Shown here: piece after piece, positions 1 to 64,000 of the stretch | Numbering within the stretch: the stretch's first letter is position 1 | Layout of the letters: each line of letters starts with the position of its first letter | Virus record (IMG/VR): IMGVR_UViG_3300017778_004456 | Coordinates: 1 to 64,000 of that record | From: a virus | Direction: 5' to 3' (one strand) | Length of the DNA: 64,000 bases | Notes under the pieces: model-generated | Databases searched by the model: none | What the model was told of the DNA's origin: nothing | Seen by the model: only the letters and a program-made list of their open reading frames with translations | Translations under genes and position numbers: made by a program

Positions 1-261
1 ACACAAGCTCACATTTGCTGCTACGGGATTCTTCAGTTCGACATTTACGTCAAGACGGACACCGGCACCAAGCGCCTGGATGAGATCGAAGATCTTCTGA
101 TGGACAAATTCTCGGATCTTCATCTGACAACTTCGGACAACGAAGATATCGTCATTCAGCAGCCTCGCCCAATCCTGTTCTCTCCCAAGGACGGTATCCT
201 CAGAAAATCGGTGCAATTCATGTTTCACCGAACGGAATTCCGAGACTCCCAGTTCGCTTGA
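1..261 (+). CDS. 3' part of probable tail terminator/completion protein
   Basis: Frame 1 is open from the window start to TGA at 259-261 (...GILQFDIYVKTDTGTKRLDEIEDLL...), directly upstream of the tail tube gene. Confidence 0.55.
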   Translation, partial: TQAHICCYGILQFDIYVKTDTGTKRLDEIEDLLMDKFSDLHLTTSDNEDIVIQQPRPILFSPKDGILRKSVQFMFHRTEFRDSQFA

Positions 262-277
262 GTCTTGTGGACCGAGC

Positions 278-306
278 TTGCCCTTCTGGAGTCTCCCGAG
301 TATAAG
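278..306 (+). promoter_or_regulatory. sigma70-like promoter for tail operon
   Basis: TTGCCC-N17-TATAAG, 60 nt upstream of the tail tube ATG. Confidence 0.45.
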
Positions 307-366
307 TTACCCTGACATCAGGCGACGGGGTCGCCGGAACCAACCAGCACCCCTGAGGGCATCATC

Positions 367-1803
367 ATGTCTGAGTCAAATCTTTCAGTACTCCGTTATC
401 GCGCCGAAGCAACCTTCGGTACGACTCCCGCCTCCCCGGCGTTCAAGGAACTTCTCAATCGAAGCTCCTCGCTCAAGTACGAGCCTCAGACGGTCACCGA
501 TGACCAGCTGAGCGGCGATCGCTCTATCCGAGACGCGAACCTTGTCGGCTATGATGTCAACGGCGACATCCAAGCGCGCCTCACCTACGGCGCTCTAGAC
601 GACATCTTCGAGTCGCTCATGTACTCGACTTGGAACGTTCGTCCGAGTCAGGTCTCCAGTGCCGTCACTGTATCGGCCTACACTGTCGCGGCTAACGGTA
701 CATCGTTTGTCGCTGGCATGCTCGTCTTCGCAAAGGGTTTTGCGACCGCCAACAACAACGGCCTGAAGCTTGTCGGATCAGGAAGCACGGCTACTAGCGT
801 CTCGGTCGCTGGTCTCACGGCTGAAGCTTCTCCTCCGGCCGGTGCGTCGATCACGGTCGTGGGCTTCCAAGGTGTCTCGGGTGGCGTGGCGATGACTGCT
901 TCGCCGAACGTCGCGACCTTCACGACTCTCAACCCCATCACGATGGGTATCGTCGTAGGCATGTGGATCAAGATGGGTGGCACTTTGGCGGCCACGCAGT
1001 TCACGAACACAGCGAACAACGGCTGGTATCGTGTCTCGGCTGTCACTGCCACGACTATCACCTTCGACGTTGTTCCGACTGGCTACACGGTCGACAACGG
1101 CGCAGCAAAGACGATCAGCATCTTCATGCCGGACTACATGCGTGACGGAACGACTCGTCGCTCCTTCACCTTCGAGCGTCAGTACTCCAACACGGCCGGA
1201 ACGGTCTACTACGAGTACTTCCGCGGATGCGTGATCGGCCAAGGTCGTATGCAGTTGCAGTCACGTCAGAACATCGAAGCCAACTTCGACGTTCTCGGTC
1301 TCACGGCTTCGGATGTGGGCACGGTTCGTCTGGCTTCCTCCACGACGATTGCACCTGAAGCTTCGAAGATCATGAACACTTCGTCGAACATCGCTCAAAT
1401 CCGAGCTGCAAACGCTCCCCTGACCGGCGCCGCTGCGACGATCTCTGCCAACATCATGATGAACAACAACCTTCGCACGCGAGAAGGTGTCGGCTCGTCG
1501 GCGGTTATCGATGTTCGCGCCGGTCGCTTCGATGCTCAGGTCGAGATGACCTCCTTCTTCGAGGACACGACCCTGATCAACAGGCTCCGCCTCGACCAGG
1601 AGACCTCGTTCGACTTCATCATGCGGACTCCGGACACGACCCAAGCCTACCTCGTGGACTTCCCGCGCGGAAAGTACACCGCTGGCGAGATCCAGACGGG
1701 CCGTATCGACACCGACATCACGACCCCGCTGACGATGCAGGCGTTGCGTCACGCCACGCTCGGGTATACCATGCAACTCGCACGTTTCAACTACGTCGAA
1801 TAG
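367..1803 (+). CDS. major tail tube protein
   Basis: 478 aa; N-terminal RYRAEATFGTTPASP and RSFTFERQY motifs of siphovirus tube proteins, a beta-rich insert, and position before chaperone and tape measure. Confidence 0.85.
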   Translation: MSESNLSVLRYRAEATFGTTPASPAFKELLNRSSSLKYEPQTVTDDQLSGDRSIRDANLVGYDVNGDIQARLTYGALDDIFESLMYSTWNVRPSQVSSAVTVSAYTVAANGTSFVAGMLVFAKGFATANNNGLKLVGSGSTATSVSVAGLTAEASPPAGASITVVGFQGVSGGVAMTASPNVATFTTLNPITMGIVVGMWIKMGGTLAATQFTNTANNGWYRVSAVTATTITFDVVPTGYTVDNGAAKTISIFMPDYMRDGTTRRSFTFERQYSNTAGTVYYEYFRGCVIGQGRMQLQSRQNIEANFDVLGLTASDVGTVRLASSTTIAPEASKIMNTSSNIAQIRAANAPLTGAAATISANIMMNNNLRTREGVGSSAVIDVRAGRFDAQVEMTSFFEDTTLINRLRLDQETSFDFIMRTPDTTQAYLVDFPRGKYTAGEIQTGRIDTDITTPLTMQALRHATLGYTMQLARFNYVE

Positions 1804-1816
1804 AACAGGAGAGGTT

Positions 1817-2242
1817 ATGAGTCTCTACACTCGCTTTAGCTACGACAAGGATCTGGCTGACAACGGGAACTGGATCCCCTTCGGTGAAGGGGTTGAGTTC
1901 AAGATGCGCCGGCTCAACTCTCCTCTCGTTCAGGAGAAACGTCGTCAGCTGGAACAACCCTACGAAGCTCTCCTCAGGACGGGCGGGTCGCTCGGTGAGG
2001 ATATCCTCCGGGGTATTCTGGTCAACATGATGGCCGAGTCGGTCATCCTCGGCTGGAAAGGTGTGACGGATTCATCCAACGTGCCGATGGAGTTCTCTAT
2101 CGCAAACGCGAAGACGCTCCTCACTGACCTGCCGGACTTGGTCCGTGTGCTGGTCGATCTCGCCTCTGATCGTGACCTTTTCAAGGCGGCGGTCGATGGT
2201 GAAGCGGCAAAAAACTCCGGGAAAGCCTCCGAAGCAGTCTAA
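1817..2242 (+). CDS. tail assembly chaperone (gpG-like)
   Basis: Lies between tube and tape measure; AGGAGAGG RBS; GWKGV motif; slippery site near the 3' end. Confidence 0.85.
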   Translation: MSLYTRFSYDKDLADNGNWIPFGEGVEFKMRRLNSPLVQEKRRQLEQPYEALLRTGGSLGEDILRGILVNMMAESVILGWKGVTDSSNVPMEFSIANAKTLLTDLPDLVRVLVDLASDRDLFKAAVDGEAAKNSGKASEAV

Positions 2243-2559
2243 ACAACTCTTCGCAGGCTGACATCATCGCTGCCCTGGAGGAGCAAGGCTTTCACGCGAA
2301 AGCTTCGCAACTCCGGGGTAGGATTCCCCAGATTCCAGAGACCTTACGTTGGGCTTGGATGGCTTTTCAAGAGCTGTCAAGGCGCAGGTCTTTTGGAGGT
2401 CTTGGAGTCAACCCTATATCGTATCAGGAGATCTCGGCGTACTGTACGCTGAGGAAGCTTAGGCACGATGACGACATTGCTGACCTAGTCTTCTTCGTTT
2501 CAGAACTTGATGACGAATATATGAAGTTCGTCGCGGAGAGCTCCAAGGATGGCAAATGA
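2209..2559 (+). CDS. gpGT-like -1 frameshift extension of tail chaperone
   Basis: A-AAA-AAC heptamer at 2209-2215 in the gpG frame; the -1 frame is open to 2559 and includes the ORF at 2359 (WMAFQELSRRR...NPISYQEISAY). Confidence 0.85.
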   Translation, partial: KKLRESLRSSLNNSSQADIIAALEEQGFHAKASQLRGRIPQIPETLRWAWMAFQELSRRRSFGGLGVNPISYQEISAYCTLRKLRHDDDIADLVFFVSELDDEYMKFVAESSKDGK

Positions 2560-5500
2560 AATTGACATCCGCGTAGACAGTAACCCATCGCGTCAGGGCA
2601 TTCGCCGAATCGAAGCCGCTCTCGTCGCGATGGGTCGTACTGCTAATCGCGTTGGTCAACAATCTGATGCGGCCTTCACACGTCTCTACGAACAAATTCG
2701 TCTTACGGCTGAGAGCGCTGGTGACCTTCGTTCACGCATCGACGCGCTCTCGGGAATCAGTCCAATCCTACAGCGGCTGAGCCAAGCCTCTGGACCTTCG
2801 GCTGGAATGATCAGTTCTGTAAAAGACCTGATCACTATAATGCGTCAGGCCGAGAAGATTGACTCCACGAAATTCAAGAAGCTTATCAGCGATATCGGCA
2901 GCGTTAAGGTTAAGTCAACCGTAGACTTTACGACCCTTGCCAATGGCATCAAAGCCCTGAAGGGTGCGATGGCCATCAATGTTGATAGTTCAAACCTAGA
3001 CTCGATGGTGATCGCCATCGGTCAGATTAGCGCAGCTTCGCCGAGCGCAGCTAAGGTTAAGAACCTCTTGGCTCTTGGCCAGGCGATGCAGACCTTCGGA
3101 AGTTTCCGTGCGCCTCTGGCGGCTTCTGTCACTAACTTCACCAACTTTGTCGCGGCTCTTTCTAAGATTGATCCCGGTAAGGTTTCCGCTTTTGACTCGC
3201 TGGGAAGATCTCTCTCCGGCTTCGATCCGAGTAAGCTGAGGTTTACTGCCGCTCAAGCAACCTCTCTCCAGAGGCTTCTGGCGGCTATCCAAGGACTGAA
3301 CATCACGACTGGAACTGGAGCAGCTCTCCAGGGTCTGGCTCGCGTTCTTCAAGGCCTCGCTGCTCAGGCGAACGCTGCTACCGCTTCGATCAATGCCGCG
3401 AATAATGCCGCGAATAATGGAACTCGCGAGTTCAGAGCGTTCGGTGGACAGATCGGAACACTGTCGTCTTTCATCGGTCGTACGGAAGCGGCCTTCCAAG
3501 GTTTCGTTGCGATCCTCGGTACGAACGCGATCCTTCGGGAAATTGGAACTCTTCAGAAGTTCCAGTCCGGCTTGACTGCAATCGGCGGAGCAAGCTCTTT
3601 CGCTGCGGTTGAGATGCGCCGCGCAAACGATATTGCCGACCGCTTCGGTATCTCGCTGAACGCCGTGGCTGGCGGATACTCACAGATGCTCGCCGCCGCG
3701 AACTCCTCGGACCTACTGAATCTGGATGAAGCTCGTGAGATTTTTGAAGGTGTCTCGCAGGCCGTCCGAGTCTTCGGTCTGAGTACTGAGGATGCCGAGG
3801 GCGTGTATCGAGCTTTGACACAGATCGTGTCAAAAGGCTCTCTGCAGATGGAAGAACTCCGCGGACAGTTGGGCGATCGCCTGCCCGGCGCGGTCTCAAT
3901 CTTTGCGCGGGGACTTGGCGTCACGACTGCTCAGTTGATGGACATGACTAAGCAAGCTGAGGTTACTGGAGATACCCTGAAGAGGGGCTTGCTCGGATTC
4001 TCGAGTGAGTTGAAGTCTATCACTGACGCAGGTCTTGGTGAGGCCTCCACATCGGTCATCGCAGAGCTTGGAAGACTGAGCACGGCCTTCACCAATTTCT
4101 CTGGAATGCTCGGTGAGTCCGGCTTCTCAGAAGCGATTATCAATATCTCTGAGACTCTCCGCTCTGTGATGTCGTCGGGCATTACCGAGTTCTTGATCGG
4201 TGGTCTAGGTGGCGCGCTAGCTCTAGTGACAAGCAACATGGGCTTCCTCGCTGGCTCTGTTACTCTGTTTGGAGTCAGACTTCTTCTCTCCCGCCAAGCA
4301 GTTAATCAATTCGGTCTCGCAACTACAGCGATCGGAGTTCATGCAATCAACGCGGCCACGGCATATACCGCAGCCACGACCGCAATAACCGCTGGCATCA
4401 CTCGGGCTACGGTAGCTCTTAGGGCCATGCAAGCTGCTGGAACCGGGGCTTGGGCCACTGCCACAATGGCAGCTCTACGCGGTGTCGGGGCAGCGGGGGT
4501 GGCAGCTTTCACAAGCGTAGGAGTTGCCCTTAGAAGTCTGTTTCAACTCATGGTCACAAATCCGTTTACGACTTTGGCCGTCCTACTGCTGACTATTCCC
4601 CCTATCCTTGAGGCTATTAGCCGATCTTTCGATAACGCTAGAATCGCTCAGGACGGATTGAACAGATCTTCTGAGATACAGTCGAAACTACTTGTGGATG
4701 TCTCACAGGGAGCGAAAGAAGCGGCTGCTAACTACGCGAAACTGACGGATCAACAGCGTCTTCAGGAGAAGATTAAGCTCGATCAGCAGGTCGATGAATT
4801 GCTGAAAGTTAAGGCTGCTCAGGATAAGATTATCCTTGGCTGGCAGTTGGTTGGTGATGCGTTCGTTTCCGGTACTGGAGCTGAATATAGCGGCACCGGC
4901 AGAATGGAGGATGAACTCGCCATAATGGCAGTTCGCTCCAAAGTCGGAGTCATGTTCAGGTCTGACAAGAAGATCGAGATAGATCTTCTTAAGAAGGTTC
5001 AGACAGAGCTTCGAACGATCCGAGACAGGTACGGAGAACTTAGCGGTCCCGGTCAGAAAGCCTTTGAAGAAACCGAAGCCGCTATCATGAGGGTATTGGA
5101 GACTTCTTCTCAGGCTAGCGAAGTTCTGAAGCAGTTCAAAGCCTCGGGCGAAAACCTATCCGAACTGCCCCAGGAGGTTCAAGATCTTCTCACTTTCTTC
5201 GAGGATACCAAAACTTCCATTGAAGGCGCAACTAGCGCAGTCCGAGAGCTCTACTCCTCCTTGGAGAAACCACCTTCGATTCAGGACCTGAAGGATCAAA
5301 TCGATAAAGCGACAGCTCAGCTTAAGAGCGGAGATGCCAAAGGCGCAGACTTGACTCTTCGCTCAGACGAGATTCGGAAAAGAGCTGGCTCTGAAGAGTT
5401 CGCAGTTGCTAACGAGCAGCGAATTAACGAGCTCGTCAAGGAACGTATGGATATGTTCAGGGAGGAAGCTCAAAAATCTCCAGGATTCCTGAGAGGGTTT

Positions 5501-7216
5501 ATTTCTGATCTAGTCATGGGTCCTCAGAGACTGCAGGATGCAACAGACTTCGTCAAGACTCAACTGGCTATCGAAGAAGACGCACTCCTAAAGACGATGG
5601 GAGACTTGGGAGATAGGGTCAAAGCAATTCTTGATCCTCCAAAGAGTCGTAGCCGGACAGATCCCGCGGAGCAGGAACTGAAATCAGCAACATCCCTACT
5701 CCAGAATTTGAATGCTAGATACGCCGCAGAGCAGCAACTGAAAGACATTCAGGCTGCTATTGGTGTTCTTCGGGTTAAGGACGCTGATACCCTGAAGGCT
5801 ATGGGCGGCAGTCTAGCCCTCAATCTCATGGCAGCAATCAATTACAAGAAGACGATCGATCAGATCGATAAGGATAAGAGGCAACAGGCTCGAGAAGATC
5901 GTGGAACAGCAATGTTCGGGAACGATGAACAGCAGAGAGTCACTGCACTCTTGGACGGGTTTAGGAACCTACAGGGTCGAGATAAGATCATAGACGACTA
6001 TAAGAAGAAGTTTCAGGAGCTCTTCAAAGAAGTCGGTTACGGTCGGGAGTTCTTCAACGGCTTGGCGCTCGGCGTTAAGGCCATGAATGACGAATTGTCA
6101 GAATTCGACACTGAGGAATTGACTAAGTCGATGAAAGATGTCGACTCTGTCCTAGATCGTTTCAACGGTCAGTTCGACGGCAACTCTAGAGATGCTCAGC
6201 GTAAAGATCTAGCTTCTCAAATGGACACTATTCAGAAGCTCATCGACGGCGGTGCCTTGATGGGAGAAAACATGGACAAGGCAAGGAAAGCTGTCCAGCT
6301 TCTAGGGTACGAACTCAATCAGTTGACTGTCATCGGCGACGTCTTCAGAGTCGGTCTCGACAGTATCGAATCTGGCCTCATGAACTTGGCGGATGAACTC
6401 CTCCAGGGCGAGATGGACTGGGAGTCATGGGGCAGGACTATCATCCGCGAACTGTATCGCGTCATGATCGTTAAGCCTATCGTCGATTGGATTGCATCGG
6501 CTCTGTCTATGGGGATGAGTAACCTTGTCCCGGGCGGTGTCAGCGGGCTTATAGGAGGAGGGAACAAACTTCCTGGTTCCGGCGCAAATGGTCTCCCGGC
6601 TGGCAGACTAGGACCTGCTCACACTGGCGGAGTCATTGATGAAGTCGTAGGTATGCGTTCCGGCCGGATGCACACCGGCGGAATTACCAAGACGATGATG
6701 GAGCGCATGTCCGACGTAGGCTCCATGATTCGCGGGAACGAGAAGCTCGTGAGCATCCTGGCAGGTTCTGAGGTTGTGAAGTACGGCGACAAGCGTAACA
6801 GCAAAACGCCGCGACCCACTATCATCCTTAAGAACGAGGAGATCCTTGGGCCGAACCATCCCTTGAATGTGCGTAACTCTTCGCGCCGTGGATCACAGGG
6901 AATGTTTGACAAGATGCACACCGGCGGAGTTGTCGGACGTGCTTACGGCGTGTCGGCGCAAAAGGCGGGCGGTGTAAGCCCCGCCCCGGTTGTTAACGCG
7001 CCGTCACAACATTTGCAGAAACCTATGGCGGTGACCATCGTAACTAACGTCAACGTCACGGATAACGGTGGCGGCAAGCAGGCATCAGGTGGACGTGGTC
7101 TTGATCCTCAGATGATGAAGGAAGTCGCTCGTCAACTTTCAGATAGCCAACGTTCGGGTATATTGGACGTAATGAATCGTCGGGAAACTGGTCGCAGCAT
7201 GAAGGTTAATGGATAA
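2549..7216 (+). CDS. tape measure protein
   Basis: 1555 aa, Ala-rich and helical; tape-measure domain (ALTQIVSKGSLQMEELRGQLGDRLPGA); C-terminal HTGG motifs. Confidence 0.95.
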   Translation: MANEIDIRVDSNPSRQGIRRIEAALVAMGRTANRVGQQSDAAFTRLYEQIRLTAESAGDLRSRIDALSGISPILQRLSQASGPSAGMISSVKDLITIMRQAEKIDSTKFKKLISDIGSVKVKSTVDFTTLANGIKALKGAMAINVDSSNLDSMVIAIGQISAASPSAAKVKNLLALGQAMQTFGSFRAPLAASVTNFTNFVAALSKIDPGKVSAFDSLGRSLSGFDPSKLRFTAAQATSLQRLLAAIQGLNITTGTGAALQGLARVLQGLAAQANAATASINAANNAANNGTREFRAFGGQIGTLSSFIGRTEAAFQGFVAILGTNAILREIGTLQKFQSGLTAIGGASSFAAVEMRRANDIADRFGISLNAVAGGYSQMLAAANSSDLLNLDEAREIFEGVSQAVRVFGLSTEDAEGVYRALTQIVSKGSLQMEELRGQLGDRLPGAVSIFARGLGVTTAQLMDMTKQAEVTGDTLKRGLLGFSSELKSITDAGLGEASTSVIAELGRLSTAFTNFSGMLGESGFSEAIINISETLRSVMSSGITEFLIGGLGGALALVTSNMGFLAGSVTLFGVRLLLSRQAVNQFGLATTAIGVHAINAATAYTAATTAITAGITRATVALRAMQAAGTGAWATATMAALRGVGAAGVAAFTSVGVALRSLFQLMVTNPFTTLAVLLLTIPPILEAISRSFDNARIAQDGLNRSSEIQSKLLVDVSQGAKEAAANYAKLTDQQRLQEKIKLDQQVDELLKVKAAQDKIILGWQLVGDAFVSGTGAEYSGTGRMEDELAIMAVRSKVGVMFRSDKKIEIDLLKKVQTELRTIRDRYGELSGPGQKAFEETEAAIMRVLETSSQASEVLKQFKASGENLSELPQEVQDLLTFFEDTKTSIEGATSAVRELYSSLEKPPSIQDLKDQIDKATAQLKSGDAKGADLTLRSDEIRKRAGSEEFAVANEQRINELVKERMDMFREEAQKSPGFLRGFISDLVMGPQRLQDATDFVKTQLAIEEDALLKTMGDLGDRVKAILDPPKSRSRTDPAEQELKSATSLLQNLNARYAAEQQLKDIQAAIGVLRVKDADTLKAMGGSLALNLMAAINYKKTIDQIDKDKRQQAREDRGTAMFGNDEQQRVTALLDGFRNLQGRDKIIDDYKKKFQELFKEVGYGREFFNGLALGVKAMNDELSEFDTEELTKSMKDVDSVLDRFNGQFDGNSRDAQRKDLASQMDTIQKLIDGGALMGENMDKARKAVQLLGYELNQLTVIGDVFRVGLDSIESGLMNLADELLQGEMDWESWGRTIIRELYRVMIVKPIVDWIASALSMGMSNLVPGGVSGLIGGGNKLPGSGANGLPAGRLGPAHTGGVIDEVVGMRSGRMHTGGITKTMMERMSDVGSMIRGNEKLVSILAGSEVVKYGDKRNSKTPRPTIILKNEEILGPNHPLNVRNSSRRGSQGMFDKMHTGGVVGRAYGVSAQKAGGVSPAPVVNAPSQHLQKPMAVTIVTNVNVTDNGGGKQASGGRGLDPQMMKEVARQLSDSQRSGILDVMNRRETGRSMKVNG

Positions 7217-7560
7217 TGCCTACGACTTTCAACCCTCCTGTCCCTCCCTCGCAACCCTTGGACATGTCTCTGAGTCCCAAGGTTATCCGAGCAGACTTCG
7301 GTGATGGCTACTCAGCCGGCATCCGGGATGGCATTTACAATCAGCTGATCACCGAGCTGACACTGAACTGGACGGATATCTCGACATCCGAGCGAGACAC
7401 AATAGTCAACTTCATGCTGGCTACAGGCGGAGCCGATAAATTCTTCTACACGCTTCCGACTGAGTCAACTCAGAAATCTTTCTACTACGTGAGCATGAAC
7501 CGAAGACTCAAGAGAGGAACTCTTGTGGATCTCAGTGTGACGATTAAGGAAGTCCCATGA
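7216..7560 (+). CDS. minor tail protein, lambda gpM-like
   Basis: 114 aa with FGDGYS motif directly after the tape measure. Confidence 0.85.
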   Translation: MPTTFNPPVPPSQPLDMSLSPKVIRADFGDGYSAGIRDGIYNQLITELTLNWTDISTSERDTIVNFMLATGGADKFFYTLPTESTQKSFYYVSMNRRLKRGTLVDLSVTIKEVP

Positions 7561-8267
7561 CCGTTCGTCAGGAAATTCATAAGATAACTGAGGCTAGTCC
7601 GTTTGTCAATCTGTATAAGATTGACCTGACGCGTCTCAACGGTCCGATCGTGTACCTTACGGACAATGTCAACGGGATAGTCCTGTTCGACGGACAATCA
7701 TACCAACCTAGTTCAATCGAGCTGAGTGGTCTGGATGTAAACGCTGAGAGCTCCTCCTCCACGCCGACTGTGCAGATTGAGCATCTCGGCGGACCTATCC
7801 TTGCGTACATCAACGCTTACTCAGATCTGGCGGGCGCACAGTTCTACCGGATTCGAACCTATCAGAAGTTCTTGGATGGTCAGTCTGCGGCGGACCCTAC
7901 TCAAACTCTTCCGATGGACAAGTTTCTCATCGAACGGATGTCCTCTCTAGATGCGGTTTCAGCGACGTTTGAACTTAAGCCTGTTCTGTCGTTCTCTGAA
8001 CTGAAGCTCCCCAAGCGGATCATTCTTCGAAACGCCTGTGATTTCATCTATCGCCGTCCCTACTTCAACGGGACAGCATACGTTTATGATTACAGTAAGG
8101 CAACTTGTCCGGCGGGAGCTGGTCAGGGAGCCTACACCTTCATGGGCGTATCCACAACTATTCAGAATGACGTGTGCGCGAAAAGCCTTTCAGCCTGTAA
8201 GCTCCGCTTCGGAGCTAGTGCGGAACTTCCATTTCGCGGATATCCGGGAGTCAATAGGACGCGATGA
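7557..8267 (+). CDS. minor tail protein, lambda gpL-like
   Basis: RIRTYQKFLD motif and C-terminal Cys cluster (DVCAKSLSACKLRFG...PFRGYPG). Confidence 0.9.
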   Translation: MTVRQEIHKITEASPFVNLYKIDLTRLNGPIVYLTDNVNGIVLFDGQSYQPSSIELSGLDVNAESSSSTPTVQIEHLGGPILAYINAYSDLAGAQFYRIRTYQKFLDGQSAADPTQTLPMDKFLIERMSSLDAVSATFELKPVLSFSELKLPKRIILRNACDFIYRRPYFNGTAYVYDYSKATCPAGAGQGAYTFMGVSTTIQNDVCAKSLSACKLRFGASAELPFRGYPGVNRTR

Positions 8268-9022
8268 TCGAAACGATTTCTGAAGATACTCGCAAGTCGA
8301 TGATCCTTCACGCCTGCAACGAGTTTCCACGCGAGGCTTGTGGGCTGCTTCTTAAGGACGGAAGTTATGTCCCGTGTCGAAATGTTCATGAAACGCCCGA
8401 GATGAACTTCAAGATGAATCCCGAGGATTTCATGGCTCATCCTGTGAAAGAAATCGCGGCTGTCTTCCACAGTCATCCTGGCGGGCTCCAGTGTCCCTCT
8501 GCGTCGGACATGCAGTCTCAGATGTCGATGAACCTACCTTGGATCATTCTTCCGCTTAAGGAGGACTTACTGTATCCTATGTTCTCCTTCGGCGGTTCCG
8601 TGAAGCCTCCGCTGGTGGGTAGACCATTTCGCCACGGTGTGACAGACTGCTTCAGCACCCTATTGGATGGAACAGCTGAACTCTTCGGCTGGCGTCATAA
8701 AGACTTCCCGCGGGACTGGGAATGGTGGCATGGTAATGAAGATCTCTACATGAACCACTTCTTAGAGTATGGCTACGAGAGGTTCGACGGTAACATAGTC
8801 GAGCCTCAACCAGCAGATATCCTATTGTGCTCTGTGGGTGCTCGTGGTAAGTTCAACCATGGAATCCTTTACCTAGGAAACTCCGAGGGTCTTCACCATG
8901 TCGGGTCACGTAAGGAATACGATTCGACACGTCTCTCGAGGCGAGAAAACATCCTCCGGTATGTTTCGCCCGGATCAGTCTGGCTACGAAAAAGCCCTAA
9001 CGCAATCCGGTTTGCAATCTAA
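8264..9022 (+). CDS. tail assembly protein, lambda gpK-like (JAB + NlpC/P60)
   Basis: PREACGLL and FHSHP...PSASD (JAB); GRPFRHGVTDC and NHGILY (NlpC/P60). Confidence 0.9.
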   Translation: MIETISEDTRKSMILHACNEFPREACGLLLKDGSYVPCRNVHETPEMNFKMNPEDFMAHPVKEIAAVFHSHPGGLQCPSASDMQSQMSMNLPWIILPLKEDLLYPMFSFGGSVKPPLVGRPFRHGVTDCFSTLLDGTAELFGWRHKDFPRDWEWWHGNEDLYMNHFLEYGYERFDGNIVEPQPADILLCSVGARGKFNHGILYLGNSEGLHHVGSRKEYDSTRLSRRENILRYVSPGSVWLRKSPNAIRFAI

Positions 9023-9779
9023 GCGAACCATCATTCTCCACGGCGAGCTGGGCGAGAAATTCGGAAAAACTCACGAGATCGCCGCACATCGCGGAAGTGA
9101 GATCATCCGACATCTCGTGAGCTTCTATAGCGACTTCGCCCCGTACTTCGCAGAACGTCAGTGGGAGATGAAGATCGGAGAGCGCGCCGTCGACTACGAG
9201 ATGGAACTTCGCTTTCCTCTGAATGCCAATACTGTTGAAATTTTTCCAGTCGTCGCCGGCGGCAAGACAAAAGGACTTGGAAAGATCCTTACTGGAATGC
9301 TTATCATCGGCTTGACGATTGCTACGGCAGGTGGATTCGCAGCCTTTGGATCAGCTTTCGCCGCAGGCTTCGGTGGAACCGCGGTCGCAGGAGCTTCTGG
9401 TATCGCCGGAGGTATCGCGGCTAGTACCGCTGCTGTCGGAGCCGCAGGTATAATGATCCCTTTCCTAGGAGTCTCTCTGTCGACGATCGGTCTTATGTTC
9501 GGTTCAGCGATGATCCTAGGTGGACTCGCTCAGGCTCTTGCCCCGAAGGTTGAGAATGACGACCCCTCTGCGAGGGGTCCTGAGTCATTCATCTTCAACG
9601 AAGTTACGAACACGACTGGAGAAGGGAACCCAGTTCCCCTCTGCTTCGGTAAATTCTTGACTGGCTCGCACGTCATCCACGGATCTATTCGGAACTCGAA
9701 CATCCGCAGTTTCTCTCATGATCCAAATTTCCCGGAAGGGCAACCCGGATTTAATGCCAACGACTGGGTCTTGAGGTAG
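9012..9779 (+). CDS. tail assembly protein, lambda gpI-like
   Basis: IILHGELGEKFG, Gly/Ala hydrophobic centre, NTTGEGNPVPLCFG; start uncertain (TTG at 9012). Confidence 0.85.
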   Translation: MQSKRTIILHGELGEKFGKTHEIAAHRGSEIIRHLVSFYSDFAPYFAERQWEMKIGERAVDYEMELRFPLNANTVEIFPVVAGGKTKGLGKILTGMLIIGLTIATAGGFAAFGSAFAAGFGGTAVAGASGIAGGIAASTAAVGAAGIMIPFLGVSLSTIGLMFGSAMILGGLAQALAPKVENDDPSARGPESFIFNEVTNTTGEGNPVPLCFGKFLTGSHVIHGSIRNSNIRSFSHDPNFPEGQPGFNANDWVLR

Positions 9780-9782
9780 TAC

Positions 9783-12700
9783 ATGATTATCCAAGGTGCA
9801 GGCGGTAAGTCAGGCGGTGGAGCTAAGGAAGGTCCCAACACTGTTCGCAGCGAAGCTGTCGCCAAGATTCTTGATCTGATCTGTGCCGGACAAATCTACG
9901 GATTTGTGACGCCATCGGATCCTCTTAAGTCCATCTACTACGATGGTCTACCTGTCCAGAATGCTGACGGAAGCTTCAACAATTACGGAGTTGAGGTTGA
10001 GTACACCCTCGGAACAATGGATCAAGATCCCATTAAGGGATTTGACTCTGTCGACAACACTACGCCGGTGAATATTCAGGCCACTATCGCTGTTAAGCCC
10101 TCAGTCACGGTTACCAATACGCTCGTAGACAGTGTCCTGGCGACTTGCACTATTCCGGCTCTGACTCAGTCAAACTCGAAGACTGGCGCCCTCGAAGGAA
10201 CTTGGTGCAGCTTCCAGTGGGAGATCAAAGGTGCGGATGAAGGGACTTGGACTGTAGCTTACGCGGACTATATCTCCGAGAAGTTTACGACCTCGACCTC
10301 CTTCGACTACATCATAGACATCTCGGCCAAGGTCTATCCTGTATCGATCAGGCTGGTTCGCATCACTGCGGACTCAGGATCCGTGTCCGTCCAGAACGAT
10401 TTGTACTTCAGCGCCTATACTCAGATCATTAACGAGAAACTCTCCTACCCTGGATCAGCACTTATCGCCCATACCGTTCAGGCGAAACAATTCGGAAGTT
10501 CAATACCGTCTCGCGGAGCTCACATCTATGGTCAGCTCTGCCTGATCCCTTCCAACTACAACCCTTGGACTCGTGTCTACACAGGTGTCTGGAACGGAAC
10601 CTTTGTCGAAGGTTGGACGAATAATCCGGCGTGGGTTCTCTTGTCGTGTCTGGTGAACACCGACTGGGGACTGGGAGAATACATCTCTATCAACGACATC
10701 GACAAGGTTGCACTCTACACGATCGCGCAGTATTGCGACGAATCTGTCGACAACGGGCTAGGTGGGACGGAAGCTCGCTACTCCTTCAACGCATACATTC
10801 AGACTCAGGAATCTGCCGCAGCGGTGATCCAAGCGATCTCGTCCAGCTTCCAGGGTATGACGTTTGCCGCGACTTCAAAAGTCCTGTTCGCCCAGGACTC
10901 TCCTTCGGATCCCGTAGCACTTGTCACGAACGCCAACGTCATCGGAGGTGCCTTCCAATATGAAGGTATCGGAGTTGGAACTCGTAAGTCCGCCTACATG
11001 GTGGAGTGGAACAACCCGGATAAGAACTACGAGTTGGATTATGAGTTCTGCGAAGATCCAGAACTGATCGCGAAGTACGGCTACAAGATGGAGCGACTGC
11101 CGCTCCTCGGATGTACGAGCAAAGGTCAGGCTCGTCGTGCAGGACGTTGGAGACTCTTCACCAACAAGTTTCAGGATCGAATGATTGCCTACAAGGCGTC
11201 ATTGGATCACGGCTTCATCCTACCTGGAGCTTTGATCCGTGTTGCTGATGCTCGACAGCAGACGTATCGCTACGGTGGTCGTATCGTATCCTCTACGAAT
11301 ACGACTGCAACGCTGGACGCTCCGACAACCCTTGTTGCTGGAAAGACTTATCAACTTCACTACGTGGACCCGGCTGGAAACATTCAGACTCGCACGATCA
11401 CGACAGGCGTCGGTGAAACTTCGACTGTAACAGTCTCGGCCACTATGGCTGGAGTTCTGCCTGCTAACGGAACCGTCTGGATCATCACCAGTGGTGAAGA
11501 AGTGCCTTATCGTGTGATGGGTGTTCGCGAAGTTGGCGGACGACAACCGTTTGTTGAGATCGTTGCGGCCAAGCACTACAGTGAGAAGTATGCTCTGATC
11601 GAGGGAACGGCCTCTCTCGAGGTCACTCGTCCGTACTCGGTTGACTCTAAGGTTCCCATCCTTCCTCCTACGAACGCTGTTATCAGTAAGAAGTTCCGCA
11701 ACACTAGCGGGATGACTGAAGAGTACCTAGACATCTCCTTCACTCCCAGTGCTTCAAAGCGGGCTCAGTACTACAGTGTCTCGTATCGCCACAACTACGG
11801 TGAGTGGAAGACTGTCACTACATACACTGACTCTGTTCAGGTTCCTTGGAACGGCTCTGGTCGTTATCAAACCTCCATTGTTGCTCGGGGGATCGGGGAT
11901 GAGCAGGACCAGCAGTCCATCCCACTGGAGTACGAATCGAATATCACTGACGTTCGTACTATCGCTAAGCCAACTATCTCAGGACTTGCGCTGGCGACAG
12001 GATCGATAAGCTCGACCGCATTCGGAGGCGGCACCGCGAAATTCACTTGGGGCGTCGCTGTACCCTCCACCTTCACTAACAGCTTCTGGGAAGATCCGTA
12101 CTTCCGCGACTTCGAGATCGAGATGCGCACGACTGGTAACGTGCTGATCGCGACGTATTATACTCGCAGCCCGTTCTTCGAGTTCACTTCAGAACGTAAT
12201 GCTGAGACGAACGCCGGAGTACCTCGTCGCGCCTTCAAGATGCGTGTCCGTATCCGGGACACCTTTGCCTCAGAAGTCGTAGGCGACTACGTCGAATTGT
12301 CAGTCTCTAACCCCGCACCTGCGACTCCGACCGGAGTTGTTGTTACGCCGGTGACTGGTGGATTGCGTGTGGTCATGGACCCGCCAGCCGATCTTGACTG
12401 GAAGGGTACTCTTGTCTGGACATCTCAGACCGCGGGAATCACCCTTCCCGGTACTCCGAAGGACCTAGGCAAGACTACAGTCTTCAACCTCACTGGTACG
12501 GTTGGTTCTCCTCTTTACTACAGATTCGCGTTCTACGACGAGTTCGGAAAAGATACTCTGAACGCTACCGCTGAAGCCAGCACGACTATCCCACTCGTCA
12601 CTACTACCGATCTCGGTCCCGAGTCTGTCACGGCTTCTAAGATACAGGCTCGCGACACAAGCAATATGATCCCGGACAGCGGTCTAAGGGATGCAGGAGC

Positions 12701-15700
12701 TTGGTCGGATGCCGGTACCGCAGCTATCTGGGAACTCGCGGACGGAGCGACATACAGTCTTCCGACAGCTCGGTGTATCACCAGTGCTGACAACGCCACG
12801 GGAGTGGGTGCAGATGTCATTCGCGGTCAGTGGAGCATTCTACCGGCGTACTATCCCGAATGCAAGGCTGTGGAAGTTATCGCATTCAGCGTGACGAGTG
12901 TCTCGAGTGCAGACTTTGTCGGCGATCATCGTGTCTATGTTCAGTTCTTTGATCGGACCAAGACTTTCATAAGTGAGACTCTGGTTGGATCCGGGTTCCG
13001 AACCACCCCTTGGACTACTCCGGCGACAGACACTCTTCTTGTCACCGCTCCGGCAAACACAGCTTTCGTTTCGTTCCGTCTTCGTCGCGCATCTACTGCC
13101 GGAGGCACTTCTACGGGACGTGTGACTGTTTACAATATGGCGATGCGGAAAGCTTCTACCGTAGATACCATCGCAGCCGCTGCAATCGAAGCTTCTAAGA
13201 TCGCTCCACTAGCAGTGGACACTGGAGCTCTAGCTAACGGCGCTGTCTCAACCCTCAAGCTCGGATCTCTAGCCGTAGACACTGGCAATCTCGCTGCTGG
13301 AGCTGTCACTAACGCCAAGCTCGGATCTCTAGCCGTAGACACTGGCAATCTTATTGACTCAGCAGTCTCCGGACTTAAGATTGCCTCGAACACTATCACG
13401 GCTGCGAACATCGCCGCGAACACGATCACGGCTTCACGCCTGATATTGACCGACACTAGTAACATGGTGAAGGACGCAGAATTCAACGAAGTCTTCGGTG
13501 GCACTCTTCCTTGGAGAATTGCAAGCGGCAACGTCACGCGCGTTACTGCGGGTGACGCTCTGGTTACGGCGTTGAGTCAGGCTATCGTTAGCAAGGTGAC
13601 AGGAAACGGAACCGGCACCGCGAACCGATATGACTATATCGACGGAGGAACAGTTTCTGGACGAGTTCCGATTGAACCGCTCAAGCCTTTCTACGCTAGC
13701 GTAGACATCGCTGTGACGGCAGGATTCAATGGTCTTGTCTATGCCGACATCGCTTGGGTAAACTCGGCTAATGCTGACTTCGCCTACACGACGATCGGTA
13801 CTCCGCCGAACTATCTCTCCACACCGGCAGGTTCGACAATCGTTACGACAGTCTCAGGACGTGTCACTGCTCCCGCAGGTGCTGTCAAGATGCACATGCG
13901 ACTTATCGTAGATTGGAATACTGACTTCGCGACGCGGAACAAGGCTGGCACCGCAGGGTTCGCTCGACCAATCGTTCGACGAGCAGTCAACGCTGAACTG
14001 ATTGTTGACGGAGCAATCACAGCAGCAAAGATTCAAGCCGCCACCATCACCGGCGACAGGATCGCAGCGCGCACCATCACAGCAGACACGCTCGTGCTGA
14101 TGGGCGGCAGCTTGCACACGGACAACAACTTCCGCGCTCCTGCCACTTATGCCTCGGGTCAATTCAACGGCTCGACTTTTGACTGGTTCCTCCCTGGTAC
14201 TTTGACGGGAACTAGCAACCACGGCTGGTATGTCGAAGAGAACAACCAGAACGGTGCGGATCGCTACATGGCTCTGTTTAGCGGCAGAGCAGGACAAGAT
14301 AACACTAAGCGTTTCTACATCTATTCACATTATCCCACCGGGATGACTATTCGTGACCTGATGCCCTGCACGGCTGGTCGCCTCTACGAACTCGCGGTCA
14401 GCGCATTCAACAACTCGAACCAGAACATTCAGATCGACGTTGACTGGTATGATCGCACCAACACCTACGTCAGCTCGTCTGTATCAATTACAGTTCCGGC
14501 CTCGGGAACAAGTGTCTTCACTAACTTGCGGGCGCAGATTCTTGCGCCAACTAACGCGGTCGGCTTCCGTTGGTACGCTCGCAACGTAGGCGGCTCCACT
14601 CTCTCTGGCGCGGCATGTATCTCTAACGTCACGGTGCGTGAGGCGGCTTCTGGCACTATGATCGTTGATGGTACGATAACGGCTTCGAAGATTTTCGCCA
14701 ACACGATCACTGGCGACAAGATCGCTGCCAACACGATCAGCGCTTCGAAACTCGTTGTTGCAGATACTACGAACTTGTTTCCCGACGCCCCGCTCTCGGA
14801 GCTGGCAGCCTACAGTGGCATCCCTACGGGCGTAACTCTGTCTACCACTACTGTGATGCGCTCTCCCGGAGCGTGGCTTTACAACGACGCTACGGCCTCG
14901 GCAGCAGGCTCCAACTATACAGGAGGTCTGACCGGTCAACGCTTCGTAGTTGATTCGAGTCGCTCATACTTTGCAGAACTTCAGCACTACGCGGCAGGCG
15001 CAGGAACCTCTGGATTCTGGTCGCGAATCCAATGGTACGATTACGCTGGAGCAGCATTGTCCGGCGGCGAGGGCGCTGAATACAGTACGGTGGCGAGTCC
15101 CGCACTTACGGCAACCGGCATCACCAACTACAGCAACCCAATCACGCCGCCCGCAGGTGCTCGCTTCGGTGCCTTGATTCACTACTTTCAACGGACGGTT
15201 TCCACGCGGGACTTCTACATAGGTGCGTTTTCTCTTCGCCTGCGGAGCAACGGTCAACTGATCGTTGACGGAACGATCTCTGCTGACAAGATCGTATCTA
15301 ACTCTATCACTGCACTTCAGATCGCCGGTGGCAGCATCACGGCCAGCAAGTTGGTTATCGCAGACAACTCCAACCTGCTTCGCGACCCGGATCTTCTAGA
15401 CGTCAATGATTGGACGGTCAGTGCAGGCTTTGTGTTCGGTACGACCGAAGCACCTGAAGTCACGACCGAGCTAATCGTACCTCGCGCTATCCGGAGTCCT
15501 ACGGGTAACGGTACGACCTCACAGGCTACGACCTACACCTACTCTTCCGCATTCCCCGTTCTACCGTCCGCGTACTACCGGATCGCTGCTAAGGTCAACA
15601 ATCGCGCCACCTTCACCGGTCGAGCTATTCTCATCCTACAGTGGTACGATCGTGCTGGCGCGTACATCACTAACTCGGTTCTCTACGGTAACGATTATCG

Positions 15701-16682
15701 TACTACGGCAGTCGGCGGTACAAGTGTCATTCAGACTCTTGCTTCCCAGTTTCAGGCTCCGAGTAACGCCTACTACGGAGCCGCTATCGTCGGGGTTGAG
15801 TGGTCGACAATAGTAGCTAACAATACTTCAGGTCGCTGCTATTTTGGAGCACTCCGAGTTCAGCGTGCTGCCGACTCTGATCTCATCGTCGATGGTTCAA
15901 TCACTGCTCTGAAGTTGAGAGCTGGTGAAATCACAGCTGATCGTCTAGTCGCCAACGCGGGCATGTTCGTCGGCTCGGGCACTAACCTATGGTCCGTCGC
16001 CCTAGAGCCTAAGAATTACCTTCGCTCGGACGGCGACACGGTCTCCTTTGGGCTTGACTTCGGCGCGCCCGCAGATGTTTCCTGGGATCTATCATCTCTA
16101 CCTAGCTTGGCCGTAGGCGAACGCTACGATGCTAAGGTTACAAGCTCTACAGGGACGGGCTTCACCTGTTACCTTAAGAAGATCACCTCAGGTGGATACA
16201 CAACGTATACGCAAACTACGGACAGCGCCGGGGCGGGCGGCGACCCAACGCGCATCGCCAATGCGGCGAACGCTGCGGACAGTGCCTCAGGAAACTACAC
16301 GTTCAGAGTGATTGGGGACTGCTACCTGTCGGAATACACCTACTATATATCGAAAGGTGTATATGGAACGTACTATCAAGGTGCGGTGTCTATTGAGTGT
16401 TATTTCTACACGGGAAGCGCGTGGGTACTCGCTAACACGTTCTACGTTGAGGTCAACGGCACGGGCGTCGGCTTGGAGCCCTTCGATGTCGAACTGACGG
16501 TAAACTATACCGGAGCTGTCGCGGACAGCGGCAAGGCGTATGGTGTGTCTCTTACCGATACTTCTAACGGTCAAAGCGTCGACGATCTGCACACAGTGTC
16601 CTACTCGGCAGAAGCGCAGTCCTCAGTGACCTCAGTAACGACGGACGTGAGATGGACAGTAACACCCAAGAGCGCCGCCTAG
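9783..16682 (+). CDS. tail tip/host specificity protein, lambda gpJ-like, with extended repeat-containing C-terminus
   Basis: 2299 aa; GAGGKSGG start, WTNNPAW, GCTSKGQARRAGRW; C-terminal beta-sandwich modules separated by LIVDGxITAxKI linkers. Confidence 0.92.
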   Translation: MIIQGAGGKSGGGAKEGPNTVRSEAVAKILDLICAGQIYGFVTPSDPLKSIYYDGLPVQNADGSFNNYGVEVEYTLGTMDQDPIKGFDSVDNTTPVNIQATIAVKPSVTVTNTLVDSVLATCTIPALTQSNSKTGALEGTWCSFQWEIKGADEGTWTVAYADYISEKFTTSTSFDYIIDISAKVYPVSIRLVRITADSGSVSVQNDLYFSAYTQIINEKLSYPGSALIAHTVQAKQFGSSIPSRGAHIYGQLCLIPSNYNPWTRVYTGVWNGTFVEGWTNNPAWVLLSCLVNTDWGLGEYISINDIDKVALYTIAQYCDESVDNGLGGTEARYSFNAYIQTQESAAAVIQAISSSFQGMTFAATSKVLFAQDSPSDPVALVTNANVIGGAFQYEGIGVGTRKSAYMVEWNNPDKNYELDYEFCEDPELIAKYGYKMERLPLLGCTSKGQARRAGRWRLFTNKFQDRMIAYKASLDHGFILPGALIRVADARQQTYRYGGRIVSSTNTTATLDAPTTLVAGKTYQLHYVDPAGNIQTRTITTGVGETSTVTVSATMAGVLPANGTVWIITSGEEVPYRVMGVREVGGRQPFVEIVAAKHYSEKYALIEGTASLEVTRPYSVDSKVPILPPTNAVISKKFRNTSGMTEEYLDISFTPSASKRAQYYSVSYRHNYGEWKTVTTYTDSVQVPWNGSGRYQTSIVARGIGDEQDQQSIPLEYESNITDVRTIAKPTISGLALATGSISSTAFGGGTAKFTWGVAVPSTFTNSFWEDPYFRDFEIEMRTTGNVLIATYYTRSPFFEFTSERNAETNAGVPRRAFKMRVRIRDTFASEVVGDYVELSVSNPAPATPTGVVVTPVTGGLRVVMDPPADLDWKGTLVWTSQTAGITLPGTPKDLGKTTVFNLTGTVGSPLYYRFAFYDEFGKDTLNATAEASTTIPLVTTTDLGPESVTASKIQARDTSNMIPDSGLRDAGAWSDAGTAAIWELADGATYSLPTARCITSADNATGVGADVIRGQWSILPAYYPECKAVEVIAFSVTSVSSADFVGDHRVYVQFFDRTKTFISETLVGSGFRTTPWTTPATDTLLVTAPANTAFVSFRLRRASTAGGTSTGRVTVYNMAMRKASTVDTIAAAAIEASKIAPLAVDTGALANGAVSTLKLGSLAVDTGNLAAGAVTNAKLGSLAVDTGNLIDSAVSGLKIASNTITAANIAANTITASRLILTDTSNMVKDAEFNEVFGGTLPWRIASGNVTRVTAGDALVTALSQAIVSKVTGNGTGTANRYDYIDGGTVSGRVPIEPLKPFYASVDIAVTAGFNGLVYADIAWVNSANADFAYTTIGTPPNYLSTPAGSTIVTTVSGRVTAPAGAVKMHMRLIVDWNTDFATRNKAGTAGFARPIVRRAVNAELIVDGAITAAKIQAATITGDRIAARTITADTLVLMGGSLHTDNNFRAPATYASGQFNGSTFDWFLPGTLTGTSNHGWYVEENNQNGADRYMALFSGRAGQDNTKRFYIYSHYPTGMTIRDLMPCTAGRLYELAVSAFNNSNQNIQIDVDWYDRTNTYVSSSVSITVPASGTSVFTNLRAQILAPTNAVGFRWYARNVGGSTLSGAACISNVTVREAASGTMIVDGTITASKIFANTITGDKIAANTISASKLVVADTTNLFPDAPLSELAAYSGIPTGVTLSTTTVMRSPGAWLYNDATASAAGSNYTGGLTGQRFVVDSSRSYFAELQHYAAGAGTSGFWSRIQWYDYAGAALSGGEGAEYSTVASPALTATGITNYSNPITPPAGARFGALIHYFQRTVSTRDFYIGAFSLRLRSNGQLIVDGTISADKIVSNSITALQIAGGSITASKLVIADNSNLLRDPDLLDVNDWTVSAGFVFGTTEAPEVTTELIVPRAIRSPTGNGTTSQATTYTYSSAFPVLPSAYYRIAAKVNNRATFTGRAILILQWYDRAGAYITNSVLYGNDYRTTAVGGTSVIQTLASQFQAPSNAYYGAAIVGVEWSTIVANNTSGRCYFGALRVQRAADSDLIVDGSITALKLRAGEITADRLVANAGMFVGSGTNLWSVALEPKNYLRSDGDTVSFGLDFGAPADVSWDLSSLPSLAVGERYDAKVTSSTGTGFTCYLKKITSGGYTTYTQTTDSAGAGGDPTRIANAANAADSASGNYTFRVIGDCYLSEYTYYISKGVYGTYYQGAVSIECYFYTGSAWVLANTFYVEVNGTGVGLEPFDVELTVNYTGAVADSGKAYGVSLTDTSNGQSVDDLHTVSYSAEAQSSVTSVTTDVRWTVTPKSAA
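13256..13351 (+). repeat. 36 bp exact direct repeat (60 bp period) within tail tip gene
   Basis: CAAGCTCGGATCTCTAGCCGTAGACACTGGCAATCT at 13256-13291 and 13316-13351 (KLGSLAVDTGNL twice). Confidence 0.9.
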
Positions 16683-17281
16683 CGGAATTGAAGAGTGCTG
16701 CAATGACCGCCTATCCTGAGACGGTTACGCACGAGTATGGAGACGCCCTGTTCAGCAGCTATCCGGGTGGTAGACCCTATCCGACTGCCGATCACATGCG
16801 GACACAATTGTCGGTAGGCAAGCCGATGTTCTTGCTACCCTGCGGACCGTACTTCACAGGAGAATTCTTTGGGTTCGGAGATCAGTTGCCGATGGACCCG
16901 TTAGTTTCAAGAGGGTTTCGCCACGGGGTGAGCGACTGCTGGGCACTCTATCGAGATTGGTGGAGAGACCGGGGCAGAGTGATGAAAGTATATCCGCGTG
17001 ATTGGGGATGGTGGCGATCAGGCTATCGTATGATCGAGGAGTACGCGATTCACGACTTCGACTGCTTAGACACACAAGCGCCGAGAGAAGGGGACCTCGT
17101 GATGTGGGCGTTTGGTGCCGAACCTCACATACAGCACACGAGCGTTTATCTATCAGAAGGCATGACATTGCATCACACGTCTAGGCGCGGCAGGCCTCTC
17201 GACTTGCTTAGTCTGAGCGAAGTAGTTCCGCTAGACAAGATGCCCGGCCGAGTACATAGCATTTGGAGACCTAAGGAATGA
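16652..17281 (+). CDS. second gpK-like NlpC/P60 protein with degenerate JAB part
   Basis: RGFRHGVSDCW, PRDWGWW and QHTSVYL parallel 8264..9022; the HSH motif is replaced by SSY. Confidence 0.75.
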   Translation: MDSNTQERRLAELKSAAMTAYPETVTHEYGDALFSSYPGGRPYPTADHMRTQLSVGKPMFLLPCGPYFTGEFFGFGDQLPMDPLVSRGFRHGVSDCWALYRDWWRDRGRVMKVYPRDWGWWRSGYRMIEEYAIHDFDCLDTQAPREGDLVMWAFGAEPHIQHTSVYLSEGMTLHHTSRRGRPLDLLSLSEVVPLDKMPGRVHSIWRPKE

Positions 17282-17676
17282 GCACGCCTACTAAACTCAA
17301 GTCGTTCGGCGGCAAGGCAATGAGGGGCCTCTGCCCCATCTGCATGCGTGAACGACCCCCTATTGTCATCCTCCCGACCGGGTGTGACCTCTGCTTGGCG
17401 GAACGACAGCGCGCTGCAGATAAGGCCGCGTTCGAAGCCAAGAAACCTACCCTCGTTGAGGGAATCATGATCAGGGGTCCCTCCGATCAGGAGATTGAGA
17501 ACATCCGAGACAACCTTCTGGACCGCACGAACTGGACTCAACTCGCAGATCGTCGAGCAAAGATGGGAAATTCTAAGGCGAAACAGTGGGACGATTACAG
17601 GCAGGCAGTTGATCAAGAAGCTCGGGATGCTAGAGACCAGAAACGTCCTCCAAGTTGGCCTCCTCTACCTACTTGA
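17278..17676 (+). CDS. tail fibre assembly chaperone-like protein with N-terminal CxxC/CxxC
   Basis: RDNLLDRTNWTQLAD...WDDYRQ...PSWPPLP pattern of Phage_tail_APC-type chaperones. Confidence 0.7.
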   Translation: MSTPTKLKSFGGKAMRGLCPICMRERPPIVILPTGCDLCLAERQRAADKAAFEAKKPTLVEGIMIRGPSDQEIENIRDNLLDRTNWTQLADRRAKMGNSKAKQWDDYRQAVDQEARDARDQKRPPSWPPLPT

Positions 17677-17749
17677 CGGAGCACTCCAGCATATCGCTGG
17701 AACAGTTCCTGTGCTACTCTGCAAATTAACATCCTGCGGAAGGTCTCTC

Positions 17750-18040
17750 ATGCAAGTCGTCCTTAGTGCAGTCATTATCAGTGATAGTTCTCAGAACTAT
17801 GGGCCGGATGAGCAATACTACAAACTCGGTGGCGGCGCTTGTCGGCCTCCGGGCGTACAGCCTGAAGAATCCTTCAATGTCCGAAGCCTAGTCTTCCGTC
17901 CAGGCGAGATCTCTGGCGACATGGGTGCCCAGATGTGGCTCATCCCAGGAGGTCTGGCGCTGCTCGGGCCGAGTGGTGAATCTGCCTCTCTCGCCGGAAG
18001 ACAGATCACGATCACAATCTCCGATGTCCAGCCTGAATAG
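17750..18040 (+). CDS. hypothetical protein
   Basis: ATG at 17750 after GGAAGG; fills the gap in the + strand operon. Confidence 0.6.
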   Translation: MQVVLSAVIISDSSQNYGPDEQYYKLGGGACRPPGVQPEESFNVRSLVFRPGEISGDMGAQMWLIPGGLALLGPSGESASLAGRQITITISDVQPE

Positions 18041-18048
18041 GGTAGCAA

Positions 18049-18390
18049 GTGAGTCTTCCAGTAGATCAAAACTATAGCGGCGAAATGGTCAACGCCTACG
18101 TTGACAAATTTCTCAAGTTCGAGAAGTCCGTCAACTCGAAGCTCGCTCTGAAACTTGCTCAAGCTGAGCAGAGAGCTTCAGAGGAAGAGACTCAACGGGA
18201 AATCTTGTCGACTGCCTATCAGGAGAAGGAGCGAGATCTTCTCACTGTGTCGCAGTCCTACGTGGCTCTTCAGTCCGAACTCGAATCGGCCAAGACGCGA
18301 ATCTCCGAACTGGAAAAACAGGTGCTTCTTTCCGGCTCGGTTGATCAATCCCAACCCAACGAAAAGCCTCCGACAGCTCTTGCTGTCTAA
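18049..18390 (+). CDS. coiled-coil hypothetical protein
   Basis: 113 aa heptad-rich ORF before the holin. Confidence 0.65.
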   Translation: MSLPVDQNYSGEMVNAYVDKFLKFEKSVNSKLALKLAQAEQRASEEETQREILSTAYQEKERDLLTVSQSYVALQSELESAKTRISELEKQVLLSGSVDQSQPNEKPPTALAV

Positions 18391-18405
18391 CCCTGGAGCC
18401 ATCCG

Positions 18406-19020
18406 ATGAAGTGGAAAGACCTCGGGAAGATCATTGTTGAACATGCTCCCATCATTGGTGTCGCCCTTGGTGGACCGGCTGGCGGAAGTGTCGGCCAGAT
18501 TATCTCCTCCGTCCTAGGCGTCGAGGAGAAACCCGAGGCGATCCTCTCCAAGCTCAAGGAAGATCCCATCAACTACGTGAAGGTCCTGGAGATCCAGAAG
18601 ACTCACGAGCTCGAGATCCTGAGGGCAACCAACGCGGCTCACGCTGCGGATCAGTCGATCTTCGCTGACATCTACAAAGCCGAGCTGAAGTCTGAGTCCT
18701 GGATGGCTCGCAACTGGCGTCCGATGTTCGGAATGTCGGTGGCGATTTCGTTCTCGATTCAGATGCTCGGCGTTACCGCCGTCATGCTTCTTTCGCCCAA
18801 GGATGCGAATGATGTCATCAACGGAATGATTACGCTGATCCCGATCTGGGGTGTGGCGCTCTCCGTTCTGGGCATCAACATCGATCGCCGGTCCGAAGAC
18901 AAGAGGGTCGAGGCTTCGGTCAAGCAGGGACAGAATGTTCCCTCTCGTCAGCCGAGGGGCCTCGCCGCCATTCTCTCTGGAGTTCTCTCCAAGGGCAAGC
19001 AGGATGACTCAACGACATAG
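18406..19020 (+). CDS. holin (GTA 3TM holin-like)
   Basis: APIIGVALGGPAGG N-terminus, SESWMARNWRP, two hydrophobic helices, RSEDK. Confidence 0.75.
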   Translation: MKWKDLGKIIVEHAPIIGVALGGPAGGSVGQIISSVLGVEEKPEAILSKLKEDPINYVKVLEIQKTHELEILRATNAAHAADQSIFADIYKAELKSESWMARNWRPMFGMSVAISFSIQMLGVTAVMLLSPKDANDVINGMITLIPIWGVALSVLGINIDRRSEDKRVEASVKQGQNVPSRQPRGLAAILSGVLSKGKQDDSTT

Positions 19021-19480
19021 GCGGGACGAGGCAGACTTCTCGAAGAACCTTCGAGAGTATCTCACGATCGCCGGACATGACGCAGTACAGACAGAGACTT
19101 CCCGGGCGGATGGTCTCTGCGATATCAACAACACCGCCCCGAACGGACGAATGTCCTGGATTGAGTTGAAGCAGTACAACCCAGACGTTCCCAACTTAGA
19201 TCACGTCAGCTTCAAGATCCAGCCTGATCAGGCTGTCTTTCTCTGCAAGCGAGCTCAGAGAAATCCCAAGGCTAACGCCTTCGTCCTTGGAAGAGTCTGG
19301 GCGGACTCCTACTTCATCTTCCCAGCCTATCCGGATATTCAGTGGATCAGCTGGGTCCGGAAGCGCATCGATCTAGGTGTGCAGCATCCCTTCAAGTTCG
19401 CGCGTCTCAATCGATATGAGGACATTGCGGATTGCCTTGCGGATGACATGCGGAAGCGGTTTAATATCCCGCACGCCTGA
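19004..19480 (+). CDS. PD-(D/E)XK nuclease (Holliday junction resolvase/VRR-NUC-like)
   Basis: EADF...DGLCD...WIELK motif, next to the SF2 helicase. Confidence 0.65.
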   Translation: MTQRHRRDEADFSKNLREYLTIAGHDAVQTETSRADGLCDINNTAPNGRMSWIELKQYNPDVPNLDHVSFKIQPDQAVFLCKRAQRNPKANAFVLGRVWADSYFIFPAYPDIQWISWVRKRIDLGVQHPFKFARLNRYEDIADCLADDMRKRFNIPHA

Positions 19481-19490
19481 AAGGAATTCC

Positions 19491-21179
19491 ATGTCTCTGT
19501 TCAAGCTAGAACGTCAGGGCGCAAACGCCTTCCGGGTGATTGCCGAGAAGACGAGTCCGAGACTTTTTGACACAATCAATCAGTTCCCCGGTCGTAAGCA
19601 GCGGAGCCCCGCTGGGCCGCTGTACGAACTAACGATTGCCAACTTACGCCACTTCACTGAGCGCCATCCCGACCTGCTCATGTGCAGCGCCCTGCACGCT
19701 TGGTATGAGGAAGCGCATGGCGTTAAAATGGTCACACGGTTGGACGTAACTCCAGACACGTTCCGCTACCGGATGCCGCCCATGATTCACCAGAAGACGG
19801 CGATGGACCGCTTCTGGAAGTCAGGGACCTCATACTGGGGACTCTTCTTCGAGATGGGAACCGGCAAGACAAAGACTACGATTGACCTTGCTGGAATCAA
19901 GTTCCTGACGGGACAGATCGACACGATGCTTGTCATCGCGCCGAAGGGCGTCCATACTCAGTGGTCGGTCAAGCAAATCCCGGAGCACATGAGCCCCGAT
20001 GTCAACTTCTTCCAGTACCTCTGGAGACGTTCGGGCTCCAAGTCTGAGGTTGAGCTTCGGGAAGATATCATCAAGAAGGACGAGGACGCACTTCGCATCG
20101 TCTGTATGAACATCGACGCTTTGAACAGTAGCGCCGGATTTGACTTCGCCATGCGCTTCGTGAAGTCTGGTCGCTGCATGATGGTGGTCGACGAATCCAT
20201 TACGATCAAGAACTATCGCGCTCAGCGTACGAAGAATACTGTGGAACTCGGAGCCGAGTGTGTCGCTCGCACTATACTCAATGGCGCGCCGATCTCTAAC
20301 GGTCCCCAGGACATATTCGGTCAGATGCTCTTCCTGTCGGCCAGCATCCTTGGAAGAAGCTTCATTCAGTTCCAGCATCAGTTCCTGGTGATGGGCGGCT
20401 TCCAAGGGCGTCAGGTTGTGGGTCACAAGAACCTCGAGCATCTGCAGCAGATCATTGACAAGCATTGCTTCCGCGTATTGTCGTCAGACTGTATCGATCT
20501 TCCCGAGCAGAACTTCATGGATCGATTCGTCGAGATGACCGACGAACAGGATGAGTGGTATCGCAAGGTCAAGGAAGATATTCTTGTCGAGATGAGTAAT
20601 GGAGACGTCCTGGATACCTCCCAGGTGACCACGAGGTTCATCAAGCTTCAGCAGGTTTGCTGGGGATACATTAGGGATGCTGAGGGTGTCCCAACGCGCA
20701 TCGCGAACAACCGCGTGGACGCTGTGATAGACATTCTGGACGAGACCCGTGTCGAAGGGAACCGACGCACACCGACACTCGTCTTTTGTCGATTCCGTGA
20801 GGAGATCGCTATGATCGCGGAGCGGCTGCGGGATGAGAAGATATCCTTCAGGGAGTTTCACGGTGGCGTCTCCGGTACAGAGCGAGATCAAGCCTGTACG
20901 GACTTCCAGAACGGTGAGTTCGACGTCTTCATCATCAACTCGGCGGGCTACCGAGGTCTCGATCTCTGGCGCGCACGTCAGGTGATCTGGTATTCACTGA
21001 CATTCTCGTTGGATGAATACTCTCAGGCAAATAAGAGGCCTCACAGGGTTGGCCAGACTTACCCGGTCCGCTATATTCACCTTATCTCACCGGGCACCCT
21101 GGACGTTCGTCTTGTCAAGGCTCTGCACCGGAAGGCAACCGTAGCTGAGATGCTACTTGACATCAGGGAGTCACTATGA
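19491..21179 (+). CDS. SNF2-like SF2 helicase
   Basis: EMGTGKT Walker A, DES Walker B, GLDL and QANKRPHRVGQ motif VI; AAGGA RBS before ATG 19491. Confidence 0.9.
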   Translation: MSLFKLERQGANAFRVIAEKTSPRLFDTINQFPGRKQRSPAGPLYELTIANLRHFTERHPDLLMCSALHAWYEEAHGVKMVTRLDVTPDTFRYRMPPMIHQKTAMDRFWKSGTSYWGLFFEMGTGKTKTTIDLAGIKFLTGQIDTMLVIAPKGVHTQWSVKQIPEHMSPDVNFFQYLWRRSGSKSEVELREDIIKKDEDALRIVCMNIDALNSSAGFDFAMRFVKSGRCMMVVDESITIKNYRAQRTKNTVELGAECVARTILNGAPISNGPQDIFGQMLFLSASILGRSFIQFQHQFLVMGGFQGRQVVGHKNLEHLQQIIDKHCFRVLSSDCIDLPEQNFMDRFVEMTDEQDEWYRKVKEDILVEMSNGDVLDTSQVTTRFIKLQQVCWGYIRDAEGVPTRIANNRVDAVIDILDETRVEGNRRTPTLVFCRFREEIAMIAERLRDEKISFREFHGGVSGTERDQACTDFQNGEFDVFIINSAGYRGLDLWRARQVIWYSLTFSLDEYSQANKRPHRVGQTYPVRYIHLISPGTLDVRLVKALHRKATVAEMLLDIRESL

Positions 21180-21784
21180 CGGAAGATACCTTTGGTGAAC
21201 AGATCATGTTCACTGACGATGACATCCAGAAGCCAGACCTTCTGGCAACTCGCGAGACGGGACTCCGCTGCGGAGAACTGATCGACGAGATGTTCAAGCT
21301 GAACTCGGAGGTGAACACTCTCGAGAAGACTGTCGAGGACAAGAAGGCCCGGATCAAGGAAATCTCAGAAGAGATGCTTCCTGGTCTGATGGCTTCGATG
21401 AACGTCGCCGAGTGGAAGTCCCTCTCGACCGGCGCGAAGGTGAAGCTGGAGGGTGTCTGCCGCGCCAGCCTGAAGAAGAAATCGCCCGACGACGTTGCTC
21501 TTCACGAGAACTTGGTCAGCTATCTGGCCGAGCAGGGTTACGACGCTATCGCCAAGCGGGAAGTCGCGGTCTACTACTCCGCAGACAAGGCTGCCGAGGC
21601 GAAGCTGCTTCACGCAGAGTTGGAGTCCCGCCAAGTTCCGGTCTCGATGGCGATCGACATCCACCACTCGACTCTGTCTGCGACCCTTCGGGAGATCAGC
21701 AAGCAGGGCGGCGTCCTTCCGGACCCTGAGAAGACCGGTATCAATCTCTACCAAGCGACTGTCGCCAAGATCACGCTAAAGTGA
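21176..21784 (+). CDS. conserved phage hypothetical protein (replication module)
   Basis: 202 aa with LPGLMA...IHHSTLSA pattern, between helicase and SSB-like gene. Confidence 0.7.
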   Translation: MTEDTFGEQIMFTDDDIQKPDLLATRETGLRCGELIDEMFKLNSEVNTLEKTVEDKKARIKEISEEMLPGLMASMNVAEWKSLSTGAKVKLEGVCRASLKKKSPDDVALHENLVSYLAEQGYDAIAKREVAVYYSADKAAEAKLLHAELESRQVPVSMAIDIHHSTLSATLREISKQGGVLPDPEKTGINLYQATVAKITLK

Positions 21785-21856
21785 GTTGCGTGACGCCGTG
21801 CCTGCTTTATTACTAGGCGGGCCGCACTGGCAATAACGAAATCGGAGTAACGACTA

Positions 21857-22699
21857 ATGTCTGAAGATACAAAGAACGATCTGACTGTCACCAAGTTCGG
21901 CTCGCAGGACGTGGCGATCTTTAACGACGAGGACTTCGGCGCTGGCTTCCAGGAGATGGACAGCTCGCACACTATTGTCCCGATCCTGAAGATCATCCAG
22001 GCCCTCTCGCCGCAGCTCCAGAAGTCCAAACCGCAGTACGTCAAGGAAGCCAAGTCCGGCATGTTCGTCATCTCGTCAACCAACGAGGTTCTCGACGGCG
22101 AAGAAGTCGGCGCGACGGTGATCCCGGTCTACTTCTCGACCAAGTTCATCGAGTGGCGTCCGCGTGCGGCTGGCGGCGGCATCGCTGCTCGCTACAAGTC
22201 TCAAGCTGAGTTCGACCGGATTCCCGGCACGATGAAGCGCGAGGACAAGGCGGGTTGGATCACCAAGGACGGCAACGAGATCATCGAGTACTATGATTTC
22301 TTCGCCTTCCTTCTGAAGGACGGTGTGTTCTCGCCGATCCTTCTCTCCTTCAAGGGCAGCGCAATCCGGACCGCCAAGGTCTGGAACTCGCAGCTCAAAG
22401 GTCAGACCCAGAATGTCGGCGGCAAGCTCCGTCAGCTTCCCATGTTCTCCTACAGCTGGACTCTCCGCACTCAGGAGCAATCCAACTCGCAGGGATCGTG
22501 GCACGGTCTGGTGATGTCTCGCGACAAATACATCGGCGAGATTGAGAACGGTGCTGCCATCGTTGCTGAGGCCCGTCTGCTTGTGGCGAACATCGTCGCC
22601 GGCACGGTTCGCGGCGCCGAGGAAAGCGAGGAGGACGGCGACGTTGCTGGTCCTGCTGGCGGCAAAGTCGGTGCGACTGGTAGCGACACCCTGAGCTAA
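21857..22699 (+). CDS. putative ssDNA-binding/annealing protein
   Basis: PILKIIQALSPQ, FIEWRPR...GG, NSQGSW, acidic C-terminal tail, replication-module context. Confidence 0.6.
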   Translation: MSEDTKNDLTVTKFGSQDVAIFNDEDFGAGFQEMDSSHTIVPILKIIQALSPQLQKSKPQYVKEAKSGMFVISSTNEVLDGEEVGATVIPVYFSTKFIEWRPRAAGGGIAARYKSQAEFDRIPGTMKREDKAGWITKDGNEIIEYYDFFAFLLKDGVFSPILLSFKGSAIRTAKVWNSQLKGQTQNVGGKLRQLPMFSYSWTLRTQEQSNSQGSWHGLVMSRDKYIGEIENGAAIVAEARLLVANIVAGTVRGAEESEEDGDVAGPAGGKVGATGSDTLS

Positions 22700-22710
22700 G
22701 AACGATAGAT

Positions 22711-22748
22711 AAGTTCGCCCTTGCGTGCGAGGGCGAACTTGTTACTAT
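22711..22748 (+). promoter_or_regulatory. inverted repeat overlapping promoter
   Basis: AAGTTCGCCCT...AGGGCGAACTT (22711-22740) overlaps TTGCGT-N16-TACTAT. Confidence 0.6.
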
Positions 22749-22778
22749 GTGTGCATGGTCAGCAAAAAGGAGTATCCA

Positions 22779-23414
22779 ATGACCGACGTGACTGAAACCA
22801 CCGCCGACGAAGCCAAGCCCCAGAAGCTCGAGAAAGCCAATCAGAAGTTCTACCTTGGGACCGCCGCCTGCCGCAAGGGCAAGATCTACGACGCTCTCCG
22901 CGCTTTTGTCTTCGCGAACCCCGGCATGACGCGCGCCGAACTCATCGCCTCCGCCGACTTGAAGGTCGCTATGGGCGGAACGCGCAACCCAGACGCTCGC
23001 AAGCAGGCGATCGTCAATGATGCCTACGTCAACGGCTATCTCTCCGGCGGACTGCGTCGCAACTTCCTCACCGACAAGGCTGACGAAGCTGCTACGGAGA
23101 TCACGTTCATCGAGACCGGCAAGGCTGTCTCCGACAAGGTCGGCGCCGGCGAACTGACGAAATCCGGCCGCGAGTTCCTGAACATGGTCGCCGGCATCCT
23201 GACGGAAGCAGGCGTCGCTGCTGATCACCCGGTCAGCGCCGAGACGCTCGAGAAGAAGCTGGGCCGTCCTCTGGCTCTGTCGGCTCGCACGATCTCGAAG
23301 CTGGAAGCTGACGGCTACCTCGACGTCGAGCGTGCCAAGGACGACAAGGGCGAAACGACCAAGAAGATCCTCTCGGTCAGCATCCTGAAATCGGCGCCAG
23401 TCGACGGCGAGTAA
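22779..23414 (+). CDS. putative winged-helix DNA-binding protein
   Basis: AAGGAG RBS; own promoter and terminator; C-terminal TLEKKLGRPLALSARTISKLEADGYLDVER resembles wHTH. Confidence 0.6.
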   Translation: MTDVTETTADEAKPQKLEKANQKFYLGTAACRKGKIYDALRAFVFANPGMTRAELIASADLKVAMGGTRNPDARKQAIVNDAYVNGYLSGGLRRNFLTDKADEAATEITFIETGKAVSDKVGAGELTKSGREFLNMVAGILTEAGVAADHPVSAETLEKKLGRPLALSARTISKLEADGYLDVERAKDDKGETTKKILSVSILKSAPVDGE

Positions 23415-23440
23415 TCGCCTAACTACCTCCACCCGCGACG

Positions 23441-23466
23441 ACGGGCGACCTTCGGGTCGCCCGTTT
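23441..23466 (+). terminator. intrinsic terminator with C(UUCG)G loop
   Basis: ACGGGCGACC-TTCG-GGTCGCCCGT-TT. Confidence 0.75.
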
Positions 23467-23480
23467 GCAGGACGACTTCA

Positions 23481-24356
23481 ATGGAAATTGTACCGGATCA
23501 GTTTGATCGCCTCGTGGCGTATATGCACGAGCGCGAACGAATTAGGATAAGGAAAGAGGCTGGACAGCCCTTCCCGTGGTCTCAGGACATAATCTTTCAA
23601 TCCGCCCGCTTCACGAACATCCGTAGATCTGATGATAAGACCACGAGATGGCTTAAGAACAACTGGATCACGCCGAACAAGGGCAAGGATCCTCTCGCAG
23701 AGTTTCGGAACGTAGCGATCTTCCGCTGGGTTGGAACCATCGAGTTCGCCCAGACTTACGGATGGCAACCTCACTGGAGCAAGTCTCGACTGATCGCTGT
23801 CATCGAGGGTATGATGGCTCAGAAGCGAAGACCGTTCACATCTGCGTATGTCATCTCTAACTTCGGCCTGAAGGGCTCGAAGGCGGCAGTAGTCGGAAAC
23901 GTGATCGACGAGCTGAACAACAAGCTGGAAGCTCTGATCGTACACGTCGACGAGCACCAGACATGGGAGTCAGCCGATACGTTCCTGCGTGACAATGTCT
24001 CAGGATTCGGCGGTACGGGCTTCATGTCCAAGGAAGTTCTAACAGATGCTATGGAGACCTCGTTCTTCGGACCTGTGACTGATCTGTTCACCTGGAGTCC
24101 TTTCGGACCCGGCGCTCGCCGTGGTCTGGTGAGAGCGTTCGGTCAGCCTCTGGAGAAGAAGATAAACGCAGATGTTGCACTGAGGCTGGGAAGGGCGTTA
24201 TATTCTGCCTTAAGTCACGGCGTACTAGATGCTGATATGCCTCAGCCCTACAAAGATTTCACTCTTCACGATCTTCAGTTCGTGATGTGTGAGTTTGACA
24301 AGTACGAACGTATCCGCCTGGGACAAGGCCGCTCGAAAAGGGGTTACTCGCAATGA
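23481..24356 (+). CDS. 5-hydroxymethyl-dU DNA kinase-like protein (aGPT-Pplase1 family)
   Basis: ERERIRIRKEAG.PFPWSQD.IFQ.ARFTNIRR.DDKTTRW N-terminus, GPGARRGL, CEFDKYER. Confidence 0.85.
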   Translation: MEIVPDQFDRLVAYMHERERIRIRKEAGQPFPWSQDIIFQSARFTNIRRSDDKTTRWLKNNWITPNKGKDPLAEFRNVAIFRWVGTIEFAQTYGWQPHWSKSRLIAVIEGMMAQKRRPFTSAYVISNFGLKGSKAAVVGNVIDELNNKLEALIVHVDEHQTWESADTFLRDNVSGFGGTGFMSKEVLTDAMETSFFGPVTDLFTWSPFGPGARRGLVRAFGQPLEKKINADVALRLGRALYSALSHGVLDADMPQPYKDFTLHDLQFVMCEFDKYERIRLGQGRSKRGYSQ

Positions 24357-25207
24357 ACGACATCACGGTCTTCATTCCGACCAAGGGTCGACTGGACAAG
24401 CAGTACACCTACGACATCGTCAAAGCGACCGGGAATCACTTGCCGATTCTGGTCTGCCCTCCGGAAGAGGTTCCGGAGCACGAGAAGCGTGGTCGTCGAG
24501 CCGTTGGCTTCGCTCACGCGTACCTGAGTCAGTCGATCGACCACATCATTCACTTCCTGGCACACACGGATCGTGTGATCATCATGGATGACGACCTGAG
24601 GTTCTCCAGGCGTATCAGCAAGGACGACTGGAAGCTTCGGATGGCAGACCCAACCGATATTCGGGACATGATCGATCAGATCGCCGACCTGCTGACTGAA
24701 CATCCTATGGTGGGTGTGTCTGCTCGCCAGAACAACAACAATCTCACCGCCGATCACCATACGATAGCGATGCGTCAGTCCCAAGTTCATGGGATCTACG
24801 TTCCGTTCTTCAAGGAGCATGGGATCCATCCAGACAACGTCATTCTGAAGAGCGATTTCTTCATGACGCTGAATGTCCTGACACGAGGTAAGTCGAACGC
24901 CGTCCTGACGCAGTTCACCGTTGATCAGGCTGGCGGTTCCAACGCGCCGGGTGGAGTCAGCATCTATCGCTCGGTCGATTCGATGAACAAGGCGGCGATC
25001 CTTCTCCAGAACCTCTTCCCACAGTTCGTGAAACTCCGGGAGAAAACTACGAAGTGGAAGGGTCTCGAGACCTCCTTCATGGATGTGACTATATTCTGGA
25101 AGAAGGCTCTGGAGGCGGGACAACGCGGAGGTTGCCCGATGCCTGCCGAACCTGTATATTCCGATGAACAGCCAGCCCCACAGCAAGACCGGAGAGCCGC
25201 CATATGA
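24353..25207 (+). CDS. GT-A fold glycosyltransferase (DNA base glycosyltransferase-like)
   Basis: VFIPTKGR start, IIMDDDL DxD motif, SNAPGGVS; overlaps both neighbouring genes. Confidence 0.75.
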   Translation: MNDITVFIPTKGRLDKQYTYDIVKATGNHLPILVCPPEEVPEHEKRGRRAVGFAHAYLSQSIDHIIHFLAHTDRVIIMDDDLRFSRRISKDDWKLRMADPTDIRDMIDQIADLLTEHPMVGVSARQNNNNLTADHHTIAMRQSQVHGIYVPFFKEHGIHPDNVILKSDFFMTLNVLTRGKSNAVLTQFTVDQAGGSNAPGGVSIYRSVDSMNKAAILLQNLFPQFVKLREKTTKWKGLETSFMDVTIFWKKALEAGQRGGCPMPAEPVYSDEQPAPQQDRRAAI

Positions 25208-26262
25208 CGAGAGTGATTTCTTCAGAGAAAGGCGGTATCGGTACTATCGTCGCTACTGATGTCGATTCTGCAATCGTTTCAGCAGTGAAGCTTCTGAAGG
25301 AGGAAGGTCTCGAGATCGCCAGCCGCGCGGGTCCGACTTTGGAGTATCCGACCCCAGTCGTTACGATCTATAAGAATCCTTCCCGCAAGGTCAGCTTCAT
25401 GGAGGCACGGGATGCAAACCCATTCTTCCACCTGTTCGAGTCGCTCTGGATGCTGGGCGGCGGAGACGATCTCCCTTCACTCCTGATCTTCAACTCAAAG
25501 TTTGGACAGTTCTCAGATGACGGCAAGACTATTCGGGGTTCAGCATACGGTCGTCGCTGGCGAACATGGTTCGGTCACGATCAGCTCACGGACGCTGTCC
25601 AGAAGCTCAAGAACACGCCTGGAGACCGCCGAGTGGTTCTTCAGATGTGGGATGCTTTCTCTGATCCTGTGGTGCAGTCGAAAGATGTCCCCTGCAACAC
25701 CGTCTGCTACTTCCGATGCCGAGATGGTAAGACATTGGACCTCACAGTCTCCAACAGAAGCAACGATGCTATCTATGGAGCCCTCGGAAGCAACGTCGTA
25801 CACTTCAGTCTTCTGCTTGAATACGTGGCTTCGTCAGCAGGTCTTGAAGTCGGCACGTACTATCAATTCTCTAACTCCTACCACGGATACGTGGAGAATC
25901 CTATCTTCGCCAAACTTCTCTCTGGCTCTACAGCTCCTGCGACGTATGAGAAGATGGGTGTCCAAGCCTTCCCGCTGAACTCTGAGGACGGCGCGATCAA
26001 CGAGGACATCATGCTTCTTATGAAGTTCGTCAGAGAAGTTGCGGAGTCTCCTGACAAGAATTACATCACCCTGATGACTTCTCTGAATGAGCGGGTCTGG
26101 AACACCGAGTTCTTCCGCAAGGTGGTTGGCCCGATGATGATCGCCTACTTCTCCTGGAAGACCAGCGGCGGCATCAAGTGGGCGCAGAAGAACTTCAACA
26201 TGACGATTGACTGGCACAATGCCTCGATGCGATGGCTCGAACGGAGAATGAAAAATGGCTGA
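25204..26262 (+). CDS. thymidylate synthase homologue, probable dUMP hydroxymethylase
   Basis: RDANPFFHLFESLWML, catalytic DVPCN, NRSNDAIYGALGSNVVHFS (Asn at the dUMP-specificity position), SYHGY. Confidence 0.85.
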   Translation: MTRVISSEKGGIGTIVATDVDSAIVSAVKLLKEEGLEIASRAGPTLEYPTPVVTIYKNPSRKVSFMEARDANPFFHLFESLWMLGGGDDLPSLLIFNSKFGQFSDDGKTIRGSAYGRRWRTWFGHDQLTDAVQKLKNTPGDRRVVLQMWDAFSDPVVQSKDVPCNTVCYFRCRDGKTLDLTVSNRSNDAIYGALGSNVVHFSLLLEYVASSAGLEVGTYYQFSNSYHGYVENPIFAKLLSGSTAPATYEKMGVQAFPLNSEDGAINEDIMLLMKFVREVAESPDKNYITLMTSLNERVWNTEFFRKVVGPMMIAYFSWKTSGGIKWAQKNFNMTIDWHNASMRWLERRMKNG

Positions 26263-26866
26263 TGGCTCGCCGGACTACGGCATTCCGCTGACAGCCTCTG
26301 AGCTCTGGCTCAGCGGCAAGGTGATTCGCTACCATGCTTCCCCCACGATTAAGCATCAGACCACGGGCGAACACGCATGGGGCGTCGCCATCATGTGCAA
26401 GATTCTGTTCCCGGAGAAGTTCGCACAGCTCGTGGAATATCTCTTAACGCACGACGCGCCGGAGCTGGTCCTGGGAGACTGGCCTTATCCCGCCAAGAAG
26501 TTGATGAACGTCTACGAGCGTGAGGCTGAATGCGAAGCGGCGCTGATGTCTCCGTGGCAGAAGCCTCCGGGCTTCATGTCCGAGGAGGACGCGATCATCT
26601 TCAAGGTCTGCGACATCGTCGAGCTGCTGATGCAGACGGCATACGAGATTGGCCTCGGAAACAATCACGTCGGCTATATTCATCGCAACGGTGAGCGTGT
26701 CCTGATGTCCCTTCTGATCAAATTGGAGGAGACGTCGAAGGGTGCTTATCGCGCGACGGCGGTCCACGCTAAGGTGAAGGATGTTGTCAGCCGGATCATA
26801 AAAGATCAGGTTGAGCGCTATCTGCCTTCCCAGCCTAAGATGCAAGTTACCGAACAGGAGTCCTAA
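26255..26866 (+). CDS. HD-domain 5'-deoxynucleotidase-like protein
   Basis: VIRYH...QTTGEHAW...LTHDAPELVLGD.P.PAK...KVCDIVE (YfbR-like HD motifs). Confidence 0.85.
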   Translation: MADGSPDYGIPLTASELWLSGKVIRYHASPTIKHQTTGEHAWGVAIMCKILFPEKFAQLVEYLLTHDAPELVLGDWPYPAKKLMNVYEREAECEAALMSPWQKPPGFMSEEDAIIFKVCDIVELLMQTAYEIGLGNNHVGYIHRNGERVLMSLLIKLEETSKGAYRATAVHAKVKDVVSRIIKDQVERYLPSQPKMQVTEQES

Positions 26867-27270
26867 TGTCCGCGAACGCAATCCAAATTGGCGGCTCTCA
26901 CTACAAGGGCGAGTATCAGCACTGGGACTGGGTGTCGGACTGCAGCATTCACTATCTGATGGGCTGTGCAACGAAGTACGTGGTCAGGTGGCGCAAGAAG
27001 AACGGTCTCCAAGACCTCGAGAAGGCGAAGCACTATCTGATGAAGATGGAGGAGCTGATCGTCGAGGGTCGCTATCGTCCGACCGGGACCGCTCTCGAGC
27101 TTCGTCAGCGCCGAGCGCTTACCGAGATGTTCATTCGGGACAACTGCGTCGATCCTACCGAAGCTCAGTTCATCTACGTCTGCGCGCTCTGGGATGATCC
27201 TGAGGAACTCGCCGTAGCTGCTCAGGCTATCGATAGTCTGATCATGGTGGCTTCGGCAGACAAATTCTGA
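26866..27270 (+). CDS. DUF3310 (SaV-like) putative nucleotide kinase
   Basis: QIGGSHYK...GCATKYVVRWRKKNGLQDLEKAKHYL. Confidence 0.85.
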   Translation: MSANAIQIGGSHYKGEYQHWDWVSDCSIHYLMGCATKYVVRWRKKNGLQDLEKAKHYLMKMEELIVEGRYRPTGTALELRQRRALTEMFIRDNCVDPTEAQFIYVCALWDDPEELAVAAQAIDSLIMVASADKF

Positions 27271-27309
27271 CGCCGGGGTCACCACATAAAGAAACTGCGT
27301 TGAGCAGCG

Positions 27310-27368
27310 CGCCGGGGTAAGTTACAGCTTACCCCGGCGTTGACAATGCGTAACCTCGCACATACAGG
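27310..27368 (+). terminator. hairpin abutting probable polymerase-operon promoter
   Basis: CGCCGGGGTAAG/CTTACCCCGGCG 12 bp stem directly followed by TTGACA at 27340. Confidence 0.6.
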
Positions 27369-27374
27369 ATTTAC

Positions 27375-29312
27375 ATGTCCGATCTTATCTCCAGGCTGAT
27401 GGGCTGGTTCGCAGGGACCGTTACCGCGATCGACTTGGAGACCTACGACCCTCTCCTTGAGGAGCGTGGTCCGGGTTGGGCATTCGAGAACGCTGGTCAC
27501 ATCATTGGTGTCAGTCTCGCCTCCGAGAAGAAGGCGGTCTACTTGCCGATTCGGCACAAGTGCTGGGAGGCAACTCCCGGTGACTACCCGCACCAGAATG
27601 ATCTCGACGACAAGCCCTTCACTGAGAACTATGATCCCGAAGAGGTCATGGAGTTCCTTCGCCGCCTGATGGTTGAGAGCGAGGAGCCTGTGATTTTCGC
27701 CAACGCGAACTACGATCTGGGCTGGCTCGAGACTGAGGGCAAGGTCTGGGAGCATCGCCGGCGCGTCGAAGATGTTCAGATGCAGGCTCCGCTGCTGGAC
27801 GAACACTCCAGAAGCTTCGGCCTGGATATGCTGGGCCTCAAGTATTCCGAGAAGGGTCTTACGAAGCTGGGCGGCGATCTTGTCTCGCTGGGCAAGTCCC
27901 GCGGATACAGGTCCAAGGGCGCGGTGATGAAGTCTCTTGCCGAGTTGCCGATTGGTGTGGTCGCAGCCTACGCGGTTCGGGATGCCGAGGTTACTCTCGA
28001 CGTCTGGTATACTCTGACTAAGATGATCGAGCAGCAGAACCTACAGCGCGTCTACAGCGAGCTGGAGATGCCTCTGCTTCCGTATCTGCGACAGGCTCGA
28101 CGCCGTGGGATTCGGGTCGACATGGCTCGCGCTGAGGAGGTTGCCCATCAGTTCCTGAAGCTTGAGGAAGAGGCAACCGCAAAGCTCAAGCACGAGACCG
28201 GGATCGACCTCACCGGAGACCTCTGGAAAGCCGAGAAGGTCGCCAAGGTTCTGGATTACGCAGGGATCCCATACCCTCTGACTCCCAAGACCAAGAAACC
28301 TTCCATCGACAAGGACTTCCTGAACGACATCGACAACCCGATCACCGACATGATTCTTCAGGCGCGCAAGTTCGAGAGAGCTCGCAGCACCTTCGTCGAG
28401 GGCTTCGTGATGAACGGCTCGATCAACGGCCGGATTCACTGTCAGCTTAACTCCCTGAAGTCTGACGATGGTGGTACTATCTCTGGACGCTTCTCCTGCT
28501 CCGACCCCAACCTTCAGCAGATCCCTGCACGCGACCCTGAGATTGGTCCGCTTGTCCGGAGCTGTTTCCTGGGCGACGAGGAATGCGACTGGGTGTCCAT
28601 GGACTACTCTCAGCAGGAACCGCGTTGGATGGTGGAGATGGCTCTTCGCTGCGGGTTCACATCTTCGCTGCCGTTCGTGGAAGCTTATCAGAACAACCCC
28701 AAGACAGACTTCCACCAGCTTAACGCTGACATCGCCGGCATCAAACGGAAGGAGGCCAAGGAGATTGGTCTGGGTCTCGCGTATGCGATGGGTGGCGGCA
28801 AACTCGCCCGGAAGCTGGGTCTGGAAATTGAACTCAAGACTTTCCGTGATCGGCGTACTGGCGAGATGGTCGAGTACGAGGCGGCGGGTAAGGAAGCCCA
28901 AGCTATCATTGACAAGTTTCACCGGGGCTCGCCATACATCAACGACCTCGACAAGATGTGCCGCGGTCAGGTTCGCTCGAAGGGTTATCTGCGGACACCG
29001 CTCGGTCGACGATTCAGGTTCCCGATTCTACCTACCGGCGAGCAGTGGAAACCTCACAAGGCGATGAACGCTCTTATCCAAGGTTCTGCCGCTGACGAGA
29101 CAAAGACCGCCATGCTGGCCCTTTACAGAGCAGGCATCCCGCCTATACTTAGTGTTCACGACGAGGTAGCACTGACGCACACTCGAGATCGTGAAGTTAT
29201 CCGGGCGGCTGCGAACATTATGATCAACGCTGTTCCGAAAACTGTGCCGTCCATGGTCGACATTGAAGTCGGCAGGTCGTGGGGCGAATGTGTCGCATTG
29301 GAGACAGAGTGA
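27375..29312 (+). CDS. family A DNA polymerase with 3'-5' exonuclease
   Basis: AIDLET exo I, TISGRFSCSDPNLQQIP, DYSQQEPR motif A, RKEAKEIGLGLAY motif B, VHDE motif C. Confidence 0.95.
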   Translation: MSDLISRLMGWFAGTVTAIDLETYDPLLEERGPGWAFENAGHIIGVSLASEKKAVYLPIRHKCWEATPGDYPHQNDLDDKPFTENYDPEEVMEFLRRLMVESEEPVIFANANYDLGWLETEGKVWEHRRRVEDVQMQAPLLDEHSRSFGLDMLGLKYSEKGLTKLGGDLVSLGKSRGYRSKGAVMKSLAELPIGVVAAYAVRDAEVTLDVWYTLTKMIEQQNLQRVYSELEMPLLPYLRQARRRGIRVDMARAEEVAHQFLKLEEEATAKLKHETGIDLTGDLWKAEKVAKVLDYAGIPYPLTPKTKKPSIDKDFLNDIDNPITDMILQARKFERARSTFVEGFVMNGSINGRIHCQLNSLKSDDGGTISGRFSCSDPNLQQIPARDPEIGPLVRSCFLGDEECDWVSMDYSQQEPRWMVEMALRCGFTSSLPFVEAYQNNPKTDFHQLNADIAGIKRKEAKEIGLGLAYAMGGGKLARKLGLEIELKTFRDRRTGEMVEYEAAGKEAQAIIDKFHRGSPYINDLDKMCRGQVRSKGYLRTPLGRRFRFPILPTGEQWKPHKAMNALIQGSAADETKTAMLALYRAGIPPILSVHDEVALTHTRDREVIRAAANIMINAVPKTVPSMVDIEVGRSWGECVALETE

Positions 29313-29782
29313 GATATTTCGGAATTAAGTGGGACGCAAGATTCCTACAGCTCGCACAGATTGTTTCGACGTGGTCCAAAGACCCAAGCACGAAAGTCGG
29401 CGCCGTTCTGGTGCGTCCTGACAAGACCATTGCGGCGACCGGTTACAACGGATTCCCAATGGGCTGTTCGGACTCAGACGCGATGTATGAGGATCGTGAC
29501 GAGAAGCTGGGCCGTGTGGTTCACGCTGAACTCAACTGCTGCCTCGCGGCTAACGAGAACTGTACCGGATACACAATCTACATTTATCCGCCGTCTGCGT
29601 TCAAGACTGCGACGTGTGATCGCTGCGCTGCGGCGATCATTCAACGTAAGATTCACAGAGTGGTTTCCTACTACGACATCAACGCAGTCTTCAAGGAATC
29701 CTGGAGACCCTCGTTCGATCGGTCTCTCAGGATGTACCAGGAAGCCGGTGTCCTTGTGGATGCCATTCCGCTGCTGCCCTAA
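29309..29782 (+). CDS. dCMP deaminase
   Basis: WSKDPSTKVGAV, GYNGFP, HAELN, TCDRC zinc motif; GTG overlaps the polymerase stop. Confidence 0.92.
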   Translation: MRYFGIKWDARFLQLAQIVSTWSKDPSTKVGAVLVRPDKTIAATGYNGFPMGCSDSDAMYEDRDEKLGRVVHAELNCCLAANENCTGYTIYIYPPSAFKTATCDRCAAAIIQRKIHRVVSYYDINAVFKESWRPSFDRSLRMYQEAGVLVDAIPLLP

Positions 29783-29807
29783 CCTGCACCCCGCAAAGGA
29801 TACGCCC

Positions 29808-30755
29808 GTGCCAGCTTACGCTGCTTCGCCTGTAAAGAATACGCGCCAGCCCCAAGGGGCGCACCTGCCCCCGTGCGTCCTTATTGTAGACGCAAACAAT
29901 ACGGCGAAAGCCGCCTATCACGTTTCCGGAGAACTGGTCACAGACGCCGGTCACGGAGTCGGCATCACCTATACGATGCTCAACTCACTGAAGACTCTGC
30001 TGTATCATTTCCCGACGGCAACTCAGGTCATTTACTGCTGGGACTCGCGTCCTATCTGGCGGTCGGCTCTCTACCCGGCCTACAAGATGAACCGCGCGTC
30101 ACACCAGCCCGGTCACGTGAAGGATCCTGAGGACAACTGGGAGGAACAGAAGCAGCTCTTTCTGAGATTCCTGGAAGTGCTTCCGGTGACACAGGTTCGC
30201 GGTGAACTTCTGGAGGCCGACGACATCGCCTACTGGCTGTCTCGTAAGGAGCAGCTTCCGGAAGGTCACGTTGCAGTTCTGGTCTCGAACGACAAGGACT
30301 GGTTTCAGCTTATCGGTGACCATCAGGTCCTGTGGCGTCCCTCGTCAGTTATTCCGAAGAAGTTCCTGGATCTCCACAACTACGACCGCGATACTGACTA
30401 TCGCACGCCAGCCGAGATCATACAAGTCAAGGCTATTGCCGGCGACTCTAAGGACAACGTTCACGGCGCCGATGGTATAGGTGAAGGCTCGGTGCTGAAA
30501 TATCTGAACCATCAGCCTATGCAAGAGTTCCGGGAGAAGCGTATCCTTGACTGGATCGACACCGAGCACTACAGGCTCAACCTTAGACTTCTGGACCTCG
30601 ATCAGACACCGAAGGAACTCTTCCACAACATCGAGGTGAATAGAACGCTTTGGGATGAGCGGGCCTTCATGATGCTCTGCCGCGAGCTGGAGTTCTACAC
30701 CATCATGGAACGCTGGGGAGAATTTACTGGCGCGTTTTTGCGTCTAGCACGCTAG
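29808..30755 (+). CDS. 5'-3' exonuclease/flap endonuclease (T4 RNase H-like)
   Basis: LIVDAN, YPAYK.NR, EADDIA, SNDKD, AGDSKDNV.GA.GIG motifs. Confidence 0.9.
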   Translation: MPAYAASPVKNTRQPQGAHLPPCVLIVDANNTAKAAYHVSGELVTDAGHGVGITYTMLNSLKTLLYHFPTATQVIYCWDSRPIWRSALYPAYKMNRASHQPGHVKDPEDNWEEQKQLFLRFLEVLPVTQVRGELLEADDIAYWLSRKEQLPEGHVAVLVSNDKDWFQLIGDHQVLWRPSSVIPKKFLDLHNYDRDTDYRTPAEIIQVKAIAGDSKDNVHGADGIGEGSVLKYLNHQPMQEFREKRILDWIDTEHYRLNLRLLDLDQTPKELFHNIEVNRTLWDERAFMMLCRELEFYTIMERWGEFTGAFLRLAR

Positions 30756-30787
30756 TTGACATAGTTGGTCTATGCTAAGGTTACAGA

Positions 30788-31216
30788 ATGCAAACCTTCC
30801 TTCCATACCCGTGCTTCGCCGAGTCCCTTGCCGCGCTAGATTACCGACGTCTCGGTAAGCAGCGCGTCGAAGCCAAGCAGCTTCTAAACGCGATCCAAGG
30901 TAATTCTAAAGGCTGGGGCAACCATCCCGCTGCGATTATGTGGCGTCAGTATGTTCCCGCGCTTATGGTCTACCATGACCTGTCGATTCACGAGTGGACT
31001 AAGCGCGGCTACAGAAACTCAATGCCGTTCTTCTACGAGCCCGGTTCCGAAGTTACCTGGGATACTCCATGGTGGCTTGGCGATCCAGACTTTCACGCTT
31101 CGCACCGTAGCAATCTCCTGCGTAAATACGCGGTACACTACGGACAATTTAATTGGTCAGAGTCTCCCAATCTCGAGTACATCTGGCCTTCGGAGTACCC
31201 GCCCAATGGATCTTAA
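30788..31216 (+). CDS. pyrimidine-dimer DNA glycosylase-like protein (MSMEG_6728 family)
   Basis: MQTFLPY...LDYRRLGKQRVEAKQ...NHPAAIMW...PWWLG...SHRSNLLRK. Confidence 0.85.
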   Translation: MQTFLPYPCFAESLAALDYRRLGKQRVEAKQLLNAIQGNSKGWGNHPAAIMWRQYVPALMVYHDLSIHEWTKRGYRNSMPFFYEPGSEVTWDTPWWLGDPDFHASHRSNLLRKYAVHYGQFNWSESPNLEYIWPSEYPPNGS

Positions 31217-32480
31217 TCCACAACAGGAAGCCGCTATCCGGAAAGCCGAAGAGTGGTGGAAATCTCCAGCTCGCTACAAGCGACCATTCATCCTCTCTGG
31301 TTACGCCGGAACGGGTAAGACCACGATCGCCTTCGAAATCGTTCGTCGGCTGGGCATCAACCCCGTCCTATGCGCCCCGACAGGTAAGGCTGCGAAGGTT
31401 CTGGAACTCAAGATTGGTCAGGAAACTCACACCCTTCATAAGTTCTTCTACCGCCCGCGTCAGGGCCGTATCGAGTCCTTGTCCAACAAGTTGGCCGGTC
31501 TGGTCACTGCCGAGGAAACCGGCGTCTACAAGGTCAGCAGCGAGGATCGTGACTACTCTGACAGTGGCGGAGACCCGCAGGGTGAGCCCGTTCGCGACTT
31601 TGAATCGCTTCACGCCGAGATCGAGGAACTGATCGAGCAGATCCGGGCCATCAAGGACTCCAAGGCGGAGTTTGATCTGGTCAGCAACAAGGAGCTCTCT
31701 CAATACGACGCTATCTTCATTGACGAAGCTTCCATGGTCGATGAGAAGATGCGTGCAGACTTGGAGACCGTTGGTCTGCCAATCATTATCAGCTTCGACC
31801 CTTTCCAGCTTCCTCCTGTCGGCGGCAAGGGAGGTTGGAATGAAGACGAACCAGACGCCCTCCTGACCCAAATTATGCGTCAGGGTGATGGATCGCACAT
31901 CGTTCACGTTGCTCACTCTATCCGTACCGATGGTCAAGCCAAGGGTATCGACGGCAAGGACGTGATGCTTATCCCCAGAAGGGAACTGGCACTCTTCCAG
32001 ATTCTAGACTTCGACCTGATCCTGTGTGGCACGAACCGCACTCGACGGGAGTTCAACGCCAAGATTCGCTCCGCCCGCGGATTTGAGCGCCAAGGGGCTG
32101 ACCCCCAACCGGGTGAGAGACTTATCTGCCTCCGGAATAACTATCAGGACAACGTTCGCAACGGAGAGCTCTTCACTTGTCGGAGCTCGAAGGTGGTCAG
32201 CAACGGCAGGATCCTAGAGCTGGAGGTAGAGGACGATCAGGGTGACATGCGGAAGCTGCGGTCCTGGAGAGCTTTGTTCACTGACGATTCCAACACGGCG
32301 GAGGTTCCGAGAGGTCTCAACGCCTTCACGTGGGGATACGTCCTGACAGTTCACAAGGCGCAGGGATCCGAAGGTGAACGGGTGGCTATTCTGGACGACT
32401 GGAAGAACGTAGAAAATCGTCAACAGTGGCTCTACACCGCGCTGACTCGCGCCCGAACACATGTGAGAATTTACCAGTGA
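31206..32480 (+). CDS. SF1B helicase (Dda/RecD-like)
   Basis: GYAGTGKT, APTGKAA, IDEASMV, DPFQLPPV, TVHKAQGSE, LYTALTRA. Confidence 0.92.
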   Translation: MDLNPQQEAAIRKAEEWWKSPARYKRPFILSGYAGTGKTTIAFEIVRRLGINPVLCAPTGKAAKVLELKIGQETHTLHKFFYRPRQGRIESLSNKLAGLVTAEETGVYKVSSEDRDYSDSGGDPQGEPVRDFESLHAEIEELIEQIRAIKDSKAEFDLVSNKELSQYDAIFIDEASMVDEKMRADLETVGLPIIISFDPFQLPPVGGKGGWNEDEPDALLTQIMRQGDGSHIVHVAHSIRTDGQAKGIDGKDVMLIPRRELALFQILDFDLILCGTNRTRREFNAKIRSARGFERQGADPQPGERLICLRNNYQDNVRNGELFTCRSSKVVSNGRILELEVEDDQGDMRKLRSWRALFTDDSNTAEVPRGLNAFTWGYVLTVHKAQGSEGERVAILDDWKNVENRQQWLYTALTRARTHVRIYQ

Positions 32481-32920
32481 AGAAGTGGCTTATCGGACAA
32501 CAGCCGAACCGCAACGTACCGTCAGAAGCATTGTCCGCTGACGATCCCATTTGGGCCGGGGCTCGCCTCGCCAAGCTGTCAGGAATGACCCCGGAGGAAT
32601 ACCACAAGCATTTTGAGCGCCGCAACGTCAACTATCTGATGGAAGCTCAGTTCAAAGCCGACCGCCTCGCGAAGATTCGCGCCTACAACCTCTCGAAGAA
32701 GTTCGAGTCCGGTGACATCGTGATATTCATGGGGCGCACAGTCTGTGACTGTTTCGGATTGAACTCAGACCGTCTATTCCAGTTCTACGAGACTAACTCG
32801 GGATGGCTTTACGCCACGATTCATCACCCCTCCAATCGAAACCGCTGGTGGAACATTGAGGAGAACGTTGAGTTCGCTCGTGAGTTCATGGCGTCGGTAG
32901 TCGCTTACGACAATGCTTGA
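32477..32920 (+). CDS. uracil-DNA glycosylase superfamily-like protein
   Basis: N-terminal LIGQQP (motif A-like) and HHPS.RNRWWN (motif B-like); GTG overlaps the upstream stop. Confidence 0.55.
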   Translation: MKKWLIGQQPNRNVPSEALSADDPIWAGARLAKLSGMTPEEYHKHFERRNVNYLMEAQFKADRLAKIRAYNLSKKFESGDIVIFMGRTVCDCFGLNSDRLFQFYETNSGWLYATIHHPSNRNRWWNIEENVEFAREFMASVVAYDNA

Positions 32921-32988
32921 TAGATTATAGACTGATTTCGTTCTCAAGTAGATTCACGTAGTGTAGTATCTTCCTAGAGGAGGTACTA

Positions 32989-33576
32989 TTGCGTGCTCTT
33001 ATTTTTGATACTGAAACTGTCGGTCTCGTGCAGCGCAGTTTACCTCCCAGTCATCCTTCGCAACCTGATGTAGTTCAGCTCGCGGCGGCCTTGGTCGATG
33101 AGAAGGGCGAAATCCGTGCCCGCTTCTGCACGTTGGTTATCCCAACTGTTGCCATCCATCCCAAAGCCCAAGAGATTCACGGTATCTCCCGCGAGCTGAC
33201 TGAACGCTACGGGGTCACGCGTCGCTCCGCCCTTCAGAGTTTCCACGCTCTGGTTAAGCAGGCGGACTTCTTCGTAGCCCACAACCTCGCATTTGATGCT
33301 CAGGTCATGCAGACCATGTATCACCGCGAGGGTGTGGGTGATCCGCCTAGCTTCAAGAACGGATACTGCACGATGCTCAACTCAGTTGAGACTTGCCGCA
33401 TACCGCACCCGAATGGTAGGAGTGGATACAAGTGGCCCAAACTCATTGAGGCCTATGAGATTCTAGTTGACCCGAAAGGATTCGCCGGTGCCCACGACGC
33501 CCTTGCCGACGTCATTGCCTGTTACGAGGTCTTCAAACGACTCCGAGCCCTACCCGGATACTCTGGTCCTACGTAG
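32989..33576 (+). CDS. DEDDh 3'-5' exonuclease (DnaQ-like)
   Basis: IFDTET, VAHNLAFD, AHDALADV. Confidence 0.9.
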   Translation: MRALIFDTETVGLVQRSLPPSHPSQPDVVQLAAALVDEKGEIRARFCTLVIPTVAIHPKAQEIHGISRELTERYGVTRRSALQSFHALVKQADFFVAHNLAFDAQVMQTMYHREGVGDPPSFKNGYCTMLNSVETCRIPHPNGRSGYKWPKLIEAYEILVDPKGFAGAHDALADVIACYEVFKRLRALPGYSGPT

Positions 33577-34072
33577 TCCTCAGTTCGCGCAGGCTTTTGT
33601 CTATCACTACATGACCTGTAGTGATGGGACGAAGGCTATGGCAAGAGCGTGGGTCGACACGACCGGTAGCCTTCTGGATGATGAGCGCGCCGAGAACATG
33701 GCGGCGGAGTACATGCTCACGCCAGCTTTCCGGAATACACTAGCCGACGCTCGCTCCAGCATGAAGCGTCCGTACCAAGCTCGTTTGGAAGAACACATCG
33801 AGCAACTGGCGCTGATTCGCGACGCAGCCCTAGGAGCTGAGAAGTTCTCGGCAGCAGTTTCCGCAGAGATCGCTCGCGGCAAGGTTCAGCGATTCTACGA
33901 CCCGCCCAAGGATGACAGCGATCCCCTCAAGGACGGCGACCTAAAGAAGCTCGGTGATGAAGACCTTCGGAAGAAGGCTTCTGAGATCATCGCAAGGCGC
34001 AAGCTGAGCGCAGAATCTGTGAGTATGCCAAGTGTTGAAGGAGCTTTCAGCGGAAGACCTACTGACGAGTGA
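33467..34072 (+). CDS. terminase small subunit (start uncertain)
   Basis: RDAALGAEKFSAAVSAEIARGK pattern, directly upstream of the large terminase. Confidence 0.65.
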   Translation: MTRKDSPVPTTPLPTSLPVTRSSNDSEPYPDTLVLRSPQFAQAFVYHYMTCSDGTKAMARAWVDTTGSLLDDERAENMAAEYMLTPAFRNTLADARSSMKRPYQARLEEHIEQLALIRDAALGAEKFSAAVSAEIARGKVQRFYDPPKDDSDPLKDGDLKKLGDEDLRKKASEIIARRKLSAESVSMPSVEGAFSGRPTDE

Positions 34073-35489
34073 GGAAGAAACCGAGGAGGAGATTCTTCGG
34101 GAGTATGTCGCACGTCAAGAAGGTCGAGAGTCCCTCGCGGGATACACCCGGTACGTCCTGGGTCTGGAGCCGGCTAAGCATCATCTACTATTCTGCTCAG
34201 CCCTGGATCGTGTCATCAGCGGCGAGTCTCGGCGCCTGATCATCTCAGCTCCGCCGGGTAGCGCGAAATCAACCTACGCCAGCGTTGCTCTTCCCGCATA
34301 CGCTCTTGCGAAGCTGCCCAAGGGTGAACGATTCGTATCGGCTTCGTACTCCAAGGAACTTGCTCTGGAGCAGGGTCGCAAGGTCCGCAATCTTATTGAC
34401 TCGGAGGAGCACAGCATACTCTTTCCTGACAGCATTGTCAGCGCGAACGATCGATCCGCAAACCGTTTCTCTACTACGAAGGGAACAGCCTACTACTCCA
34501 CAGGCGTCGGCGGTTCTATCACCGGAAAGCGCGCGACGATTTTGTCAATGGACGACTTGATCAAGGGACGCCAGCAGGCGGACTCCAAAGGTGAGCGGGA
34601 GAAGGTCTGGAGCTGGTACCTCTCGGACGCCTTCACGCGACTCTTCCCACATGGCCGGATTGTGTTCATCATGACACGCTGGCACGAGGAAGACCCCATT
34701 GGTAAGATCTTGGATCAGGCGCAGAAGTCCGGAGAACAGTGGGAGTACATTCGGATCGAGGCGCTCTGTGACAACCCGGCGGAAGATCCGTTGGGCCGCA
34801 AGCTGGGAGAACCCTACTGGCCCGAATGGGAATCCAAAGAGTCGCTGCTCTCCAAGAAGGAAGGTATCGGTCCTCGTGAGTGGGCTTGTCTGTACCAGCA
34901 ACGTCCCTCACCGCAGGAGGGAACTCAGGTCCTACGGAGTTGGTTTAAGAAGTTCAAGCCCAACGATCTGGAAGGCGTACCGCTGATCTTCTACGATAGC
35001 TACGACACCGCATCCAAAATTGAGCAACGTAACGACCCGACCGTGCGTCTCCGCTTCGCTGTGGATCCTACCGGCAACGTCTACCTGTGGGAAATCGAAA
35101 AGAAGAAGGTCGAGTTTACAGATCTGGTGAAGCTGTTCTCCGCAGCCGCTGTGAGGAGAACTCGCGGTCAGACAATCTCCTCCAGCCTGATCGAGGACAA
35201 GGGTACGGGAACGTCGCTCATCCAGAGTGTCAAGAAGTCACACAATGTGATTCCCTGTACCCCGGAGTCAGAGGGTGACAAAGCCTTCCGATTCGAGGCA
35301 GCTTCGGACTTCTTCGAGGCAGGTCGCTTCTACTACAACTCCGAAGACCCTCTCGCCGCAGACTACATCGAGGAACTTGTGACGTTCCCAGGTGGAAAGC
35401 ACGACGACATGGTGGATGCGACCTCGCAGTTCATCTCCTGGGTCAAGAAGAAAGCTGGTCGCCGCGGTTCCGGCAAACTTCGTCACTAA
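34032..35489 (+). CDS. terL: terminase large subunit
   Basis: SAPPGSAKS Walker A, MDDLIK, MTRWHEED, LYQQRP, YDTA, IEDK, FPGGKHDDMVDA. Confidence 0.95.
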   Translation: MLKELSAEDLLTSEEETEEEILREYVARQEGRESLAGYTRYVLGLEPAKHHLLFCSALDRVISGESRRLIISAPPGSAKSTYASVALPAYALAKLPKGERFVSASYSKELALEQGRKVRNLIDSEEHSILFPDSIVSANDRSANRFSTTKGTAYYSTGVGGSITGKRATILSMDDLIKGRQQADSKGEREKVWSWYLSDAFTRLFPHGRIVFIMTRWHEEDPIGKILDQAQKSGEQWEYIRIEALCDNPAEDPLGRKLGEPYWPEWESKESLLSKKEGIGPREWACLYQQRPSPQEGTQVLRSWFKKFKPNDLEGVPLIFYDSYDTASKIEQRNDPTVRLRFAVDPTGNVYLWEIEKKKVEFTDLVKLFSAAAVRRTRGQTISSSLIEDKGTGTSLIQSVKKSHNVIPCTPESEGDKAFRFEAASDFFEAGRFYYNSEDPLAADYIEELVTFPGGKHDDMVDATSQFISWVKKKAGRRGSGKLRH

Positions 35490-35645
35490 CCGACCGCTGT
35501 GGCGTGGCGCGCGGTGCAGCTAACCCCGGCAGGCTTTAGCCCCGAAAACGCGTATGGGCGCTCGTAGGGCTCCTATGGGCATTCTGCGCCGCCCCTAGTA
35601 GGTTGCCAGCTTGCCCCACACTAATTGAGTAGGTTTCTCAGTATC

Positions 35646-37577
35646 ATGCAACACTTCCCCGATGGGACCACCGCGTTCCAGCAGATTATCCATCAGTCCA
35701 AGTACGCGAGGTTCCTTCACGATAAGGGTCGCCGGGAGTTCTGGCCGGAGACCGTGGATCGCGTCGTGAATTTCTACAAGCAGCACGTCACGGATGAGCT
35801 TCACGTGGAGATCCCCGATTCCAAGTGGGAAGAGATCCGCAAGGCCATCTGGAACATGGACGTGTTCCCTTCGATGCGCGCAATGATGACGGCCGGACCT
35901 GCGCTGGCGAAAGACAACGTCGCAGCCTTCAACTGCTCGTACATCCCAATCCGTGACACCCGCTCGTACGCCGAGATGATGTACATCCTGATGTGCGGAA
36001 CCGGAGTCGGCTACACGGTGGAACGCCAGGACGTCAAGAACCTGCCCGAGGTCCCGGCTGAGCTGACCAAGCGCGGCGACATCTGCATCGAGGTTCAGGA
36101 CTCCAAGATCGGCTGGGCGGATTCGCTCATGAAACTCCTGGATCACCTCTACATGGGATACATCCCGCTGTGGGATACCATGAAGCTTCGTCCGAAGGGT
36201 GCCATCCTGAAGACGTTCGGCGGCAGGGCTTCTGGACCCGGTCCCCTGGAAGATCTCTTCCGCTTCATCGTTGAATCTTTCAAGAACGCTCAGGGTCGCC
36301 GGCTCACGTCTCTGGAATGCCACGACATCGCCTGCAAGGTTGCGGACGCAGTAGTCAGCGGCGGCGTTCGCCGTTCTGCTCTCATCTGCCTGTCCAACTT
36401 GTCTGACAATCGTATGCGCGACGCCAAGGTTGGCGAGTTCTGGCTCAACAATCCCCAGCGGTCAAACGCCAACAACTCGGCGGCCTATACGGAGAAGCCC
36501 GAAGTTTCGCACTTCATGCAAGAGTGGTTGTCGATCTTCCAGTCCGGCACCGGCGAGCGCGGCATTTTCAATCGTGAGGGTGCCAAGAAGAAAGTTCGCA
36601 GTCTCCCCGGTCGTGATGCCAACCATGAGTTCGGAACGAATCCTTGCGGCGAGATCATCCTCCGCCCGTACGAGTTCTGCAACTTGTGTGAGATCGTTGT
36701 CCGACCCTGGGACACGTTGGAGTCGCTCAGCAAGAAGGTGGAGATCGCCACCATCCTCGGGACGATTCAGTCGACGTTCACCAACTTCCGGTTCATTCGT
36801 CCTGAGTGGAAGAAGAACTGCGATGAGGAGCGGCTTCTGGGAATCGGTCTCACCGGTATCTTCGATCATGCCGTTCTCTCTACCGTGTGCGACGATGCCA
36901 AGGTCTGGCTCACCCAGCTTCGGAACAAAGCGCGTCACGTCAACGGCAAGTACGCTCGCAAGTTCAACATCAACTCCTCGGTCGCTATCACGTGCATCAA
37001 GCCGTCGGGTACCGCGTCGAAGCTCGCCAAGTGTCCCAGCGGGATTCATCCCCAGCGCGGTCAATACGTGACGATTCGCATCCGGTCTGACAACAAGGAT
37101 CCGATGACGCAGTTCCTCAAAGACCAAGGCGTATACTGGGAGCCTGAGGTCGGCAAGGAAGAGACGATGACCGTCTTTAGCTTTCCGGAGGCGGCTGCGC
37201 CGGGAGCGGCAACCGAAGAGACTCTCAAAGCTCGGGATCACTTCCAGCTCATCCAGATGTACAATCTGTACTGGGCGGATCACAATACGAGCTGCACTAT
37301 CAAGCTCGCTGATCACGAGTGGCCGGGTGTCGGCGCTGACGTCTGGGATAACTGGGACAACATTACGGGGATGGCGTTCCTCCCTCGTAGCGGCGGGTCC
37401 TACATCCAAGCTCCTCAGGAGATCGTCGACAAGCAAACGCATGACGAACTCCTGTCGATCACGCCGACTTCGATCAACTGGAACAACCTCGAACTCTACG
37501 AGAAGGGTGAAGATCACGTCAAGTCTGCGAAAGATCTTGCCTGTGTCGCCGGGGCGTGTGTGCTAGCCGAGATCTAG
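35646..37577 (+). CDS. nrdJ: class II (B12-dependent) ribonucleotide reductase
   Basis: PSMRAM, FNCSY, GGVRRSA, GTNPCGEI, CIKPSGT, C-terminal CVAGAC; no small subunit gene nearby. Confidence 0.92.
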   Translation: MQHFPDGTTAFQQIIHQSKYARFLHDKGRREFWPETVDRVVNFYKQHVTDELHVEIPDSKWEEIRKAIWNMDVFPSMRAMMTAGPALAKDNVAAFNCSYIPIRDTRSYAEMMYILMCGTGVGYTVERQDVKNLPEVPAELTKRGDICIEVQDSKIGWADSLMKLLDHLYMGYIPLWDTMKLRPKGAILKTFGGRASGPGPLEDLFRFIVESFKNAQGRRLTSLECHDIACKVADAVVSGGVRRSALICLSNLSDNRMRDAKVGEFWLNNPQRSNANNSAAYTEKPEVSHFMQEWLSIFQSGTGERGIFNREGAKKKVRSLPGRDANHEFGTNPCGEIILRPYEFCNLCEIVVRPWDTLESLSKKVEIATILGTIQSTFTNFRFIRPEWKKNCDEERLLGIGLTGIFDHAVLSTVCDDAKVWLTQLRNKARHVNGKYARKFNINSSVAITCIKPSGTASKLAKCPSGIHPQRGQYVTIRIRSDNKDPMTQFLKDQGVYWEPEVGKEETMTVFSFPEAAAPGAATEETLKARDHFQLIQMYNLYWADHNTSCTIKLADHEWPGVGADVWDNWDNITGMAFLPRSGGSYIQAPQEIVDKQTHDELLSITPTSINWNNLELYEKGEDHVKSAKDLACVAGACVLAEI

Positions 37578-37594
37578 TACAGAGACTTTTCATG

Positions 37595-37646
37595 TCTGGC
37601 AGGTTAGATGTATTAGTGATAATTCATCTAACCTGCCAGAGTTTTT
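37595..37646 (+). terminator. intrinsic terminator after nrdJ
   Basis: 16 bp perfect stem TCTGGCAGGTTAGATG/CATCTAACCTGCCAGA followed by GTTTTT. Confidence 0.7.
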
Positions 37647-37648
37647 CT

Positions 37649-38044
37649 ATGACCGATCTCACGAAGTTTGAGACTCTGATCTTAGAAAGGATGGACTCAC
37701 AGGTTGAGTTTTTATCCAATCTGAAGGATTCATTGTCAGGTTTTGACAAACGACTAGCTGTCCTCGAAAGTCGAACAGAGAATCTTGTAAACATGAACGA
37801 GCGAGTCCATAAACTCGAACTTCAGTTGACCGAGATTAAAGCTGATTTTAGAGTTGGTCAGTTGGACAGAACTAAGATTGAAGAGTTTGCCAAGAGACTC
37901 GACAACCTCGAAAAGTCAGCAGGCGTGGACTCTGGAAAACGTAAGATCATCCTCGACATTGTCAAGTGGGCTATTCCATCAGCTGCGACGATAATTTCAA
38001 TTGCCGCCCTGCTGCTAGGGCTTGCCCGCGATGCCACAAATTGA
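37649..38044 (+). CDS. coiled-coil protein with C-terminal TM helix
   Basis: Heptad repeats followed by IVKWAIPSAATIISIAALLLGL. Confidence 0.65.
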   Translation: MTDLTKFETLILERMDSQVEFLSNLKDSLSGFDKRLAVLESRTENLVNMNERVHKLELQLTEIKADFRVGQLDRTKIEEFAKRLDNLEKSAGVDSGKRKIILDIVKWAIPSAATIISIAALLLGLARDATN

Positions 38045-38045
38045 G

Positions 38046-38083
38046 CAAAAGGAAGCCCGCCTAGCGGGTTTCGCTGGCGGGCC
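38046..38083. terminator. hairpin between convergent transcription units
   Basis: GCCCGCC...GGCGGGC stem preceded by an A-run, at the +/- convergence. Confidence 0.5.
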
Positions 38084-38138
38084 GGTAGGTGGGTGGCTTG
38101 GGTTATTTCCGCTTACCAGCGGGCGTCCTAGGCGTCTG

Positions 38139-38681
38139 TTACCAACGCCTCTTTCCATTGACCTCAGGTGCTGCGTCAGTTCTTCCTAGGACGTAGTCCG
38201 GCCTCCGTTGGGAGTTCGGAGGACAGATCGCCAGGATCACCCAGCCGTGATCTAGAGCTTCCTGAAGATCATCTGTACAAGCGTCTTCCATGACCTTCAC
38301 GAACTTGATACCCATGAGCGTGAAGTTCGCCATGTGAATTACGACGTCGGCGCCGTAGCGATATTTCTCACCTTCGTCGATGTCGCTTGCCTTGGTTCCG
38401 AGTGCCTTCGCGAGACCAGCGAGTCGGTCCTTCAGCTTGGTTTTCATTAAGTAGGGGTTCGCCGGCTCAATATTGATCTCGATGTTCGCGTCGAGGATTG
38501 CCAGGAGTCGCGTGTGGTCGACGATCACCTCTACCTGGAGATCGTATTCCCGAGTTGGTTTCTCCTCTGGAAGCTCTGGAAGAATCTTGCGAAGATCATC
38601 CCAGAGGCTGGGGTCTTCGGCTTTCCAGATCTTCCTGAGATCTCCTTTGCTTCCGTAGTAGTTAGTCGTGATCTTGAACAT
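38139..38681 (-). CDS. hypothetical protein
   Basis: 180 aa ORF with AAAGGA RBS; LDHGWVILAICP...RPDYVLGR. Confidence 0.7.
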   Translation of the reverse strand: MFKITTNYYGSKGDLRKIWKAEDPSLWDDLRKILPELPEEKPTREYDLQVEVIVDHTRLLAILDANIEINIEPANPYLMKTKLKDRLAGLAKALGTKASDIDEGEKYRYGADVVIHMANFTLMGIKFVKVMEDACTDDLQEALDHGWVILAICPPNSQRRPDYVLGRTDAAPEVNGKRRW

Positions 38682-38934
38682 AGTGTTCCTTTCCTGACTT
38701 CACCTCCAGTATAGAGTCGGCCGGAATGTTCCGGTACGCTCCGACCTGCATGTCATAGACCGTAACGAGTCCGTGGTCGGCCGGATCATACCTGGGATTC
38801 GGGTCTCTGGAGAGTCCCTTGTGAACGCCCATGCGACAAATCATCACGCGCTCCAGTCCGGTGGTTCGCTTGATGAAACGAACCTTAGCGATCTTGCCGC
38901 TCCGGAGCATCTTGTGGAGTTTCTCAATATTCAT
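38662..38934 (-). CDS. SH3-like beta-barrel (WYL_2/DUF2693-like) protein
   Basis: VRFIKRTTGLERVM...VYDMQVGAYRNIP pattern. Confidence 0.6.
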   Translation of the reverse strand: MNIEKLHKMLRSGKIAKVRFIKRTTGLERVMICRMGVHKGLSRDPNPRYDPADHGLVTVYDMQVGAYRNIPADSILEVKSGKEHYVQDHD

Positions 38935-39145
38935 TTAAGATCCCATCGCAGAAGAAGTGGACCCGAAGAGGCTTCAGCGCTTTCTCGTCCATATCTAGTT
39001 GGACGATGTATCGGTGCTTCTTCCCCTTTGGGATCAAATTGCTGCAGAAGTCACAGCGATGATTCTTACCAGCCACGGGAGTCGTGTCCCGAAGCGTGAG
39101 GATGTTCGGTCCCTCGTTCTCCCAGAATGGCCGGTAATCACGCAT
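38924..39145 (-). CDS. small zinc-finger protein
   Basis: HRCDFC..LIPKG...HFFC. Confidence 0.6.
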   Translation of the reverse strand: MRDYRPFWENEGPNILTLRDTTPVAGKNHRCDFCSNLIPKGKKHRYIVQLDMDEKALKPLRVHFFCDGILNEY

Positions 39146-39443
39146 TGGTCGGAGCCTCCGCCGCCTTCAGTTGATCGAGGATCTCCTGCAGGTCGTCGTG
39201 AGCCTTCATGTACTCGCCGCGCTTGTACTTCTTGCCGGTGAACTCGGTCGCCTTGAGAAGCATGTTGGTGGGAGTCCAGGCGCTGTTCATTTTCATTTTG
39301 AACAGAGCGTAGCCCTTCAGGGCTGACTTGAGTGCGATCAGGATGTACCGATCGACTGCTTTCGGGCCGGCGAACATCACGCCGCCAGCTCCTGAGGTGA
39401 TTGCGTTGTTCTCGTCGATGATGTGAGTGCGTTCAGATGACAT
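39138..39443 (-). CDS. hypothetical protein
   Basis: Overlapping operon ORF, 101 aa. Confidence 0.65.
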   Translation of the reverse strand: MSSERTHIIDENNAITSGAGGVMFAGPKAVDRYILIALKSALKGYALFKMKMNSAWTPTNMLLKATEFTGKKYKRGEYMKAHDDLQEILDQLKAAEAPTNA

Positions 39444-39945
39444 TGGCTTCTTCCTTGATTGTGGACCATAGACCGTTTTCGTACCGGGCCGCGCCTGTGG
39501 CAGCTAACCACCGCACTAGAGCCCGCGTAAAGTTGCTACGGCTGCTCGGCGTGCATACGGCTAGGCAGGCCAGCGGGCGCATTTCGAGCAGCGCAGCCAT
39601 GCTCCTAGGCCTCCGAAGCCGTTCCAGAAGTTCCTCACGGGCGAGAGCGCCGTAGCGCTCCACGACGATTCGGTCAGACTTGGAGACGGACTCAGGAATT
39701 TCTACCGGGGCAAAGTCGCCAGGAAGTCGGTAGAATCGGCCGCACTTGGCGATCTTGCCTTGGCTCACGAGGACTGACAAGCAGCGATCTACGATGAGCA
39801 CTTTGGTGGACGGAGAGTAGGATTTATTCGCCCAGCGATCTCGTACCTTTTCGGAGGAGAAAGCGAGACGACCCATGCGGAGAGCAATTTTCTCGATCGT
39901 ACCGAGGTATGCTTCCGCCATCTTGTTTGCGGATGCTAGAGTCAT
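39433..39945 (-). CDS. hypothetical protein
   Basis: 170 aa ORF overlapping neighbours; AAGGA RBS. Confidence 0.6.
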   Translation of the reverse strand: MTLASANKMAEAYLGTIEKIALRMGRLAFSSEKVRDRWANKSYSPSTKVLIVDRCLSVLVSQGKIAKCGRFYRLPGDFAPVEIPESVSKSDRIVVERYGALAREELLERLRRPRSMAALLEMRPLACLAVCTPSSRSNFTRALVRWLAATGAARYENGLWSTIKEEANVI

Positions 39946-40175
39946 TTGATCATATCCTTGAGTTCTTTCTTAACACGCTTGGCGACGTCGCCGCGCCAAG
40001 TCGAAGCGTTCGACAGGAAGTAAGCTACGATGCTGCGACCGGAGTCTAGGCCGTAGGAGTCATGGATCGATTCGAGACTCAGAAGAGCCTCGGCGTAAGG
40101 TTTCGCCCACGGATGAATTGGTTTCCAATCGGACCAAATTTCCTTGGCGATGACGTAAAGAGGACGTGGTGACAT
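39942..40175 (-). CDS. conserved phage hypothetical protein
   Basis: RPLYVIAKEIWSDW...AKPY...YFLSNASTWRG; upstream TTGCAT-N17-TACAAC at 40230-40202. Confidence 0.7.
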   Translation of the reverse strand: MSPRPLYVIAKEIWSDWKPIHPWAKPYAEALLSLESIHDSYGLDSGRSIVAYFLSNASTWRGDVAKRVKKELKDMIK

Positions 40176-40287
40176 GACATAGCCCTTGGTTGCCATGCTA
40201 GGTTGTAACCTGCCCCAAGCCTCAATGCAACGGGCCGCATACTCTTGCGAATATGCGGCCCATCTCTTCAGCAACGAAGACTGTAGA

Positions 40288-40599
40288 CTAGAGTACTGCT
40301 GCCCGGAATCCCAGACCCTCGGCAACTTTGACGAGCGTCTGTGCATTCTCGCCGGGACCGACCATCAGTATGGTGCGATCTCCGGACACGGTACGTTGAT
40401 CCAACATACCGCGAGCGGCATGAAGGGCGACCTCGGGCACGCGCCCGTTCCTGCTCCAGCCGTGAGCTGTTCCCGCCCCGGAGTAGCCGATCAGATCAGC
40501 GACTGCGTTGGGCTCCATGTTGAGTTTCCGGCAAACTGCCTCGAACTCGTCGTAGGGGCGAGTCTTGTAGGACTTGGTGATAGTTCGGATTTCGCCCAT
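40288..40599 (-). CDS. HTH (XRE-like) DNA-binding protein
   Basis: LNMEPNAVADLIGYSGAGTAHGWSRNGRVP. Confidence 0.55.
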   Translation of the reverse strand: MGEIRTITKSYKTRPYDEFEAVCRKLNMEPNAVADLIGYSGAGTAHGWSRNGRVPEVALHAARGMLDQRTVSGDRTILMVGPGENAQTLVKVAEGLGFRAAVL

Positions 40600-40688
40600 G
40601 TTGGGTCCTTTCCTAGAAGATGATGTCAAGAACAATAATAACGCAGCAGAGCCAAATCACAAAGCTCATTAGTTTCCACATCGTAAAG

Positions 40689-41597
40689 TTAGTCCTTTCT
40701 GAAGCCCTTGAACTTGGGGAAGCGCGGTTTCACATCCACGCCAACCTTCTGGTACGAGACAGTGACTGTCGCGCCCATTAGTTGATCGCGGTCTCGCCAA
40801 ATTTCATCACGGTCGGCTTGGGTGAAGCCGGTGCCGATCTTGAAAGTCTCAGCGAAGAGTGGGCTCTGGAGAACAATGGCGCCGAGAGTATCGCCGGCGA
40901 CTTGGTTCTCCTGGTGGGAGGTTCGCTTCATGAGCCCGCGAGCGTCGGTTGTAGCTTCGTTCTGGTTGTGGTAGAGTTCCTCGAAGCCGATCACAATCGC
41001 CTCGAAGTCGTCGAAGCGCTTGAACTTCACTAGAGACTGCTGCTTGATCGTGCCGCGACCGTACTTGTACGGAGCTTCGAGGCTTCGGATCATGATTCCT
41101 TCGAGGCCCTCGGCGAGATACTTCTCCTCGAAGCGCAGAACGTCGGCCTTGTTGTGAACGATGTGCTGCGGAACCAAGTGAAGATTCTCAACACCCCAGT
41201 CTTGGAGTGCGTCCACGCGCCGGCGAAGATTGTCGTATCGCGTGCCGTACGGAGCGTTCGGGTTGGTGAAGTCGTCGAACACGTAGAAGTGAACGCCGTC
41301 GTCAGGATACGGCTTGGAACGAGACATCACGAAGGATGTGCTGCGTTTGAAGACGTCAGGGGCGCCGACTGGGCCAACGATGATCTCGCCGTCGAGACCC
41401 TGAAATTCTGGCGTGCCGAACATAGACTGCACAGCGCCGGAAGGAAGCAGTTTGATACGATTGGAGTATACGCCGTCTTCCAGAACAGCTCCACGGATGC
41501 CGTCCATCTTGCCGGCGACGAGCAACGGGTAACTGAACTGATCGAGATGGTGTTCTTCGATTGCCTCGCCCTTCATAGGGCGGAAGGTTCGTGTCAT
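40689..41597 (-). CDS. ATP-dependent DNA ligase
   Basis: KMDGIR adenylation motif, LDGEI, EGIMIR, KFKRF, IGTGF, PRFPKF. Confidence 0.93.
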   Translation of the reverse strand: MTRTFRPMKGEAIEEHHLDQFSYPLLVAGKMDGIRGAVLEDGVYSNRIKLLPSGAVQSMFGTPEFQGLDGEIIVGPVGAPDVFKRSTSFVMSRSKPYPDDGVHFYVFDDFTNPNAPYGTRYDNLRRRVDALQDWGVENLHLVPQHIVHNKADVLRFEEKYLAEGLEGIMIRSLEAPYKYGRGTIKQQSLVKFKRFDDFEAIVIGFEELYHNQNEATTDARGLMKRTSHQENQVAGDTLGAIVLQSPLFAETFKIGTGFTQADRDEIWRDRDQLMGATVTVSYQKVGVDVKPRFPKFKGFRKD

Positions 41598-41914
41598 AAA
41601 AGTACTCCTGTTTCTTCTGGAATCTCACCGATCCAAGGTCCTCGTTGACGCCACACCCGGACTCCCTTGATGTGAACTTTCTCATCCTCGCGGATGTGAA
41701 TCTCCACATTTATCCGGCCGTCTGGGTCTCGCATCAGCGATATCTCGGGTTTCTGATAAGAGTTGCCGGTCGTATACCGAACCTCGGCATAGATCAGGTA
41801 CCGCTTGGTCACTGTACGACCAAACAGACCTCGGCTCTTGAAACGAAAGATCTTAGCATCCCGTACCGACTCGTATCGGATACGGGGCTCTAGTTGTCTC
41901 TTGGGTGCCATCAT
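41594..41914 (-). CDS. hypothetical protein
   Basis: Overlapping operon ORF. Confidence 0.6.
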   Translation of the reverse strand: MMAPKRQLEPRIRYESVRDAKIFRFKSRGLFGRTVTKRYLIYAEVRYTTGNSYQKPEISLMRDPDGRINVEIHIREDEKVHIKGVRVWRQRGPWIGEIPEETGVLL

Positions 41915-42663
41915 GATTCCTTTCCAACCTGTTTAGCACCGGATGCACCTCCCGGCAACCCAGAGGTAAGGTTGATCTTGTTCGCGGCGTTGTATCCTGC
42001 GGTAGCCGCCTCGCGGCTCACGTCGCCCTGGATGTGGCGAGCCTTCTTGGTTCGCATGGTCGAGCCCGGACCATCATCGTACTCCTGCTGAACGAGCTGG
42101 TTCTTCAGGACTACCAGCGAGGTTCCAGGCTGGCGAAGCTCGGACTTCATGATCTTAATGCGAACGTTGAGGCGCTGGGCGGCGGAGAGGTAGAAGGTCT
42201 GGCGAACAGCCTTGGTAGACTTCTGCCCGTACATCGGAGTGAACTGTTTCCAGGACATCTCAATGCCGTTGTGGCAGACCCAGAAGAGGTACTCGGCCAG
42301 CTCGACATCAGTCTCTGGGCCGAAGAATGCGACTGCCGCGTAGTGAGCGCGCTTCTCCTGGTTGGCCCAGCTCGTCTCCCACCACTTGATGTCCAGGAAC
42401 TCTGAGATTCCCCAGCACACCTGCGTCGAGAAGGGAAAGTGTTGGGTGGCGAGATTGATTTTCTTGGTAACGCAGAGCTTCCTGTCAACTCGCTTGGCAC
42501 CAAGAATCTCGGCCTCGGTGAGGTCGTACTCATCCATGAGGCGAGAGGCTGCGCGCATGGCGGAGGCAGCTTCTTCTTCCGTAGCGCCGCGAGAAACATT
42601 CTTCTCGAGAAGCGCTTTGATCTTTAACTTGAGTTTCTCAAGTTTCGAAGGGTCGGACATCAT
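41911..42663 (-). CDS. DUF2786-like protein
   Basis: KIKALL...ATEEEAASAMRAASRLMDEYDL; FFGPETDVELAEY. Confidence 0.75.
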   Translation of the reverse strand: MMSDPSKLEKLKLKIKALLEKNVSRGATEEEAASAMRAASRLMDEYDLTEAEILGAKRVDRKLCVTKKINLATQHFPFSTQVCWGISEFLDIKWWETSWANQEKRAHYAAVAFFGPETDVELAEYLFWVCHNGIEMSWKQFTPMYGQKSTKAVRQTFYLSAAQRLNVRIKIMKSELRQPGTSLVVLKNQLVQQEYDDGPGSTMRTKKARHIQGDVSREAATAGYNAANKINLTSGLPGGASGAKQVGKES

Positions 42664-42964
42664 ACTTAATCTCCTTCAGAATTTCCAGAGTGATTGCGGT
42701 CGCCTGCTTACCAGACATCGAGACATAGTATCCGCCTAGGATACGGTCCCAGGTGAAGATTATCTTGTTAGTCTTATCCTCGACGTGGTATACTGTTTTG
42801 TCAGGTCCCCGGTCTTCCTCGCAAGCTGACTTTGGAACTCGGGTATACTCGTGCTGAGTATCTGAGCGATAAGAACCTGCTGAGATGTAGCCTCGCTGCG
42901 AGAGCTTCAGCTCATATTCCTGACGTTTATCAGCTTCAGACTTCTCGAACTTGAAGTTCAACAT
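42638..42964 (-). CDS. hypothetical protein
   Basis: ORF downstream of the promoter at 43021-42993. Confidence 0.65.
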   Translation of the reverse strand: MLNFKFEKSEADKRQEYELKLSQRGYISAGSYRSDTQHEYTRVPKSACEEDRGPDKTVYHVEDKTNKIIFTWDRILGGYYVSMSGKQATAITLEILKEIKYDVRPFET

Positions 42965-42992
42965 CCGATAACCTTGCCTTTAACCTTCACAC

Positions 42993-43021
42993 ATTATGCC
43001 ATAGCCGGGCCTCTGGAACAA
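42993..43021 (-). promoter_or_regulatory. sigma70-like promoter
   Basis: Minus-strand TTGTTC-N17-CATAAT. Confidence 0.6.
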
Positions 43022-43041
43022 GGCTTGCCGTGTCAGGAAGA

Positions 43042-43419
43042 TTAAAGGGCTGCTCGCCTCGGTTGGTCAGCCGGAATGATCACGTCCTCGGAGTCGTACT
43101 CAGGTTCCGGCTCGCCGTTGATGACGTAGATCTTCTTGTCGTTGAGAGGATACTTAGGATCGTACGGCGGAGTGATCATTGGGTTGACGGCGAAGTCCGC
43201 GCGGAACTTCTTAAGCTGTGCCACGAGATCAGCTTTCGTGATTTTCTCGAACTTCCAAGTCCCGGCGTCTTCGAGGATGGTCTGGTCAGTCAGAAGCAGG
43301 TAGGATCTTACCTGCTCCGGACTGTTGCGTCCTCCAGCCGTACACCAGTTGAGTATCGCGATGCCTTCGTCAGCATACGGATACTCAAAGATTTGCTCTT
43401 CGGATTGATCGTGCGTCAT
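43042..43419 (-). CDS. hypothetical protein
   Basis: 125 aa; upstream TTGCCG-N17-TAGCTT at 43483-43455. Confidence 0.65.
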   Translation of the reverse strand: MTHDQSEEQIFEYPYADEGIAILNWCTAGGRNSPEQVRSYLLLTDQTILEDAGTWKFEKITKADLVAQLKKFRADFAVNPMITPPYDPKYPLNDKKIYVINGEPEPEYDSEDVIIPADQPRRAAL

Positions 43420-43487
43420 AAGTGACCCCTAGCTGTGATGTATAAGTTAACCACAAGCTAACGGCGGTTTACGTCGCCGGCAAGGGG

Positions 43488-43760
43488 TCAGTTATCCATC
43501 CGGTGTCTTGGAGTCTCGTCAGTAGTCTCGTCTACAGTGGAGCTATCCTCCGCCATGTCGAAGGCAGCGTCCGCATAACGATTCGCTAGCTTATGAGCGA
43601 GAGCAATCCCGCTGACGGTTCCGAACGCAGTCCCGCCGTGACCCTTCTCGGTGACATATGTGAGAACCAATCCGGTAAGATCGTCCTCGTGTTCTAAGAT
43701 ATAGTCGAAGAGCTCCTGGAGCGTTGGCTGTTCTGCGACGACTTCGGGATTGCGGCTCAT
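43488..43760 (-). CDS. acidic hypothetical protein
   Basis: AAGGAG RBS before ATG at 43760. Confidence 0.65.
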   Translation of the reverse strand: MSRNPEVVAEQPTLQELFDYILEHEDDLTGLVLTYVTEKGHGGTAFGTVSGIALAHKLANRYADAAFDMAEDSSTVDETTDETPRHRMDN

Positions 43761-43849
43761 TGATGAACTCCTTATACTGAGTAACCCTTGCACATTGCAG
43801 AAGAGCAATCGTTAGGGCAATGCTTGCGCTACAGTAACAGTAAGAGCTT

Positions 43850-46015
43850 ATGAAGACATACCGCCAGAATCTTCTCCAAAAGATCTCCGGTTCCAGTAAG
43901 GTTGTAGAATATGAGAAGGTAATCCAACCCGACTACGAAGGACTCATTGACGAGTTCTTTCCCGACCGCGTCCTAGAGAACGGTTGGGCGAGAGTTAACT
44001 CGGAGGGCGACGCTGGTCGTTCTCGTGCGTTCAACGTGGAAACTGGGAAGTGGACTAACTTCGCTGAGCAACTTGGCGGGAGCGGATTTCTCAGCTTCCT
44101 GATCGAGCTTAAAGGCTGGTCAGGACTCGGAGACTTCTGCCGGACTCACAAGTCTCCGCTGAACTTCCTTCTCCTGGACAAGCTGCGCGTTCCTGACTTC
44201 AGTCCGGCGGTTCGTTATGCCGAAGGTCGCGGCTTTGAACTAGGTGGTCGCTGGGAATATCGCGACACCGATGGATTCCTGCTTGGGATTCGCGTCAGGT
44301 TTAACGACAGGAAGACGGGCGGCAAGGAGTTCAAGCTTCTATCGTACCGTACCAATTGCGAAGTCAAAGAAAAGCATCGCCGAGAAGGCTGGCGTCTTGA
44401 CGGCGATTGGGGTCCGCTAGATCCGCTCTACGGCCTTGAGAAGTTCGGAGAGATTGGCAACAGGACGATTCTCATCTGCGAGGGTGAGAAAGCAACTGAC
44501 GCAGCCAACAAGCTCATTCCAGAGGAAGTGTTCGCAACGACTTGGGGCTGGGGATCAGCCTCAGGTACGGCCAAGGCGGACTGGAGTTTCCTACCCGATA
44601 GTAATCGCAAGGTCACTTGGCCTGACAAGGACGAGCCCGGTCGTAAGGTCGTGGAGAAGCTGGCAGGCAAGATCGCCGGCCTGAAGGTCGTCCAAGTTTG
44701 GGACTGTCCTGAGCTCAAAGAAGGGGACGACCTATACGATGTCCCACAGAATTTCCGGGACACTGTCCTAAAGATGATTGCGGACGCTACAACGCTGTCC
44801 GGGACGAAGGTGGGCAACGAACTCAAGACCCGCTTCATCTACATCGAGAAGACAGGCGAGTTCTTCGATCGCACAGACGGTACCATCCTGGACACCAATC
44901 TGTTTCGCAAGAAGCACATGGTTCAGGTAGAGTGTTTGGATGAGGAACTACTGCAAGATCCGGCTATGGTTCGAGTCAATCAGACGTCGTACATGCCGGG
45001 TAAGTCAGACATCTACGAAGATGTCATGGACGGCTACAATCGACGTTTCCTAAACTCCTATCGCGCCCACAATCTGGAAGCTGCTGAAGGAGATCCTGAG
45101 TACTTCCTGGAACATATGTCGTATCTCGTACCGAATGAGAAGGTGCGGAACCACATCATCGACTACCTAGCTTTCATGATTCAGCACCCCGGCGTGAAGA
45201 TGCATTGGGCTCCGCTGATTCAGGGCGTGCCGGGTACGGGTAAGTCCTATCTCGCGTTCCTAATGTGTAAGATCCTTGGACGCCACAACGTCAAAGAGAT
45301 TACCACCGACGAGTTCAAAGGTGACTTCTCCGGATGGGTCGAGGGCGGACAGCTCGTGGTCTTCGAAGAGGTTATGACCAACGGTCGTCGCGACCTTATG
45401 AACAAGATCAAGACACAGTTCACTTCTGAGACAGTACGCGTCAACAAGAAGAATGTTCAGGACTACCATGTCCCGAACGTGTTCAACTTCCTACTGTTCA
45501 CTAACTATGAAGACGCTGTGCTTCTGGACGACGGTGACCGCCGCTTCATGATTTACAACTCGCCGGCTAGGCCGCAGTCAGAAGAGTACTATACGAACCT
45601 GTTCACGTCTACAATTGAGGAGTCCGGCCAAGTACTCTGGATGCTTCAGAACAGGGACCTGTCGAAGTTCAACCCGAAGGGCGTAGCGCCCATGACGGAA
45701 GACAAGAAGCGCCTTATGGAGTCATCCAAGGGCGAGCTGTACCACGTCATCAAGGAAGCCATCGACACCGCGGTCCTGCCGTTCAATCTAGACATGGCAA
45801 AGCAGTCTGAGATCATGAACTACGCACGAGCTCACGCCAACCTGCGGAATCCGAAGCAGCTAACTCCAGTCCTGAAACAACTTGGATGTCGCGAAATTGC
45901 TCGGTTGCGCGATGGAAATGGACACGTTACAGTGTGGGCTGTTCGGAATGCAGATCAATATGTCGACTTCGACGCGCAAGCCTGCCGGGACTTCATCGCT
46001 CGCCCAACCTCCTGA
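43850..46015 (+). CDS. primase-helicase (TOPRIM + SF3-like NTPase)
   Basis: LICEGEKA and WPDKDEPG (TOPRIM); GVPGTGKS, VFEE, FTN, DRRF (NTPase); the only large + gene in a minus block. Confidence 0.9.
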   Translation: MKTYRQNLLQKISGSSKVVEYEKVIQPDYEGLIDEFFPDRVLENGWARVNSEGDAGRSRAFNVETGKWTNFAEQLGGSGFLSFLIELKGWSGLGDFCRTHKSPLNFLLLDKLRVPDFSPAVRYAEGRGFELGGRWEYRDTDGFLLGIRVRFNDRKTGGKEFKLLSYRTNCEVKEKHRREGWRLDGDWGPLDPLYGLEKFGEIGNRTILICEGEKATDAANKLIPEEVFATTWGWGSASGTAKADWSFLPDSNRKVTWPDKDEPGRKVVEKLAGKIAGLKVVQVWDCPELKEGDDLYDVPQNFRDTVLKMIADATTLSGTKVGNELKTRFIYIEKTGEFFDRTDGTILDTNLFRKKHMVQVECLDEELLQDPAMVRVNQTSYMPGKSDIYEDVMDGYNRRFLNSYRAHNLEAAEGDPEYFLEHMSYLVPNEKVRNHIIDYLAFMIQHPGVKMHWAPLIQGVPGTGKSYLAFLMCKILGRHNVKEITTDEFKGDFSGWVEGGQLVVFEEVMTNGRRDLMNKIKTQFTSETVRVNKKNVQDYHVPNVFNFLLFTNYEDAVLLDDGDRRFMIYNSPARPQSEEYYTNLFTSTIEESGQVLWMLQNRDLSKFNPKGVAPMTEDKKRLMESSKGELYHVIKEAIDTAVLPFNLDMAKQSEIMNYARAHANLRNPKQLTPVLKQLGCREIARLRDGNGHVTVWAVRNADQYVDFDAQACRDFIARPTS

Positions 46016-46214
46016 GATACTCAGACCTCTGGGTAGTGGCTCTCTGGAAGAGGGCCGCGTGAACGTAGTCATCGGGAAGAAGCAACTAGCGACGATTCCG
46101 GTGCACGACCTTCCAGAATTCTTAAGAGTCCTGGCCCGACAAGTCCCGTTCGGAGCATCTTTCATGAACTACATGCTGAAAGCAGCTGACGAAGCCGAGG
46201 CCAAGAATCGCTAA
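45960..46214 (+). CDS. small hypothetical protein (start uncertain)
   Basis: ORF filling the space between primase and terminator. Confidence 0.4.
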   Translation: MSTSTRKPAGTSSLAQPPEILRPLGSGSLEEGRVNVVIGKKQLATIPVHDLPEFLRVLARQVPFGASFMNYMLKAADEAEAKNR

Positions 46215-46222
46215 TCGCACTG

Positions 46223-46264
46223 AAAAAAGAGGGATCCGAGGCCACTGGCCTACAAGGATCCCTC
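46223..46264 (-). terminator. intrinsic terminator at convergence
   Basis: A6 then GAGGGATCC...GGATCCCTC stem. Confidence 0.6.
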
Positions 46265-46430
46265 AGTCGCTTCACCGCCCGGTGAACTTGCGTGCTGGCA
46301 ACTGCCCGTAGAACCCACTTCAGGACGCCTAGCGCGGGCGTTACGCGCGTTCGGCTGTGCGGGCTAGGGGCTGCACTAGGGCAAGGCTGCACCCAAGGCG
46401 GGGCCAGCAGCAAGTCAAATTAGCCTGACG

Positions 46431-47252
46431 TTACGCCGACTTCAAGGCTTCGATTACATCCTGAGTGCGGACCTCTTTCTCAGTCGCTGAGAGCACGCAG
46501 ATCAACGCTGATCGGCGAGTGGCAGGTCCCAGGACTCCGTCTTCCTTAACCTTGGAAACGAATCCCGTGCGGTTGATGATCTGCTGAAGTTCCAGCACCG
46601 ACTCCTTGGAGAAGGGTTTGATCTTCAGCTCATCGCTCATCTCTTTCAGCTTGGGGTCGGCATCGACCAGCCAGCCAACAGGTTGCTTCTCTGCGAAGTG
46701 AGCTCGCAGTTTCGTGTGATAGCCGCGCTCCGCGTACTTGGATCCGTTGTAGGCGTAGGCGAACGCCTCGAAATCTTTCTCAGCAACCGTGCGTGTGATT
46801 TGCCGAGAGATGCAGAAGTTCACGAAGCCGACGACCTGCGCCACGGGATTCAGGTCGAAGTCCTGATACATCGCGAGCGCCGTGTCCCAGCCGCACATCA
46901 TGGAGTTCCGGCCCAGCGGCTGGAAGAGTCCCCATGAGGAGGCATCCCGTGCTGCCTCAGCATCTAGTCGCGAGGCGTGCTCGAAAACTTTCTGGACATC
47001 ACTGTAGCGAGACGGGTAGCGATTCTTCCGATAGCTGTCGGTCGAGATAGGGTACTCGCCCATCTTCTCCTCAGAGAAGCGATGACGAGTGAGTTCGCCG
47101 AAGATATGAGCCTCGTGCAGTCCCTTCAGAAACCCGTTCGGATAGCGATCTAGCCGGTTGGATTCCTTAGCCGCCACAGCGGAGATGAACTTCGAGTCCG
47201 GTGCGCCGAGAACGGCAGCGGCCCAAGACAGTGCACGAGTCGGAACTTTCAT
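46431..47252 (-). CDS. endolysin, N-acetylmuramidase (DUF3380-like) with C-terminal peptidoglycan-binding segment
   Basis: AVAAKES, HEAHIF, SSWGLFQPLG.N, FAYAYNG, DGVLGPAT. Confidence 0.85.
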   Translation of the reverse strand: MKVPTRALSWAAAVLGAPDSKFISAVAAKESNRLDRYPNGFLKGLHEAHIFGELTRHRFSEEKMGEYPISTDSYRKNRYPSRYSDVQKVFEHASRLDAEAARDASSWGLFQPLGRNSMMCGWDTALAMYQDFDLNPVAQVVGFVNFCISRQITRTVAEKDFEAFAYAYNGSKYAERGYHTKLRAHFAEKQPVGWLVDADPKLKEMSDELKIKPFSKESVLELQQIINRTGFVSKVKEDGVLGPATRRSALICVLSATEKEVRTQDVIEALKSA

Positions 47253-47893
47253 TTTAAGACGATTCCATAAAGGAGGAACAGGCGGTCAGGATTGATGTCC
47301 AGACGGATCTGACCATCCTGAGGGACGTCCCAACTGTAACGCTCCGGGCGTTGATCTGCAAGCGGCAGGTTTGTCGCGCAATCTGCCGTCTGCATGTAAT
47401 GCGTCGGAATGACTTGGTCCGAGTGACGATTCATCTTGAACTTGTATCCTGTGGGATACCGAGTCAGGTAGAGTCCGTAGGTTGTGGGAGTCACAACTAC
47501 CCGGTCACTCTGGGAGATCCTCGCCGCGTTCATCGCTAGCGGAGGCCACGTCCAACGAATCGCTGGGGTCGGTCGTCCGCCGTTCCGCTGAAACTCTCGG
47601 AGAAAAGTCAGGGAGAACAAACGGCTCGTGTCGGGGTGGGCGGGGGTCGCGTCCATCATTCTTATCGGGACGTATCCGGGCGTAATCGGGCCAGGATTCG
47701 CCGGCATCATCGACAAACCCCGCCAAGGACTCAGGCTCCTCCTCCCCATCATTTGCCAGTCGATCGGCGTAAGTGTCCTCAGCTCGTACCCGTGCGGAAC
47801 CGTCTCTCCCTGGGAGATAGAACTCAAGGTAGGTCCCAGCCCCATATGATGGATCAAGTTCTTCTTCAGGATTTGGTGCGGTTCGTAGAGCAT
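47249..47893 (-). CDS. hypothetical protein
   Basis: AGGA RBS; stop overlaps the endolysin start. Confidence 0.6.
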   Translation of the reverse strand: MLYEPHQILKKNLIHHMGLGPTLSSISQGETVPHGYELRTLTPIDWQMMGRRSLSPWRGLSMMPANPGPITPGYVPIRMMDATPAHPDTSRLFSLTFLREFQRNGGRPTPAIRWTWPPLAMNAARISQSDRVVVTPTTYGLYLTRYPTGYKFKMNRHSDQVIPTHYMQTADCATNLPLADQRPERYSWDVPQDGQIRLDINPDRLFLLYGIVLK

Positions 47894-48140
47894 GGGACGA
47901 TCCTATAAAGCGGTGAATCTCTAACAGCATTCGAGCCTCAACCCAGAGAGCTCTCCAAGTAGGGACTCGGGCCATGTCTCGGGTGTTGCCATAATCTTTC
48001 TTCTGACCTTCAGTAATGAGGACAGCGACGTAGGCTTTGATAATTTTATCGGGATCCAGGTACCGGAGTTGGCACAGGAATCTTGCCACCTTCTCCTCGT
48101 CGGGAGTGGCCTCCGGCAACCAATCAGAAGGGAGGGTCAC
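47505..48140 (-). CDS. hypothetical protein (3' part overlaps next gene)
   Basis: GTG at 48140 after GGGAAG; no stop until 47505. Confidence 0.4.
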   Translation of the reverse strand: MTLPSDWLPEATPDEEKVARFLCQLRYLDPDKIIKAYVAVLITEGQKKDYGNTRDMARVPTWRALWVEARMLLEIHRFIGSSHALRTAPNPEEELDPSYGAGTYLEFYLPGRDGSARVRAEDTYADRLANDGEEEPESLAGFVDDAGESWPDYARIRPDKNDGRDPRPPRHEPFVLPDFSPRVSAERRTTDPSDSLDVASASDERGEDLPE

Positions 48141-48645
48141 TGACCGCTTCCCTCGCTTTGTTGTAGGAGTCGGTGAAGCCCTTCGACTGAAGGCTATCGG
48201 ATACAGCGACTTCCATGAAGTAGAAGCACGTCGGATCAAACTCATACGGAGCGAAGCCTGGATCGTGAACGATATACGACCGTCGACTTATTCCAGGAGG
48301 AGTCCAGGTCACGACGGCGTGAGGGTTCACATCCTCGAGATCAGGAGGTTGAACAATTGCAATCCCCAGCCCGAGAGGCGGTTGTCCGACTGGCCCTCGT
48401 AGAGACCAGTACTCCCTAACTCCGGACGCGAACTCCATGTAAGTGTTCACGTCATCGACCCAGAGACCAATGCTGTGCATCGGATCTTTGGTTGCTCTCG
48501 CAAATGCGTCCTTGATCACAAGATCAAGGTCGGTGATCTTATGTCCGGTAATCGTCGCGATGCAGGCCGCGAGGCAGTCCTTCCCGTGCATACTCCAGAC
48601 AGGCTGGATCACAGGACCGCGGTGAATACCTCTGGAAATGATCAT
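48124..48645 (-). CDS. papain-fold (C39-like) cysteine peptidase
   Basis: Q...DCLAACIATI, HAVV, IVHDP arrangement. Confidence 0.55.
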   Translation of the reverse strand: MIISRGIHRGPVIQPVWSMHGKDCLAACIATITGHKITDLDLVIKDAFARATKDPMHSIGLWVDDVNTYMEFASGVREYWSLRGPVGQPPLGLGIAIVQPPDLEDVNPHAVVTWTPPGISRRSYIVHDPGFAPYEFDPTCFYFMEVAVSDSLQSKGFTDSYNKAREAVSDPPF

Positions 48646-49113
48646 CTACTTCACCAGATGCTTTCTCGCTTGAATCGAAACTTCTGGCAGCGTTCGCTCT
48701 ACGAGACGCCAGTAGGCGCCGAGAGTCTCCGCCTCGTCAATCTTCTGACCAAGTTCGGATTGAATCTGGACGAACATGAAGGCTGTCTCCAACGCTTGGT
48801 GGTTTCCCATGTCTCGAGCGCTCCAAGCCTGACAGACTTTGAGCGGCGTGTTGAGAGACTTCCAGGATTCCTTCGGCTCGACTTCGACGATGTTGACGTT
48901 CTCAGCAATATGACGAGCTACCCCGCCGAAGATTCCAGCGACTGCCGCCTTCTTGAGCTGCTCGTTCTTGTGAAGGTCCATAGTCTTGACCAGTCCGTGG
49001 AAGAGCATTCTCATCGCGTCGGTAGCGTCAGCAACGAGTATCTCGAGCTCAGCTATCTGTTTCGGCGTGAGGGGACGAGTCGTGTAGCTTGAAGGATTGT
49101 CTGAGTATTTCAT
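48646..49113 (-). CDS. hypothetical protein
   Basis: GGAG RBS before ATG at 49113. Confidence 0.6.
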   Translation of the reverse strand: MKYSDNPSSYTTRPLTPKQIAELEILVADATDAMRMLFHGLVKTMDLHKNEQLKKAAVAGIFGGVARHIAENVNIVEVEPKESWKSLNTPLKVCQAWSARDMGNHQALETAFMFVQIQSELGQKIDEAETLGAYWRLVERTLPEVSIQARKHLVK

Positions 49114-49231
49114 GATCAAACTCCGCATTTGGTCAAGAGAACTATCACTATTGGAATTATGATTAACCAAGCAGGAAGCGTTGACAACAAGATATCTTTT
49201 AGATGTTCTTTGAAGATTCTCACAGCAGTCC

Positions 49232-49268
49232 TCCCATGCTAGGCCTCAACCATAAGCCTAGCATGGGA
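49232..49268 (-). terminator. 13 bp hairpin
   Basis: TCCCATGCTAGGC/GCCTAGCATGGGA just after the stop at 49274. Confidence 0.5.
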
Positions 49269-49273
49269 AGTCG

Positions 49274-49669
49274 TCATGCGCCAACCAAAGATGCTCCCTG
49301 AATAATCAGGCCGCCGCGTGCGTCGATCTCGGCGCGACGCGTTGTGAGGAAGGTGAGCCAAGTTGATTTCCGGCCGGACTTGATCCAGTCCTGGTGAGCA
49401 CGTTGAATCATCTTCGTGGTCATACCGCGCTGAGCTTGGATCAACTTGTTGTACTCCTTGTCGGAGTCTTCTTGGACACGCAGCCACTCGCGGAGTCGCG
49501 ACTTGGCCGAGTCTCGCACGGCCTTGGCATCTTCCTCGTTCATGTCGGTGCGGAGGACGGTAGCCTCCCTGATCATCCGTTCCATGACGTTGTTCTTTCG
49601 TCCCTTGAAGGGTCTCACGTTGACGCTCGGGTCGGCTGTTCGTAGTATCCGTTTCTTTGGCACTTTCAT
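49274..49669 (-). CDS. basic hypothetical protein
   Basis: GAGGAG RBS. Confidence 0.65.
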   Translation of the reverse strand: MKVPKKRILRTADPSVNVRPFKGRKNNVMERMIREATVLRTDMNEEDAKAVRDSAKSRLREWLRVQEDSDKEYNKLIQAQRGMTTKMIQRAHQDWIKSGRKSTWLTFLTTRRAEIDARGGLIIQGASLVGA

Positions 49670-49680
49670 AATAGCTCCTC

Positions 49681-50115
49681 TCACTTGTTGATGCGGTTCG
49701 GTCCCACAATGTCAAAGACATCCGGAACCTTCTTCAGAAACTCGATTCGATCCATTGCCAGCACTTTCGTATCAAAGTCCGCGCAGTACTCTGTCTCCTT
49801 TAGTGAAAGCGGCTGGCGAAAAGTCCACTTGACCCGCCAGCTCATCTGAACTCGCCGGTAAGGTGAGTTCCGTTGCAGACCAGGCTTGTTCCTCTGAATA
49901 GCCGGCTCAGGAACTTTCTTCATACCAGCCTGACGAATTCGTTCCTTCTCTGCGTCCAAATCTCGACGACGTTGATAATCTATCTCGTAGACGGCGTTCA
50001 GTATACATCTGATCTGCCAGTCCGAAACAGGCGGTACGTCTTTCTTACTGTTGATCCACAGCTTAACGAGGGGAACCATTCGGTTCAGCTTGTCTGCGCG
50101 AGTCGGCTTAGGCAT
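49681..50115 (-). CDS. hypothetical protein
   Basis: GAGGA RBS; operon context. Confidence 0.65.
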   Translation of the reverse strand: MPKPTRADKLNRMVPLVKLWINSKKDVPPVSDWQIRCILNAVYEIDYQRRRDLDAEKERIRQAGMKKVPEPAIQRNKPGLQRNSPYRRVQMSWRVKWTFRQPLSLKETEYCADFDTKVLAMDRIEFLKKVPDVFDIVGPNRINK

Positions 50116-50122
50116 GTCGTCC

Positions 50123-50461
50123 TCAGTAGTAGATCGTGTAGAGGCCCATCGAGTCGTATCGGGAAGGAATCATTGACCGGGCTTCATCCAACCACTCCTC
50201 ACAAATCCAAGCCGGGATCTCATCAGGATCCGGGTCTTCGTCATCGTTCAGAAGATACTCTTCGGTCTTGTTCTGAACGTGGACCTTGATGATCGCCCAC
50301 GCGATATCTCCCATGTGACCAGCAGGTCCGGTGATGCCGGGGACTTGCTTCCCGTACATTCCCCGGCCCGAGTACATGGTAGCGGAAAAGCCTTCGTCAC
50401 CGTTCTGGTGAAGCAGCTCGACTGCCGCCTCAGCAATCGCTAGTGTTAGACGTTCGGTCAT
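50123..50461 (-). CDS. conserved phage hypothetical protein
   Basis: YSGRGMYGK and DSMG..TIYY motifs. Confidence 0.7.
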   Translation of the reverse strand: MTERLTLAIAEAAVELLHQNGDEGFSATMYSGRGMYGKQVPGITGPAGHMGDIAWAIIKVHVQNKTEEYLLNDDEDPDPDEIPAWICEEWLDEARSMIPSRYDSMGLYTIYY

Positions 50462-50720
50462 CGATTTTCTCCTGTCGGGTGCGAGCTTCGACTGATTTGT
50501 AGTACAGGACTTCCGAGTAGTTCAGCCAGTAGAGTCGAATCAGGCCGAACACTAGGTTGATCATCAGGGTGTTCCGGCCGTAGCTGAATCCGAATTCAAC
50601 AGATCTTCCGCCGCCGAAGCGTTCGGGGTGAATCCAACCGTACTTGGCCTTGATGGGCGAGTGTCGGTCCTGCTGCCAAGGCCAGCGACTCGCTACGATC
50701 TCTAGGTGGCCGATTCTCAT
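50430..50720 (-). CDS. hypothetical protein
   Basis: Overlapping operon ORF. Confidence 0.55.
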   Translation of the reverse strand: MRIGHLEIVASRWPWQQDRHSPIKAKYGWIHPERFGGGRSVEFGFSYGRNTLMINLVFGLIRLYWLNYSEVLYYKSVEARTRQEKIDDRTSNTSDC

Positions 50721-51004
50721 CGAAAAGCCTCTGATAGGATGATTGCCATGAGTGTTGTAATTCCGAAGAACATGAGCGACAACACGAAAACGAGTTCGGC
50801 AGTCTCAGGATCGAGCTTCACGAGCGATATCCTTTCTCGGTTGGTAGACTTATTGCTTGGCTCACTATGTGCTCCCGCGTGCGGCGCGTGCCGCCCTACC
50901 TTGTACCCTACGGACACGCTGTAGAGCAAGCGTATAGCCCTCTAAAGCGCATCCTATAGGCCGTGCCAGCCGTGCCGCCCGGAGCATTTCCGAGCAGCCG
51001 CACC

Positions 51005-51235
51005 CTACGGTTCAGTAACGAACGGAACCAAGAGTTGGAGTGCTTGGTCCTCGCCGACCTCAGCGCGAAGCTGGTACCACTGACTCATGCCCTCCTGATC
51101 CAGGTGGTCCAGAGTCACGTGCAGCCAGTCGATGGCCTTCATCTCATCAGTCTCACCCTCGGCCAGCATGTCCTCCAGAATGGCGTGGGACTTGTCTTCA
51201 ATCTGCCGGCGGAGATGGTCAGGGACTTGTGTCAT
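51005..51235 (-). CDS. hypothetical protein
   Basis: ATGA overlap with the upstream ORF. Confidence 0.6.
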   Translation of the reverse strand: MTQVPDHLRRQIEDKSHAILEDMLAEGETDEMKAIDWLHVTLDHLDQEGMSQWYQLRAEVGEDQALQLLVPFVTEP

Positions 51236-51462
51236 TGGTTGAGCCTCTTAAGGATTGATGCGTAGGTGACTTCCATTTTCGTGAAAGTCTTCTCCAGGTG
51301 CTTGACCCGAAGTTCGTGAGACTCGATCACGGCGAAGAGGGACTCCACGCCGTGACGAGCTGTTTTGTTCGTAGGGTCGATTCCCATCGCGACACACCAT
51401 CCGTGTGAACGGCGCTTTCTCGCTGCGGTACGACGCTTGACCTCTTTCGGGTCCTCGGTCAT
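51232..51462 (-). CDS. hypothetical protein
   Basis: ATGA overlaps on both sides. Confidence 0.6.
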   Translation of the reverse strand: MTEDPKEVKRRTAARKRRSHGWCVAMGIDPTNKTARHGVESLFAVIESHELRVKHLEKTFTKMEVTYASILKRLNQ

Positions 51463-51860
51463 GGCGCCAACCGTCCGGGCCAGTACTTCTGCAGACGTGC
51501 TACCGCCTCATCGAGATCGGCAAAGTGACGAACCATAGCTCCGTTCTTGCCGATGGTTGCGCGCTCAAACGTCCGGTAGCTGATGCCGTTGACCTTGTAG
51601 GGTCCGTCGCTCCATGCCTCGTTCAAGAAGACGAGATAGCTGCACTGTTCGGACTTCCACCACTCGCGGACGTGGGCGTGCTCACCCTTGCCACGAGTCT
51701 CGCTCATGAGGTCCCAGACGCTCATGACGTCCTGACCTTGCGGGTTCTTGGAAACCATCCTCCGGCGGGACGAACCCGTGCGAGGCTCAAACCAGAACCC
51801 CGGCTTCTGCGGATTGATGGGAAGGGGAAATTCTGTAGAGTAGTCCTGATTAGTTGTCAC
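51459..51860 (-). CDS. hypothetical protein
   Basis: GGAGG RBS before GTG at 51860. Confidence 0.6.
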   Translation of the reverse strand: MTTNQDYSTEFPLPINPQKPGFWFEPRTGSSRRRMVSKNPQGQDVMSVWDLMSETRGKGEHAHVREWWKSEQCSYLVFLNEAWSDGPYKVNGISYRTFERATIGKNGAMVRHFADLDEAVARLQKYWPGRLAP

Positions 51861-51893
51861 CTGAAACCTCCGGGTTGACCTGCGGCTACAAAT

Positions 51894-51933
51894 AAGGTAA
51901 GCCGTGCTTACGTCAAACGCAAGCACGGCTTAC
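51894..51933 (-). promoter_or_regulatory. promoter embedded in 13 bp inverted repeat
   Basis: TTGCGT-N17-TACCTT (51922-51894) overlapping GTAAGCCGTGCTT/AAGCACGGCTTAC. Confidence 0.65.
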
Positions 51934-51950
51934 TCGTCAGGACAACTTTG

Positions 51951-52394
51951 TTACGCTCTACGTCGATAGTCAGGCCCAAGCCCGTCAGTCCCTGGGGGGA
52001 CGGGGACGACTGGCAAGGTCGACTTGTCTTCGTAAGGAACAGTGTCCCGGGAAGCGGTATCCCAGAACAAGTGGTCCCAACCTTCACTTCGCTTAGGACG
52101 CGAAGTGAACTTGTGGTTCTCATTGGCAACAAGGATCACCTCGTAGTCGAGATCCTCGGTGCAGGCTCGAATATCCTCCACGACCTTGCGGCGCTCAGAA
52201 GCTGTATCAGCCTCCACGCACCACATGAAGGATTCACTCTTCAACATGAGAACAAACGGATCGAGATCGCGCTTGGCGTACTTCCAGTCGATCACACGCT
52301 TGGGCGTGTATCCAACGGGACATACTCGTGCGACGATATCGCGGACCGGCTCGAAGCCGATAGTAACGATGACGTATGGACGTTCGTGGTTCAC
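51951..52394 (-). CDS. degenerate P-loop kinase-like protein
   Basis: GGAGG RBS; aligns by eye with 53561..53983 and 52700..53284 but has no Walker A. Confidence 0.55.
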   Translation of the reverse strand: MNHERPYVIVTIGFEPVRDIVARVCPVGYTPKRVIDWKYAKRDLDPFVLMLKSESFMWCVEADTASERRKVVEDIRACTEDLDYEVILVANENHKFTSRPKRSEGWDHLFWDTASRDTVPYEDKSTLPVVPVPPGTDGLGPDYRRRA

Positions 52395-52493
52395 TTGAGA
52401 CCTCCTACTGCTACCACAAAAACAAGTTAACACAGCATTACGTCTTTGGGTGGGTCGTATGCTCAAATTAACCATCTTTTAGCAGTTGGACGA

Positions 52494-52712
52494 TCAAGCC
52501 TGTGGATCGCTGATCTCGACGGTGATCAAGACGAACTTGCCTCTGTACTTGAAGAGAGCCTTCGCCCGCTTGGAGTTCGATTCGGGAACGGTGATGTCTC
52601 CGACCTCGGCGTCAGGAGTTCGATCGCCGATTCCTCCGAGTGCCTGTTGGAGAAGCTGACGCGGTAGCCTCGGGTCTCGCATGGGGAGAAGGTTGTTGGT
52701 CATAGGTTCCAT
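52494..52712 (-). CDS. hypothetical protein
   Basis: Operon ORF. Confidence 0.55.
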   Translation of the reverse strand: MEPMTNNLLPMRDPRLPRQLLQQALGGIGDRTPDAEVGDITVPESNSKRAKALFKYRGKFVLITVEISDPQA

Positions 52713-53284
52713 CCGCTCTGGGTAGGAGTGTGGTCACGTAGAGTCTTGTGGAATTCTGGTAGCGGGATAAACGTCCGTTCGGAGAAGCCCTCCCAGACAG
52801 CGGGAAGCTCGAACTCGTCCACCATCGATTCCCAAACCTCTCGCTCGACTCCGTGACGATTCCGCTCGAAGACCTTATTTCGCTGAAACTTCGTCACCGG
52901 CGGAAAGAAGGCGACAGCCTCAACTCGGAAACCATACTCGTGAAGGAGTCTGATCATCGGTTCTCGGATACCGGTGTTGACGTTCACCTGATCCCAGACG
53001 AAATCCGTGCGATTCTCCAGTAGTACGTCGAGTTCGGCGCCTACGAGCATCTTAGCGTAGAAGTTGAGCTTCTCATCGTTAGTGACTTCTGTGAAGGAGG
53101 TGTTCATCCTTCTTGCTATGTCCTCGCAGATAGCATCGAGGCTGAGAACCTTGACGTTCGACGGGACGTGATGCTTGATCCAGGTGCTCTTTCCAGCACC
53201 CGGCACGCCGATCATCATCGTACATGTCGGCGGGAACATGAATCGCTTGAGTTTAGTCATAGTAGCCGAGATCGTTTTTGTCAT
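52700..53284 (-). CDS. P-loop kinase (AAA_33/polynucleotide kinase-like)
   Basis: MIGVPGAGKSTW, LSLD, VWDQVN...R, EGF. Confidence 0.85.
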   Translation of the reverse strand: MTKTISATMTKLKRFMFPPTCTMMIGVPGAGKSTWIKHHVPSNVKVLSLDAICEDIARRMNTSFTEVTNDEKLNFYAKMLVGAELDVLLENRTDFVWDQVNVNTGIREPMIRLLHEYGFRVEAVAFFPPVTKFQRNKVFERNRHGVEREVWESMVDEFELPAVWEGFSERTFIPLPEFHKTLRDHTPTQSGWNL

Positions 53285-53573
53285 GGGGTCTCCAGGGTCC
53301 GATCATGTAGAGGTGCCACACCTTGCTTCCGATCTGAGTGGAGAGCATGTGAGAAGCCTCGGGCTCGTGAATTGGGAAGTGACTTCCGTAGATCTTGAAC
53401 TTGCCGCGCATGGGATTCATGGTACTGAGTGACTCCACATGCACGAAGAAGCTCGCATGTCCGTACTGGTTTGCCTGAATCTCGAAGTAGACAATCTTCG
53501 ATGGATCGCAGACGACGATCTCGTGCGGAGACTCCTCCAGCTCGAATCTTCCAACGGTCTTCATATCAGCCAT
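53253..53573 (-). CDS. hypothetical protein
   Basis: IYGSHFPI...LSTQIGSKVWHLY pattern. Confidence 0.6.
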   Translation of the reverse strand: MADMKTVGRFELEESPHEIVVCDPSKIVYFEIQANQYGHASFFVHVESLSTMNPMRGKFKIYGSHFPIHEPEASHMLSTQIGSKVWHLYMIGPWRPHDKNDLGYYD

Positions 53574-53983
53574 CCCTTGTATGGTGAGATCTTACCAGTT
53601 CGGTCGTACATCATCCAGTTCGTGGCCTCGGGCTCAGGCACAATCCAGAGCACATCAGCGAAACGATCGCCATGAGGCTTCTGTCGCCATCTATCAAAGA
53701 GCTCAGGTACCTTCGGACAGATAGCAAACACCTGATAGTCAGTACCATACTTCCGCACGAACTCCGCCGCCTTCTCTCGATGAGTAACAGCCTTTCCCGG
53801 AACAAACCATATGAAAGACGTTCCGGCTCCCAGGACGTCGGGCACGTACAGTTTCCGGTTATCGAACTCATCGTCAACGACGGTGTTGAGACTCCAGCCA
53901 GTTGGCACGAATCGAGCGAGAGCGTCGCGTCTCGGTCGGTAACCGTGGACCAGAAGGACGACCTTCGGTGGTTGCTCAATCAT
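53561..53983 (-). CDS. degenerate P-loop kinase-like protein
   Basis: GGAGG RBS; paralogue of 51951..52394. Confidence 0.55.
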   Translation of the reverse strand: MIEQPPKVVLLVHGYRPRRDALARFVPTGWSLNTVVDDEFDNRKLYVPDVLGAGTSFIWFVPGKAVTHREKAAEFVRKYGTDYQVFAICPKVPELFDRWRQKPHGDRFADVLWIVPEPEATNWMMYDRTGKISPYKGWLI

Positions 53984-54020
53984 GCGATACCTCCATAAGT
54001 ATGTGCGATTTGTACCATCT

Positions 54021-54069
54021 ACGGTACACCTAGGAAGCCTCCGGAACAAGCACGTATTGCTCGTTCCGG
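54021..54069 (-). promoter_or_regulatory. promoter overlapping terminator hairpin
   Basis: TTGTTC-N17-TACCGT (54049-54021); CCGGAAC...GTTCCGG stem covers the -35. Confidence 0.55.
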
Positions 54070-54077
54070 AGTCAGTT

Positions 54078-54449
54078 CTACTTCCTCTTCGTCACCTCGC
54101 GAATGTTGGCGACTAAGAACTCCGGACCGTCCAGTGCGTCGTTGTAGGAGACGACACAGTCCTGAGGGGCGAACCATTCCCTAGTCGAGAAGTACTTCTC
54201 CTTGAGCATCTTTCCCAAGAGGTTGACAGCTTTAAGGGCCTCTGCCTCGGTCTCGGCGACTTGGTAGATCTTCCCCACGGCGCAGAAGCATTTCGCTTCC
54301 GGTAGCTTGCTCCGCTCGATGAGAGGCTTGCCGCTCGCGTACGTTATTCCGCGACCGTGTTCGTCTGCGATAAAGACGCACGTAGTCCAAGACTTCGGGT
54401 TTGCCTCGAAGTCGTCGGCGCACTTGTTGAGAATTTCCTTCGGTGTCAT
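54078..54449 (-). CDS. DUF6197-like protein, copy 1
   Basis: EILNKCADDFEAN..SW...CFCAVGKI...YND. Confidence 0.7.
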   Translation of the reverse strand: MTPKEILNKCADDFEANPKSWTTCVFIADEHGRGITYASGKPLIERSKLPEAKCFCAVGKIYQVAETEAEALKAVNLLGKMLKEKYFSTREWFAPQDCVVSYNDALDGPEFLVANIREVTKRK

Positions 54450-54823
54450 GATTTAGCTGCCTCTTTCATGGTTTCGATGATGTCGTCAACGCGAGAATGC
54501 TGGTCATTCCACTGAATGATGATTCCCTCGTAGTTGTCGTCGTGGTCGGACATCCCCGGAAATATCCGGTTAAGATGCTCGGACAGGAATCGGATCGTGG
54601 CTTTCGCCTCCTGCACCGAGGGACTGACATGGAAGATCTTCCCAACGGCGCAGAAGCACGCTGCCTCTGGCATCTTTGTTCGATCTATGAGATGACGCTC
54701 ACCCGACGTAGTTGCCAAGAGCTGCTTGCCCTCGCTATCGCCGACGTAGATGCCCTTGATCCAAGAGCGCTTGTTCGCCTCGAAGTCATCGGCGGCTTTC
54801 TTTAGGATTTCTTGCGGTGTCAT
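54446..54823 (-). CDS. DUF6197-like protein, copy 2
   Basis: EILKKAADDFEAN..SW...CFCAVGKI...WND. Confidence 0.7.
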   Translation of the reverse strand: MTPQEILKKAADDFEANKRSWIKGIYVGDSEGKQLLATTSGERHLIDRTKMPEAACFCAVGKIFHVSPSVQEAKATIRFLSEHLNRIFPGMSDHDDNYEGIIIQWNDQHSRVDDIIETMKEAAKS

Positions 54824-55086
54824 GTGGTGGTCTCCTCTATGTCCGGCAGGATCTCTACCGGCGTTGATGTTAAACGTGGATATTGTGAGAGTTTCTCCGG
54901 CTTCGGACACTGGCCGGCGAGGTGAGTCCTCCGGGTGAAGGTTCTCGAACGAAGCTCGGCAGTTGCCTCCTGCTCGACCACCGTGCGGACGTATTGAGTC
55001 CCGTACGGAATCGACTGATGGCAATGCCAGCATCGGTATCTCGCGCCGGCGAGGCGCTCGGAACGACGGACGATTCGTTCTATCAT
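54820..55086 (-). CDS. small zinc-finger protein
   Basis: YRCWHC..SIPYG...H....C. Confidence 0.6.
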   Translation of the reverse strand: MIERIVRRSERLAGARYRCWHCHQSIPYGTQYVRTVVEQEATAELRSRTFTRRTHLAGQCPKPEKLSQYPRLTSTPVEILPDIEETTT

Positions 55087-55445
55087 AGGATGGGGTCTCC
55101 GCGCTTGATTGGTGTCGGGCCACCCTTGAGATAGGCGATCCAGGTGTCTCGGCCATACTTCCTTCCCGCCAGAGCAGTGAGGTTGCGACCGTCGACAGAC
55201 GGAAAGTTGCCCAGAGTTCCGTGCATCTCGAAGATCACCTGCCACTTCGGCAGATGTCCGCCCTTGGCTTCCAGGATAGCCATCCACTTGCGACACTCGC
55301 GCATGAGAGCTCGGGTGTCGATCATGTGGGCGTTGAGGTAGAGCGGCACGTCGAACTCGACGATGTCGTGAATGACGATTCCTCCAGGAAGGTCCTCGCG
55401 GTCTTCGTAAAGGGAGATGATTCGTATGCTGTTCTCGCCGATCAT
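55083..55445 (-). CDS. hypothetical protein
   Basis: GAGGG RBS before ATG at 55445. Confidence 0.6.
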   Translation of the reverse strand: MIGENSIRIISLYEDREDLPGGIVIHDIVEFDVPLYLNAHMIDTRALMRECRKWMAILEAKGGHLPKWQVIFEMHGTLGNFPSVDGRNLTALAGRKYGRDTWIAYLKGGPTPIKRGDPIL

Positions 55446-55452
55446 GGTTCCC

Positions 55453-55761
55453 TCAATACTCGTTGCGGAATTGCTCGTACCGTTCCATCTGATTGATGGC
55501 GTACGAATTCTCGTTGCAGTAGTCCTCGTAGTCTTCGTCCAGGAAGGATTGGACACCCTCCATCCACTCGACTGCTTCCTCGTGCTCGTCGAAGAATATG
55601 CCGTTGGAGTGAGGACGATAGACTATGCCCTCGCACTTCGGGCACCCGCAGTCGCACTTGTCGGGAACCGTGACATAATACTTCTCTGAGTCCTCGCTGA
55701 ACTCGATCTTCCACTCCGTGGTCGCCGCGTGGGGCGATCCGCTATAAGAACGCTTGCTCAT
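55453..55761 (-). CDS. acidic Cys-motif hypothetical protein
   Basis: GGAGGAG RBS; CDCGCPKC. Confidence 0.6.
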   Translation of the reverse strand: MSKRSYSGSPHAATTEWKIEFSEDSEKYYVTVPDKCDCGCPKCEGIVYRPHSNGIFFDEHEEAVEWMEGVQSFLDEDYEDYCNENSYAINQMERYEQFRNEY

Positions 55762-56069
55762 AGTATCTCCTCCGGCAGTTGTTGAATGTCCACGATGCCG
55801 ATCTGCCACCAGCGCTCACCGTGAAAGAAACAGTAGTACCAGACCTCGATCTCGTAGGCAGCCTTCTCGGACACGTCTCCAAAGACTATGCCTCCGTTGA
55901 CTTCCCAGTAGATCGCTCGCTCAGAACAGCCGGCGAATCCAGAGAGCAGATCGCTGTTGACCTCCTCGTCGACCGGCCTGAACTTGCCCGAGTTCATCAG
56001 GCACTGAAGGAGTGTCGGTATCATGATAAGTGGCGTCTCAGAGACGCGGATGTAGTCGTCTGACATCAC
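55758..56069 (-). CDS. hypothetical protein
   Basis: Overlapping operon ORF. Confidence 0.55.
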   Translation of the reverse strand: MMSDDYIRVSETPLIMIPTLLQCLMNSGKFRPVDEEVNSDLLSGFAGCSERAIYWEVNGGIVFGDVSEKAAYEIEVWYYCFFHGERWWQIGIVDIQQLPEEIL

Positions 56070-56290
56070 TGTCCCCTTATGTTCCGAGTGACCGCATAGC
56101 CTGCCTCAGTGAGAGCATTGTAGATCTCCTGAGGGTCGATGGCTGGTCGGGCGGCAATCTTCTCCAGAGAATCCGCAATGCGCTTGAGCGAGATAGCTTG
56201 GCTCTTGGCGACGCGGAACTGAGAGTTCTCAGTCCAGTCCTCGGGCATAGACTCCAGCTGACTTGATGGTGCTTGATCTCGGTTAGTCAT
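56066..56290 (-). CDS. hypothetical protein
   Basis: GAGGA RBS; SQAISLKRIADSLEK motif. Confidence 0.6.
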   Translation of the reverse strand: MTNRDQAPSSQLESMPEDWTENSQFRVAKSQAISLKRIADSLEKIAARPAIDPQEIYNALTEAGYAVTRNIRGQ

Positions 56291-56555
56291 TGGGTTTCCT
56301 CGTTTCATCGATCTCGAGATGGTACGCAACCGCGTATCCCAGATCCGTTATCTTGTAGACCTTGGGCGATCCCTTCAGGCGGGTATTGACCCGGTGGAAG
56401 ACGAACAGCTTGTTACTGAGCCACCACTTCGGCGGAGGCACAGAGGATACTGACTCGCCGACGAACGCCTGAATTCTGTAGTACAGGATATCAGTCGACG
56501 AGAGCTTCTTGGTGAGCCGATCCGCAAGGGCTCGGGACTTGGATGGTGTGGTCAT
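56283..56555 (-). CDS. hypothetical protein
   Basis: Operon ORF; YKITDLG wing-like end. Confidence 0.55.
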   Translation of the reverse strand: MTTPSKSRALADRLTKKLSSTDILYYRIQAFVGESVSSVPPPKWWLSNKLFVFHRVNTRLKGSPKVYKITDLGYAVAYHLEIDETRKPND

Positions 56556-56851
56556 TTCTTTCTCCCTATTGCAGTCAAATCATCACTAGCGCCGATGTAC
56601 ATGTAGGCTCCCTTATTGCATACCGGAGCCGAGGACCGAAGTTTACGCTCGATTTCGGCCCGTACTGTCCTCTTCTCAACGAGCATCGATTTGAGCAAGG
56701 GCTCTTTCTCCTGAACGAATACTACTCCTGCGAGATCGCTCGTGGGCGGCAGATTTGCGTCTGGGACGAAAGCCTCGGGAAGATTCCAGGACCTGCCGGG
56801 GAGAGGCTTGCGAGCCTTGACTCGAACATGCTTCTTACGTCGAAGAGTCAT
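56552..56851 (-). CDS. hypothetical protein
   Basis: APVCNKGAYMYI...IGRK C-terminal motif; GGAGAG RBS. Confidence 0.6.
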   Translation of the reverse strand: MTLRRKKHVRVKARKPLPGRSWNLPEAFVPDANLPPTSDLAGVVFVQEKEPLLKSMLVEKRTVRAEIERKLRSSAPVCNKGAYMYIGASDDLTAIGRKK

Positions 56852-57153
56852 ACGTCTCTCCCTGCGAAGTCAGCCGTGGCCGACTCCAGGCTGGTGTGAT
56901 AGGATCCCCACATCCACTCTCCGTGGGCGAGTGACTCGTCCGAGACCATGCAGACCACGAACGGGTGATAGGTGTTGTGCGGGATGTGAATCAATGCGTG
57001 TGAGAGTCCGGGTGCTTGGCCCTCGGACTGACGGATCCACTTACGATGTTTGATGTCTAGAGTACGAGGCACTGGAATCTCCGTGTGCTTGACGGCGTGG
57101 CTCGGCGATATTCCGCCGGATGCGGCGTGTGCTGCATTATAAAGGCATAGCAC
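56848..57153 (-). CDS. hypothetical protein (start uncertain)
   Basis: YHPFVV...EWMWGSYH..LESA..DF pattern. Confidence 0.5.
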   Translation of the reverse strand: MLCLYNAAHAASGGISPSHAVKHTEIPVPRTLDIKHRKWIRQSEGQAPGLSHALIHIPHNTYHPFVVCMVSDESLAHGEWMWGSYHTSLESATADFAGRDV

Positions 57154-57189
57154 GGGGCGGCGTTTTGAGCTAGGGTACGCTTAGTCCGC

Positions 57190-58300
57190 AAGCTCCTTGG
57201 AGGAGTCGTCTGGATAGGTAGATAAAAGGCGTCTGTATCTGGAGGTCATTCGTCAGATATCGACTGCGTCACTGGGAAGTACTTAGGTACTCGAGCGCGA
57301 TCCACAAGATAGACGCATTTCTGCGGATAGGAGAGATTAGGGACATGTGGAACGTAGAGAATTCGGTAGGAGTGAGGATAGCTCTGGATCTCGTCAACGA
57401 GGGAATCTAGCTCTAGGAGATTCCTCAAGTGAGGATTCCACCCGAAGCTGTGTCCACGCTCGAGAAGAATCCTTGGATCCACGGTGCGATGAGGGATTTT
57501 GGGATCCACGCAGAATAGCATCCTACCATATCCAGTCACGATATGATAGGAGAGGGAGATCTTGACCGGGAATCCCATGAAGATCATCACCCATGGAGGT
57601 GAAGATTGTGGGAGCGTCGCGGATAGAGCTTTGAGGGTGAAGCGAGGATTCATGCGGGCTAGGTTAGGCGGGATGCATGTGTCGTACAAGGTGAGGATTC
57701 TTCAGTAGGGACAGAAGGTCGTTACGGCGTGTCGGTACAAATCGCTGCGGTTGGCGTTGTTCCATGTACGAGTTTGGGTTTTCATTAAGTTTGGTCATAA
57801 CCTCGGTGGTTAAAGGTTGAAGTGTGTGTCTTTGTACAAATCGCTTTTGTGTTTGGAATAAATATATGAGCTATGTAGAAAGTTGTAGCGGAACTGTGGA
57901 ACATGATTATAGGTCACTGTGAGACTCGGGAAGGAGGGCGGTTCCGGTCTGTTCCATGGTTCCATGGTTTTCGGTTTTTGCCGGTTTATGGGTTCTACCA
58001 AACAGGAGCGAATGGTTTGTACCGGAAGAGGAATTATTCCTGTAATTCCAAGGCACTCAGTTGTGTTAGTGGACCGCTGGTCGTTGCGGTGGCGGAACAC
58101 GCTCACTTGTTCCGTGGCATTCTTGTACCAGATTCTCAGGAGTTTAAGACTCAGCGTAGGTCTGGAAGCCGGGAACGGGGCAAAATCAAGGAGATCGTCA
58201 ATCAAATTTTGACATTCCAACCACTGATGCCGGCGATCGGGTCCGTGTCAAAATCTCCCCAGCAGAGATTCGTCCACTCTTAAGAGTCGCTGGTCGGTCT
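57190..58300. other. non-coding region, candidate replication origin
   Basis: No convincing ORFs; strand-skewed composition; repeated GTTCC/GGAAC and GTACAAATCGCT; AT-rich core near 57855-57870. Confidence 0.4.
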
Positions 58301-58309
58301 CATACGGAA

Positions 58310-58337
58310 TCGGCCCAGGACTCGCATCCTGGGCCGA
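58310..58337 (-). terminator. hairpin
   Basis: TCGGCCCAGGA/TCCTGGGCCGA stem downstream of the stop at 58363. Confidence 0.55.
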
Positions 58338-58362
58338 CCCGACAGTATTGAATTGACGTGAA

Positions 58363-58701
58363 TTACATCTTCACTCGACGGAAGGCTGACCCGGATGGGG
58401 AGATCCGATACAGTCCCTGACCGTCGGCACAGATGACGTCGTACATATCCGTGTCATCCGTGTTCCGTTGGATTCGGACGCCCTCGGCCTCGTCTGGACG
58501 AATGAGCTGAATCGCCAACAGACCTGTGATCAGGTCCTCGTAGTCACCTCGAGCGATGGAGCCCGGACGAACGTCGATTCCGACACCCGACTGAGCCCAC
58601 GTCAGTTCTGGAAGATTCCAGATCGTGACGTACATCTTAGCGGTCGGCCTGATGGCGATGACCTCCGCTGACTTACCTGTTCTCTTCCGCATTGCCGACA
58701 C
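58363..58701 (-). CDS. hypothetical protein
   Basis: ORF downstream of minus promoter TTGCGC-N17-TACCGT (58770-58742). Confidence 0.6.
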   Translation of the reverse strand: MSAMRKRTGKSAEVIAIRPTAKMYVTIWNLPELTWAQSGVGIDVRPGSIARGDYEDLITGLLAIQLIRPDEAEGVRIQRNTDDTDMYDVICADGQGLYRISPSGSAFRRVKM

Positions 58702-58741
58702 TATGATCTCCGCGCTTGTGGACGCTGTTACTTATACCCTA

Positions 58742-58850
58742 ACGGTAAGCCATGATAACGCCCAGCGCAACAATCTTATGGTCTTCCAGTATCAACCTCC
58801 TCACGTGGACGACATAGCCTATTGCCTGGACGAACGTTTGCGCGTACATT
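58742..58850. promoter_or_regulatory. divergent promoter pair
   Basis: Minus TTGCGC-N17-TACCGT and plus TTGCCT-N17-TACATT (58822-58850). Confidence 0.6.
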
Positions 58851-58915
58851 ATGCTCATGGTTGGCGGCAAGCCCGTCCACCATCACAGCAACGAGTCCAC
58901 AAAGGAACTGAGACC

Positions 58916-59422
58916 ATGAACACCAAGACATCCACGTCCAAGCTGCCGATGGCCGCGACCGACAAGAAGACCGACGTCGCCGACCCGACTGCCAAGGCCC
59001 CCAAGACTCCGGGCGGCGTTGACATCTCGGCGGCGAAAGCCAAGGCATCCTCCAAGGATGCCGACGCTGCGAAGTTCGTAGGCAACTACACTCGCCTGAC
59101 GACCCTCGCGGCCCTGAGCTTCGACGCTCTGGCGGCTGAAGTCGGCGATGTGGGCGCGACGCCTGCGGAACTGGCCGACACCACGAAGTGGCTGGCCTCG
59201 GACGACGAGAAGCTTCTGACAGCCAACCGTTCGCCCATTCGCAACGCGATCATCGCCATCTGCCGAGCCAACCCCGGCGTTGAAGCCCGCGCGATCCACC
59301 TGATCATGCGAGCCACAGCCGGCGAGAGCTACCGCGGCTCGTACGACAAGGGCTACCTCTACGCGCCGAACTCCAAGACGCGCGGGATGGAAGCACGCGG
59401 CCTCGTTATCCGGCAGGCGTAA
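58916..59422 (+). CDS. putative DNA-binding protein, paralogue of 22779..23414
   Basis: AAAGGA RBS; shared ANPG...Y..GYL pattern; followed by a hairpin at 59451-59482. Confidence 0.7.
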   Translation: MNTKTSTSKLPMAATDKKTDVADPTAKAPKTPGGVDISAAKAKASSKDADAAKFVGNYTRLTTLAALSFDALAAEVGDVGATPAELADTTKWLASDDEKLLTANRSPIRNAIIAICRANPGVEARAIHLIMRATAGESYRGSYDKGYLYAPNSKTRGMEARGLVIRQA

Positions 59423-59521
59423 GTCGGCCAGGACGACAGGTAACTAGACGGAGGCGGACTGGGTGCAAGCTCAGTCCGCCTCTGACGAGAGGCTCTTAAG
59501 GAGTCTTAAGAATCCCAGATT

Positions 59522-59995
59522 ATGGAGAAGAGAATGAGCGAAGCAAGTCGAGAACTATTGAGCGAAACCTTGATGACGGCTGGGATAGACGGAAACACCG
59601 AGTGGTTCTACCCTCTGGTAACCGCCATCTCGACGGACCTAGAGACAGGCGAGGACCTGGAATCCCCGGAGCAGACTCCGATGATCACGGTCGACCTAAC
59701 GAGGGAGCACCTGGACTGGATTGTCAGGAATGTCGCAGTCCAATGGGAGGGCCGAGACCCACAGAGTCTGTGGGTCGGGGAGAGTGAGCTGTTCGTTCGG
59801 GAGACTCTGTGGTCGAAGCGATTCGCCTACGTCGTGCTCCAGGACGTGAAGGGCGGATTCATCTGCTGGGTCTGGCAGAGCGACCGAGCCGGAGTCTTAA
59901 GAATCGCCAGCCCTCACCTGTCTGTTCCAGCGGGAGTCCTGGAGAGTGAGTCGATTCGAGTTCTGGAGCTTCTCCAGTCCCGGGCCAACTCCTGA
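59522..59995 (+). CDS. hypothetical protein
   Basis: ORF followed by a hairpin at 60026-60064. Confidence 0.6.
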   Translation: MEKRMSEASRELLSETLMTAGIDGNTEWFYPLVTAISTDLETGEDLESPEQTPMITVDLTREHLDWIVRNVAVQWEGRDPQSLWVGESELFVRETLWSKRFAYVVLQDVKGGFICWVWQSDRAGVLRIASPHLSVPAGVLESESIRVLELLQSRANS

Positions 59996-60087
59996 CCACA
60001 CTGGCGACACAGCGTAGGGGCGCACTCCAGGGCGGGTAGGCTGGGCCAGCACACCCGCCCTGGATGCTGCGTAGAGTAAGCGTAGGC

Positions 60088-60116
60088 TTGCCTGACGAGG
60101 TTCACGCGCGTACCTT
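60088..60116 (+). promoter_or_regulatory. sigma70-like promoter
   Basis: TTGCCT-N17-TACCTT. Confidence 0.6.
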
Positions 60117-60147
60117 GTAGGGGCTGGCAACGGGCCAGCGTCAGGTT

Positions 60148-60363
60148 ATGGAGACAGAAGTGACCGTTGAAGAACTAGGAATCCAGGTTGACAAGATGAA
60201 GGTGAAAGCCTTCGACCTGATGAAGAACTCCGAGCACGTGAATCCTCAGCACGCCGGGTACGAGACCTACGCCGACCTCTGTGCGGCGACAGTCAAGGCG
60301 ACCCAGAAGGTGATCATCAAGTTGATCACCGACTGGGAACGCAAGAACCCGATGGAGGACTAG
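60148..60363 (+). CDS. hypothetical protein
   Basis: Small ORF downstream of promoter. Confidence 0.6.
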   Translation: METEVTVEELGIQVDKMKVKAFDLMKNSEHVNPQHAGYETYADLCAATVKATQKVIIKLITDWERKNPMED

Positions 60364-60684
60364 ATGAGCAATTTATCATGGATGAAGCAATCACAACTCG
60401 GGCTGTTCGAGCTATCACTCGCACAGCTCGGACTCGAAATGATGCCGATCGACGAGGACGAGAGCGAGGCATACTACGAGACGATCTACAAGTGTCGTCA
60501 GTTAGTCAACAGGTGCCGACCGAGTCTGTCACTCATGCTCCGAGTCGGCGTCGAGGTATCGTATGTTGATGTCTGGCGAATGCAGATCGAGGAGAGCGAC
60601 GAGTATCTCGTGCGATTCTGGACGAGCAAAGGCCCGGATTTTGACGAGGCCGAGTTCCACCTAGCGCAGGAGATTGCTGAGTGA
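60364..60684 (+). CDS. acidic hypothetical protein
   Basis: GGAGG RBS. Confidence 0.6.
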   Translation: MSNLSWMKQSQLGLFELSLAQLGLEMMPIDEDESEAYYETIYKCRQLVNRCRPSLSLMLRVGVEVSYVDVWRMQIEESDEYLVRFWTSKGPDFDEAEFHLAQEIAE

Positions 60685-60869
60685 TCTACGCAGTCTACGA
60701 CCGAGCGGAACGGAGGACTCTCGCCAAGAAATCCGACCGGAAGGAGGATCTCAAAGGGCTGAGAGACAACCTGGAGAGACTCCACGCGACGATGGACGTT
60801 CCACGAGACCGGGACGGCATTCCTCTGGACGAGAATAGACGCAGGTTTGTTATCCGGCCGATGCAGTAA
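60681..60869 (+). CDS. hypothetical protein
   Basis: AGGAG RBS; GTGA overlap. Confidence 0.55.
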   Translation: MIYAVYDRAERRTLAKKSDRKEDLKGLRDNLERLHATMDVPRDRDGIPLDENRRRFVIRPMQ

Positions 60870-60872
60870 CAC

Positions 60873-60901
60873 TTGCCAGACGACCCGGCTTGGCGCATAT
60901 T
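60873..60901 (+). promoter_or_regulatory. sigma70-like promoter
   Basis: TTGCCA-N17-CATATT. Confidence 0.55.
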
Positions 60902-60909
60902 GCATGTAC

Positions 60910-61028
60910 GCGCTGGGTGACCCGGTTCTTACCGGACAATCTGCCCAGTTGGCCTGATCTCGGGCCATCATGCAAGCCTCAAACCAGAGGCAGAGGTCTG
61001 AGTCGGGGCAGTCATCCCCGACACTCAT
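60910..61028 (+). ncRNA. candidate structured RNA/leader
   Basis: Four consecutive stem-loops directly downstream of a promoter, with no substantial ORF. Confidence 0.3.
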
Positions 61029-61040
61029 GGAGTACCTGAA

Positions 61041-61187
61041 GTGAGAAATCATTGGAACAACTGGGGCCGGGAGATCACCGGCTGGGGATTGATCCTGGTC
61101 ATCGTGTGCACGGGATCGTGGTTCGGAGCCGAGGTTGGCGCGAACTACATCCGCGCGCTGATCGACGGCGGACAGTGGGGGAAATAG
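61041..61187 (+). CDS. 48 aa single-TM membrane peptide (not in ORF track)
   Basis: GGAG RBS, GTG start; MRNHWNNWGREITGWGLILVIVCTGSWFGAEVGANYIRALIDGGQWGK. Confidence 0.55.
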   Translation: MRNHWNNWGREITGWGLILVIVCTGSWFGAEVGANYIRALIDGGQWGK

Positions 61188-61189
61188 TC

Positions 61190-61555
61190 ATGTTGAGCAA
61201 AGAACTCAAGCACAAGATCCGCAGAGCGTGGGCTCGCAAAGCCTGGGAGGACGGTCCCACGGACACTCTGGCCCTCAAGCAGGAGATCCGCGACCTGATG
61301 GATGTCCTGGCTGTGGACGGGAAGGTCGGCCTCGTCATCTGGCAGATGGACTGCGATTGTGCGTCCTGGACCAGCCTGATGGTGATCGAGAACTCGCTGG
61401 TTGACTACAACCGGGCGATCACCGGCGTCTACTCCAATGCGGAGGGACCGGTCCGGATCCACTTGGCGAGCCCAGACACCGAGGTCCAGCGCAACGAGCG
61501 GGACCACGCTCTGGAGGCCCACGAAGACGGACACCCCTACTCCGTCTCGTACTGA
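61190..61555 (+). CDS. conserved phage hypothetical protein
   Basis: MDCDC, NAEGP, RDHALEAHEDGHP motifs. Confidence 0.65.
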   Translation: MLSKELKHKIRRAWARKAWEDGPTDTLALKQEIRDLMDVLAVDGKVGLVIWQMDCDCASWTSLMVIENSLVDYNRAITGVYSNAEGPVRIHLASPDTEVQRNERDHALEAHEDGHPYSVSY

Positions 61556-61559
61556 GATT

Positions 61560-61702
61560 AGAGCGGCGAGGAGACAGCTTCTCGCCGCTCTGGTCTATAG
61601 GTCAGTCTGGGACTCTTAAGAATCGCAGAGGACTCTTAAGAATCGCGGTGTGGTCTGTGGGATGCTAAGATGCTTGCATGACGCGCGTGCTTGTGGCATG
61701 TT
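61560..61702 (+). repeat. terminator-operator-promoter cassette, copy 1
   Basis: GCGGCGAGGAG..CTTCTCGCCGC hairpin, GACTCTTAAGAATC twice, TTGCAT-N17-CATGTT. Confidence 0.75.
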
Positions 61703-61742
61703 GCAAGTACGCCGCAGTTGGCGTGTCAAGGGACCTATCCAC

Positions 61743-61925
61743 ATGATAAGTCGCATCCGCATAATCACTCCCGAGGGCCGAGTCCACGTGGTTGATCAGA
61801 GCTGGTCTCAGCTCTGCCAGACGATCCGTCCTCTCTCAGACGAGGACAAGAAGGAGTTCTGGAACAAGAAGTCCATGCCTCTGCCCGAGGGCGGAAGCGT
61901 GAAGCTGGTCCTGGAGGGCGTGTGA
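61743..61925 (+). CDS. hypothetical protein
   Basis: AAGGGA RBS. Confidence 0.55.
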   Translation: MISRIRIITPEGRVHVVDQSWSQLCQTIRPLSDEDKKEFWNKKSMPLPEGGSVKLVLEGV

Positions 61926-62194
61926 TGTACGACATGATTCACACGTTCAACACCGGCCGGAAATACACGGTCCACGGTCAGCGCATCATCGCGAAGTCTC
62001 GTACTGATGGACGAGGTCCGATCCTGTTCAACGATCTGGACCGCATGATCTACGGTTCTCTGGACCGAGAACCTCCGGAGGGATGGGCAAGTCTCACCGA
62101 GAAGGAGCGTCAGAGCTACATCCTGCACGAGTACGACTGCGGATACTACCGCTGGCACCAGGATGCTGACGCCCTGAGGAAAGAGTGGCAGTAG
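61925..62194 (+). CDS. conserved phage hypothetical protein
   Basis: FNTGRKYTVHGQRI...F.DLDRMIYG. Confidence 0.65.
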   Translation: MYDMIHTFNTGRKYTVHGQRIIAKSRTDGRGPILFNDLDRMIYGSLDREPPEGWASLTEKERQSYILHEYDCGYYRWHQDADALRKEWQ

Positions 62195-62199
62195 ATCTC

Positions 62200-62337
62200 A
62201 CCGGCGAGGAGATGACTTCTCGCCGGTTGGGTCTATTCGTCTGTCTGGGACTCTTAAGAATCGCAGCGAGTATGTTGGGATGCTACCTACCCTTGCATGA
62301 TACGCGTGCTTGGCGTACCTTGTAAGGGTAGGTAGCA
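62200..62337 (+). repeat. terminator-operator-promoter cassette, copy 2
   Basis: CCGGCGAGGAG..CTTCTCGCCGG hairpin, GACTCTTAAGAATC, TTGCAT-N17-TACCTT. Confidence 0.75.
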
Positions 62338-62350
62338 AAGGAGAATCTAC

Positions 62351-62635
62351 ATGGGATTTCAATCAGGCGCGAAACATCAGCGATCCGCGGTCCGAGCAGC
62401 TCTGGAGGACCTGATGAAGGTCAACTGTGCCAGACTCGCCGAGGACCAGGACTTCCCTGAGCGGGAGCTCTTCGAGAACAGCGACCAGGACAACGAAGGC
62501 TGGGAGAAAGTCATCGACATCCAAGTCGAGTGGGAGACGGCCCGGATCTGGGAGCACTCTGAAGACAACAGACTCATTGTCGTCCTGTCTGACGGCGGAA
62601 ACGAGGATGATTACGAGGTTTGGGAAGTAGCCTAG
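62351..62635 (+). CDS. acidic hypothetical protein
   Basis: AAGGAG RBS; very Asp/Glu-rich. Confidence 0.7.
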   Translation: MGFQSGAKHQRSAVRAALEDLMKVNCARLAEDQDFPERELFENSDQDNEGWEKVIDIQVEWETARIWEHSEDNRLIVVLSDGGNEDDYEVWEVA

Positions 62636-62762
62636 ACAACGGGGAACGGAGGCAAGACAGATAGGGAGCGGAGGCGAGACAAGGCCTCCGCTTCCGCTCA
62701 ACTTGGATGCAAGGACTCTTAAGAATCACAGCATGGTCATTTTGACCACATGATACTTGCAA

Positions 62763-62790
62763 TTGACAGCCTGACCGGCTATGGTATAGT
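62763..62790 (+). promoter_or_regulatory. sigma70-like promoter
   Basis: TTGACA-N16-TATAGT, with an operator-like motif at 62714-62727 upstream. Confidence 0.6.
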
Positions 62791-62824
62791 GTGGCTGGGG
62801 TCGTCCCAGAGTCCACAGTGCAAG

Positions 62825-63229
62825 ATGGAGCTGAAGTCTATGCTGAACATTATGACTCTTGAGCGTCCTGTGATCCAGGGCCCCTCAGGTGCTGAGACCC
62901 CGAGAATCGCTGAGGAAGCCCAGTCCACGGACTATGACTGGCTTCCACGGTGTTCCACGCCGATCCGCGTGGTTCCGCGGATGCCCAAAACGATCCGCAC
63001 CATCGGATACGCTTCCAGGCAATACGAGGTTTCCGCAGGCGTGGAAGAAATCGTGAAGAAGGCCGGAGGGATGTGGACCTACATGAACGGAAAGTACTTC
63101 CCGAGCAAGGGCCGCACGAAGCAGAACGAGGCGAACCTGGTCAAGGCCGGTCTCATCGCGGTGTGTAGCGACCGGAGCAAAAAGGTGGTGTTGATGCTCG
63201 AAAAAGAGCTCAAGACGCTGCTCGGGTAG
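62825..63229 (+). CDS. hypothetical protein (start uncertain)
   Basis: ORF downstream of promoter. Confidence 0.55.
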   Translation: MELKSMLNIMTLERPVIQGPSGAETPRIAEEAQSTDYDWLPRCSTPIRVVPRMPKTIRTIGYASRQYEVSAGVEEIVKKAGGMWTYMNGKYFPSKGRTKQNEANLVKAGLIAVCSDRSKKVVLMLEKELKTLLG

Positions 63230-63315
63230 TGGTCATTTAACTATCAGGCGTGTAAGCTGGGGCAGGCAAGGCGTTGGTCTTGTCTGCCCTTACGCATGGA
63301 GAGAACGAAGTGCAA

Positions 63316-63630
63316 ATGGATATCGATGAACTGGTCGGTGCTGACCCGAACACTTGGCGTCTAGCCGACCGGAATCTGGCACGTGAGGTCAAGTTTCCGG
63401 AAGTGGGAGTGGTATTCCTGTCTGGTAAGCCGGGTGCGAAACTGGTTCCACGGGAGTGTAAGTCGCTGAAGCCGATGGGTGCTTCGGCTATGCGGCACGG
63501 AAACCTGACGTGCTGCTACGTTGAGTACGAGGAACTGAGGGATGGGATGTGGTATCGTCACATTCATGGGCATTGGGCGACCTTGGATGGTCACCGTGTC
63601 CGTCAGTGTTGGTTAGTCGCCGCGAAGTAG
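63316..63630 (+). CDS. hypothetical protein
   Basis: ORF followed by an 11 bp hairpin at 63645-63672. Confidence 0.55.
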   Translation: MDIDELVGADPNTWRLADRNLAREVKFPEVGVVFLSGKPGAKLVPRECKSLKPMGASAMRHGNLTCCYVEYEELRDGMWYRHIHGHWATLDGHRVRQCWLVAAK

Positions 63631-63814
63631 CGGAGGGTAATCCCGACCCGGTCAGTGAATGCTGACCGGGTCTCCCCGGCCGAAAGATGTTGACTCTTAA
63701 GAGTCTGGCCTAGATCTCCCCCGCGGAGAGATGATCAGTCTTAAGAGTCCACGGCAGACTCTTAAGATTCCCCGGGTCTCCCTCGCGGCGATTTGGATTC
63801 CTGGATGCCCTACC

Positions 63815-63892
63815 CGGCACGGTACGTACCGTTTTACCTAGGCGGCACGGTACGTACCGTTTTACCTAGGCGGCACGGTACGTACCGTGCCG
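63815..63892. repeat. 28 bp tandem repeat ending in a perfect 22 bp palindrome
   Basis: CGGCACGGTACGTACCGTTTTACCTAGG at 63815 and 63843; CGGCACGGTACGTACCGTGCCG at 63871-63892. Confidence 0.9.
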
Positions 63893-64000
63893 TATGGGCT
63901 ACCCTAGGGGCAACCTGCCTGCGGCATAATGCCGCACCCCGGTTCCGTGGCATGGTTTGTGGCAATGCATGTACCGTGCCAAGCGCCGCCCGCCTACCTG

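Follow-up and report, generated by a model that had tools for sequence, protein, structure and literature searches.

A phage gene cluster predicted to build a sugar-bearing thymidine without a recognised 5-hmdU DNA kinase

The modification clusters of phages M6 and PaMx11 (Lee et al. 2018, 2021; PUGT structure paper, 2024) share a backbone that runs from a PF18723 gene (M6 gp55, PaMx11 gp50) through a thymidylate synthase (TS) homologue, an HD protein, DUF3310 and PolA to a dCMP deaminase. M6 DNA is made through 5-hmdU, according to the available text of Lee 2018 (PMC5889632) and Lee 2021 (PMC8989533), and these clusters additionally encode a PF18748 kinase, a PF18724 transferase and tailoring enzymes of the PLP/radical SAM or FAD/acetyltransferase type. 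The cultured Alphaproteobacteria phage PhiJL001 (Keylargovirus) carries a PF18723 protein (gp19), a TAGT glycosyltransferase (gp22, 181 bits) and a TS homologue (gp24), with HD, DUF3310, PolA and dCMP deaminase genes downstream and no P-loop kinase. Sugars on hydroxymethylated pyrimidines are also known from base J, which kinetoplastids make with the JBP1/2 hydroxylase and the JGT glucosyltransferase, and from the post-replicative glycosylation of phage 5hmC (T-even phages; TET/5mYOX systems with GT-A and GT-B enzymes, Burke 2021, Pyle 2023/2024). Many ThyS-associated GT-A and GT-B contigs are reported as already mined in the available part of Pyle et al. (bioRxiv 10.1101/2023.12.21.572611), and the accessible portions of the Burke and Pyle accounts do not mention a PF18723 partner.

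Here we describe a related cluster in a virus record of 75,995 bp, of which the window, the stretch of DNA first analysed, covers positions 1 to 64,000. The source is an M6/PhiJL001-like siphophage, uncultured and with Pseudomonas phage M6 as a relative. Its cluster follows the M6/PaMx11 backbone order and shares the 5-hmdU precursor premise, but a GT-A glycosyltransferase takes the place of the kinase, transferase and tailoring enzymes found there; it differs from PhiJL001 by protein identities of 27-40% and by the absence of Nmad5 (PhiJL001 gp23) from the record. The features are as follows.

22725..23414, plus strand: upstream ORF, 229 aa (22779 is a possible start)
23443..23462, plus strand: GC-rich hairpin (8-bp stem, TTCG loop), followed by GTTTG and separating the upstream ORF from the block
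23481..24356, plus strand: P0002, PF18723 protein, 291 aa (Pfam HMUDK_hel, aGPT-Pplase clade 1)
24353..25207, plus strand: P0003, GT-A glycosyltransferase, 284 aa, of a TAGT/JGT-like family
25204..26262, plus strand: P0004, thymidylate-synthase-family enzyme, 352 aa (PF00303, phrog_5131)
26255..26866, plus strand: HD-domain phosphohydrolase, 203 aa, YfbR-like
26866..27270, plus strand: DUF3310 protein, 134 aa
27310..27339, plus strand: GC-rich hairpin with 12-bp arms directly 3' of the block, with TTGACA immediately after it, ahead of the start of PolA
27375..29312, plus strand: family A DNA polymerase (PolA)
29279..29782, plus strand: dCMP deaminase
52700..53284, minus strand: P-loop AAA_33 kinase, 194 aa, outside the module

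Five overlapping genes, encoding the PF18723 protein, the TAGT-type GT-A glycosyltransferase, the TS homologue, the HD hydrolase and DUF3310, form a block at 23481-27270 with a GC-rich hairpin on either side, and PolA and then the dCMP deaminase lie 3' of it. The coupling of these genes proposed in the first-pass annotation is evident at the junctions: neighbouring genes overlap in ATGA at both 24353 and 25204 and by 8 nt at 26255, and the junction at 26866 reads TAATG. That annotation had also named seven genes, and Pfam and PHROG profile matches agree with all of these identities, the label on gene 1 apart. The hairpin at 23443..23462 was not among the terminators returned by a consensus terminator scan. 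The upstream ORF has no Pfam or PHROG match, and its translation lacks a Walker A motif; in three relatives (L014, L046 and L047) the gene at the same position (cluster c31) weakly matches MarR_2 and HTH_24. The ORF product resembles a winged-helix DNA-binding protein that may act as a regulator of the block, and its membership of the module is uncertain.

Searches for missing genes covered the whole record, which CheckV rates as 75% complete. Portal, scaffold and head genes lie at 68.5-74 kb, with the tail genes at 0.4-17 kb. Whatever is missing therefore probably falls between the head and tail genes and is unlikely to hold a modification gene.

The TS homologue P0004 matches PF00303 Thymidylat_synt (E 3.1e-18, Pfam) and phrog_5131 (E 9.6e-94, PHROG). 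Its best PDB sequence match is the CMP hydroxymethylase MilA (1.4e-23), with thymidylate synthases next. In HMMER alignments Asn197 is placed against the Asn of a thymidylate synthase (6auj) and the Asp of MilA (5b6d), which agrees with the dUMP-type Asn read earlier from the sequence. We therefore predict that P0004 is a dUMP 5-hydroxymethylase with Cys164 as its catalytic residue and a uracil-type Asn197; hydroxymethylation rather than methylation is predicted from homology. Because of Asn197 the predicted acceptor is hmU, unlike the hmC of the phage 5hmC pathways. P0004 could instead be a conventional thymidylate synthase or an enzyme that hydroxymethylates dCMP, in which case the base, if any, would be glycosyl-5hmC as in T-even phages. 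The MilA match speaks for this, as does the naming of phrog_842, which P0003 matches, after a T6 5hmC-pathway enzyme. We regard it as very unlikely, however, given the Asn at the specificity position, the origin of the closest phage homologues in the 5-hmdU phages M6 (gp58, 38% identity) and PhiJL001 (gp24, 40%), scores far under all of the NCBIfam equivalog cut-offs for thymidylate synthase (72 bits vs 174.55 in one instance), and the dCMP deaminase encoded nearby.

The genes downstream of P0004 conform to the same backbone. The HD protein matches HD_3 (E 3.4e-6, Pfam) as well as phrog_6047 and phrog_7076 'dATP triphosphohydrolase' (PHROG), is 28% identical to M6 gp59 and has an H...HD motif in its translation; it is predicted to clear competing dTTP/dUTP or to dephosphorylate nucleotides. 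The DUF3310 protein (PF11753 E 1e-8; phrog_5839 E 3.6e-32), a conserved backbone gene, is 36% identical to M6 gp61. The polymerase matches DNA_pol_A (E 3.6e-47), DNA_pol_A_exo1, a 3'-5' exonuclease domain, and phrog_17 (E 2.6e-111, PHROG), and the deaminase matches PF00383 dCMP_cyt_deam_1 (E 5.6e-16) and phrog_174 (E 1.7e-36).

The glycosyltransferase P0003 reaches a modest score against PF20691 TAGT (33.5 bits, cut-off 27.5, Pfam) and matches phrog_842 'beta-glucosyl-HMC-alpha-glucosyltransferase' at E 1.1e-31 (PHROG); it is 27% identical to PhiJL001 gp22. In 18 sequences the residues R13, D79-D81, D168, G200-G201 and R206 are invariant, as is the motif pattern R...DDD...D-F. The GT-A fold named in the first reading was recovered in a structure model (pLDDT 88.3) for which Foldseek ranks TarP and TarS highest (E about 1e-5). 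In the available text of Pyle et al., the GT-A enzymes described there likewise have TarP as their top PDB match and are linked structurally to JGT. P0003 has the motif pattern and TarP-like fold of the phage 5hmC glycosyltransferases, and its tie to JGT runs through that structural link. P0003 is thus predicted to be a sugar:DNA transferase acting on 5-hmdU. No NDP-sugar synthesis gene was found in the record, and the sugar donor must therefore be host-derived.

It is conceivable that the DNA carries plain 5-hmdU or is partly T, with the glycosyltransferase directed at a host surface polymer, a phage protein or too few DNA sites for the DNA to behave as a modified one. TarP and TarS, the nearest solved structures, glycosylate teichoic acid; the TAGT score is modest; and PhiJL001 DNA reportedly cuts normally with restriction enzymes (cited second-hand in the available text of Kulikov et al., PMC4276943). 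Normal digestion argues against a dense bulky modification in PhiJL001 and is compatible with a partial or site-limited one. This explanation nevertheless appears improbable to us, since the gene is translationally coupled between two genes for DNA-base enzymes, its family and motifs match demonstrated 5hmC-DNA glycosyltransferases and JGT, and a glycosyltransferase of either fold recurs at this position in related viruses.

The recurrence was seen in 52 viral loci, each of which has a gene for a PF18723 protein relative, and where the gene order is PF18723, a variable slot, TS, HD, DUF3310 and PolA. A glycosyltransferase occupies the slot between the PF18723 and TS genes in 44/52 loci. In the 51 loci whose PF18723 gene was called by the ORF picker, a TAGT GT-A enzyme was present in 22, a Glycos_transf_1 GT-B enzyme in 19, a GT4-like enzyme in 1 and both GT-A and GT4 in 1; 4 held other content and 4 were truncated or lacked TS. 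The remaining locus, L040, also has the GT-A enzyme and brings the total to 44. Sugar-tailoring genes in the slot include NAD epimerase/dehydratase, NTP transferase, FkbM methyltransferase and radical SAM/SPASM enzymes. Whole-record searches were run on 50 of the 52 records, two 4-kb fragments (L019 and L058) being left out. TAGT was detected at E<=0.01 in 25/50, and in 6/16 of those at least 90% complete; clustering suggests that most of the 10/16 near-complete relatives without a TAGT match carry GT-B instead. Among uncultured phages this set of genes is common.

The absence of a recognisable transferase, PLP enzyme or radical SAM gene, noted earlier for the window, extends to the full 75,995-bp record. 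The whole-genome HMM search proposed with that observation returned no match to the amino-acid:DNA transferase PF18724 ADDT at E<=1 (M6 control 2.3e-48), and neither radical SAM PF04055 nor PALP-type PLP PF00291 was detected (M6 controls positive). The P-loop 5-hmdU DNA kinase PF18748 was found neither in the record nor in PhiJL001 (M6 control 1.1e-19), and Tet_JBP was absent from the record in a search run with no positive control. Among the 50 related records, PF18748 gave one weak match and none over cut-off, and ADDT was detected in none.

The record's one P-loop kinase is the AAA_33 protein at 52700-53284 (69.8 bits), which could be imagined to replace the 5-hmdU DNA kinase and so lead to a phosphate-linked or phosphate-derived product, as in the sugar-phosphate idea of the first-pass annotation. 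The gene is intact with a Walker A motif, and known 5-hmdU DNA kinases weakly match AAA_33 (M6 gp54, E 5.2e-4; PaMx11 gp49 and an Epa43 homologue, 25-27 bits). Such a role is nonetheless extremely unlikely: the protein has no PF18748 match at E<=0.05 and in pairwise comparison resembles neither M6 gp54 nor PaMx11 gp49, and its gene lies 25 kb off on the opposite strand among early genes. It weakly matches polynucleotide kinase families, its cultured-phage relatives carry polynucleotide kinase annotations, often with an RNA ligase alongside, and AAA_33 exceeds the cut-off in 0/50 related records. We judged it to lie outside the module, as polynucleotide-kinase-like and not conserved in relatives.

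Gene 1 had been labelled 5-hmdU DNA kinase-like, and this does not hold. P0002 matches PF18723 HMUDK_hel over profile positions 4-277 of 281 (E 2.2e-30, Pfam), a helical aGPT-Pplase clade-1 domain and not a kinase domain, and PF18723 was present in 120/120 of the matches listed among 325 homologues found. It is 28% identical to PhiJL001 gp19 and 27% identical to M6 gp55, and P0002 has no homology to the PF18748 kinase M6 gp54; a kinase function for it was therefore rejected. The corresponding suggestion that the cluster activates 5-hmdU with a DNA kinase fails likewise, since PF18748 is absent from the record and M6 gp55 is dispensable in vitro, the M6 intermediate having formed without it, in the available account of Lee 2021 (PMC8989533).

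In the structure model (pLDDT 88.8) the fold of P0002 is helical and DNA-glycosylase-like. Its best structural match among 48,161 chains is 8z2m_A, PaMx11 gp46 (PUGT), with Z 10.2 and an rmsd of 4.1 across 217 residues; QNG1, Ogg, AGOG, Mag1 and EndoIII come next. Residues C270, E271 and K274 are invariant in 55/55 aligned sequences, and the invariant Cys aligns by motif with PUGT Cys247 (E-x-E-H-T-L-C in PaMx11 gp50 and M6 gp55; E-V-E-T-I-L-C in PUGT).

These features allow for the PF18723 protein itself to write the base, so that the end base would be no simple O-glycoside of hmU. Cys270 would add to C6 of 5-hmdU or glycosyl-hmdU, the C5 substituent would leave with the neighbouring Glu as acid, and a nucleophile (a small linker, a sugar hydroxyl or amine, or hydride, giving thymine) would add to the exocyclic methylene; the glycosyltransferase would then decorate the product or supply the leaving group. 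Besides the PUGT match, the shared Cys motif and the invariant residues, such chemistry is favoured by the adjoining glycosyltransferase gene in most loci, by the proposal of PUGT Cys247 as nucleophile (available part of PMC11472151) and by the loss of activity of M6 gp51 and ViI gp247 when the conserved Cys or Glu is changed to Ala (available text of PMC8989533). We consider it unlikely, however. There is no kinase to create a good leaving group; the in vitro dispensability of M6 gp55 speaks against it; and the PUGT metal ligand Glu243, four residues before the Cys, corresponds to Gln in 52/55 clade-1 sequences including P0002. Furthermore, clade 1 and M6 gp51 showed no significant match when compared as profiles, and the sugar-tailoring genes in the slot imply that the sugar is retained in the product.

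The product we favour, with a probability of roughly 0.6, is 5-hmdU DNA to which a sugar is O-linked, as in base J. Judging from family homology, the dCMP deaminase would make dUMP, the TS-family enzyme (Cys164, Asn197) would convert it to 5-hmdUMP, the HD hydrolase would help to exclude dTTP/dUTP from the pool, and PolA would be the replicase incorporating 5-hmdUTP, giving DNA with 5-hmdU replacing T. After replication the TAGT/JGT-like GT-A enzyme would use a host NDP-sugar as donor and attach the sugar directly to the hydroxymethyl group, and the end product would be 5-(glycosyloxymethyl)-dU. Phosphate activation has no place in this scheme because the record lacks both the P-loop 5-hmdU DNA kinase and the amino-acid:DNA transferase. 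The sugar-bearing thymidine put forward in the first-pass annotation is hence the best-supported product, given the family of the glycosyltransferase and its occurrence in the slot, whereas its variant, a sugar-phosphate on hmU, is left without a kinase to rest on, PF18748 being absent and gene 1 no kinase.

The PF18723 protein would flip out and act on the same C5-substituted uracil. Since this backbone gene is shared with the kinase-type phages, it probably serves a function that all 5-hmdU genomes of the lineage have in common, rather than a sugar-specific one. Direct glycosylation alone leaves this strictly conserved enzyme, with its invariant Cys-Glu, without a role, and the model is to that extent incomplete.

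The predicted pathway resembles base J in the O-linkage of a sugar to 5-hydroxymethyluracil in DNA, but hmU would arise here before replication through a TS-family enzyme and replace T genome-wide, whereas base J depends on a Tet/JBP dioxygenase and occupies about 1% of sites. With phage 5hmC glycosylation it has in common the post-replicative transfer of a sugar to a hydroxymethylpyrimidine. Its novelty had been over-estimated, as PhiJL001 has the same combination of PF18723, TAGT and TS, and ThyS-associated glycosyltransferase contigs had been mined before, in the available text of Pyle et al. If the prediction is true, this would be a thymine-modifying phage that places a sugar on hmU and does so without the DNA kinase and amino-acid transferase of the known thymine-modifying phages.

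Five plus-strand genes fill positions 23481-27270, and their successive junctions, read directly from the sequence, are ATGA, ATGA, an 8-nt overlap and TAATG. The block and its immediate surroundings hold the following features.

Features of the five-gene block and its surroundings
23443-23462 and 27310-27339: GC-rich hairpins that frame the five-gene block
23481-24356 (+): first gene, PF18723 'HMUDK_hel' family (Pfam E 2.2e-30)
24353-25207 (+): second gene, TAGT glycosyltransferase (PF20691 at 33.5 bits, over its cut-off of 27.5; phrog_842, E 1.1e-31)
25204-26262 (+): third gene, thymidylate-synthase-family protein (PF00303; phrog_5131, E 9.6e-94)
26255-26866 (+): fourth gene, HD hydrolase (Pfam and PHROGs)
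26866-27270 (+): fifth gene, DUF3310 (Pfam and PHROGs)
Downstream of the block: family A polymerase and dCMP deaminase (Pfam and PHROGs)

The gene set that the first-pass annotation had placed at 23481-29782 was thus borne out by Pfam, PHROGs and the junctions themselves. The window spans bases 1-64000 of a 75,995-bp IMG/VR virus record, in which tail genes occupy 0.4-17 kb and portal, scaffold and head genes 68.5-74 kb, and between these regions lie helicases, a terminase gene, ribonucleotide reductase and a DUF5906 protein. The record looks near-whole from this gene layout, though CheckV rates it as 75% complete. A DNA-level search of phage records with the cluster returned short matches alone (60-180 bp), and no near cultured relative was found.

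Several other features of the record were noted. The large terminase gene (Terminase_6N/6C, 34032-35489) is flanked by an RNase T-like exonuclease and ribonucleotide reductase, amid genes of replication and nucleotide metabolism, and stands well apart from the portal and head genes (68.5-74 kb). The longest ORF of a 5'-3' exonuclease (29361-30755) overlaps the dCMP deaminase gene; its Pfam match starts at residue 173, from which the true start is probably near 29,870. Two genes ahead of the module (21176-22699) match families named after cyanophage Pam3, the gp33-like DUF7307 and the gp34-like PF23977, and this pair (clusters g202 and Pam3gp34) keeps its position before the module in most related loci. 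At 54078-55156 (-), in the early region, adjacent ORFs match DUF6197 (E 1.4e-8 and, weakly, E 1.3e-3) and may be a tandem duplication.

The product of the first gene, P0002, matches PF18723 with 106.4 bits (cut-off 25), over profile positions 4-277 of 281, and no other Pfam family. One JGI source names a homologue of it 'alpha-glutamyl/putrescinyl thymine pyrophosphorylase clade 1'. Of the label 'aGPT-Pplase1/5-hmdU DNA kinase-like', given to this gene in the first-pass annotation, the kinase half had to be dropped: PF18723 is aGPT-Pplase clade 1, distinct from the kinase family PF18748. In the available text of Lee 2021 (PMC8989533), the demonstrated 5-hmdU DNA kinase is the P-loop protein M6 gp54 / PaMx11 gp49, and the M6 intermediate was still formed in reactions lacking gp55, the PF18723 protein of M6. 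M6 gp54 falls in PF18748, and P0002 is homologous to M6 gp55 (27% identity) and to gp19 of the cultured phage PhiJL001 (28%), not to gp54. A kinase role for the first gene was therefore ruled out, since the protein has no P-loop, is related to gp55 rather than gp54 and is without a PF18748 match.

The glycosyltransferase was aligned with 17 relatives from the same position in other loci (n=18), and R13, D79-D81, D168, G200-G201 and R206 were invariant. D168 is followed by Phe, which fits the active-site pattern R...DDD...(E/x)D(Y/F); an R...DDD...EDY/F pattern is described for phage GT-A enzymes in the accessible part of Pyle et al. (bioRxiv 10.1101/2023.12.21.572611). Same-position relatives score up to 94 bits with PF20691, and PhiJL001 gp22 scores 181 bits. 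The AlphaFold model (pLDDT 88.3) has a GT-A fold, and among PDB entries it matches TarP and TarS best. Pyle et al. (bioRxiv 10.1101/2023.12.21.572611) likewise give TarP as the top PDB match of phage GT-A enzymes whose substrate is 5hmC in DNA; they further link these enzymes to the base J glucosyltransferase. A tblastn search of phage records with the glycosyltransferase found five, namely two of Brevibacterium phage LuckyBarnes, PhiJL001, a Manatee Spring metagenomic Caudoviricetes and Stenotrophomonas phage DLP_6.

The thymidylate synthase (TS) homologue has Cys164, with Asn197 at the uracil/cytosine specificity position; in HMMER alignments Asn197 lies opposite Asn in a thymidylate synthase and opposite Asp in MilA, a CMP hydroxymethylase. 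The homologue's identity to M6 gp58 and PhiJL001 gp24 is 38-40%, and its scores are far under all NCBIfam thymidylate-synthase equivalog cut-offs; because of this identity and these scores we infer that it hydroxymethylates dUMP, giving a hydroxymethyl rather than a methyl group.

With a query alignment of P0002 and 19 homologues, 52 viral loci were retrieved. Clustering of same-strand ORFs gave a shared backbone of PF18723, a variable slot, TS, HD, DUF3310 and PolA. According to Pfam searches of cluster representatives, the slot holds either a TAGT GT-A or a GT-B enzyme of about 430 aa (Glycos_transf_1). Among the 51 loci in which the ORF picker called the PF18723 gene, the slot contained GT-A in 22, GT-B in 19, a GT4-like gene in one, GT-A plus GT4 in one and other genes in four, and was truncated or without TS in the remaining four. 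With L040 added (GT-A), a glycosyltransferase occupies the slot in 44/52 loci. Three further records have a TAGT match at or near PF18723: adjacent to it (L026), at the contig end (L031) and about 4.5 kb off (L035). Either glycosyltransferase is sometimes accompanied in the slot by NAD epimerase/dehydratase, NTP transferase, GT4-like, FkbM methyltransferase or radical SAM/SPASM genes, and such extra enzymes point to varied tailored sugars across these phages. They were seen in L010, L013, L030, L054, L056, L057, L060 and others.

Besides 52/52 related metagenomic loci, the clusters of M6, PaMx11 and PhiJL001 all have the PF18723 gene. M6 and PaMx11 share the backbone order, and in both the kinase and transferase genes lie as a module upstream of PF18723. 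The latter therefore belongs to the backbone of the lineage, and the variable part of the lineage's cluster is a kinase plus transferase, or else a glycosyltransferase.

Of the 52 related records, all but two fragments of 4 kb (L019 and L058) were searched over their whole length. TAGT was matched in 25/50 of these, and in 6/16 of the near-complete ones. The kinase family PF18748 exceeded its cut-off in 0/50 (there was one weak match) and the transferase family PF18724 (ADDT) was found in 0/50. In the record under study, PF18748 had no match at E<=1, nor was one found in PhiJL001 (M6 control 1.1e-19), and a tblastn search of the genome with M6 gp54 gave nothing better than E 0.5. The first-pass annotation had recognised no amino-acid transferase, PLP enzyme or radical SAM gene in the window, and this proved true of the whole record: PF18724 (AADT/ADDT, clade 2), the family of aGPT-Pplase2, had no match at E<=1 (M6 control 2.3e-48), and radical SAM and PALP were absent (M6 controls positive). 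The dioxygenase family PF12851 was likewise unmatched at E<=1 in the record, in a search run without a positive control; in the base J pathway, by contrast, a Tet/JBP dioxygenase hydroxylates T in DNA.

Two candidates for a kinase outside these families were considered. A 229-aa ORF upstream of the module was ruled out, since it lacks a Walker A motif and matched no family. The sole kinase in the record is an intact P-loop gene at 52700-53284 (-), which matches AAA_33 with 69.8 bits and has weak polynucleotide-kinase affinities; it could stand in for the missing 5-hmdU DNA kinase, and we give this a small probability. It is without similarity to M6 gp54 or PaMx11 gp49, its relatives in cultured phages are annotated as polynucleotide kinases, often adjoining RNA ligases, and AAA_33 was above cut-off in 0/50 related records. 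Being polynucleotide-kinase-like and not kept in related records, it is unlikely to be the DNA kinase and was left out of the module. The ORFs that flank it (51951-52475 and 53561-54049, -) both lack a Walker A motif. They are similar to one another (phmmer E ~2e-11) and barely resemble the intervening kinase.

The reading we prefer, with a probability of about 0.6, is that the predicted glycosyltransferase directly glycosylates 5-hmdU DNA. In this scheme the dCMP deaminase and the TS-family hydroxymethylase would produce 5-hmdUMP, the HD hydrolase would assist in keeping out dTTP and dUTP, and PolA would incorporate 5-hmdU into DNA. The glycosyltransferase would then put a host-derived sugar on the hydroxymethyl group to give a base-J-like nucleotide, and the sugar would stay in the final product, because relatives carry sugar-tailoring genes. 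The sole wet-lab datum on this gene set comes from PhiJL001, whose DNA was reported to be cut normally by restriction enzymes (Kulikov et al., PMC4276943, as a secondary citation), and it speaks against a dense bulky modification in that phage.

Alternatively, the PF18723 protein might itself perform chemistry at the C5 methylene, and the fold and conserved residues of P0002 bear on this. A search of its predicted structure (pLDDT 88.8) against 48,161 PDB representatives with VIA-align placed PUGT (8z2m_A) first, with Z 10.2 and rmsd 4.1 over 217 aligned residues, followed by QNG1 (Z 9.8), Ogg (9.8), AGOG (9.1), Mag1 (8.8) and NTHL1 (8.3), although Z scores of this size are only moderate for helical proteins by the program's own caveat. 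The entries after QNG1 are helix-hairpin-helix DNA glycosylases, and the predicted fold is of the helical DNA-glycosylase-like kind shared with clade 2. PUGT is PaMx11 gp46, a 5-PmdU glycinyltransferase with Cys247 as its proposed nucleophile (PMC11472151) and Glu243 as a metal ligand. Cys270, Glu271 and Lys274 of P0002 are invariant in 55/55 aligned members of clade 1, among them the M6, PaMx11 and PhiJL001 proteins. The stretch preceding Cys270 resembles, by eye, that around PUGT Cys247, and a putative correspondence of the two cysteines is drawn from this motif and from structural ranges. At position -4 to the Cys, P0002 has Gln266 and 52/55 sequences have Gln; Glu, as in PUGT (Glu243), occurs in M6, PaMx11 and PhiJL001 only.

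With hhalign, the clade-1 alignment A1 against M6 gp51, the clade 2 transferase, had a probability of 1.3% (not significant). A second comparison, in which clade 1 was represented by 55 sequences and clade 2 by two, was not significant either. The PF18724 model does weakly match PhiJL001 gp19 (E 7.8e-4). A PDB profile search by sequence with the clade-1 protein returned chance P450 matches only, and Foldseek no match at E<=0.001. The proposed tie between clades 1 and 2 thus comes only from the fold search and the by-eye motif. From the fold and the invariant Cys-Glu, the PF18723 protein would act on a flipped pyrimidine. Its gene is found in both kinase-type and glycosyltransferase-type phages, from which its job is probably a general one. 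A predicted complex of it with the glycosyltransferase scored 0.00, which is neither for nor against binding.

On balance, catalysis at the C5 methylene by the PF18723 protein appears improbable. Slightly less probable still is its specific form, a Cys-dependent enzyme that acts on 5-hmdU DNA, needs no prior phosphorylation and builds, with the glycosyltransferase, a thymine-sugar linkage different from the plain O-glycoside of base J; as one example, a sugar or linker would be attached via the exocyclic methylene and the glycosyltransferase would extend it afterwards. If true, this would be a second, kinase-independent thymine-writing chemistry, shared by dozens of uncultured phages and, in another context, by alphaproteobacterial chromosomes.

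The nearest bacterial PF18723 homologues are 36-43% identical and come from nine loci (L064-L072), most of them labelled Alphaproteobacteria or families therein. They stand alone in chromosomal contigs, and neither a TS nor a glycosyltransferase ORF was detected nearby. Three loci were scanned (L065, L068 and L071); in these the PF18723 gene adjoins two genes convergent to it, one dCTP-deaminase-like (PF22769) and one encoding about 181-200 aa, and in L065 a type I restriction-modification S subunit lies just upstream. The PF18723 ORFs of L069 and L070 are about 460 aa long, with an N-terminal extension of about 170 aa that has no family match.

To our knowledge, the biochemically solved routes of thymidine hypermodification (M6, PaMx11, ViI, PhiW-14 and SP10) all use a DNA kinase and an amino-acid/amine transferase. 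Glycosyltransferases adjoin phage T-dioxygenases (2026 PNAS paper), and SP-15, YerA41 and Carin5 are described as having T modifications that bear their sugars on a long linker. The accessible part of Pyle et al. (bioRxiv 10.1101/2023.12.21.572611) counts about 25,000 GT-containing contigs, many beside ThyS, and ties dCMP deaminase to ThyS-type pathways. The metavirome survey of Lee et al. was, by its available text, seeded with the kinase, so kinase-free clusters would be missed. Among the literature matches listed, none reports that such a phage has glycosylated 5-hmdU; similar clusters may already be in Table S4 of Pyle et al. or in the supplementary figures of Lee et al. 2021.

The module isolates the question of what the PF18723 enzyme does, which carries a kinase-domain label in Pfam yet is dispensable in the M6 reconstitution as far as the available text of PMC8989533 goes. 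It suggests a widespread second route, in which sugars are placed onto 5-hmdU with no kinase. If true, base J would have a counterpart in bacterial viruses, one of relevance to how restriction and CRISPR nucleases are resisted and to enzymatic 5hmU labelling tools.

Follow-up and report, generated by a model that had tools for sequence, protein, structure and literature searches.

Why should a phage whose DNA abounds in the dinucleotides TC and GA carry a 0.9-kb stretch from which both are practically missing? The window (the whole stretch of DNA analysed, 64,000 nt) was TC/GA-rich overall, as the preliminary description had stated, with observed/expected (o/e) ratios of 1.38 for TC and 1.33 for GA and a GC content of 0.55. 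The seven hand counts of that description were all reproduced: 1 TC/GA in 63806–64000 against 31 in 63661–63805 (about 30 by hand), and 4 in 35494–35626, 7 in 38001–38140, 1 in 46326–46413, 4 in 50881–50980 and 8 in 60001–60145. The hand-counted islands were GC-rich as described (0.63–0.72). The window end at position 64000 truncates the main island, which in the full record of 75,995 nt extended over positions 63806–64726. These 921 nt held 1 TC and no GA, a strand-symmetric depletion as claimed, against 105.8 expected from the island's own base composition (log10 P about −47). The edges were sharp, with 38 and 34 TC/GA in the 200-nt flanks at 63606–63805 and 64727–64926, respectively.

The depletion was specific for a single dinucleotide class. 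Two GA/TC-free runs of 782 and 140 nt far exceeded the geometric expected maximum of 52, whereas the longest free runs of the other nine strand-symmetric classes reached at most 1.4 times their own expected maximum. GA/TC was thus the sole outlier among the ten classes, in line with the earlier proposal. The remaining 14 dinucleotides were within about twofold of expectation at most inside the island. Contigs from three other runs, belonging to three studies, covered parts of it, and contig X2 spanned the right edge and reached the flank; the island is therefore not an artifact of a single assembly. It combines repeats, a promoter, an open reading frame (ORF) and terminators in one 0.9-kb unit. 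The following features lay in its window portion and left flank:

63806–64000, no strand: window portion of the main island, 1 TC/GA; continues in the record to 64726
63809–63892, no strand: three tandem 28-nt repeats, each with a palindrome (repeat families D1, D2, I4, I6)
63914–63939, no strand: 26-nt repeat containing a hairpin, first of two copies (family D5)
63692–63770, no strand: palindrome GANTC-TTAA-GANTC (14 nt), present three times in the flank left of the island, which is TC/GA-rich (family D4)

The third 28-nt copy contained a perfect 20-nt palindrome (63872–63891), and a fourth copy, 80% identical, was present at 63961–63980. The array showed a folding z-score of −5.0, and the contig of one run differed there by 28 gapped letters, corresponding to one repeat unit. 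The 28-nt palindromic repeats are likely binding sites for a dimeric protein. The second copy of the 26-nt repeat (88% identical, 63993–64018) straddles the window end. GANTC-TTAA-GANTC occurred 11 times in the window with at most one mismatch, 10 of the copies being located at 58–64 kb; 0.16 copies were expected, and 11 were reached in none of 100 shuffles.

The island ORF contained no TC/GA at all, against 37.4 ± 4.3 predicted from its own amino acids and the genome codon usage, and the minimum among 2000 simulations was 23. It encodes no Asp or Glu, which together make up 12% of residues genome-wide, and two near relatives of the ORF likewise lack both. It might be supposed that the island is foreign or new low-complexity DNA derived from repeats, possibly non-coding, and that the short runs described below are simply conserved promoter and hairpin sequences, the two being unrelated. 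Several observations fit this: the length of the ORF is insignificant within TGA-free sequence (P = 0.12), its protein is 29% Ala with no confident fold (Atlas pLDDT 0.36), a search for a family assignment returned none, several repeat families lie within the island, and the excess of short islands is about threefold. However, no known process gives 921 nt of complex sequence in which one dinucleotide is missing from both strands and the remaining 14 deviate from expectation by no more than about twofold. Palindromes would extend the runs in all ten symmetric classes, yet only GA/TC responds. GA/TC is also the sole class with excess free runs elsewhere, and the promoter spacers vary and yet are all without TC/GA. 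We hold such a double origin to be improbable.

The non-coding set, from which the main island was excluded (41 segments, 5357 nt), contained 17 TC/GA-free runs of at least 35 nt, as compared to 5.4 (sd 1.9) in dinucleotide-preserving shuffles, and 17 runs were attained in none of 300 shuffles. The other nine classes showed no excess, their observed value being reached in 52 to 300 of the 300 shuffles. With a second gene call, 20 runs were found for 11.4 expected, a number reached in none of 200 shuffles. The depletion reported earlier persisted under Markov as well as codon controls. Over the whole genome, 28 TC/GA-free runs of at least 33 nt were present, for 31.6 expected under a homogeneous model, so what distinguishes the short islands is solely that they cluster in non-coding DNA; their lengths are unremarkable, and the effect is moderate. 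The eleven dips noticed at predicted promoters each corresponded to a TC/GA-free run of 25–48 nt, starting at 21792, 27302, 40176, 42987, 43437, 51877, 57119, 58721, 61680, 62299 and 63244. The short islands included the following:

61680–61726, plus strand: 46-nt free run, promoter-like, core TTGCAT-17-CATGTT
62299–62341, plus strand: 42-nt free run, promoter-like, core TTGCAT-17-TACCTT, directly upstream of the gene at 62351
60882–60919, plus strand: 37-nt free run, promoter-like, core TTGCCA-17-CATATT
60026–60141, plus strand: two free runs, a hairpin (60026–60063) 3' of the gene ending at 59995 and a promoter-like core with TACCTT (60102–60141); folding z = −3.3 for 60001–60145
57119–57167, minus strand: 48-nt free run, intergenic, upstream of the minus-strand gene 56848–57072
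51877–51913, minus strand: 36-nt free run, promoter-like, core TTGCGT-17-TACCTT
52403–52443, minus strand: 40-nt free run, intergenic, upstream of the minus-strand gene 51951–52394
50873–50982, no strand: two free runs (50873–50913 and 50952–50982) in a 284-nt intergenic region, with the element TACCTTGTA; folding z = −2.3
46284–46415, no strand: TC/GA-poor, GC-rich stretch with runs of 27, 27 and 64 nt, between the convergent primase (plus) and endolysin (minus) genes; no unusual folding (z = +0.4)
43437–43474, minus strand: 37-nt free run, promoter-like, core TTGCCG-17-TAGCTT
40176–40222, no strand: 46-nt free run in the 40.2-kb intergenic region
38071–38108, no strand: 37-nt free run, hairpin-rich, between convergent genes; folding z = −2.0
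35492–35627, no strand: free runs of 52 nt and 44 nt in the interval separating the large terminase and ribonucleotide reductase genes; no unusual folding (z = +0.9)
27302–27342, plus strand: 40-nt free run formed by a hairpin with a 14-bp stem, between the DUF3310 and PolA genes; folding z = −5.9
21792–21838, plus strand: 46-nt free run upstream of a Pam3 gp34-like gene

The free runs covered promoter-like cores, hairpins and repeat arrays, a placement that agrees with the regulatory sites suggested in the preliminary description. At the promoter-like cores the purging extended from just past the −35 element to beyond the start site. A promoter regular expression, that is, a sequence pattern, gave 13 matches, six of which were in or adjoining non-coding DNA at most 145 nt upstream of a same-strand gene or of the island ORF; all six lay within TC/GA-free runs of at least 37 nt. 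Five others were wholly intragenic and appeared TC/GA-rich by eye, an uncounted impression. The spacers varied among the promoter-like cores, which are therefore not copies of one sequence. The purged cores were scattered over the 76-kb record and were not confined to one end.

As the affected sequences include an entire ORF, leaders and terminator hairpins, a constraint on the transcripts could be imagined, in which UC and GA are avoided through a ribonuclease or translation effect. However, the purging extends to the spacers of the promoters, which yield no transcript, and to the repeat array that precedes the promoter, and two RNA rules (no UC, no GA) would be required in place of one DNA rule. 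We regard a transcript-level cause as highly improbable. The loss of both TC and GA from the same strand, untranscribed spacers included, argues for a constraint on duplex DNA and not on RNA or protein.

The genes were, by contrast, enriched. Coding sequences contained 9254 TC/GA against 8363 ± 33 after synonymous-codon permutation (z = 27), and the excess at codon junctions was +10.6%, compared to +3 to +4% in three relatives. The earlier idea that the phage maximises TC to shield its DNA is in keeping with this surplus beyond codon needs. It is not established, given the TC/GA o/e of 1.2–1.34 in YuA, M6, PhiJL001 and MW202897, all island-free, and given iggy and CAjan, phages with a mapped GA-directed modification in which the motif is depleted within genes and not enriched. 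A cluster of putative modification genes was found in the window:

23481–24356, plus strand: HMUDK_hel-domain protein, homologue of M6 gp55 (Pfam PF18723, E = 2e-30)
24353–25207, plus strand: TAGT-like DNA glycosyltransferase (PF20691, 33.5 bits for a cut-off of 27.5; phrog_842, E = 1e-31)
25204–26262, plus strand: thymidylate-synthase (TS) homologue, 38% identical to M6 gp58
26255–27270, plus strand: HD-domain hydrolase and DUF3310 protein, homologues of M6 gp59 and gp61

The TS homologue is likely a dUMP hydroxymethylase, and the glycosyltransferase resembles the HMC glucosyltransferases of the T-even phages. The HMUDK_hel protein matched M6 gp55 (27% identity, E = 5e-27) and neither gp54 nor gp51. 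In M6, gp55 has no assigned function and gp54 is the P-loop kinase; the "kinase" of the preliminary description was thus a gp55-like protein and not a gp54 homologue. The M6 P-loop kinase gp54 and transferase gp51 had no detectable homologue in the record, so the presumed TC-reading enzyme can be named only as a candidate. No gene of the Tet/JBP family was found in the record, nor any TGT/DpdA gene, for which the control search matched 14 of 14 genomes.

For this freshwater phage with thymine-modification genes, the sequence suggests that TC is the context of a mark and that the purged sites are kept unmarked. We propose, with a probability of roughly 0.45, that the phage's own thymine modification reads TC, and that TC was purged where proteins work on the DNA. 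In this model, a reader of double-stranded DNA would recognise 5'-TC-3' whichever strand carries it, and promoter cores, hairpins, repeat or operator arrays and the 0.9-kb unit would have been cleared of TC by the phage. The reader would most likely be the phage's own thymine modification. The TS-like enzyme would supply all T as 5-hydroxymethyl-dU, and a bulky group would then be attached, only before C, by an enzyme that depends on context; this would most likely be the TAGT-like glycosyltransferase, perhaps with the gp55-like protein as a helper. About 37% of the T residues stand before C. The marks would be dense in genes. TC-free DNA would be without the bulky mark and would thus be readable for RNA polymerase, for regulators and for the proteins of replication or packaging. 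According to excerpts of PMC6457204, bacterial RNA polymerase no longer transcribes templates in vitro once their 5hmU is phosphorylated. TC as the modification context is plausible; the chemistry, this context and the effect on proteins are what we infer from the genome.

The same sequence evidence would be produced by the inverse map, in which TC is the sole context left without hypermodification of 5-hmdU (left alone or returned to T), the islands being fully modified and the genes partly unmodified. In thymidine-hypermodifying phages 5-hmdU is reported to become a hypermodified base or T depending on context (excerpts of PMC8989533). Enzymes that need a given neighbouring base are, however, commoner among the cited cases: the phage T-dioxygenase 5mYOX97 favours NTC, and belongs with a ParB-independent clade often linked to glycosyltransferases (PMC13229309, 2026, in part), and the iggy DpdA follows a strict GA motif in 7-deazaguanine modification (PMC10484667, in part). 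Fully marked promoters and operators would moreover have to be read through bulky groups. The inverse map has little probability.

Islands like those of the present phage were absent in six comparator phages, two of which have the same glycosyltransferase cluster. YuA and M6 (50 kb of each) had no island for any dinucleotide. The scan of same-cluster phages called for in the preliminary description was negative, PhiJL001 and MW202897, which share the glycosyltransferase and TS cluster, also having no island for any dinucleotide. CAjan, whose modification is mapped at GA and GGC, had none either, so purging is not a general outcome of context-specific modification. The longest GA/TC-free runs of iggy were partly low-complexity coding repeats.

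The absence of islands in phages with the same cluster would also fit a TC reader from outside the modification, such as a host defence or nuclease, or a phage nuclease, with the purged DNA working while exposed (for example when first entering or expressed). Around the island are small orphan genes of the kind usual in early regions; a PHROG family was assigned to 0 of 10 and 4 of 10 of the neighbouring proteins. But a nuclease target is normally avoided genome-wide, and here TC/GA is enriched in genes; the promoter cores are purged over the whole record; and the record revealed no enzyme specific for TC alone in duplex DNA. Such a reader is rather unlikely, and the phage's own modification is kept as the preferred explanation in the comparisons below.

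The gene order TS-like dUMP hydroxymethylase, HD hydrolase, DUF3310, PolA and dCMP deaminase is the same in M6, the present phage having a glycosyltransferase in place of gp54 and gp51, and islands that M6 and YuA lack. M6, ViI, phiW-14 and SP10 modify T partially, in sequence-specific contexts (PMC5889632, PMC8989533 and PMC6449724, each in part), and a TG/TC preference was deduced from restriction resistance for M6, ViI and phiW-14 (excerpts of PMC6449724). The available portions of these three papers do not mention motif-free regions. The literature search found no paper on motif-free islands; the remark in the preliminary description that no account of the phenomenon was known requires qualification as regards the context, TG/TC and NTC preferences being published. 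5mYOX97 similarly marks T before C in a pathway to glycosylated bases (excerpts of PMC13229309), but this record has no Tet/JBP-family gene; here hmU would arise in the nucleotide pool via the TS homologue, so a later enzyme would have to read the context.

The step GA/TC is the mapped target in iggy and CAjan, the latter reported to carry DpdA-dependent 7-deazaguanine at GA and GGC (PMC10484667, in part; PMC7544227). In iggy, as here, the strongest GA/TC depletion is in non-coding DNA, where it is the most depleted dinucleotide (rho* 0.56 versus 0.81 in coding DNA). Its codon junctions avoid GA/TC (−11%, z = −18), and the two phages deplete in their genes the motif that the present phage enriches, without a TGT/DpdA gene.

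Phage genomes avoid recognition sites, generally restriction sites of 4–8 nt, and the first-entering DNA of T5 and T7 may be compared. In these cases, too, an enzyme that reads DNA selects against short words, locally or across the genome; the present phage, by comparison, has lost a plain dinucleotide, from promoter cores genome-wide and from one complete unit, and is enriched for it in genes. Base J, the glucosyl-hydroxymethyluracil of kinetoplastids made with JBP dioxygenases, marks termination regions. It is likewise a glycosylated hmU at particular sites, tied to transcription control. Base J is eukaryotic, and in the present phage the logic would be reversed, regulatory DNA being the part kept free of the mark.

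The main island, a TC/GA-poor stretch at positions 63806-64726 of the record that crosses the window end, contained one TC and no GA in 921 nt, where 105.8 were predicted from its own base composition (log10 P ~ -47). The gaps between TC/GA steps measured 140 nt (63804-63944) and, directly after, 782 nt (63944-64726). The two 200-nt flanks held 38 and 34 TC/GA. The remaining 14 dinucleotides were within about twofold of expectation, T preceding A, G or T in place of C. The island forms a complete unit, with promoter-like site, open frame and terminator-like sites, that lacks one dinucleotide on both strands, far below codon-aware expectation. Its right end lay 23 nt short of a convergent minus-strand gene.

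Elements of the main island and its left flank, in order (record positions)
63692-63770: TC/GA-rich left flank, three copies of the 14-nt palindrome GANTC-TTAA-GANTC
Three tandem 28-nt repeats, a palindrome in each, the third a perfect 20-nt palindrome (63872-63891)
63961-63980: fourth copy of the 28-nt repeat, 80% identical
63914-63939 and 63993-64018: two copies of a 26-nt repeat bearing a hairpin
Right of the 26-nt repeats and before the open frame: promoter-like site TTGCAA-17-CATGTT
64123-64596: open frame, 157 codons from MQKQ
After the open frame: two terminator-like sites (hairpin and T-run)

A sigma-70 consensus scan of the island returned no promoters, and Rfam gave only two sub-threshold matches, both at the terminator hairpins. 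A search with a 17-nt repeat core retrieved one contig only, unrelated and without similarity to the record. Contigs of three other public runs, from three studies, cover parts of the island; one of them (run X2, 64320-65027) spans its right edge into the flank. The 30-letter loose end of one diverged contig at the island was free of TC/GA. Another run's contig over 63757-64066 had no differing letters but gaps of 28 letters in all, equal to one unit of the 28-nt repeat, so the copy number of the repeat varies between strains.

The depletion claimed in the preliminary description held against codon usage: the open frame carried no TC/GA, compared to 37.4±4.3 expected from its own amino acids and the codon usage of the genome (minimum 23 in 2000 simulations). 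The predicted protein has neither Asp nor Glu, although these account for 12% of residues over the genome. In favour of a gene, two proteins predicted in other samples share 93-95% identity with it and also have no Asp or Glu; the differences lie mostly in the N-terminal third and the length differs by one residue. Searching viral and metagenome contigs with the frame for the DNA of relatives found none. We do not claim the frame as a gene because it matched no Pfam or PHROG family, its product is 29% Ala, its Atlas model was of low confidence (pLDDT 0.36) with no usable look-alike, and its length is not significant, a frame as long arising in 12% of simulated TGA-free islands.

All seven hand counts of the preliminary description were reproduced by recount.

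TC+GA counts
35494-35626: 4
38001-38140: 7
46326-46413: 1
50881-50980: 4
60001-60145: 8
63661-63805: 31
63806-64000: 1

The islands had been described as mostly GC-rich, the rest of the window as rich in TC/GA, and eleven predicted promoters as the sites of shorter dips. We found 63-72% GC in the islands versus 55% in the window, observed/expected ratios in the window of 1.38 for TC and 1.33 for GA, and a TC/GA-free run of 25-48 nt at each of the eleven dips. We set aside two candidate explanations. A TC mutation footprint of the deaminase type does not suit islands that are GC-rich and not TT/AA-rich, and selection against palindromic sites such as GATC or GANTC would spare some TC/GA.

The singling out of TC/GA was examined with ten strand-symmetric dinucleotide classes, whose free-run lengths across the record were compared with the geometric expected maximum. 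Only GA/TC stood out, as had been anticipated, with longest runs of 782 and 140 nt versus an expected maximum of 52 nt, a ratio of 15 for the longest; no run of the other nine classes exceeded 1.4 times its expected maximum. The short islands, TC/GA-free runs elsewhere in the record, were mostly intergenic. The whole record held 28 runs of at least 33 nt versus 31.6 under a homogeneous model, and the short islands are therefore notable by their location and their specificity for a single dinucleotide, not by their length. In 41 non-coding segments (5357 nt, main island left out), 17 runs of at least 35 nt were present versus 5.4±1.9 in dinucleotide-preserving shuffles, none of 300 reaching 17, so that the depletion also exceeded the Markov control. 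For each of the other nine classes the observed count was reached by 52 to 300 of the 300 shuffles. This nine-class control covers hairpins as well, because palindromes lengthen free runs in every symmetric class. With a second, independent rough gene call, 20 runs were counted versus 11.4, and 0 of 200 shuffles reached 20. Pooled non-coding DNA had a rho*(GA/TC) of 0.96 versus 1.38 in coding DNA; beside the free runs, this value indicates that non-coding DNA is a mix of TC/GA-free and TC/GA-rich elements. Inside genes (tape measure, exonuclease and a small minus-strand gene), TC/GA-free runs of 31-51 nt occurred at 4347-4474, 6953-7004, 29837-29878 and 39479-39584, and the number of intragenic runs was within chance for coding DNA. 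Unrelated causes would have to account for the same dinucleotide class being singled out in both run tests; we regard them as improbable.

Several short islands share a promoter-like pattern: cTTGCn, 17 nt, TAcCTT, CATATT or CATGTT, then G. The first hexamer is often directly trailed by GAC, and the next TC/GA comes only well beyond the second hexamer. The spacer sequences differ between the cores, so these promoters are not copies of one sequence. A regular expression for the pattern had 13 matches (six promoter-placed, five intragenic, two mixed). The six, at 43460, 60111, 60896, 61697, 62316 and 64071, lie in or adjoin non-coding DNA, each with a same-strand gene or the island open frame no more than 145 nt downstream. 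The TC/GA-free run around each of the six measures 37 nt or more. As the pattern was itself drawn from such runs, this test is partly circular; the five wholly intragenic matches looked TC/GA-rich by eye. Further islands are hairpins; no unusual folding was seen at 35494-35626 or 46326-46413.

Folding z of the hairpin islands
27295-27350: -5.9
60001-60145: -3.3
63806-63945: -5.0

GANTC-TTAA-GANTC was present in 11 copies in the window (at most one mismatch) versus 0.16 expected, at 58275-63770 and at 46117-46130. Most copies follow a hairpin and precede a TC/GA-free promoter core by 40-60 nt. The palindrome is probably the operator of a phage regulator. Each site would carry four TC steps and, should TC be the context of a modification, a dense set of marks.

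The genes showed the opposite tendency. The supposed enrichment of TC/GA outside the islands was borne out beyond codon usage: 63 confident genes contained 9254 TC/GA versus 8363±33 when synonymous codons were permuted within each gene. The excess is located at codon junctions, where TC at positions 3-1 has an observed/expected of 1.67, and in a preference for NGA codons over NGG. The junctions were compared across phages with a second gene set.

GA/TC effect at codon junctions
This phage: +10.6%, z 27
PhiJL001: +3.8%, z 10.2
YuA: +3.1%, z 6.8
MW202897: +3.1%, z 6.5
iggy: -11%, z -18
CAjan: -4.7%, z -6

The step purged from regulatory DNA is therefore under active enrichment in genes, with a junction excess above that of the relatives. 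The constraint is on the bare step TC, negative in regulatory DNA and positive in genes. It acts on duplex DNA, because it is strand-symmetric and includes untranscribed spacers and repeat arrays. A rule at the RNA level could be sought in the open frame and terminator-like hairpins of the main island; given the symmetry and the untranscribed repeats, we consider it very unlikely.

The same scan, which the preliminary description had proposed for phages with the same modification cluster, revealed no islands in PhiJL001 (63.6 kb) or MW202897 (40 kb): their run ratios were 0.74 and 1.33, with GA/TC observed/expected of 1.34 and 1.22. YuA and M6 (50 kb each) had no outlier for any dinucleotide, their longest GA/TC-free runs being 0.71 and 0.85 of the expected maximum. 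CAjan (50 kb) had no islands, two other sequences (L003 and L005) no GA/TC outlier, and none of the six comparators an excess of GA/TC-free runs in non-coding DNA. YuA, M6 and iggy showed an excess of CA/TG runs in non-coding DNA that is probably an artefact, as non-coding was defined as ORF-free and start codons contain TG. In the tape-measure gene of PhiJL001, 1351 nt (51408-52759) were without TA, with an expected maximum of 506 and a genome-wide TA observed/expected of 0.37. The Pseudomonas phage iggy (MN029011) carries a dPreQ0 modification for which a strict GA motif is reported in the part of its description available to us (PMC10484667), and that part makes no mention of the following depletion or runs. 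In its non-coding DNA, GA/TC is the most depleted dinucleotide, with a rho* of 0.56 (coding DNA: 0.81), and codon junctions also avoid it. The longest GA/TC-free runs of iggy reach twice the expected maximum. Of the top six, three are intergenic and three intragenic, at least one of the latter a low-complexity repeat. The intergenic ones measure 152, 108 and 95 nt, near 60.1, 3.2 and 60.4 kb.

The IMG/VR record, of which the window is positions 1-64000, is a linear sequence of 75,995 nt with no end repeats; its completeness is put at 75%. Its gene content is siphovirus-like.

Gene blocks of the record
0.3-17 kb: tail genes
19-37.5 kb: replication and nucleotide-metabolism block (helicase, Pam3 gp33/gp34-like proteins, PolA, exonuclease, Dda-like helicase, large terminase, ribonucleotide reductase)
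38-57 kb, minus strand: many small genes
58.6-63.6 kb, plus strand: small orphan genes

The large terminase gene (34032-35489) has an unusual place inside the replication and nucleotide block, about 33 kb from the portal gene (68538-70103). Among named phages, the YuA/M6/PaMx11 group and Bordetella phage CN1 come closest, with a PolA only about 38% identical. Neither megablast of the primase gene against named phages nor PolA patterns used to search for relatives gave a match. The sequence is present, as Logan contigs, in 18 listed runs, none of them of RNA; the samples are metagenomes labelled as freshwater or riverine, or without a label. A generic AAA_33 P-loop kinase (52700-53284, minus strand) resembles polynucleotide kinases, its nearest phage matches being polynucleotide-kinase-like genes. 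Several of these are in phages of Alphaproteobacteria (Caulobacter, Sinorhizobium, Ochrobactrum, Phaeobacter), which may hint weakly at a host in that group.

The candidate modification genes form one set.

Modification genes
23481-27270: five coupled genes, for an HMUDK_hel-domain protein, a TAGT-like glycosyltransferase, a thymidylate-synthase homologue, an HD hydrolase and a DUF3310 protein

The preliminary description took the first (23481-24356) for a kinase, an assignment that we do not retain. Its Pfam label is "5-hmdU DNA kinase, helical domain", and it is a homologue of gp55 of phage M6, of neither the kinase gp54 nor the transferase gp51. According to the available part of Lee 2021 (PMC8989533), gp55 is given no function and is dispensable in reconstitution. 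In M6, gp55 adjoins the P-loop kinase gp54; here the gp55-like protein is beside the glycosyltransferase, without a gp54-like kinase. Instead of acting as a kinase, it might bind DNA or serve as a targeting partner. A search with it returned only jumbo-phage loci, at 28-30% identity. The thymidylate-synthase homologue is a predicted dUMP hydroxymethylase for 5-hmdUTP supply (PF00303, E=3e-18; phrog_5131, E=1e-93; 38% identity to M6 gp58 over 351 aa). The DNA glycosyltransferase (PF20691 TAGT, 33.5 bits with a cut-off of 27.5; phrog_842, E=1e-31) lies beside these hydroxymethyl-pyrimidine supply genes and its gene overlaps the start of the TS-like gene; the pairing is common to PhiJL001 and MW202897. 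No match at E<=1 was obtained in the 76-kb and, by estimate, 75% complete record for a gp54-type P-loop 5-hmdU DNA kinase, a gp51-type aGPT-Pplase2 amino-acid:DNA transferase, a Tet_JBP dioxygenase (PF12851) or the DpdA/TGT family (PF01702), the control search for the last hitting 14 of 14 genomes. The most economical prediction for the modified base would be glycosylated 5-hydroxymethyl-uracil.

From the parts of the literature available to us, 5-hmdU is converted in sequence-specific contexts (Lee 2018, PMC5889632; Lee 2021, PMC8989533), the motifs being "not yet known" in Lee 2018. A TG/TC preference was inferred by Flodman 2019 (PMC6449724), and an NTC preference of a phage T-dioxygenase appears in a 2026 PNAS paper (PMC13229309). 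Phosphorylation of 5hmU in templates switches transcription by bacterial polymerase off (PMC6457204). Mom-type adenine modification was dropped as a candidate, its context being SAS (PMC13219725). Our search of article texts for modified phages whose regulatory DNA is free of a motif, or depleted in it, returned nothing relevant.

We propose that the phage places its own thymine modification at TC and leaves the islands unmarked, with a probability of about 0.45. The value is below one half because the phages sharing the cluster have no islands and the kinase and transferase are missing. A reader of TC from outside would suit the lack of islands in those phages, and in that reading the phage's own modification would play no part; it seems to us unlikely. 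The inverse map, with the islands fully marked and TC left without the mark, would put bulky groups on the promoter-like cores, and we give it little credence.

If the phage does mark its own TC, a wider and more tentative model can be formulated, in which one dinucleotide is a genome-wide switch. TC would be the site of a bulky glycosyl-hydroxymethyl-uracil, and genes would be enriched in TC for protection. The TC-free windows would be every place that RNA polymerase, regulators and replication or packaging proteins read, one of them a complete unit, immediate-early or origin-like, in which the DNA rule dictates a protein alphabet without Asp and Glu. The context of the modifying enzyme and the regulatory map of the phage could then be read from sequence alone.

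The contexts chosen by phage DNA-hypermodifying enzymes are largely unknown. Their determination calls for special sequencing and for virions in pure form, a demand that uncultured phages cannot satisfy. If islands without a motif are DNA kept unmodified, plain sequence would yield the enzyme context, promoters and operators, and candidate first-read or origin/packaging DNA, and a DNA-level rule would be able to strip two amino acids from a protein. Even with another reader of TC, a unit of 921 nt that contains a single TC/GA signals very strong selection, and the literature search found no published explanation for it.

Among known systems, thymidine hypermodification of the M6/ViI type has the thymidylate-synthase homologue in common with this phage, but for the M6 kinase and transferase no counterpart was matched in the record. 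With glycosylated hydroxymethyl-pyrimidine DNA of the T-even/TAGT type it has in common a DNA glycosyltransferase encoded beside supply genes. The DpdA 7-deazaguanine modification at GA and the 5mYOX (TET/JBP) T-dioxygenase pathway differ in their defining enzymes, DpdA and the dioxygenase, neither of which is matched in this phage.
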